Source of the DNA: Candidatus Iainarchaeum sp.
GTDB lineage: Archaea > Iainarchaeota > Iainarchaeia > Iainarchaeales > CSSED10-239
Assembly (NCBI GenBank): GCA_028700905.1
Contig: JAQVRT010000016.1
Span: 1-13,823 of the forward strand
Length of the DNA: 13,823 nucleotides
Direction of reading: 5' to 3'
Below are positions 1-13,823 of this stretch, piece by piece. How positions within the stretch are numbered: position 1 is the stretch's first letter; each line of letters opens with the position of its first letter. The notes beneath the pieces were generated by a model. The model saw only the letters and a list, made by a program, of their open reading frames with translations. It searched no databases and had not been told where the DNA came from. A program made the position numbers and the translations under genes.

Positions 1-327
1 ACTAGAAGTCTTCCAACAATTTACAAAGTTACAGGAGTTATTGATATGCCTTCTCCAGGAACTAATTATTATTTTTTAGTAACATCTGTTAAAAACGGAA
101 CTACTTTATATCCTGTTTCAAAAACTCAATGTGCACAATATAGTGTTTTAAAAGATCAATTAACTCAAGGTATGTTTATTGGTCCAATATCTTCAGAAGT
201 TACAGGTTATAATAATAAAAGTTTTACTTTAAGATTAATGATACAAAAGTATAGTAGTCAAAGTTTATGTCAAACTGGAAATAATTCTATTAGTATGACA
301 GGCAATATAGGAGAACTTTATAGTTAG
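1..327 (+). CDS. 3' end of a CDS running off the left edge; hypothetical exported/surface protein (C-terminal ~108 aa)
   Basis: Frame 1 is open from base 1 (TRSLPTIYKVTGVID precedes the first Met at 46) to TAG at 325-327, so the real start lies outside the window. It is on the same strand as the next gene and 17 bp upstream of it. No family recognised. Confidence 0.6.
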   Translation, partial: TRSLPTIYKVTGVIDMPSPGTNYYFLVTSVKNGTTLYPVSKTQCAQYSVLKDQLTQGMFIGPISSEVTGYNNKSFTLRLMIQKYSSQSLCQTGNNSISMTGNIGELYS

Positions 328-333
328 AGGGGG
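326..333 (+). promoter_or_regulatory. Shine-Dalgarno-like ribosome binding site for the 345 gene
   Basis: The sequence AGAGGGGG ends 11 nt before ATG 345. It is the only G-rich string in this AT-rich junction. Confidence 0.5.
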
Positions 334-344
334 AAAGTTTATTT

Positions 345-1751
345 ATGAAGTCAAAATTTATATTTTTAATATTTTCAATGGTTTTATTATCAGGATTTAT
401 TTTTTCTGCAACTCCTGCAGATCCACCAGTAAGCAATACTGTTTTTAGTGTTGATATCGTGCTTCCAAATCCATATTATGGATTAATTGTTGCAGATGCA
501 TCTAATCTTGCAAATCCAGATTCTGTTTCATCTAACTCAATACAAAATAATGCAGTTGTATTAAGTAAGATTGGGGCAAGTAATCCTGGTGCAAATAAAT
601 TTTTAAAAATTAATTCAACAGGAAACTCTCTTGAATGGGCAACTGTTGAAGGTGGTTCTGGTTCAGGAGATGGTGTAGTTTATACTGCAACAAATCCTAT
701 AAGTATTTCAAATAATGTTATAAGTTTAAGTGATCTAGGTATAACTTCTTCAAAACTTGCTGATAATTCTGTAAATACTTCAAAAATAGCAAATTTTTCA
801 ATTAATGGTATGAAAATTGCTAGTGAAGCTGTTGATGAAGATCAAATAAGAAATGAAGCTGTAACTTCTCAAAAATTAGATACTTATGCAGTAACTTCAA
901 ATAAAATTAATACTGCTGCTGTTACTAAAGAAAAAATTGCAGTTAAATCTGTAGATTATGCAAGACTTGAAGTTTATCCTTTAGATAAATGTCCTGCTGA
1001 AAATGCATCTATTATTTATAGAAATGGAAGACTTGAATGGTCAAATTATATATCATGCGGTTCTAGTGTTTCTGTAGGTGCAATTAATTCTTCTGTGACT
1101 AAAAATTATTTTGCAGCACCATTTAATTCATGTGTTAAAAGTGTAACTCATACAGTAAGTCCTGTAACATGTACAGGTGAAAATTGTATTGAAGAATGGA
1201 GTTTGTTTAGATCAGGTGGAAGTGATTCTGTAACTAATAACTTATCAAATGTAACAAATACTTCTAGAACTGTTACATTTAATGCTTCAGATAATGACTT
1301 ATATAACACAAGTTATGATCTTCAGTATAAATTATCTCAACCTGCAACTGGTTTAACACAAACAGTTTCAAGAAATGGATTTTCAGCAATATCTGGTGAA
1401 GAAACAGCTTGTGCTCCAGTAGTTCCAAGTTCTTTAAATGTTTTAAGATTTCCATCTGATGGATGTATTAATTATTTTGAAGTTAAAGCATTAGTTAGTT
1501 GTGTTGGTTCTTGTAATTATGTAATGTATGTAGATAATCTTCCTCATTCAGAAGGTTCATTTACTGGTACTCAAACAATTACTGAGAATGTATATGTTTC
1601 AGACATAATACATAATAATCCTAAAGTGAAATTTAAGATTACAAATACAGGCCCTGCTGGACTTGTAGGTCTTGAAAGAATTACACCTGAGGGTACACTT
1701 CAAATTACACTTCCACAAATGGTTGATGGACTTCTTTGTTCACAAAATTAA
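345..1751 (+). CDS. Secreted repeat protein: N-terminal signal peptide, Gly/Ser linker, eight tail-fibre-like decapeptide repeats, Cys-rich C-terminal domain
   Basis: 468-aa ORF preceded by an RBS. The N-terminus MKSKFIFLIFSMVLLSGFIFSA is a classic n-h-c signal peptide. A GGSGSGDG linker follows, then the 10-residue repeats at nt 741-980. Two G-x-LEW motifs are present (GNSLEWATVEGG and NGRLEWSNY). By hand count there are 10 Cys, all located after the repeats. The stop codon is followed by a T-tract. Confidence 0.85.
   Translation: MKSKFIFLIFSMVLLSGFIFSATPADPPVSNTVFSVDIVLPNPYYGLIVADASNLANPDSVSSNSIQNNAVVLSKIGASNPGANKFLKINSTGNSLEWATVEGGSGSGDGVVYTATNPISISNNVISLSDLGITSSKLADNSVNTSKIANFSINGMKIASEAVDEDQIRNEAVTSQKLDTYAVTSNKINTAAVTKEKIAVKSVDYARLEVYPLDKCPAENASIIYRNGRLEWSNYISCGSSVSVGAINSSVTKNYFAAPFNSCVKSVTHTVSPVTCTGENCIEEWSLFRSGGSDSVTNNLSNVTNTSRTVTFNASDNDLYNTSYDLQYKLSQPATGLTQTVSRNGFSAISGEETACAPVVPSSLNVLRFPSDGCINYFEVKALVSCVGSCNYVMYVDNLPHSEGSFTGTQTITENVYVSDIIHNNPKVKFKITNTGPAGLVGLERITPEGTLQITLPQMVDGLLCSQN
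741..980 (+). repeat. Eight tandem in-register 30-nt (10-aa) coding repeats, consensus [VI]-x-x-x-K-[IL]-x-x-x-[AS]
   Basis: The units are ITSSKLADNS, VNTSKIANFS, INGMKIASEA, VDEDQIRNEA, VTSQKLDTYA, VTSNKINTAA, VTKEKIAVKS and VDYARLEVYP, with no indels between them. A degenerate extra copy lies upstream (IQNNAVVLSKIGA). Confidence 0.75.
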
Positions 1752-1765
1752 GATTAATTTCTTAA

Positions 1766-1794
1766 TTTCTTTTTCTTTTTTTATTTTGTTTTTT
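1766..1794 (+). terminator. Oligo-T tract, candidate archaeal-type intrinsic terminator of the 345-1751 gene
   Basis: TTTCTTTTTCTTTTTTTATTTTGTTTTTT begins 15 nt after the TAA stop. The same arrangement recurs after the other genes. Confidence 0.4.
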
Positions 1795-1956
1795 AAATTA
1801 AATACCTTTTTAAATAGTTAGGTGTATATTATATCTAAATAATATATTTATCTTTAAGAATAACAAGATATTAAAGATCTAATCTCTTTAATAATAAATC
1901 TTATATCTTTCTTAAAAATATATTACTTTAATGTAGTAAGTTAAAAGCTACATAAC

Positions 1957-1977
1957 TTGGTTTGATTTTCAAACCAA
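1957..1977. promoter_or_regulatory. Perfect 9-bp inverted repeat with 3-bp spacer (TTGGTTTGA ttt TCAAACCAA); candidate operator
   Basis: Verified base by base. It contains the local G/C in an otherwise A/T intergenic region. No T-run follows on either strand, so it is not terminator-like. It lies about 40 bp upstream of the putative TATA box of the regulator gene. Confidence 0.3.
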
Positions 1978-2014
1978 AAAACCTATTTCTTATGAAAAAT
2001 TTAAACCGAAGCTC

Positions 2015-2022
2015 TTTTAATA
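2015..2022 (+). promoter_or_regulatory. TATA-like box (TTTTAATA) that would give a leaderless or near-leaderless transcript of the 2049 gene
   Basis: It lies 27-34 nt upstream of ATG 2049, and no SD sequence is present. In DNA this AT-rich, such strings also occur by chance. Confidence 0.25.
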
Positions 2023-2027
2023 CTTTC

Positions 2028-2064
2028 ATGACATTATCATGATATATTATGACACAAAATGACA
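2028..2064 (+). promoter_or_regulatory. Four helically phased ATGAYA hexamers spanning the start codon of the regulator gene; candidate autoregulatory operator
   Basis: The hexamers are ATGACA (2028), ATGATA (2039), ATGACA (2049, which contains the start codon) and ATGACA (2059). Their spacing is 11, 10 and 10 bp. Confidence 0.3.
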
Positions 2065-2513
2065 ATATCACAAAACAGATATTTTTAGAAAAGTTATTAA
2101 AACAAGATACCAAAGAGCTGGGTTTGAATGATCTTATTCAGATCCAAGAGAAGTTTAACGATCCGTTGATACTTTCTGTAATATTACATCAACTTTTAGA
2201 AGAAAGAAAAAGAACAAACGAGATATTAAAAGACTTGTATGAAAAGTATGACTCTTTACAATTTTCTATTAAGAATAGTAAAGAATCTAGTAATTTAAAT
2301 CAAGATCAAGATACAATTAATATCTTACCAGAAATAGATGATAAAATAATTTCTTTTATAAGAGCAAATCAAAAAGTTGATGCAGAACAAGTACAAGAAG
2401 CATTTAATTATAAAGGATCAAATGCAGCTTCTCAAAGACTTAATAGACTAGTAAAAGAAGGATACTTACGAAAAGTTCAAGCAGGAAGAAAGGTATACTT
2501 TATTGTAAAATGA
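2049..2513 (+). CDS. Transcriptional regulator: N-terminal helical/coiled-coil region plus C-terminal winged helix-turn-helix (MarR/TrmB/ArsR-like fold class)
   Basis: 154-aa ORF. The C-terminal ~60 aa, DDKIISFIRANQKVDAEQVQEAFNYKGSNAASQRLNRLVKEGYLRKVQAGRKVYFIV, show the H1-H2-H3 pattern (recognition helix SQRLNRLVKEG) followed by a beta-hairpin wing (YLRKVQAGRKVYF). The ORF terminates at TGA, inside a hairpin. Confidence 0.8.
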   Translation: MTQNDNITKQIFLEKLLKQDTKELGLNDLIQIQEKFNDPLILSVILHQLLEERKRTNEILKDLYEKYDSLQFSIKNSKESSNLNQDQDTINILPEIDDKIISFIRANQKVDAEQVQEAFNYKGSNAASQRLNRLVKEGYLRKVQAGRKVYFIVK

Positions 2514-2540
2514 TTTTTCCCCTTAAAAATCATTTCCTTT
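2511..2540 (+). terminator. Hairpin overlapping the TGA stop (TGATTTTT-cccctt-AAAAATCA) followed by T-rich TTTCCTTT
   Basis: Perfect 8-bp stem with a 6-nt C-rich loop, verified by hand. The stem is almost entirely A:T, so its stability is low. Confidence 0.35.
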
Positions 2541-2567
2541 AAAAAAACCCCTTTAATATAGAAAAAC

Positions 2568-2596
2568 TGTAAAAAACCCCTTTTTTACATTTTTTT
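2568..2596 (+). terminator. Perfect 9-bp hairpin with CCCC loop (TGTAAAAAA-cccc-TTTTTTACA) followed by T7
   Basis: Verified base by base, and the T7 run at 2590-2596 follows immediately. It has the geometry of an intrinsic terminator, but the stem is all A:T apart from one G:C pair. Confidence 0.4.
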
Positions 2597-2680
2597 CAAA
2601 ATTTATACCTTTTTTCCTTCTTTTAAAAATAAGTTTTTGTCTTTTATTTTAGTCATTTAATTCCCCTCTAAAAAACTTTA

Positions 2681-2736
2681 AAAAAGATTGTAAGGAAAAC
2701 TTTTTTGTTTCTTTCCTTCTTCTTTTCTGCCCTTTA
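2681..2736. repeat. Copy 1 of a 56-bp intergenic direct repeat
   Basis: The sequence is AAAAAGATTGTAAGGAAAACtTTTTTGTTTCTTTCCTTCTTCTTTTCTGCCCTTTA. It matches copy 2 at 55 of 56 positions at an offset of 78 bp. It contains an internal inverted repeat, AAGGAAA ... TTTCCTT. Confidence 0.9.
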
Positions 2737-2758
2737 ATTATAAAAATACTTATTAAAA

Positions 2759-2814
2759 AAAAAGATTGTAAGGAAAACATTTTTGTTTCTTTCCTTCTTC
2801 TTTTCTGCCCTTTA
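2759..2814. repeat. Copy 2 of the 56-bp intergenic direct repeat
   Basis: Identical to copy 1 except for A at 2779 versus T at 2701. Confidence 0.9.
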
Positions 2815-2852
2815 TTTTTAACTTAAAAAACTATTTTTTAATTTTACAACTC

Positions 2853-2875
2853 TTTTTAAATATTTTGTATATATA
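2853..2875 (+). promoter_or_regulatory. TATA-like boxes (TTTTTAAATA, TATATATA) upstream of the 2969 gene
   Basis: They lie about 95-115 nt upstream of ATG 2969, implying a leader of roughly 70 nt. That leader contains a 7-bp inverted repeat (ATTGCTT ... AAGCAAT, about 2893-2920) and the RBS. Confidence 0.25.
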
Positions 2876-2948
2876 GATTTAATACTAATGAAATTGCTTT
2901 TTAACCTATTAAGCAATAAATTTAGATATAATTATTTTAAATTAAAAA

Positions 2949-2955
2949 GAAGGAG
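2949..2955 (+). promoter_or_regulatory. Shine-Dalgarno-like site GAAGGAG for the 2969 gene
   Basis: A GGAG core lies 13 nt upstream of ATG 2969, which is somewhat long spacing. Confidence 0.45.
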
Positions 2956-2968
2956 TTGACTTAAAAAT

Positions 2969-3304
2969 ATGAAACTAGAAAAAATTGGTGCATTTGCTTT
3001 TCTTGGTGGTATCTTAATTTCTATTATTTTTGGACTTATTTACAATATTAACCATCCAGTATGGCTTTCAACTGTTTTAATTATTTTAGGATTAGTTGTT
3101 GGTCTTTTAAACATTGAAGATAAAAATATATCTCTTTTCTTAATTGCATCCATTACATTTATTGCAACCAGTAACTCAATAAATGCAATACCTGTTATAG
3201 GAGATGTTTTAAGAGGAGTTTTAGTTAATTTAGTATACTTTGTAGCTCCAGCTGCATTAGTAGTTTCAATTGTTGCAATTATTAGAGTTTCAAACTCTAA
3301 ATAA
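2969..3304 (+). CDS. Small integral membrane protein, about four transmembrane helices, unknown function
   Basis: 111-aa ORF preceded by an RBS. Its hydrophobic stretches are IGAFAFLGGILISIIFGLIY, VWLSTVLIILGLVVGLL, ISLFLIASITFIA and VLVNLVYFVAPAALVVSIVAII, separated by short polar loops (NINHP, NIEDKN). Two T9 runs follow the stop codon. Confidence 0.85.
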   Translation: MKLEKIGAFAFLGGILISIIFGLIYNINHPVWLSTVLIILGLVVGLLNIEDKNISLFLIASITFIATSNSINAIPVIGDVLRGVLVNLVYFVAPAALVVSIVAIIRVSNSK

Positions 3305-3326
3305 TTCTTTTTTTTTCTTTTTTTTT
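3305..3326 (+). terminator. Oligo-T terminator candidate (T9-C-T9) directly after the TAA stop
   Basis: TTCTTTTTTTTTCTTTTTTTTT starts at the first base after the stop codon. Confidence 0.45.
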
Positions 3327-3445
3327 AAATAAAAATACATTTTTTATCTATAAATAATGAATATTTAAATATTTCTATTTATAGTATATTTACAGTATAT
3401 ATAAAAAACTTTATATAGTAATAAATATATAATATTAATATAATA

Positions 3446-3461
3446 TTTATAAATTTATAAA
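3446..3461 (+). promoter_or_regulatory. Tandem TTTATAAA TTTATAAA TATA-like boxes upstream of the giant gene
   Basis: They lie 13-28 nt upstream of ATG 3474, and no SD sequence is visible, which is compatible with a leaderless or short-leader mRNA. An alternative box, AAAAAC-TTTATATA, is at 3404-3417. The background is extremely A/T-rich, so specificity is weak. Confidence 0.25.
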
Positions 3462-3473
3462 TAAAGAAATAAT

Positions 3474-6400
3474 ATGGTTAAAGATAAAAATAATTTAGGC
3501 TCTAATGAAAACAATGAAAATAAACAAAATATTTTTTCAAGGTTTTATAACTATCTTGAAGATAAATATTCTTCTTTATCAAACTGGCTTACAGAAAAAG
3601 GAATACCATTAAATAATTTAAACAATTATTTAGAGGAAAAAGGACTTCCTGCTTTTGCAATAGTTGCATCTATTTTATTATTATTAATTTTTATAATTGT
3701 TTTCTTAATTATCTTTTCTTTTTCCAGTCAATCAACAATAACTTTTTCTGTAAAAGATTATTCTGGACTTTCAATAAATGATGCTTTTTTAAAAATTACA
3801 AATAGTTCTGGTAAGGAAATCTTTTCAGGAACTGTAAATGATAATGATGTTAAAAAAATAAAACTTAAATTAGGAGAATCTTATTCTTTTAAATCAACTA
3901 AAGATGGATATCCTGAATTTTCAAAATCAATAATTATTTCTGATAAAGATCAAAAAGTACAAATTACTTTTTTAGAATTAATTGAGTATGGTGTCTTAAA
4001 AATAAGATTAATAGATAGAGATAATAAAGGAATAATTACTTCAGGAACTGCAATCGCAAGATACACAATTAATAATGCTCCTGAGTCTACAGAAAACATT
4101 GTAAATATTGCAAATGATCATTTCATAACTTTAGAAGTTCCAATGAATAAAGATATTGAACTTTTAGTTAGTGCAGATGATTATGAAGATTTTAAAGAAA
4201 CAAATTTTAGAATAACTTTAGAAAATCAAGAAAAAGTTATTGAAATGGATATTTCTTCTTTATCTTTTGAAGGTAAAAGTCAAGTTACTTTTGTTGTTTT
4301 AGATACAGAAGAAAATCCAATTGATGATGCTTTAGTAAGTATATATAATCTTGGAGATGAATTACTAGATTCAAAAAATACAATTGATGGAAGAGCTTTA
4401 TCTTTTATTGATAGTGGTTCTACAATATCTTATAAAGTTGAAAAAGAAGGTTATAGAACATTTATAAGTGATCCTGAAGTTTCTTTTAGAATTACAAAAT
4501 CTGAAATAACTTATAATGTTACTTTAGAAGAAGGTGGAAACTTTTTAGATGTGTTTGTAAAATCTGGTTCTAATTTTTTATCTCTTGGAGATGTTGCAAT
4601 TACTGTTTATGATTTAAATAATAATATTATTAATTCTGGAAATACAGATGATTTAGGTAATTTAAAATTAACTGGTCTTTCTGATAAAGCTCCAATTGTT
4701 GTTACTGCTTGTAAAGAAGATTTCCTTTGTGAAAATTTAACAGTAGATCTTTTAGAAAAAAGTTCAGTTGAGTTTACTTTAGAAAGAATAGATGTTACAA
4801 ATAGTGCTATTCTGTCTGTTTTTGTTGTTGATGAAAAAAATTTACCAATCTCAAAAGCTTTTATAAAAATCTATCAATTATTACAAGATGAAAAAGAAGT
4901 TCCATACAACACATCTCTTCAAACTGATCTTACAGGTTCTCTTTCAGTACCTTTAAGAGTAGGAGATTCTTTTAGAGTATATTCATTAGTTGGAGAAGTT
5001 CAATATTTTGAAGATGTTACAATTGATGCTTTAAGAGAAAATAAAATAATTTTTGTAATGGATAATGCTTCTAAAATAATAAAATTAGATCTTTATGATG
5101 AAAATGGTTTTAAACTTACTTCAGGATCTTTACTTGTAAAAACAAAAGATGGAACTGTTCTTTTTGATGGTAATTTATCTGAAACAGATCAAGTAAGTTT
5201 TATTTCAGAAGGCTATAAAGATTTATATGCTGAATACACAGATGTTAATGGTAATAAATCTTCAATTAATTTTAATGCTGATGAATCTGAGTCAGATGGA
5301 TATATAAGACTTGATTTTAATAAAGAAGTTAATTTAACAGATTATCCTGTAATTGAGTTTTCAGGAATTGTAGATTCTAAAGGAGTCAAATCAAATTTTG
5401 TAACAATAGGTAAAGAATATTATTTAATTTTTGATGTTTTATTCCCAGAAAATACTTATAAAGGACAAGTACATATTAGAGCTGGTGATGATACTCAAGT
5501 TGATGTTGAAGAAATGAGTTATGGTATAACTGGTTTTTCTGCAATGGATATTTATGATTTTAAATATGGTACAACATATAATAGTTCTCCTCTTCCAGGT
5601 TTAATGAATATTGATCTTTTAAATGAAGGTTCTTCTCAAGTTTTAAATAAATGGCTTGAACTTAAATGGGATAGTGATGTTCCTTTAGGTAATAAACAAA
5701 TCAAAGTAAAAATAAATGTTACAGATGATTCTTATTCAAAATTAACTTTTAAATATAGAACTTTATTTGAAGAAAATAAATTATACTATAGAGATCCAGT
5801 TGACTCTTTATTAAACCAAAGTTATTCTTCACCTCAAAAAGGTGCTTTGTATGCTGACACAAAAGAAGTAAATATTGATGTTTATAATGTTCCTTTAGAT
5901 TGTGAAGGTTCTCAATGTGTTTCATATACTTTTATTGATTCAAAAGGAAATGAATTTTCAAAAGATGATTTCTATGCTGTAAGAGATGAAACTTATTTTT
6001 TAAAAGTAAGTCTTTATTCTTTAGATAATAAACAATTAGATCTTTTAGCAGAAACTTCAAAAAGTTTCCCTTTAATTTCATTTGGTTCTTTTTCAGATAA
6101 TCTTTATCAAAATGAAATAATAAATGATAATTCTTTGTTTGAAATTTCAAGAGATGGTTTTTTACTTTCTGAAAACTCTTTAAAAAATATTTATCTTTCA
6201 TTTATCTCAAAAGATATTGGTGCTGCATATATTGACCTTAAAGCAACAGATGTTATTTTAGGAAATGAAATTTTAAACAATAGATTAAGTTTTAATGTTT
6301 ATGATAAAAAAGAAATGAATGTTTTAGTTTCTCCAAGTAATTATGTTGATTATGGATCAAATTTTACTGTTGATGTTTTAGATTCAGTTTCTCTTGAACC

Positions 6401-9400
6401 TATAACAGATGCTTTTATTTCTTTTTATGATGTTAGAGATACTTTTATTTCTTCTTTAAAACCAAGTAATTCAAATGGAAGGAATGGAAAATATACTATT
6501 ACAAATAATTTTAATACTTCAATTGTTAAAATGGTAGTTGAAAGATATGGTTATCTTCCTTATGAAACTGAAATCTATATAATTGATAATACTTTATTAA
6601 ATGCAATTCCTTCAGAAATAATTTTTAATTTAGGTCTTGATCAAACAGCATCAACTTCAAACTTTAGTTTAGAAAACTTAGGTAATTATCAAGCAACAAA
6701 TGTAAGGTTTGGAGAACCAATTTGGATTGAAGGTAGTGCTGGTATTTATCTTGAAGGAAGAGGTAATCCAATAATTAATAAAAACTCAACTCAAAATTAT
6801 CAACTTTTATTAACAACAGACAATGATCTTGAACTTACAACTGCATATGCACATCTTCCAATATATGCAAATATTGGTCCTAGAGAGGTTACAAAAATAT
6901 TAAATGTTAGAATAAATAAAGGTTTAATGTTAAATGAATGTGTTGAAATTACTCCTTCAGAAGTTTCTTCTTTTGTTGGACTAAATGTTTCTTCAAATTA
7001 TGCAGATCCATTTAATACTCCTTTTACAGATTATGATTATACTTCAAATACTTCAAATAATCCTATGCTTGCTCCTTCTCAAAGTTATTCTAATTATGAA
7101 GAATATCTAAATTCAAGTGGATATAACATTACTGATTCAACAGATAATAGTTATACTTACACAGATTCTTCCAATTATACTTATCATGCAACTTCTCCTG
7201 CTCTTAATTCTCAAATTACTGAAAACACAACTTATTTTACAATTAAAAATAATTGTTCTCAAGCTATAACTTTTAATCCTCAAGCAGTTTTAACTTCTTC
7301 ATCATCAAATAATAATTTAGAAGTTTCTCTTGCAAATGTAACTATTCTTCCAGGAGAAGAAAAAGTTTATGATGTTATTTTAAAAAATTCATCTGAACTT
7401 AAAAGAAAAACAACATATACTTATAATATTTTATGGCATAATAATTATTATTCAATAGCTCCTTCAGTTTTAAATGTTGATCTTTTAGATTTAAGTAGAG
7501 CTTTATGGGTTATGCCACAACAAATAAATGTTCCAATCTCTCAAGTACATCCTCAACAAGCTGCTGAAAATTATACTAGATTTTTTATTAAAAATATAGG
7601 TGCTGTTCCAATAACTGATATACAAATAAGTCAGTATCCAAAAATGGTGTCTTCTAATATTAAAATTACTGAATATCCAAGACAAGTATCTGTTTTAGAA
7701 CCAGGAAAAACAATTCCTGTTGATTTAAAATTTTCTGTAAATATTAATAAATCTACATTAGATAATGCTTTAATACAAGTAACTGGTAAAGCTGTTGGTA
7801 TTAGTGAACCAATAATTTCAACAACACAATTAGTGTTTTCAATTTCTTCTCCAAATTGTTTAAAAGTAAGTAATAAAAATATTAATTTTGATTTAGAAGT
7901 TGGGGAAACAAGAGCAAGAAATATTACAATTACAAATCAATGTTCTGAACCTGTTACAATAGTTGGTATTGATAAAAAACAACAAGGATATTATCAAGCA
8001 TATGGGGATAATTCTTTTAGAATAATTCCAGCTTCTGGTAATCCAATAATTCCTGTTAACATGTCAAATACTTATAGAATAGAGTTTACTGCAAATTCTT
8101 TAGGTGGTTCTCCAAAAACACCAATGATACTTCAAGGTAGATTAATGAATTCAGGTAATCCTGTAACTTCAGAAGAGGTTTTAGTTTCAATAACTATAGA
8201 TGATATAATGGTTGGAGAAGAAGCTGAAAGAAATATTTCTATTTTATCTTCTCTTCCTTCTTGTGAAGATCCACAAAATATTAATTCATATAATAGACCA
8301 TTAATTTCAATTAAAGATTGTTCTGAAACTTCAGGATATTGTGATGGAGAATCTTCAGCTGAATTAATTTTAAAGAAAGTAAATGAACTTCAAAATGAAA
8401 TTAAACAATTTTCTGCACAAACACAATCAAAAGTAATTGATACTGGTTGTACTCTTCAAGATGCATATAGTGGTTTTTGTAAGATATCTGAACTTGGTGG
8501 AGGAATTGATCCTGTTGAGTTTTCTTTCTTTATGCAAAATGATAATGTTACACCTGATTTAATTAAAGAAATTTTAAAAAAATCAAATTATTCTTTTAAA
8601 AATTATTTTGTTGAAACAAATATTTTTAATAAAGAAATTAAAACTATAGATCAATATTCTTCTTATGGGGTATATGCTGGTGGAAATAAATTATTTGTCT
8701 CTCCTCACCTATCAGGTTGTGGAAAATACACAGTAGAGATTGATGGTTATGTTGCTGCAAGTCCAGATTATATTTATCCTGAAAGAGCATATTATTATAT
8801 TAATGTTGTAGAAAAAGATACTAACACAATTCACTGTGAGAAAAATATTGTAAATTATTTAAATTATCTTCCATGGGATCTTTCTTTTAATAAAAACCAA
8901 AGAGCAGGAACTTGGCTTACTTTATTTACTGGTGATGAAAATTTATCAAAAGCTTTAATTAAAAGTGTGGGTAAGTTTAAGTCAGATGAAATTGATTTAA
9001 GATATGTTTATAATAAAGATGTTTTATCTACAAGAAATAGTACATTAAATGTTTCAACTGGAGAGATTTCTGAAAATAAAGAAGCTCTTGCAAAGATTTC
9101 TTTTAATGATACTTCTTTAAGAAAAAGCTCTTCTCCTGAGCAAATAGATATTACTTTAAATTCTCTTTATAATTCTCCTGAGGGTAAAACTTCTGAGTAT
9201 GCTATTAAAGATTTTTCAAAAGTAATTTCTTCAATGATTTCAGATAATGATTATTCTGCAAAAGTTTGTATTTCTGAAGATAAAACATATATGCTTGTTT
9301 TAGATGTTATTTCAGCAGGAGATTTAACTTTTGTTGATAAAGAAATAAGTCTTCCTTTAAAGGATGGACCTTCATGTTCTTTATTAAAAGTTAAGTCAGC

Positions 9401-11453
9401 AGTTCCTGAAACTTTAAAGATTACTTCTGATTCTTTAGAGTTTGCAAATATTGGTTTTAAGAAAACTAAAAATGATACTCTTCAAGAAACACTAGATGTT
9501 AGTGTTATTGCAAATAAAGATTCTAACTTTTATATGTGTGTAACTCCAAATTCAGATATTGCAATCTCAGCTCTTGTTGATAAAAAAATAACTGTAACAG
9601 CAACAAGTATTTATTCTGCAAGTGGTAGTGTTGGAAATAGAAGCACAACTGCAGAAGTAGCTTTCTCTTCATGTGCAATCACACCTGAAGATTATCTTTT
9701 AGGTATTTATTCAAATATTTTAACTGAAAATAATAAAGTTGAAGATGATAGAGTATTACCTCAAAATTATACAGCTATTGTAGATTGGGATAAACAATAT
9801 AATCCTGAAGAAAAAGAAAAATTATGTTCTACTTTACAAAAGATTGTAAATAGTAAAAAGTATAATGGAGAACTTTTCTTTGATTATGAAGTTTTAGGTT
9901 GTGAGCTTGAAGATTCTTCACAAGAAAGAGATTCAAGGTTAAATAAAGCACTTACAAATGCTGGTGCATATTTCTTAAGATGTTCTGTTGTTTGTGCTGG
10001 ATGTTATGGGCTTACAGCACTTGTAATGCCTATATCTCTTGGAGGTATTGGTATTGATTGTTTAGGTTTTTCATGTGGTATTTCTTCTATCCTAGTATTT
10101 GCATCTACATATACTGGTGAAGATAAAGGTATTAATTGGATTTTAGATCAATTGTTAGCAAAATTATTAGGAAATGATGAATTTAAATTCTTTGAACCTT
10201 TATTTGGAGAAGTTAAAGATTGGATTTCAGGTGTTGCTGGTTCTTTTATGGCAGGATTTTCTAAAACTGGATCTTCTGCAGCTGCAACTCCGTTAACTTT
10301 TAAAGAACAATTAATAGATTTAGGCGTTGATGTAACTACAACTCCACAAGCACCTCCAGCAAATACTTTAACTGGTTTAGAAGGTAATGAATTAAAGAAT
10401 TTTAATAGTCAAGTTAAAAACTTTAGTAAATATTTTAGTGGTGCAGATAAAACTAGGTTTATACCTACAGGTAATAATGATAAATCTGTTTTTCTAAAAT
10501 TAATTACTAAATCTTCAACATCTAATGGAGGAATATTTACTTTTGATCCTTCAAAATTATCTCCAACTGAGCTTGATGAACTTTCTGGTATTGTAAAAAG
10601 AGGAACTCTCACAGGAAAATATGCTCATATGGTTGACAAAGATATATTTGTTAAAAGACTTACTAAATATAAAGTAAATTTATCTTCTGGTACTTCTTCT
10701 GGACTTACAAATCCAGGTGGCGTATCTGGTTTTACAACTTTAGAACCAGATGTTCGTGATAATTTATTAAAAGTTATTGATGGTTCTAGTGATTCAAAAG
10801 GACTTATTAAAGAAGCAGATGATTCTATTAAAGTTTTAGAAAAAAAAATAGCTGATCTTAAAAAGAATAATGATAGATCTTTATTTAATCCTAAAAAAGT
10901 AAAAGCTGATCCAAATAAAATAACTGCTCTTGATAGGGCTGCAAGAAAAGCATCTTCAGATATTGCAAGTTTAGAAAAAGAACTTGAAAAAGTTAAAGTA
11001 CAAAAAGCATCTTTACAAAATATAAGTAATAAAATTAAAAATGTTGTTCCAGATAAATCTGGGAATTATTTAGTTCCAGATGAAGTTTTAGATGATTTAT
11101 CTAAAACAAATGGTTCAAAAATGACTGTTGCAAAAAGTAAAGCAAAGTGGGTTAGAGGTGTTGGTGGTTTTGTAAGAGGTTTTGGTTGTGGTCTTTTAGG
11201 TAATATGGTTGGAATTAATGCTTTAAAAGAAGAAGGTAAAACAGGACTTAATAAATCAATAGAGTTTTTAAGTAAAAATGATTTTGAGAAAAATATATTC
11301 TATGTCTCTGAAGTTGATATGTTATCTCCAGAAAATGATCAAGAGTATGAAACAAGATATACAATTAATATAAAACCTTATATCTCTCAAGATCAAAGTA
11401 TTATTTCTTCAATTCCTACAAAAAGAATTGATTCTTGTACTATAGAAGAATAA
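3474..11453 (+). CDS. Giant (2,659 aa) membrane-anchored multidomain cell-surface protein; putative adhesin or host-interaction protein
   Basis: Uninterrupted 7,980-nt ORF. It has an N-terminal cytoplasmic motif plus a TM anchor, tandem beta-sandwich repeats, Ig-like modules, an S/T/N/Y-rich linker, C-terminal Gly/Cys-rich hydrophobic segments and a heptad-repeat region. A T-tract follows the stop codon. The only other ORFs in this interval are short, low-complexity, antisense ones. Confidence 0.95.
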   Translation: MVKDKNNLGSNENNENKQNIFSRFYNYLEDKYSSLSNWLTEKGIPLNNLNNYLEEKGLPAFAIVASILLLLIFIIVFLIIFSFSSQSTITFSVKDYSGLSINDAFLKITNSSGKEIFSGTVNDNDVKKIKLKLGESYSFKSTKDGYPEFSKSIIISDKDQKVQITFLELIEYGVLKIRLIDRDNKGIITSGTAIARYTINNAPESTENIVNIANDHFITLEVPMNKDIELLVSADDYEDFKETNFRITLENQEKVIEMDISSLSFEGKSQVTFVVLDTEENPIDDALVSIYNLGDELLDSKNTIDGRALSFIDSGSTISYKVEKEGYRTFISDPEVSFRITKSEITYNVTLEEGGNFLDVFVKSGSNFLSLGDVAITVYDLNNNIINSGNTDDLGNLKLTGLSDKAPIVVTACKEDFLCENLTVDLLEKSSVEFTLERIDVTNSAILSVFVVDEKNLPISKAFIKIYQLLQDEKEVPYNTSLQTDLTGSLSVPLRVGDSFRVYSLVGEVQYFEDVTIDALRENKIIFVMDNASKIIKLDLYDENGFKLTSGSLLVKTKDGTVLFDGNLSETDQVSFISEGYKDLYAEYTDVNGNKSSINFNADESESDGYIRLDFNKEVNLTDYPVIEFSGIVDSKGVKSNFVTIGKEYYLIFDVLFPENTYKGQVHIRAGDDTQVDVEEMSYGITGFSAMDIYDFKYGTTYNSSPLPGLMNIDLLNEGSSQVLNKWLELKWDSDVPLGNKQIKVKINVTDDSYSKLTFKYRTLFEENKLYYRDPVDSLLNQSYSSPQKGALYADTKEVNIDVYNVPLDCEGSQCVSYTFIDSKGNEFSKDDFYAVRDETYFLKVSLYSLDNKQLDLLAETSKSFPLISFGSFSDNLYQNEIINDNSLFEISRDGFLLSENSLKNIYLSFISKDIGAAYIDLKATDVILGNEILNNRLSFNVYDKKEMNVLVSPSNYVDYGSNFTVDVLDSVSLEPITDAFISFYDVRDTFISSLKPSNSNGRNGKYTITNNFNTSIVKMVVERYGYLPYETEIYIIDNTLLNAIPSEIIFNLGLDQTASTSNFSLENLGNYQATNVRFGEPIWIEGSAGIYLEGRGNPIINKNSTQNYQLLLTTDNDLELTTAYAHLPIYANIGPREVTKILNVRINKGLMLNECVEITPSEVSSFVGLNVSSNYADPFNTPFTDYDYTSNTSNNPMLAPSQSYSNYEEYLNSSGYNITDSTDNSYTYTDSSNYTYHATSPALNSQITENTTYFTIKNNCSQAITFNPQAVLTSSSSNNNLEVSLANVTILPGEEKVYDVILKNSSELKRKTTYTYNILWHNNYYSIAPSVLNVDLLDLSRALWVMPQQINVPISQVHPQQAAENYTRFFIKNIGAVPITDIQISQYPKMVSSNIKITEYPRQVSVLEPGKTIPVDLKFSVNINKSTLDNALIQVTGKAVGISEPIISTTQLVFSISSPNCLKVSNKNINFDLEVGETRARNITITNQCSEPVTIVGIDKKQQGYYQAYGDNSFRIIPASGNPIIPVNMSNTYRIEFTANSLGGSPKTPMILQGRLMNSGNPVTSEEVLVSITIDDIMVGEEAERNISILSSLPSCEDPQNINSYNRPLISIKDCSETSGYCDGESSAELILKKVNELQNEIKQFSAQTQSKVIDTGCTLQDAYSGFCKISELGGGIDPVEFSFFMQNDNVTPDLIKEILKKSNYSFKNYFVETNIFNKEIKTIDQYSSYGVYAGGNKLFVSPHLSGCGKYTVEIDGYVAASPDYIYPERAYYYINVVEKDTNTIHCEKNIVNYLNYLPWDLSFNKNQRAGTWLTLFTGDENLSKALIKSVGKFKSDEIDLRYVYNKDVLSTRNSTLNVSTGEISENKEALAKISFNDTSLRKSSSPEQIDITLNSLYNSPEGKTSEYAIKDFSKVISSMISDNDYSAKVCISEDKTYMLVLDVISAGDLTFVDKEISLPLKDGPSCSLLKVKSAVPETLKITSDSLEFANIGFKKTKNDTLQETLDVSVIANKDSNFYMCVTPNSDIAISALVDKKITVTATSIYSASGSVGNRSTTAEVAFSSCAITPEDYLLGIYSNILTENNKVEDDRVLPQNYTAIVDWDKQYNPEEKEKLCSTLQKIVNSKKYNGELFFDYEVLGCELEDSSQERDSRLNKALTNAGAYFLRCSVVCAGCYGLTALVMPISLGGIGIDCLGFSCGISSILVFASTYTGEDKGINWILDQLLAKLLGNDEFKFFEPLFGEVKDWISGVAGSFMAGFSKTGSSAAATPLTFKEQLIDLGVDVTTTPQAPPANTLTGLEGNELKNFNSQVKNFSKYFSGADKTRFIPTGNNDKSVFLKLITKSSTSNGGIFTFDPSKLSPTELDELSGIVKRGTLTGKYAHMVDKDIFVKRLTKYKVNLSSGTSSGLTNPGGVSGFTTLEPDVRDNLLKVIDGSSDSKGLIKEADDSIKVLEKKIADLKKNNDRSLFNPKKVKADPNKITALDRAARKASSDIASLEKELEKVKVQKASLQNISNKIKNVVPDKSGNYLVPDEVLDDLSKTNGSKMTVAKSKAKWVRGVGGFVRGFGCGLLGNMVGINALKEEGKTGLNKSIEFLSKNDFEKNIFYVSEVDMLSPENDQEYETRYTINIKPYISQDQSIISSIPTKRIDSCTIEE
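3534..3722 (+). other. N-terminal anchor module: FY-x3-E-x-KY, two copies of an EKG[IL]P-type motif, then a single TM helix (aa ~59-83)
   Basis: The sequence is FSRFYNYLEDKYSSLSNWLTEKGIPLNNLNNYLEEKGLPAFAIVASILLLLIFIIVFLIIFSF. The same module opens the CDS at 13373. Confidence 0.75.
3735..5320 (+). repeat. Six tandem, diverged ~80-90-aa beta-sandwich repeats (carboxypeptidase-regulatory-like / PEGA-like pattern)
   Basis: The recurrent pattern is h-x-h-x-V-x-D, then a P-I-x-x-A-x-h-x-h segment, then a [TN]-D-x-x-G segment, then G-[DE]-S/x-[YF] and finally an x-x-x-[GD]-Y segment. Examples are ITFSVKDYSGLSINDAFLKI...STKDGY, SQVTFVVLDTEENPIDDALVSIY...VEKEGY and AILSVFVVDEKNLPISKAFIKIY. The family assignment is by pattern only. 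Confidence 0.6.
6315..6586 (+). other. Seventh, isolated copy of the same beta-sandwich repeat
   Basis: MNVLVSPSNYVDYGSNFTVDVLDSVSLEPITDAFISFYDV...VVERYGYLPYETEIYII follows the same pattern as the repeats at 3735-5320. Confidence 0.5.
6606..8200 (+). other. About four Ig-like modules with an [FY]-x-[IL]-x-N-x-[GC]-x-x-x-[IV] strand motif (CARDB / PapD-like style)
   Basis: The motif instances are NFSLENLGNYQATNVRF, TYFTIKNNCSQAITFNP, TRFFIKNIGAVPITDIQI and ARNITITNQCSEPVTIVGI. Each is followed roughly 40-60 aa later by an L-x-PG-E/K or equivalent strand. This is a pattern-level call only. Confidence 0.4.
6990..7215 (+). repeat. Low-complexity S/T/N/Y/D-rich linker with many N-x-S/T sequons
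   Basis: The sequence is SSNYADPFNTPFTDYDYTSNTSNNPMLAPSQSYSNYEEYLNSSGYNITDSTDNSYTYTDSSNYTYHATSPALNSQ. Confidence 0.7.
9960..10295 (+). other. C-terminal Gly/Cys/Ala-rich hydrophobic segments (two putative TM or re-entrant helices plus an amphipathic Gly-rich segment)
   Basis: AGAYFLRCSVVCAGCYGLTALVMPISLGGIGIDCLGFSCGISSILVFASTY spans aa ~2163-2213. WISGVAGSFMAGFSKTGSSAAATPL starts at aa ~2250. Confidence 0.55.
10810..11045 (+). other. Heptad-repeat (coiled-coil) region
   Basis: In IKVLEKKIADLKK and ITALDRAARKASSDIASLEKELEKVKVQKASLQNISNKIKNV, the a/d positions are mostly I, L, V or A over about six heptads, by hand registration. Confidence 0.55.
11148..11225 (+). other. Glycine-zipper-like hydrophobic segment near the C-terminus
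   Basis: WVRGVGGFVRGFGCGLLGNMVGINAL contains repeated G-x-x-x-G / G-x-G spacing. It is followed by a polar tail of about 75 aa. Confidence 0.5.
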
Positions 11454-11476
11454 TTCTTTTCTTTTTTTATTTTTTT
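11454..11476 (+). terminator. Oligo-T terminator candidate directly after the giant gene stop
   Basis: TTCTTTTCTTTTTTTATTTTTT starts at the first base after the TAA stop. Confidence 0.45.
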
Positions 11477-11511
11477 AGTAAAAAGAAATATATAAAAATA
11501 TAAACATCTTA

Positions 11512-11519
11512 TTTATATT
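11512..11519 (+). promoter_or_regulatory. TATA-like box TTTATATT upstream of the 11563 gene, with a GGTG SD-like tetramer at 11549-11552
   Basis: The box lies 44-51 nt upstream of the ATG, and GGTG lies 10 nt upstream of it. An alternative box, ATATATAAAA, is at about 11488-11497. Confidence 0.25.
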
Positions 11520-11562
11520 AGTTAATATAATATATTAAAGATATAATTGGTGTTATATAATC

Positions 11563-11652
11563 ATGTTAAAAAATAAAAAAGGATTTAATTTATTTACTGC
11601 TTTAATCTCATTGATGCTTTTATCAATAACTCTAGTTTTTATTTTTAATATG
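11563..11652 (+). other. Prepilin-type (class III) signal peptide and N-terminal hydrophobic helix
   Basis: The KK-G-F junction is at aa 5-8, followed by NLFTALISLMLLSITLVFIF. Glu+5 is absent, as in archaeal pilins and bacterial GspK/PilX-like minor pilins. Residue +2 is Asn, which is atypical, so the cleavage call is tentative. Confidence 0.55.
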
Positions 11653-13242
11653 GTTCAAACTGAAGAAAATTATTTAGAATTAATAAATAATCAATCTCAA
11701 GCTTCTGACCTCTTAACAATTGCAGATATTTCAAGAGCTGATGCTTTTAATAATTTTGTTGTTTCTTTTAGAGAACAATGGATGTCTTTTAGAAGTGACT
11801 CTGATTCTGAAATTAGACTTACAAGAAAAGATATTATGCTTGATTGGGATAATTTTGTAGATTATTTTGCAGATTATATTTTCTTTGATAATAATTTTGA
11901 AGATCATTTTGCACGTAATATGGTAGAATCTTTAAATTATACAAATCCACCAACAGGTTATGATATAGATGTTCCTACTTATTCTCCTTATGAATTATCT
12001 AGAATTATTAAAAAAGCTTTTCTTGCAGCTGGAGATGATAAAATAAAAGTTGTAAGTTGTGAAAGAAAAGATGAGGTTTGTTTAGGTACACTTTATTTTA
12101 CAATTGATACTAGAAAACTTTCTGCAGAAGAATATGAAACACTTCCAATGATAACTGTTAAAAGAAATGTTGATGATGAAGTTATTCAAAGACCAGTTTT
12201 TGCAAAAAGAGCATACAGGATATATATACCTTGGAGAGGATTTCAAGCTTTAAGAACTGTTAGAAATTTTGCACTTGATGCTGATCTTGAAAAAAGAGAA
12301 ACAACTTCTGAAATTATTGAAAATTCAAAAGATTCAAGAGGTTTTTTTAATCCTTATATTCATTATACTCTCAATAGTGCAAAACTTGGTGTGTGTGATA
12401 TTGATAGTTGTGCTCTAAGAAAAGATTTATTTAAAACTGTTGAGTTAAATGGGTTTACTGGAGCTACATGTTCTAATCCTCCTGAAGTTAGTAATGTTTC
12501 TGACAATGGAGGAATTTCTGTCCCTTTTGCAGGAAGAGTTTCTCTTTCTAATACTACTCATAGTTACAAAATTCAAGATATAGATGGAACTGTGAAACCA
12601 ATATATAATGATTTAGTTAAGACTACTATAAAGAATAATTTAGAAAATAGAAGTGATACAATACATGCAGGAAAAAAATTGCCATCAATCTATTCTTCTT
12701 CTTCAATTTTAGATGATGAATGTCAAATGCCTTTAACAATAAATGGTTTTTCAATATGTAATATACGTGTAAGACTTCCTTCTCCAAAAGTTACAAAAGA
12801 AGTAACTTCTGTAGGAGCTGTTTCAGAATCTTTAAGTAATTTATTTCCAGTTTCATTTAATCCTTCTGGTTTTAATAAAGCTTCAAACTTAAGTCTCTCT
12901 ATTGATGATTATTATAATATTAATGTTTTTGATCAAGAAAGTATTCCTAATCAAACTAATTATCAATATCTATCATGTACAACTATTGATTATATTGATT
13001 TATTATTTAAATTTGAAGAACAAGATGAAAAATATATCTTTTCTGAAGATTCAAAAAATATTTATATTCAGATATCAGATAGATTTTCAGATTATACTTT
13101 CTTTACTTCATCTGAAAGCGTTCCTACCTTTAATGGAGGATATTTTCAAAAAAAAGATCTTCCTTTATTTACAGGTGGAAATGGTTGGACTTGTAAAAGT
13201 TATGAAGAAAATGAAGATGATGCAGCATGTATAGCAGGCTAA
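11563..13242 (+). CDS. Large pilin-like (class III / prepilin-type signal peptide) exported protein with a Cys-rich globular domain; putative pilus-tip or minor-pilin adhesin
   Basis: 559-aa ORF. Its N-terminus MLKNKKG|FNLFTALISLMLLSITLVFIFNMV has a basic stretch, then Gly, then Phe+1 and a hydrophobic helix of about 22 aa, resembling the G|F-T-L-I-E prepilin motif but with Thr instead of Glu at +5. By hand count there are 10 Cys. No other TM segment is present. Confidence 0.85.
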   Translation: MLKNKKGFNLFTALISLMLLSITLVFIFNMVQTEENYLELINNQSQASDLLTIADISRADAFNNFVVSFREQWMSFRSDSDSEIRLTRKDIMLDWDNFVDYFADYIFFDNNFEDHFARNMVESLNYTNPPTGYDIDVPTYSPYELSRIIKKAFLAAGDDKIKVVSCERKDEVCLGTLYFTIDTRKLSAEEYETLPMITVKRNVDDEVIQRPVFAKRAYRIYIPWRGFQALRTVRNFALDADLEKRETTSEIIENSKDSRGFFNPYIHYTLNSAKLGVCDIDSCALRKDLFKTVELNGFTGATCSNPPEVSNVSDNGGISVPFAGRVSLSNTTHSYKIQDIDGTVKPIYNDLVKTTIKNNLENRSDTIHAGKKLPSIYSSSSILDDECQMPLTINGFSICNIRVRLPSPKVTKEVTSVGAVSESLSNLFPVSFNPSGFNKASNLSLSIDDYYNINVFDQESIPNQTNYQYLSCTTIDYIDLLFKFEEQDEKYIFSEDSKNIYIQISDRFSDYTFFTSSESVPTFNGGYFQKKDLPLFTGGNGWTCKSYEENEDDAACIAG

Positions 13243-13304
13243 ATTCACTTTTTAATGTTAATAAAAAGGTATTTAAATGTATAAGCACTATAATTATATA
13301 ACAA

Positions 13305-13340
13305 ATAACATAGTTTTTAAAAGATTATGTTATAAAAATA
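13305..13340 (+). promoter_or_regulatory. 8-bp inverted repeat (ATAACATA n13 TATGTTAT) abutting a TATA-like box (TATAAAAATA)
   Basis: The arms are at 13305-13312 and 13326-13333, verified by hand. The TATA-like string at 13331-13340 lies 33-42 nt upstream of ATG 13373. An SD-like GAGAGATGA is at 13361-13369. Confidence 0.25.
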
Positions 13341-13372
13341 TAATATATTATAATATATACGAGAGATGATTT

Positions 13373-13823
13373 ATGGGTCTTAGATCTTTTTACTTTAAAC
13401 AAGAAGAAAAATATTTTAATTTTCTAGACAGAATGGAGAAAAAAGGAATTAATCTATACAAAATAGTAGATCCTTTAGAAAAGAATGGTATACCTACTTT
13501 TTTAGTATTTAATATATTTATTCTACTTTTAATTTTATTTTTAGTTTATTTATTTATTGGACAAACTCCATTAACTGATGAAAACTATACTTTAACTTTT
13601 GTAGATTCTCAAGACCAGCCAATCTCAAATCAAGCAATTGAAATTCTTCTTAATAATAATAGAAAGATTTTAAACACTAATGAATTTGGAATTTCAGAAA
13701 TTACAGATGTTGAAATTAAATCTTATGATTTAGAAATAAGTAGTGAAAAGTATACTCTTGAAAATCCATTAACTTTAGATTTTAAAGAAAACACTTCTCA
13801 TAAGATATTTTTAAAATCAAAAA
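13373..13823 (+). CDS. 5' end of a second membrane-anchored surface protein (paralogous N-terminal module, TM anchor and first beta-sandwich repeat); runs off the right edge
   Basis: This ORF is absent from the supplied track because it has no stop codon in the window. Hand translation gives MGLRSFYFKQEEKYFNFLDRMEKKGINLYKIVDPLEKNGIPTFLVFNIFILLLILFLVYLFIGQTPLTDENYTLTFVDSQDQPISNQAIEILLNNNRKILNTNEFGISEI..., with 150 codons open to the edge. It aligns without gaps to aa 21-62 of the giant protein. Confidence 0.8.
   Translation, partial: MGLRSFYFKQEEKYFNFLDRMEKKGINLYKIVDPLEKNGIPTFLVFNIFILLLILFLVYLFIGQTPLTDENYTLTFVDSQDQPISNQAIEILLNNNRKILNTNEFGISEITDVEIKSYDLEISSEKYTLENPLTLDFKENTSHKIFLKSK

Follow-up and report, generated by a model that had tools for sequence, protein, structure and literature searches.

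Why does the chromosome of a tiny archaeon carry, in a single block, a succession of giant proteins anchored in its membrane, and what might these proteins do at the cell surface? The question is raised by a stretch of DNA of 13,823 nucleotides (hereafter, the window), which is 95–98% identical to the complete chromosome of Ca. Forterrea multitransposorum and whose source is a Ca. Forterrea strain, a tiny and probably host-dependent DPANN archaeon. One of its products, a protein of 559 aa, is also an NCBI entry assigned to a Ca. Iainarchaeum MAG. The genome that carries the locus is a DPANN genome of 0.84 Mb. The window covers the left third of a chromosomal block of ~40–42 kb encoding giant membrane-anchored surface proteins, and it cuts this island, which extends at least 23 kb past the window's right end. 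In order, the block encodes G1 (2659 aa), a pilin-like protein, G2, G3, a 964-aa protein, a 2466-aa protein, and more exported proteins. We lean somewhat toward the view that the block is an outward-facing contact apparatus of the Ca. Forterrea strain that has been vertically inherited.

The window contains seven co-directional genes, six of which encode exported or membrane proteins. That all seven lie on one strand was claimed in an earlier note on this DNA, and the tally agrees: every open reading frame of at least 90 aa that is not nested within a larger one is on the + strand, as are all features described below, and those on the minus strand are only 60–89 aa long and lie inside the big genes. 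As a sign of an island, for which the earlier note had taken it, the shared direction carries no weight, because the housekeeping neighbors are on the same strand. In locus L002, which spans 20 kb (related loci are given L numbers), the 14 genes called, among them those for PPDK, an M48 peptidase, and NurA, all run in one direction, and the downstream genes do likewise. Every window product except the winged helix-turn-helix (wHTH) protein has a transmembrane (TM) or signal segment at its N terminus; hydropathy places hydrophobic N-terminal segments in the 468-aa protein, G1 (aa 53–93), the 559-aa protein (aa 7–33), and G2 (aa 37–69). In Pfam and NCBIfam scans, no window product rose above a family cut-off, and neither an enzyme or transporter nor a housekeeping homologue was detected, so that the earlier picture of exported and membrane proteins free of such functions stands. 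Searches of the window for tRNAs and Rfam families also returned nothing.

At the left edge, positions 1–327 encode the C-terminal 108 aa of a small exported protein of 139 aa, 96% identical to the product of L002:7903–8322. The full-length L002 copy opens with the N-terminal signal peptide KKLSFIFILFAFLVFSAINVSA, and the protein has no family match in Pfam or NCBIfam. It is followed by a 468-aa exported protein (345–1751) with a hydrophobic N terminus (aa 1–25; signal peptide), a phage-tail-fibre-like repeat (aa ~115–261, nt ~687–1127), and a strain-variable center; compared with L002, its ends are 92–100% identical and aa 100–350 only 42–74%. The repeat, already noticed in the letters alone, is real: it matches PHROG tail-fibre families (E = 3e-10 and 1e-6) and, in tblastn, phage tail fibre, host specificity J, and WIAG-tail proteins (E ~4e-7). 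Membership of the 468-aa protein in a viral structural module was considered and rejected; the repeat is present, the viral module is absent, and the locus is chromosomal.

These matches bear on the idea that the whole block is an integrated virus, plasmid, or mobile island with tail-fibre-like and other structural proteins. The sharing of the repeat with phage tail fibre and host-specificity proteins speaks for it, as do weak matches of the wHTH protein to AbiEi, MobC, and phage regulators and a genome rich in transposons. The idea is effectively refuted, however, by the lack of integrase, capsid, terminase, replication, and conjugation genes in Pfam, NCBIfam, and PHROG searches, by the absence of a tRNA, by a GC content that is uniform across the window at ~25–30%, and by the failure of G1 to match any of 50,697 phage records in tblastn and of the pilin-like protein to find a relative in IMG/VR. 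A viral or plasmid origin, a prospect that the earlier note had itself raised, is also countered by a chromosomal locus with conserved housekeeping flanks: PPDK, LemA, M48, and NurA are kept in a lineage where the identity of G1 has fallen to 38%. The persistence of the same chromosomal flanks at this level of G1 divergence indicates that the block is inherited vertically.

Downstream of the 468-aa protein, positions 2049–2513 encode a cytoplasmic protein of 154 aa that probably has a wHTH domain at its C terminus. Its matches in Pfam, NCBIfam, PHROG, and PDB searches are all sub-threshold yet concordant on aa ~93–152 (nt 2325–2504). They comprise Penicillinase_R (16.5 bits against a cut-off of 22.6), MarR_2, HTH_27, and LexA, also sub-threshold; ArsR (NCBIfam) and the AbiEi and Csa3 wHTH, all weak; a PHROG transcriptional regulator (4.6e-6, sub-threshold); and, weakly, the PH0140 HTH regulator in the PDB (E = 0.05). 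In the index of the assembly collection, an identical 154-aa protein appears in 118 blocks. The gene adjoins the island in Forterrea strains and L004; in L011, it is set apart from G1 by an inverted 4-TM gene and two additional genes, and the 1.4–3.4 kb upstream of G1 in L006 and L017 do not contain it. It is linked to the island yet much more conserved, at 69–80% identity where G1 is at 38–60% (in L011, 69% against 38%). On these comparisons, the proposal that the island has its own regulator is a weak one.

Between this gene and the next lies a tandem intergenic element (2680–2821), a direct repeat of two copies that are 95% identical and spaced ~78 nt apart, with the core CCTTCTTCTTTTCTGCC at 2715–2731 and 2793–2809; L002 has three copies. 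The 17-nt core is present exactly, in one to three copies, in every lineage with a complete sequence of the spacer. Its usual site is between the wHTH and 4-TM genes; in L010 it is upstream of the 4-TM gene, where the contig starts, and in L011 and L012 it is directly 3' of the wHTH gene. RNAalifold found no consensus structure for the element. The 4-TM gene itself (2969–3304) encodes a 111-aa integral membrane protein with three to four hydrophobic helices in its hydropathy profile and no family match in Pfam, NCBIfam, or PHROG searches. The protein is 100% identical among strains with different G1 cassettes, 86% identical in L010, and 69% identical in L011, where the gene sits on the opposite strand. 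The wHTH and 4-TM proteins are conserved neighbors and candidate members of any apparatus.

G1, a giant surface protein of 2659 aa, is encoded at 3474–11453. A leader (aa ~18–52, nt 3525–3629) and a TM anchor (aa 53–82, nt 3630–3719) are followed by a β-sandwich stalk (aa 83–1200, nt 3720–7073), a low-complexity linker (aa 1201–1320, nt 7074–7433), ASH/PapD-like β-sandwiches (aa 1321–1740, nt 7434–8693), and a conserved Cys-containing module with no known fold (aa 1741–2148, nt 8694–9917). Domain hits are weak (CarboxypepD_reg, bMG3, and DUF7507), and the same families are above cut-off in orthologues. Neither Pfam nor NCBIfam revealed a recognizable adhesin, lectin, toxin, or hydrolase domain in the window's G1. 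The AF2 model of aa 1460–2659 is of moderate quality (mean pLDDT 64.5, pTM 0.39, 12 sequences); with it, Foldseek found only ASH/PapD/MSP-like and macroglobulin-like β-sandwiches and no solved-fold match for the distal module. Sixty representative homologues were gathered, comprising 49 longer than 1,200 aa and 11 shorter fragments. The 49 match from about residue 580 to residue 1,510 of their own length, with three exceptions (965, 458, and 368).

Beyond the conserved module, the protein changes character. Gly/Cys-rich hydrophobic helices followed by amphipathic helices make up aa 2149–2260 (9918–10253; hydropathy and AF2 model), where four helices are predicted (model H690–801) and hydropathy marks a further hydrophobic stretch, weaker than the one at the N terminus, at aa 2167–2210; the hydrophobic helices possibly form a membrane hairpin. 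This region contains five Cys, with conserved CxxxCxxC and DCxxFxCG motifs, and is only 47–50% identical between conspecific strains. There follows a hypervariable, basic, Cys-free, and partly coiled-coil cassette (aa 2261–2565, 10254–11168), marked by a break in blastn alignments and a drop in identity: the alignments to L002, L003, and L008 end at 10193 and restart at 11169, and conspecific strains are 97–99% identical over aa 1–2140, 27–30% over the cassette, and 89–90% over the tail. The nearest allele to the window's cassette, at 45%, comes from another lineage, L010, and the cassettes of L008 and L002 are 65% identical, against 97% elsewhere in G1. Both the cassette and the junction downstream of it are confirmed, at 99.9% identity, by an independent Logan assembly. 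Judged by these alignments, the cassette is swapped by recombination between strains. With 49 Lys and Arg, 35 Asp and Glu, and no Cys, it could have a cytoplasmic placement, because it is basic and Cys-free, unlike the ectodomain; ectodomains are acidic and Cys-containing by composition count. The protein ends in a Gly-rich hydrophobic helix and a small conserved β tail domain (aa 2566–2659, 11169–11453), recognized by strain comparison; conspecific strains agree at every one of the last ~70 residues, starting near aa 2590.

In some homologues, the C terminus carries more. P0026, the positional orthologue of G1 (in the order LemA, G1, pilin-like, G2, G3), has an NlpC/P60 domain after the homologous tail (28.4 bits against a cut-off of 23) with a recognizable Cys/His core, and the more distant homologue P0028 has DUF2272 (57.1 bits against 27) and SLT (50.2 against 21.3) domains. 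The C-terminal extension of the L006 G1 looks similar by eye; a domain search gave no hydrolase match for it.

Such an architecture is superficially like that of CdiA, Rhs, or MafB, and it might suggest contact-dependent antagonism, with G1 a delivery filament, the cassette or the relatives' hydrolase the effector, and a small neighbor the immunity protein. G1 has in common with those systems that a very long N-terminal part is conserved while a variable segment with sharp borders, toward the C terminus, is exchanged between lineages by recombination, and that homologues have NlpC/P60 or SLT cell-wall hydrolase domains at their C termini. In CdiA/Rhs terms, however, the variable segment of G1 is misplaced, being internal and followed by the conserved tail; the predictions for it are disorder, helix, or coiled coil, and Pfam and NCBIfam gave no match to a toxin family. 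G1 also lacks FHA/TPS, Rhs/YD, and PT-motif features and has an N-terminal TM anchor rather than being secreted. An immunity protein would be expected to co-vary with its effector, whereas the 4-TM protein is invariant despite the different cassettes and the downstream gene encodes a 559-aa exported protein rather than a small immunity protein; neither neighbor co-varies with the cassette, and there are no orphan cassette or immunity arrays. We regard antagonism as very improbable.

The 559-aa protein encoded downstream of G1 (11563–13242; motif and AF2) combines a type-IV-pilin-like N terminus with a large Cys-containing globular domain. The N terminus (nt 11563–11661) consists of KKG|F and then ~25 hydrophobic residues; MLKNKKG|FNLFTALISLMLLSITLVFIFNMV is kept in 15 of 15 full-length homologues and fits the basic-Gly/hydrophobic prepilin pattern, and eight Cys are invariant across these homologues. 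In the AF2 model (pLDDT 76.9, pTM 0.77), a continuous helix spans aa 10–77, but pLDDT falls below 50 at aa 25–44. The long predicted N-terminal helix running into a globular domain is a further likeness to type IV pilins, as is a weak N-terminal match to NCBIfam ComGF (E = 0.0018, 18.5 bits against a cut-off of 80). Differences are the size, three to four times that of an ordinary pilin, and the setting, between genes for giant surface proteins and away from assembly genes: no prepilin peptidase or assembly ATPase/platform genes were found in ~57 kb around the locus. A secretion-related ATPase is encoded elsewhere in the Forterrea genome (PMC5905446). With Foldseek, the model had zero matches at E ≤ 1e-3 in the PDB and BFVD, a pilin fold included, and no Pfam pilin family matched the protein. 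The label "pilin-like" is therefore apt for the N terminus; it does not extend to the globular domain, which lacks a pilin fold, nor is there a family-level HMM match behind it.

The last gene in the window (13373–13823) encodes the first 150 aa of G2, a protein of 2323 aa in relatives, comprising leader, TM anchor, and first β-sandwich; this part is 97–99% identical to the N termini of the 2323-aa proteins of L008 and L009. Over 2,323 aa, G2 is 96% identical to its counterpart in the complete Ca. Forterrea multitransposorum chromosome (CP045477.1). A leader motif is common to G1, G2, and G3, and the paralogous N-terminal anchor module announced by the earlier note thus proves genuine, being the leader and TM anchor that the three share. 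G2 and G3 are paralogous, at 23–25% identity over about 900–1,400 aa. In L009 and L015, G1 (2671 aa), G2 (2323 aa), G3 (1867 aa), and the 2466-aa protein are all co-directional and are accompanied by a further large exported protein of at least 718 aa, cut by the end of the locus. Each of G1, G2, G3, and the 2466-aa protein has a related short leader, which is predicted to be cytoplasmic, and one N-terminal TM helix, followed by a long stalk of prealbumin/CarboxypepD_reg-like and ASH/PapD-like β-sandwiches with Ig-like fold matches. The suggestion that gene order be compared in relatives bore fruit, with synteny conserved down to ~32% identity: L004, L008, L009, and L010 all have G1, pilin-like, G2, and G3 in this order, as do L006 and L017 at 32–33% identity, and in L011 the pilin-like gene follows G1 before the contig ends. 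In all lineages compared, the pilin-like gene lies directly 3' of G1, and G2 comes next wherever the contig continues. None of the outcomes that the earlier note had named as refuting its reading came about.

A set of giant stalks might also be read as general envelope or coat proteins, that is, S-layer stalks, anchors, or a fibrous coat needed with or without a partner. Membrane-anchored arrays of Ig-like β-sandwiches are characteristic of S-layer and anchoring proteins in archaea, and the proteins proposed to form the S-layer of DPANN archaea carry multiple Ig-like folds. The vertical inheritance of the block between conserved flanks, and the lack of adhesin, lectin, and toxin domains in Pfam and NCBIfam searches, would also suit such a role, with strain variation reflecting ordinary fast surface-antigen evolution or escape from receptor-using viruses. 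Allelic replacement is classically concentrated in surface proteins that viruses use as receptors, and virus-receptor escape or plain envelope variation would account for the hypervariability no less well than host specificity. Against this, the block encodes at least five different giants together with a pilin-like protein, not just one or two abundant proteins that could form a lattice, and the anchors are N-terminal TM helices after a cytoplasmic leader rather than a signal peptide and a C-terminal anchor. The distal peptidoglycan hydrolases of P0026 and P0028 would be useless to an archaeon's own wall, and the variation is limited to a discrete cassette rather than spread across the exposed surface. 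A general envelope role is, in our assessment, unlikely, though it retains appreciable weight.

For the contact apparatus that we prefer, we infer a function in host contact, a reading strengthened by the hydrolase domains on homologues and the strain-variable cassette. The stalks would hold distal modules off the membrane, where these modules might bind the envelope of a partner or host cell. The C terminus of G1 would be the business end, extracellular and in contact with, or inserted into, the envelope of the partner; its counterpart in related lineages appears to bear peptidoglycan-cleaving domains. The variable parts (the cassette, the center of the 468-aa protein, and those of the pilin-like protein) may be specificity determinants or targets of diversifying selection. 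The pilin-like protein may be processed like a type IV pilin, and it could either cap or join a short filament or remain anchored in the membrane as a partner of G1 and G2. The functions of the distal G1 module and of the pilin-like globular domain are unreadable from homology because they match nothing; that neither matches a solved fold is itself new.

Giant surface proteins have been described in other host-dependent cells. The SPEARE proteins of Nanohaloarchaeota are 3,300–8,500 aa long, mostly extracytoplasmic, and membrane-anchored, take up ~4% of the genome, and have variable adhesion-type ectodomains; host contact and pore formation have been proposed for them (Hamm et al. 2019, PMC6642349). 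They too are giant membrane-anchored surface proteins of a host-dependent DPANN archaeon. Most, however, are anchored near the C terminus with a conserved cytoplasmic nuclease part, and no sequence relationship to them was found; the proteins described here form a multi-gene cluster with a pilin-like protein, and Pfam and NCBIfam found no serine protease, laminin-G, BC-toxin, or type III restriction-endonuclease domains in G1, G2, G3, or the 2466-aa protein. In the CPR predator Vampirococcus lugosii, the largest proteins (1,392–4,163 aa) are membrane-localized, carry Ig/DUF11-type interaction domains, and, together with type IV pili, are proposed to serve in recognizing the host and holding on to it (PMC8080830). 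This is again an ultrasmall, host-dependent cell with giant surface proteins, but it is a bacterium, the sequences are unrelated, and a conserved core order, shared leader, and cassette are undescribed there.

The closest precedent is the same locus. The earlier note recognized no described system in this combination of genes, yet the corresponding region of Ca. Forterrea multitransposorum has already been published as a region likely to act in contact between cells: 42 kb encoding five membrane-anchored proteins of >1,800 aa, proposed for cell-cell interaction in a genome that lacks most biosynthesis and for which a host was inferred (Probst & Banfield 2018, Genome Biol Evol, PMC5905446). The strain is conspecific or near-conspecific, with G2 at 96% and G1 at 97% identity over aa 1–2140; gene order and proposed role are the same, and the G1 cassette allele differs (27% identity). 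That account consists of one sentence and a cartoon, in which the pilin-like partner, shared leader, cross-lineage order, swapped cassette, and hydrolase-bearing homologues are undescribed. To it, the present analysis adds the conserved order of G1, pilin-like protein, G2, and G3, the leader and TM anchor that the giants share, the swap of the cassette, and homologues that bear hydrolases.

The window has a G+C content of 20-30%, and all of its non-nested ORFs of at least 90 aa lie on the + strand. They comprise the C-terminal 108 aa of an upstream protein (1-327), a left-edge fragment that is 96% identical to a 139-aa protein with an N-terminal signal peptide; a 468-aa protein (345-1751); a 154-aa wHTH-like protein (2049-2513); a 111-aa protein with three to four helices by hydropathy, called here the 4-TM protein (2969-3304); the 2659-aa giant G1 (3474-11453); a 559-aa pilin-like protein (11563-13242); and the first 150 aa of the next giant, G2, whose gene is cut by the window end (13373-13823). 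By hydropathy, four products have a hydrophobic stretch near the N-terminus: the 468-aa protein, G1 (at aa 53-93), the pilin-like protein (aa 7-33) and the truncated G2 (aa 37-69). G1 also has a second such region, a weaker one, at aa 2167-2210. Pfam, NCBIfam and PADLOC scans of all window proteins gave no model above cut-off, and neither a tRNA nor an Rfam family was found in the window. The gene content described in the earlier note, in which exported or membrane-anchored proteins surround a regulator and a small 4-TM protein, was correct; membrane or exported products even make up six of the seven, and the island products very probably reside at the cell surface.

The common strand, which the same note had read as a property of the island, is real in the window but not specific to the island, as housekeeping neighbors share it. 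All 14 genes of the 20-kb locus L002, from a Forterrea-group strain, and all genes downstream are on one strand, and at least 20 consecutive genes, including housekeeping ones, are co-directional around the locus (L002 1-20465; L009; L015). Because of this, gene orientation here is not evidence for an operon. Cumulative GC skew climbs steadily along the 13,823 bp, and the shared strand fits the bacterial-type replication strand bias that was reported, with replication-linked GC skew, for the Forterrea genome (PMC5905446). Long T-tracts lie directly 3' of the 468-aa, 4-TM and G1 genes (1760-1811, 3305-3343 and 11455-11480), and AT-rich TATA-like stretches stand ahead of the next start codons, which suggests that several island genes are separate transcription units rather than one operon. 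The spacing between G1, the 559-aa gene and G2 is 110-131 bp, and that between G2, G3, a 964-aa gene and a 2466-aa gene is merely 16-38 bp.

The assembly collection has an identical 154-aa protein in 118 of its blocks, and many of these blocks have contigs of 0.2-1 Mb, including a 663,598-bp JGI contig and a 426-kb ENA contig. Searched against species-representative genomes, a G2-type giant matched a single record, the complete Candidatus Forterrea multitransposorum chromosome (CP045477.1, 839,632 bp), with 96% identity. Where the window aligns with these relatives, it is 89-99% identical to them at the nucleotide level. On the 5' side of the island, genes on the same strand encode DUF2207, PPDK, LemA, a metallo-beta-lactamase (MBL)-fold protein, an M48 peptidase, an RHH protein and NurA, and PPDK, LemA, the MBL-fold protein, M48 and NurA also precede the G1 orthologue of another Iainarchaeum MAG in which G1 is 38% identical. 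The long contigs, the match to the Forterrea chromosome and a flank preserved at this level of divergence indicate a chromosomal, vertically inherited locus. That the island is instead a mobile element is effectively refuted: integrase, capsid, terminase and conjugation genes were not found, tblastn of G1 against 50,697 phage records gave no match, and the 559-aa family has no relative in IMG/VR. A virus or plasmid origin was rejected on the lack of tRNA and of phage or IMG/VR relatives, together with the chromosomal housekeeping flank.

On the Forterrea chromosome and on a 698-kb JGI contig, the order of the extended island is G1 (2671 aa), the 559-aa protein, G2 (2323 aa), G3 (1867 aa), a 964-aa exported protein, a 2466-aa protein, a 120-aa exported protein and another exported protein, at least 718 aa long; all eight products start with a signal peptide or have a transmembrane segment near the N-terminus. 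Homologues of the 559-aa protein form 17 clusters at 33-100% identity, and those of G1 number 12 by word-seeded search and 60 representatives by exhaustive HMMER, all of them unannotated. Product lengths are 452 / 154 / 111 / 2681 / 558 / 2323 / 1926+ in the Forterrea-group strain L008 (559-aa protein 89% identical), 153 / 111 / 2696 / 558 / 2321 / 1704+ in L004 (57-60%) and 111 / 2645 / 554 / 2307 / 1862 in L010 (51-56%). The series continues with NurA / 150 (wHTH) / 175 / 99 / 112 (4-TM) / 2638 / pilin-like in L011 (G1 38%), LemA / 2860 / 604 / 2470 / 1543+ in L006 (559-aa protein 33%) and LemA / 3086 / 601 / 2174 / 1911 in L017 (32%). The proposal that gene order would be conserved in relatives is thereby borne out: G1, the pilin-like protein, G2 and G3 form a conserved core that is kept at 32% identity. 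Most lineages also have the wHTH and 4-TM genes linked to this core, though not rigidly, and both are far more conserved than the surface genes; in L011 both products are 69% identical to those of the window, and the 4-TM gene is inverted onto the opposite strand (same position in L012). Two extra genes separate the wHTH gene from G1 in L011 (8439-9632; same position in L012), one coding for 175 aa and the other a PEP-utilizers fragment of 99 aa.

Many concordant wHTH matches, all sub-threshold, cover aa 93-152 of the 154-aa protein, and nothing matches its first 90 residues. Searched by sequence against the PDB, this protein, its wHTH profile and the 468-aa protein gave at best E>=0.05. To judge from its 69% identity in a lineage whose G1 is only 38% identical, the constraint on the 154-aa protein is unusually strong for a presumed local regulator. 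In the spacer between the wHTH and 4-TM genes, an element of ~64 nt is repeated at ~78-nt spacing (2680-2743 and 2758-2821), with the 17-nt polypyrimidine core CCTTCTTCTTTTCTGCC at 2715-2731 and 2793-2809. In relatives the element is located at L002 10630-10868, L004 872-949, L010 142-251 and L011 8240-8256, and its copy number varies by strain, being two in the window and three in L002. The core is exact in lineages whose coding DNA is merely ~72% identical, occurs in one to three copies in every lineage with a complete wHTH / 4-TM spacer sequence, and directly follows the wHTH gene in L011 and L012. RNAalifold found no consensus RNA structure in the element and Rfam no match; candidate roles are a binding site for a protein, a terminator component and an unstructured small RNA. 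The conservation of the core is the only new hint that the wHTH protein, which the earlier note had taken as the island's own regulator, may act as such.

The giants are built on a common plan. G1, G2 and G3 share an N-terminal module, (F/L)YY-LEDKY...(KGI-LYKI-DPLEKKGIP), followed by a very hydrophobic helix, and the 2466-aa protein has a more diverged version of this leader. A search with the leader profile returned eight short fragments and missed even the known giants, the word index being swamped by hydrophobic words, and prevalence is not readable from it. G2 and G3 are paralogues, with 23-25% identity over about 900-1,400 aa. Beta-sandwich models (CarboxypepD_reg, SpaA/prealbumin, Big_1, bMG3 and DUF7507) score above threshold in G2, G3, the 2466-aa protein and G1 orthologues, and the same models (CarboxypepD_reg, bMG3, DUF7507 and others) are found sub-threshold in the window G1. 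The locus, chromosomal and conserved across the lineage, is a cluster of giant proteins with an N-terminal anchor and a beta-sandwich stalk, together with a pilin-like protein.

The 559-aa protein begins with MLKNKKG followed by FNLFTALISLMLLSITLVFIFNMV, a class-III (prepilin-like) pattern kept in all full-length homologues, and eight Cys are invariant in the family. Its AF2 model (pLDDT 76.9, pTM 0.77) consists of one long helix (aa 10-77) and an alpha/beta globular body, and for this model Foldseek found nothing at E<=1e-3 in either PDB or BFVD. As the body has no counterpart in either database, the designation "pilin-like" stands for the N-terminus only. Within the 2466-aa protein (L015 12911-20311), a strongly hydrophobic, Gly-rich helix pair, GAIGIGIGTAAIVSLVLIMAKVAVLGSLLGPVGWIVAGLSIVVASIAP, lies mid-sequence at aa 1523-1579. 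Its resemblance to the weaker hydrophobic region near the G1 C-terminus raises the prospect that some giants may cross a membrane more than once.

An AlphaFold2 model of G1 aa 1460-2659, built on a 12-sequence alignment (mean pLDDT 64.5, pTM 0.39), matched only ASH/PapD/MSP-type and macroglobulin-type beta-sandwiches in a Foldseek search of the PDB. That search gave no match for a conserved Cys-containing module (aa ~1741-2148), for four helices at aa 2149-2260, of which the first two are Gly/Cys-rich and hydrophobic, for the partly disordered, partly coiled-coil region that constitutes the hypervariable cassette (aa 2261-2565), or for the Gly-rich helix at aa 2566-2587 and the terminal beta domain. 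Aligned by blastn to three conspecific loci, the window is 96-98% identical up to position 10193, where the alignment fails, to resume at 11169. Identity of G1 to Forterrea-group strains is 97-99% over aa 1-2140, 47-50% over aa 2141-2260, 27-30% over aa 2261-2565 and ~90% over aa 2566-2659, the last ~70 residues being identical. The window cassette is closer to the alleles of other lineages (L010, 45%; the G1 homologue P0019, 39%; L004, 36%), and the cassettes of L008 and L002 are 65% identical, with 97% elsewhere. Because those of the window, L008 and L002 differ mutually, at least three alleles circulate in one species-level group, which is the signature of allelic replacement by recombination, a process named as shaping the Forterrea population (PMC5905446). 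Window 9908-13495 recurs at 99.9% identity in a Logan assembly made independently from the source run, SRR22315503. The Logan contig starts at 9908 (G1 residue ~2145), the point from which G1 diverges from other strains, as would be expected from a branching assembly graph, and this coincidence suggests the coexistence of at least two cassette alleles in the sample.

A swapped segment of this kind might be taken for contact-dependent antagonism in the style of polymorphic toxins, but the cassette is internal, the tail that follows it is conserved, and there is neither a toxin signature nor a co-varying neighbor, which makes antagonism highly improbable. Unlike the acidic, Cys-containing ectodomain, the cassette has no Cys and is basic (K+R 49, D+E 35); sequon density and charge were tried as indicators of cassette topology, and neither placed it on one side of the membrane. 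Strain variation also affects the 468-aa protein, which has a repeat common to phage tail fibre and host-specificity J proteins. Its variable centre (aa 100-350, window ~645-1395) is 42-74% identical to L002, its ends 92-100%, and the centre is the island's second hotspot of variation among strains. The cluster contains discrete recombining variable segments. A general envelope or S-layer-type coat whose variation is driven by viruses is another way to read the cluster, one that we hold to be possible though rather unlikely. Separately, the 4-TM protein was considered as a cassette-specific immunity partner and discarded because it is 100% identical in strains carrying different cassettes.

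The direction in which G1 might act is indicated by its homologues. P0026 (3086 aa) aligns with nearly the whole of G1 in two blocks of 32% and 28% identity and lies in the same core order (LemA / G1 / pilin-like / G2 / G3); in it the homologous tail is followed by an extra NlpC/P60 domain, which scores 28.4 bits (cut-off 23) and has a recognisable Cys/His core. P0028 (2895 aa), a more distant homologue that adjoins an archaeal-type CDC48 gene, has DUF2272 (57 bits) and an SLT lytic transglycosylase domain (50 bits) at its C-terminal end. Archaea have, to our knowledge, no murein of their own, and the hydrolase domains therefore argue that the C-terminal end of the G1 family would face outward and act on the wall of another cell; they also hint that related lineages may target bacterial walls. 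The window G1 is without a hydrolase domain, and the argument therefore extends to it by orthology only. A C-terminal extension of G1 in L006, judged by eye to be NlpC/P60/CHAP-like, was set aside, being unsupported by Pfam, PDB or BLASTP against P0026, so that P0026 and P0028 are the only two homologues for which a hydrolase is claimed, and a literature search on peptidoglycan hydrolases in DPANN found nothing relevant.

On balance, we lean toward the joint reading that the cluster is a partner-contact apparatus. A metabolically minimal archaeon would contact its partner cell through it, the G1 C-terminus would be the distal end touching the partner envelope, and the variable segments would serve as specificity determinants or as targets. 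The host-contact role put forward in the earlier note survives to this extent: it matches the role published for the Forterrea region (PMC5905446) and the core order is conserved, but the organism's own G1 has no hydrolase. A more elaborate form, in which G1-type giants are tethers between two membranes, is unlikely as a whole. Here the N-terminal helix would sit in the archaeon's own membrane, the 2,000-residue stalk would bridge the intercellular gap, the hydrophobic, Gly/Cys-rich helices near the C-terminus would embed in the partner envelope, the swapped cassette between hydrophobic segments would set partner range, and the NlpC/P60 or SLT domain appended in sister lineages would cut the bacterial wall. 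If this were true, G1, the pilin-like protein, G2 and G3 would constitute a previously uncharacterised envelope-breaching and docking machine of Iainarchaeota, and bacterial partners would be implied for some DPANN archaea.

We know of no host for the Iainarchaeota, and how DPANN archaea recognize, hold and tap their hosts is the question to which the locus speaks. The locus offers three handles: the conserved core (G1, the pilin-like protein, G2 and G3), which is now defined and includes a common leader; the recombining cassette, a discrete segment and possible marker of strain or partner specificity in time-series metagenomes such as those of Crystal Geyser; and the hydrolase-bearing homologues. 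Because it takes up ~5% of a 0.84-Mb genome and is conserved across the lineage, the locus is a prime candidate for host-contact machinery, and for an uncultured organism the cassette and the hydrolase link are testable handles on host recognition.

The presumption that giant surface proteins mediate host contact is well established for DPANN and CPR organisms (PMC8080830, PMC6642349), and the host-dependent lifestyle of Forterrea was inferred from absent biosynthetic pathways (PMC5905446). What the earlier note described is the left third of the published Forterrea region, and its interpretation agrees with the published one; as framed, the finding was already known, since the locus and its proposed role had been published for a near-identical genome (PMC5905446). 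The additions made here to that account are modest but concrete, namely the core, the shared leader, the pilin-like partner, the cassette and the hydrolase-bearing homologues, along with key modules whose predicted structures match no known fold.

Follow-up and report, generated by a model that had tools for sequence, protein, structure and literature searches.

The DPANN archaea live as ectosymbionts, and a symbiotic lifestyle has been predicted for Forterrea (PMC5905446). Homologous recombination has already been reported in Forterrea populations, and the same work cautions that regions which seem to vary between strains may be local misassemblies (PMC5905446). A giant DPANN protein with a C-proximal transmembrane (TM) segment is known from the SPEARE proteins (PMC6642349). 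The window analysed here (the whole stretch of 13,823 nucleotides, from Candidatus Iainarchaeum sp.) is syntenic with the DPANN archaeon Candidatus Forterrea multitransposorum, and its giant ORF is, outside a divergent cassette, about 97% identical to a 2,671-aa gene of that organism (CP045477.1).

2969..3304, forward strand: upstream gene for a 111-aa multi-TM protein, 100% identical to L001
3474..11453, forward strand: giant ORF of 2,659 aa containing the module, translated as one ORF
3648..3722, forward strand: N-terminal membrane anchor, aa 59-83, the sole strongly hydrophobic segment
11563..13242, forward strand: downstream gene of 559 aa with a prepilin-like N-terminus (MLKNKKGFNLFTALISL...), weakly matching the ComGF N-terminus
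13374..13823, forward strand: beginning of a paralogous second giant gene that shares the N-terminal motif of the first

A gene of the same size as the 111-aa gene occupies its position in L010. The prepilin-like gene is the conserved middle gene of a triad and keeps its position in L006, L007, L009 and L010, and the L001 copy of the second giant gene encodes 2,323 aa and lacks the module.

An exhaustive search gave a family of 60 representatives, mostly of 2,400-3,400 aa, which share an N-terminal anchor, an ectodomain of about 2,000 aa and a C-terminal module. In the window protein a duplicated KG[IL]P motif stands before the anchor, and the anchor is kept in nearly all full-length members. 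The second hydrophobic region, which the sequence-only reading had placed after about 2,080 residues, indeed follows the anchor by about 2,082 residues, and other members have a marginal one at about aa 2,000-2,200. Its best 19-mer scores +0.5 to +6.8 across the family, whereas the N-terminal TM scores -1 to -8; these values, like all Hessa and Wimley-White (WW) values below, are approximate simple sums (over 19 residues for Hessa) and not the output of a topology predictor.

The module comprises, in order, a Cys-lined hairpin, a spacer whose length ranges from 146 to about 2,100 aa, and a Gly/Cys/Asn helix followed by a beta tail of about 75 aa. The hairpin was detected in 27 of the 60 representatives, the helix plus tail in 25, and both units in 20, always in the same order, so that conservation in orthologues, named beforehand as a check, was borne out. 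Because the units recur in a fixed order and seven cysteines are near-invariant among 16 aligned sequences, these features are not due to chance. Searches of the module against Pfam, NCBIfam, PHROG, the PDB and fold collections returned no match beyond generic coiled coils. Judged by sequence conservation, the module is a conserved, previously unannotated end-module of giant DPANN-type archaeal surface proteins. Translation of 3474-11453 recovers the four segments quoted in the sequence-only reading at the residues given there (aa 2166-2191, 2192-2213, 2253-2271 and 2559-2584).

9969..10046, forward strand: hairpin helix 1 and turn, aa 2166-2191 (YFLRC...SLGG), AF2 helix aa 2149-2179
10047..10112, forward strand: hairpin helix 2, aa 2192-2213 (IGIDC...ASTY), AF2 helix aa 2192-2214
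10128..10286, forward strand: amphipathic helices after the hairpin, aa 2219-2271, muH 0.21-0.47
10230..10286, forward strand: Gly/Ala/Phe stretch GVAGSFMAGFSKTGSSAAA (GVAGSF...AAA), aa 2253-2271, found by translation
10287..10799, forward strand: rapidly evolving spacer made of a Thr/Pro-rich linker and a small alpha/beta sub-domain, from pairwise identity and AF2
10800..10877, forward strand: heptad helix A, aa 2443-2468, from its a/d pattern and an AF2 helix at aa 2444-2468
10917..11042, forward strand: heptad helix B, aa 2482-2523, heptad score 1.0 (aa 2473-2517), AF2 helix aa 2485-2522
11148..11225, forward strand: basic-flanked Gly/Cys/Asn amphipathic helix, aa 2559-2584 (WVRGVGG...INAL), the 'glycine zipper'
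11226..11450, forward strand: C-terminal beta tail with a final R-I-D-x-C, aa 2585-2659, at 100% identity to Forterrea

Each arm of the hairpin runs for about 19-21 residues from an aromatic boundary (YF on one side, Y/W and then acidic residues on the other) to a P/G-rich turn, and neither is amphipathic (muH 0.06-0.11). Helix 1 starts with YF, carries C2170, C2174 and C2177 (CX3CX2C, i/i+4/i+7), present in 16 of 16 aligned sequences, and leads into the turn PISLGG; helix 2 carries D2195-C2196...C2201-G (family consensus DCGxxCG[IV]P) and ends in the aromatic/acidic boundary, giving CX3CX2C...DCxxxxCG overall. The approximate Hessa sums of the arms are +2.9 and +3.2 kcal/mol, that of the Gly/Cys/Asn helix is +6.3 and that of the N-terminal anchor is -7.6; on the octanol scale the arms score -3.1 and -4.2 and the anchor -19.2, all in agreement with the earlier claim that these segments are too polar to be ordinary TM anchors. 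The Gly/Ala/Phe stretch is too weakly hydrophobic for a membrane span (WW +2.3), and the AF2 helices following the hairpin (aa 2220-2232 and 2240-2265) are of low to moderate confidence.

In the reading that we prefer, to which we give a probability of roughly 0.4, the hairpin would tie the ectodomain back to the membrane of the producing cell while a stalk and a head project outward. Everything after the N-terminal anchor would be exported, and the two helices of about 20 residues would insert as a helical hairpin of which the short turn alone is cytoplasmic, so that the ectodomain is stapled to the cell at its distal end too, one of the two options raised in the sequence-only reading. Several observations count against it: the arms are weak, at about +3 kcal/mol each; the turn has no Lys or Arg in the window protein and in 5 of 16 aligned relatives, while 10 of 16 aligned sequences have one; and some beta-rich ectodomain segments equal the arms on the octanol scale. 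This last point would also suit a module with no membrane role, in which the Cys/Gly/Ala helices pack tightly as the core of an extracellular, soluble helical domain, disulfide-stapled or metal-binding via the seven cysteines, and owe their hydrophobicity to being buried. The spacing of these near-invariant cysteines on helix faces (i, i+4, i+7) is consistent with such a core, as is the composition of helix 1 in one sub-group, mostly Ala/Gly/Ser/Thr plus Gln (e.g. CAAACGVCQGAAAIATVG) and hardly membrane-like, and the conserved ectodomain count of 20 cysteines in five orthologues suggests that disulfides are used. We nevertheless consider it improbable, since two apolar, non-amphipathic stretches of about 20 residues bounded by aromatics and joined by a Pro/Gly turn are a textbook bilayer hairpin, the conserved cysteines are odd in number, and AF2, whose models are mediocre (pLDDT 62.7 and 50.9), does not give a confident compact bundle.

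Between the hairpin and the Gly/Cys/Asn helix, the spacer evolves fast (17-40% pairwise identity among the window, L001 and L002), although its alpha/beta sub-domain (aa ~2325-2440) carries a conserved 'ELD[DE]L..I...G.[FL]TG' motif. Its length, from hairpin to head, ranges from 146 aa (P0009) to 2,115 aa (P0039) in the 20 representatives with both units. It is net-basic, more so than the ectodomain or tail, and free of cysteine, against about 20 in the ectodomain; in relatives, mucin-like Thr/Pro-rich spacers are found (the TTPKPTTTTT repeats of P0008; P0032). A coiled coil of about 75 aa had been proposed to lie 180 aa beyond the Gly/Ala/Phe stretch. Heptad helices are present, but the distance is 172 aa, and there are two helices (aa ~2443-2468 and ~2482-2523) separated by a 16-residue proline-containing loop DRSLFNPKKVKADPNK. 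Helix A has regular a/d residues (I2445, A2448, I2452, L2455, I2459, L2462) and AF2 pLDDT of 57-88 (10-residue block means); the heptad scan cut-off of 0.7 was reached within the module only at aa 2473-2517. Compared with the PDB, the family profile matches generic coiled coils only. The resemblance drawn to class I fusion proteins does not hold: those carry Gly-rich fusion peptides beside heptad repeats, whereas here 230 aa separate the hairpin from the first heptad helix downstream of it, the Gly-rich helix comes 35 aa after the last heptad helix, and the anchor is 2,000 residues off, at the N-terminus; nor did the module searches match any fusion protein in fold or sequence.

The Gly/Cys/Asn helix is the most conserved motif of the family (G[FL]x[RK]GxxCGxLGNxxG). 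C2572, G2576 and G2580 are invariant in alignment A1; in the larger alignment A2 G2576 alone is fully invariant and the other two are near-invariant. The glycine-zipper pattern described earlier is real (G2565-x3-G2569-x3-G2573, then G2576-x3-G2580), but the segment, which includes two Arg and one Asn, is amphipathic (muH 0.34, the hairpin arms having 0.06-0.11), with an approximate octanol value of -0.1. In the tail, AF2 predicts three strands after the helix (aa 2595-2598, 2610-2617 and 2628-2635), and comparison with Forterrea gives dN 0 and dS 0.10. C2655, near the tail end, occurs in 15 of the 16 aligned sequences, and its conservation together with that of C2572 in the helix suggests a disulfide staple. 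In at least five relatives (P0006, P0012, P0052, P0035 and P0015) the tail is followed by a murein hydrolase domain (NlpC/P60, Amidase_3, Glucosaminidase or SLT), and in at least 13 more by a degenerate SLT-like domain (hhalign probability 80%); the window protein itself has no hydrolase domain, which counts against our preferred reading. P0035 adjoins an archaeal FlaI-like ATPase gene, therefore at least one hydrolase-bearing member is archaeal.

Because relatives append these hydrolases after the tail, the C-terminus is very probably outside the cell, and the Thr/Pro-rich spacers of relatives likewise argue that all that follows the hairpin is external. A polytopic second anchor, likened to the TM near the C-terminus of SPEARE proteins, would share only an external tail (plus hydrolases in relatives): the hairpin would cross once, as a TM and a re-entrant half-helix into which the CG[IV]P motif could split helix 2, the spacer and heptads would be cytoplasmic, and the Gly/Cys helix would be a third TM. 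The flank before this helix has a net charge of about +4 (family average) and the flank after is neutral to acidic, as the positive-inside rule predicts; this would equally fit an inside-to-outside TM helix and counts against our preferred reading. The basic, Cys-free spacer also agrees with a cytoplasmic location and is a further point against the preferred reading. Yet the helix would be a poor TM, for the reasons given above, the hairpin flanks average +1.4 before and -1.4 after, the wrong sign for a single outside-to-inside crossing, the mucin-like repeats right before the Gly/Cys helix in P0008 and P0032 look extracellular, and a cytoplasm-type domain was not found in any spacer, which makes this arrangement quite improbable. 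Given its Hessa value, its polar residues and its muH, we take the helix not to be a TM span; it would instead pack against the beta tail and form a small head with it.

Between close strains, the stretch that runs from the pre-hairpin flank to the tail differs greatly.

9930..11220, forward strand: divergent cassette, aa ~2153-2583, from the identity drop in 30-nt windows

Identity to L001 and L004 is 0.97-1.0 before nt ~9930, where it drops to about 0.7; the high values return at ~11220, and blastn gives no alignment across 10193-11169; dS is 0.48-0.74 within the cassette against 0.04-0.10 outside, and protein identity to four Forterrea sequences is 22-52% within and 91-100% in the flanks. 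Only two cassette types were found, which likewise weighs against the preferred reading, and the prepilin-like gene does not co-vary with them. The cassette nearly coincides with the region flagged in the sequence-only reading (9960-11225), in which this difference between strains had not been described. Its sharp boundaries could betray an assembly chimera, affecting the cassette and not the module, with 1.3 kb of a related organism joined in when the metagenome was assembled; the published warning about misassemblies counts for this, and at the related locus L002 scaffold gaps fall within exactly this giant gene. A chimera is nevertheless very improbable: Forterrea-like flanks on both sides would require two precise in-frame joins, the frame and all conserved motifs are intact, GC3 in the cassette equals that of the remaining gene (6.3%), and no other sequence in the collections searched carries this cassette, the nearest (L002) being 17-66% identical depending on the sub-segment.

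Strain-level replacement would suit an interface under conflict, and hence a device that inserts into a partner's membrane, the other option raised in the sequence-only reading, in which the exported module is soluble or shielded at the distal tip of the ectodomain until the hairpin, perhaps with the Gly/Cys helix, inserts on contact with a host cell, much like the hairpins of colicin, the diphtheria-toxin T domain, XaxA-type pore formers and phage T5 Pb2. In relatives, hydrolases would open the wall first, and their presence at the end of the same polypeptide points to action on another cell's envelope; the ectosymbiotic lifestyle also suits such a device. The marginal hydrophobicity, conserved family-wide, would be needed to cross Sec without stopping; an Asp is conserved at the hairpin turn, a feature of acid-triggered toxin hairpins; and non-significant fold matches include XaxA/YaxA and tape-measure proteins. 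We regard this as rather unlikely, as pore formers, fusion proteins and tape measures show no significant similarity to the module in fold or sequence, the variable spacer length is hard to square with co-insertion of hairpin and Gly/Cys helix, the turn Lys of most relatives suits co-translational insertion into the own membrane, and the tail, the supposed outermost tip, is 100% conserved between strains.

In the preferred reading, with the hairpin held in the membrane of the producing cell, the external stalk would consist of the spacer and the heptad helices. As for the cassette pattern, homologous recombination would have exchanged diverged alleles of the exposed arm. The head, together with the wall-cutting enzymes found in relatives, would then be the part presented to the partner cell.

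We conclude that the C-terminal module of the giant protein is real and conserved, is largely extracytoplasmic, belongs to a protein arm that faces other cells and varies between strains, each of these statements being well supported. Four segments of this module had been singled out by the sequence-only reading, and all four were recovered in the translated ORF at the positions listed here. They had also been placed after about 2,080 extracytoplasmic residues, which agrees with the finding that the only strongly hydrophobic stretch of the protein is at aa 59-83.

Features of the giant gene and of its C-terminal module
3474-11453, + strand: giant ORF, 2,659 aa, by translation
aa 2166-2191: first Cys/Gly-rich hydrophobic segment
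aa 2192-2213: second Cys/Gly-rich hydrophobic segment
aa 2253-2271: Gly/Ala/Phe-rich segment
aa 2559-2584: last Gly-rich segment, in the Gly/Cys helix
9981-10076, in the giant gene: codons of C2170, C2174, C2177, C2196 and C2201
11187-11189, in the giant gene: codon of C2572
11436-11438, in the giant gene: codon of C2655

When the last 1,200 aa of the giant protein were used as query in an exhaustive HMMER search, 60 cluster representatives were retrieved, most of them 2,400-3,400 aa long, which have in common an N-terminal transmembrane (TM) segment (about aa 45-80) and, near aa 2,000-2,200, a second region of marginal hydrophobicity. In a scan of species-representative genomes the sole relative found was Ca. 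Forterrea multitransposorum CP045477.1 (locus L001), a DPANN (Diapherotrites) archaeon from Crystal Geyser (PMC5905446). Pfam, NCBIfam and PHROGs contain no relevant match for the giant protein or for the module alone, and a word-indexed protein search returned nothing for the module and tail and only a fragment, P0013, for the profile, in an index that apparently lacks the Forterrea protein. Among the 60 representatives, local HMMs find the hairpin unit in 27 and the unit of helix plus tail in 25; 20 have both, in constant order.

The hairpin unit runs from a Y-F aromatic boundary through helix 1, a Pro/Gly-rich turn and helix 2 to an aromatic/acidic boundary. Helix 1 bears C-x3-C-x2-C (a spacing of i, i+4, i+7), which puts three cysteines on one helix face, and helix 2 opens with D-C and bears C-G-[IV]-P. 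The spacer that follows is not conserved in sequence and ranges from 146 aa (in the relative P0009) to about 2,100 aa (in P0039); it is often Thr/Pro-rich, with heptad helices usually at its end. Next comes the Gly/Cys helix, whose motif G[FL]x[RK]GxxCGxLGNxxG is the most conserved of the family and whose preceding flank is basic, contains a Trp and carries a net charge of about +4 on average. The module closes with a beta tail of about 75 aa that has the final motif R-x-D-x-C. The seven cysteines C2170, C2174, C2177, C2196, C2201, C2572 and C2655 are near-invariant, and their total is odd.

Hydrophobicity was computed as sums over 19-residue windows on the Hessa (kcal/mol) and Wimley-White octanol scales; all values are approximate.

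Hydrophobicity of segments of the giant protein (approximate window sums)
N-terminal anchor: Hessa -7.6; Wimley-White octanol -19.2
Cys/Gly segment 1: Hessa +2.9; Wimley-White octanol -3.1; muH 0.06
Cys/Gly segment 2: Hessa +3.2; Wimley-White octanol -4.2; muH 0.11
Last Gly-rich segment: Hessa +6.3; Wimley-White octanol -0.1; muH 0.34

The two Cys/Gly segments are not amphipathic and the last Gly-rich segment is. For the hairpin the Hessa sums are marginal, and the octanol sums, although below 0, are no better than those of some ectodomain segments. The layout of a TM hairpin is present, with two apolar, non-amphipathic arms (aa 2166-2185 and 2192-2213) joined by PISLGG, and the relatives are alike. 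The turn contains Lys or Arg in 10 of the 16 aligned sequences and lacks both in the window protein and five aligned relatives, as well as in two loci outside this alignment, L001 and the more distant syntenic relative L002. The sequence-only reading had offered two options, a protein stapled to its own membrane at both ends or a module that inserts into a partner membrane. We favour, with a probability of roughly 0.4, a form of the first, in which the arms would make a helical hairpin in the cell's own membrane, followed by an external stalk and a small helix-on-sheet head: the arm lengths and aromatic boundaries are right, most relatives have a Lys in the turn, and the widely varying spacer length suits a stalk better than a unit that inserts as a whole. 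Insertion into the partner membrane would suit the marginal hydrophobicity, and also the hydrolases carried by relatives, but given the behaviour of the spacer we regard it as an unlikely, if serious, alternative.

An AF2 monomer model of aa 2101-2659, made from an 18-sequence alignment, has a mean pLDDT of 62.7, with helices at aa 2149-2179, 2192-2214, 2220-2232, 2240-2265, 2444-2468, 2485-2522 and 2558-2587 and three strands in the tail; the short-spacer relative P0009, modelled to look at co-folding of hairpin and head, reached a pLDDT of 50.9, too poor to use. The coiled coil of about 75 aa that had been proposed is only partly borne out: the heptads are there, but they form two helices (aa ~2443-2468 and ~2482-2523) separated by a Pro-containing loop, and not a single coiled coil. 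The same applies to the glycine zipper, since (G/A/S)xxxGxxxG does lie on one helix face (G2565-x3-G2569-x3-G2573, then G2576-x3-G2580) and the pattern is kept in the family. In this the helix resembles the transmembrane glycine zippers, GxxxGxxxG, reportedly described by Kim et al. in 2005, but it differs from them in being amphipathic, in containing R2561, R2568 and N2577 and in being fused to a beta tail. Because of these properties and of an insertion cost of +6.3 kcal/mol, the Gly/Cys helix is probably a packing or surface helix and not a channel-forming TM helix.

The suggested likeness to class I fusion proteins is not supported, as the order of the parts and all similarity searches speak against it. 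The hairpin ends at aa 2213 and the first heptad helix starts at aa 2443, so that the two are not adjacent, and the Gly-rich helix comes 35 aa after the last heptad helix. Heptad helices of 25 and about 40 aa are present, but the segment that follows them is not TM-grade (Hessa +6.3, approximate), the true anchor being at aa 59-83. Sequence and profile searches of the PDB with the module and the family gave generic coiled coils only, and no Foldseek match of the module model to PDB or BFVD entries had an E-value below 0.16.

The orientation of the module is indicated by what relatives carry behind it. In five representatives murein hydrolase domains lie after the tail: NlpC/P60, Amidase_3 and Glucosaminidase in P0052, NlpC/P60 in P0012 and in P0006, and SLT in P0035 and in P0015; the window's own protein has none. 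At least 13 further, distant members (P0016, P0018, P0022, P0024, P0026, P0028-P0030, P0034, P0037, P0042, P0047 and P0051) share a terminal 'PEALLV...GC...I.CAA...Y..W' domain that has no Pfam match; hhalign ties it to the SLT domains of P0015, P0035 and P0038 (probability 80%, E = 1.4e-5), and it lacks the catalytic Glu-Ser...GLMQ stretch. The gene of P0035 adjoins an ATPase gene best matching archaeal FlaI, a T2SSF-type platform gene and an exosortase/archaeosortase-family gene; therefore at least this hydrolase-bearing member is in an archaeal context. To our knowledge, murein is absent from archaea. Bacteria-killing peptidoglycan hydrolases of archaea have been described (PMC12352652). 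Together with the domains behind the tail, these two points make it very probable that the C-terminus is extracytoplasmic and aimed at another cell.

In the relatives P0008 and P0032, Thr/Pro-rich mucin-like repeats directly precede the Gly/Cys helix, a composition which suggests that the spacer lies outside too. With spacer and C-terminus both outside, the Gly/Cys helix would not be a single span and the hairpin region would cross the membrane either twice, as in the own-membrane hairpin that we favour, or not at all. The latter would fit a soluble bundle stapled by its cysteines, which we consider improbable in view of the hairpin-like arms and boundaries. A topology with three spans, in which the coiled coil would be cytoplasmic, is kept alive by the basic flank of the Gly/Cys helix and by the spacer, which is net-basic and Cys-free, but it conflicts with an external spacer and we think it quite improbable. 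The density of N-glycosylation sequons in the spacer shows no clear departure from expectation, and the spacers of the long relatives contain no compartment-indicating domains.

The module flagged from the sequence coincides with a sharply bounded divergent cassette. A 30-nt identity profile places its boundaries at nt ~9930 and ~11220, almost exactly where the sequence-only reading had put the limits of the module, and its counterpart in L001 is at 10030-11366. The cassette protein is 22-52% identical to four Forterrea-type sequences (L001 and the metagenome contigs L003-L005), while the flanks are 91-100% identical. Compared with the Forterrea protein, the window protein is 88-100% identical per 100-aa block over aa 1-2100 (at least 96% in most blocks) and 98% identical over aa 2101-2150. 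Identity starts to drop at about aa 2153, is 52% over aa 2151-2215 and only 22-44% per 100-aa block from aa 2201 to 2600, and aligned identity returns from KEEGK, at about aa 2585, aa 2601-2659 being 100% identical. In a blastn comparison of the window with Forterrea, nt 10193-11169 have no alignment. The dS values are 0.48-0.74 in the cassette versus 0.04-0.10 outside, about a tenfold difference to be read with the limited trust that a GC3 of ~6% allows in synonymous rates, and dN/dS in the cassette is near 1 and saturated. A foreign composition was rejected, as GC3 is about 6% inside and outside the cassette. On these comparisons the cassette resembles an allele that diverged long ago and came from a similar genome, rather than the result of fast change in place.

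Only two types of cassette were found, and the three metagenome contigs L003-L005 all have the Forterrea type, 97-100% identical to L001. L002, which is syntenic with about 70% DNA identity, shares 47-66% identity with the window in the hairpin and heptad/Gly-helix regions, where the window shares only 27-52% with Forterrea, and for this reason the 'vertical' version seems to be that of the window, and the version of the reference strains a more foreign one. All motifs and the architecture are present in both versions, and their last 74 aa are identical. The neighbouring genes do not show such divergence: the two cassette types have downstream 559-aa genes that are about 90% identical, with small indels as the only differences. 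Homologous recombination has been reported for the Forterrea population (PMC5905446). A diversity-generating retroelement was rejected as the source of variation, as there is no template repeat of the cassette anywhere in the window, the 1.3 kb of divergence far exceeds the variable region of such elements, and the search of the window ORFs gave no reverse transcriptase.

The window, of about 26% G+C, has the same gene order as L001: a secreted protein of about 460 aa, a 154-aa wHTH protein, a 111-aa membrane protein, the giant gene, the 559-aa gene and a second giant gene. The last two are the following.

Genes downstream of the giant gene
11563-13242, + strand: gene with a prepilin-like N-terminus, 559 aa, middle gene of the triad
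13374-13823, + strand: start of the second giant gene, with an N-terminal motif as in the first (duplicated ...KG[IL]P, then TM)

The Forterrea copy of the second giant gene (L001 13519-20490) encodes 2,323 aa, and the C-terminal hairpin/helix module is absent from this copy of the paralogue. The triad, that is a module-bearing giant, a protein of 545-600 aa with a prepilin-like N-terminus and a second giant, is kept in the distant metagenome contigs L006, L007, L009 and L010. Its setting at L009, beside genes for a FlaI-like ATPase, a T2SSF platform and an exosortase/archaeosortase-family protein, hints at a link with a type IV filament machine. In both giants of the window KG[IL]P directly precedes the N-terminal hydrophobic helix (3474-3722, aa 1-83; 13374-13570) and resembles a class III (prepilin-type) cleavage site; the leader ahead of it, about 57 aa, is unusually long. 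An exosortase/archaeosortase sorting signal was discarded, as 446 aa lie between the end of the hydrophobic region and the C-terminus, whose sequence is ...RIDSCTIEE; an exosortase-family gene adjoins one relative only, at L009.

Other features were recorded in the window. The 468-aa secreted protein (345-1751) matches phage tail-fibre PHROGs through its repeat region (phrog_892, E = 3e-10) and is only 81% identical to its Forterrea counterpart, the products of the next two genes (154 and 111 aa) being 100% identical. Upstream of the 111-aa membrane-protein gene lies an intergenic 64-nt direct repeat (2680-2743 and 2758-2821; 95% identical, 78 nt start-to-start), which also appears as a secondary blastn match in Forterrea loci. 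Similar T-rich tracts (TTTTCTTTTTTTATTTT...) follow three genes, at 1771-1804, 3300-3340 and 11449-11490, and may be archaeal-type terminators.

The nearest concepts, VARTIG, SPEARE, polymorphic toxins, tape-measure proteins with Pb2, and glycine zippers, are none of them homologous and none has the full combination of features. VARTIG of Thermococcales is a large Ig-domain protein in which recombination makes the C-terminal region hypervariable (Makarova et al. 2021, PMC8416519), the hypervariable C-terminal Ig domain occurring in arCOG07710 proteins, with no counterparts reported outside Thermococcales (PMC8416519). As in VARTIG, a large archaeal surface protein has a conserved body and a C-terminal part made sharply different between close relatives, apparently by recombination, and conserved partner genes follow. 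Here, however, the variable part is a hairpin-stalk-helix module of helices and linkers whose architecture is shared by the two alleles, conservation at the extreme C-terminus is 100%, there is no combinatorial variation of the downstream genes and the lineage is DPANN. The protein is therefore not a VARTIG member, as it shares the recombination-like hypervariability but has no Ig domain and its host is a DPANN archaeon; we file it as a giant, recombination-diversified archaeal surface protein of known sort that bears a new domain family.

The SPEARE proteins of Nanohaloarchaeota are also giant and mostly extracytoplasmic, with a hydrophobic element near one end and a proposed role in host attachment or penetration (Hamm et al. 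2019, PMC6642349), and their genomes also carry FlaI/FlaJ/pilin-type genes (PMC6642349). No sequence similarity to them was found, and the protease, laminin-G and restriction-endonuclease domains are absent from the giant protein. SPEARE is anchored near its C-terminus, with a cytoplasmic nuclease end, whereas the giant protein is anchored N-terminally and the C-terminal additions of its relatives are extracellular wall hydrolases.

The T5 protein Pb2 combines a coiled coil, hydrophobic segments and a C-terminal muralytic domain. So does the phage tape-measure protein TM4 Tmp (PMC1796659). The family as a whole resembles them in having long helices, marginal hydrophobic helices and a terminal peptidoglycan hydrolase, in that order, but here the module ends a membrane-anchored ectodomain of 2,000 aa, there is no phage gene context and a hydrolase is absent from the window protein. 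PHROG gave no match for the giant protein, tblastn against 50,697 phage records and a scan of viral contigs gave no match, and tape-measure fold matches in BFVD were at E >= 0.8 only.

In polymorphic toxin and contact-dependent inhibition systems (PMC3482391) a giant exported protein likewise has a conserved body and a C-terminal region replaced by recombination between strains, but the variable region of the giant protein lies internally and consists of alleles of one module rather than of different toxin domains. Domain-family scans gave no toxin family for it and no demarcating motif was recognised, and a toxin-immunity reading was rejected, as the downstream gene does not co-vary and there is no co-varying immunity gene. 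Finally, relatives in archaeal context carry NlpC/P60, Amidase_3, Glucosaminidase or SLT domains, like the archaeal peptidoglycan hydrolases that target bacteria (PMC12352652); unlike these small secreted enzymes, they carry them behind the module of a giant anchored protein.

Very few of the molecules by which ultra-small DPANN archaea fasten on other cells and draw resources from them are known. One could imagine, although we doubt it, a device for penetrating the host envelope, in which the Cys-lined hairpin and Gly/Cys helix of the tethered arm would enter the partner membrane, in relatives after local murein digestion by their appended hydrolases, and nucleate a pore or cytoplasmic bridge for the feeding of these metabolically minimal cells; the strain-specific cassettes would then reflect specificity for the host surface or an arms race over it. 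Should the module prove to be a second membrane anchor and no more, the result is modest: a surface protein that varies between strains and carries a new domain family. The family of giant anchored proteins defined in this work is widespread and unannotated. Its C-terminal module is conserved in architecture, is coupled to bacterial-wall hydrolases in relatives and seems to be exchanged as a cassette in a natural population; the gene belongs to a conserved unit of three that also encodes a pilin-like protein and that lies, in one case, beside archaeal type IV filament genes. The work also provides a concrete target for experiment, a module of about 500 aa in which seven cysteines and two motifs are conserved, and it would extend to DPANN archaea the recombination-driven hypervariability of archaeal surface proteins, so far represented by VARTIG of Thermococcales.
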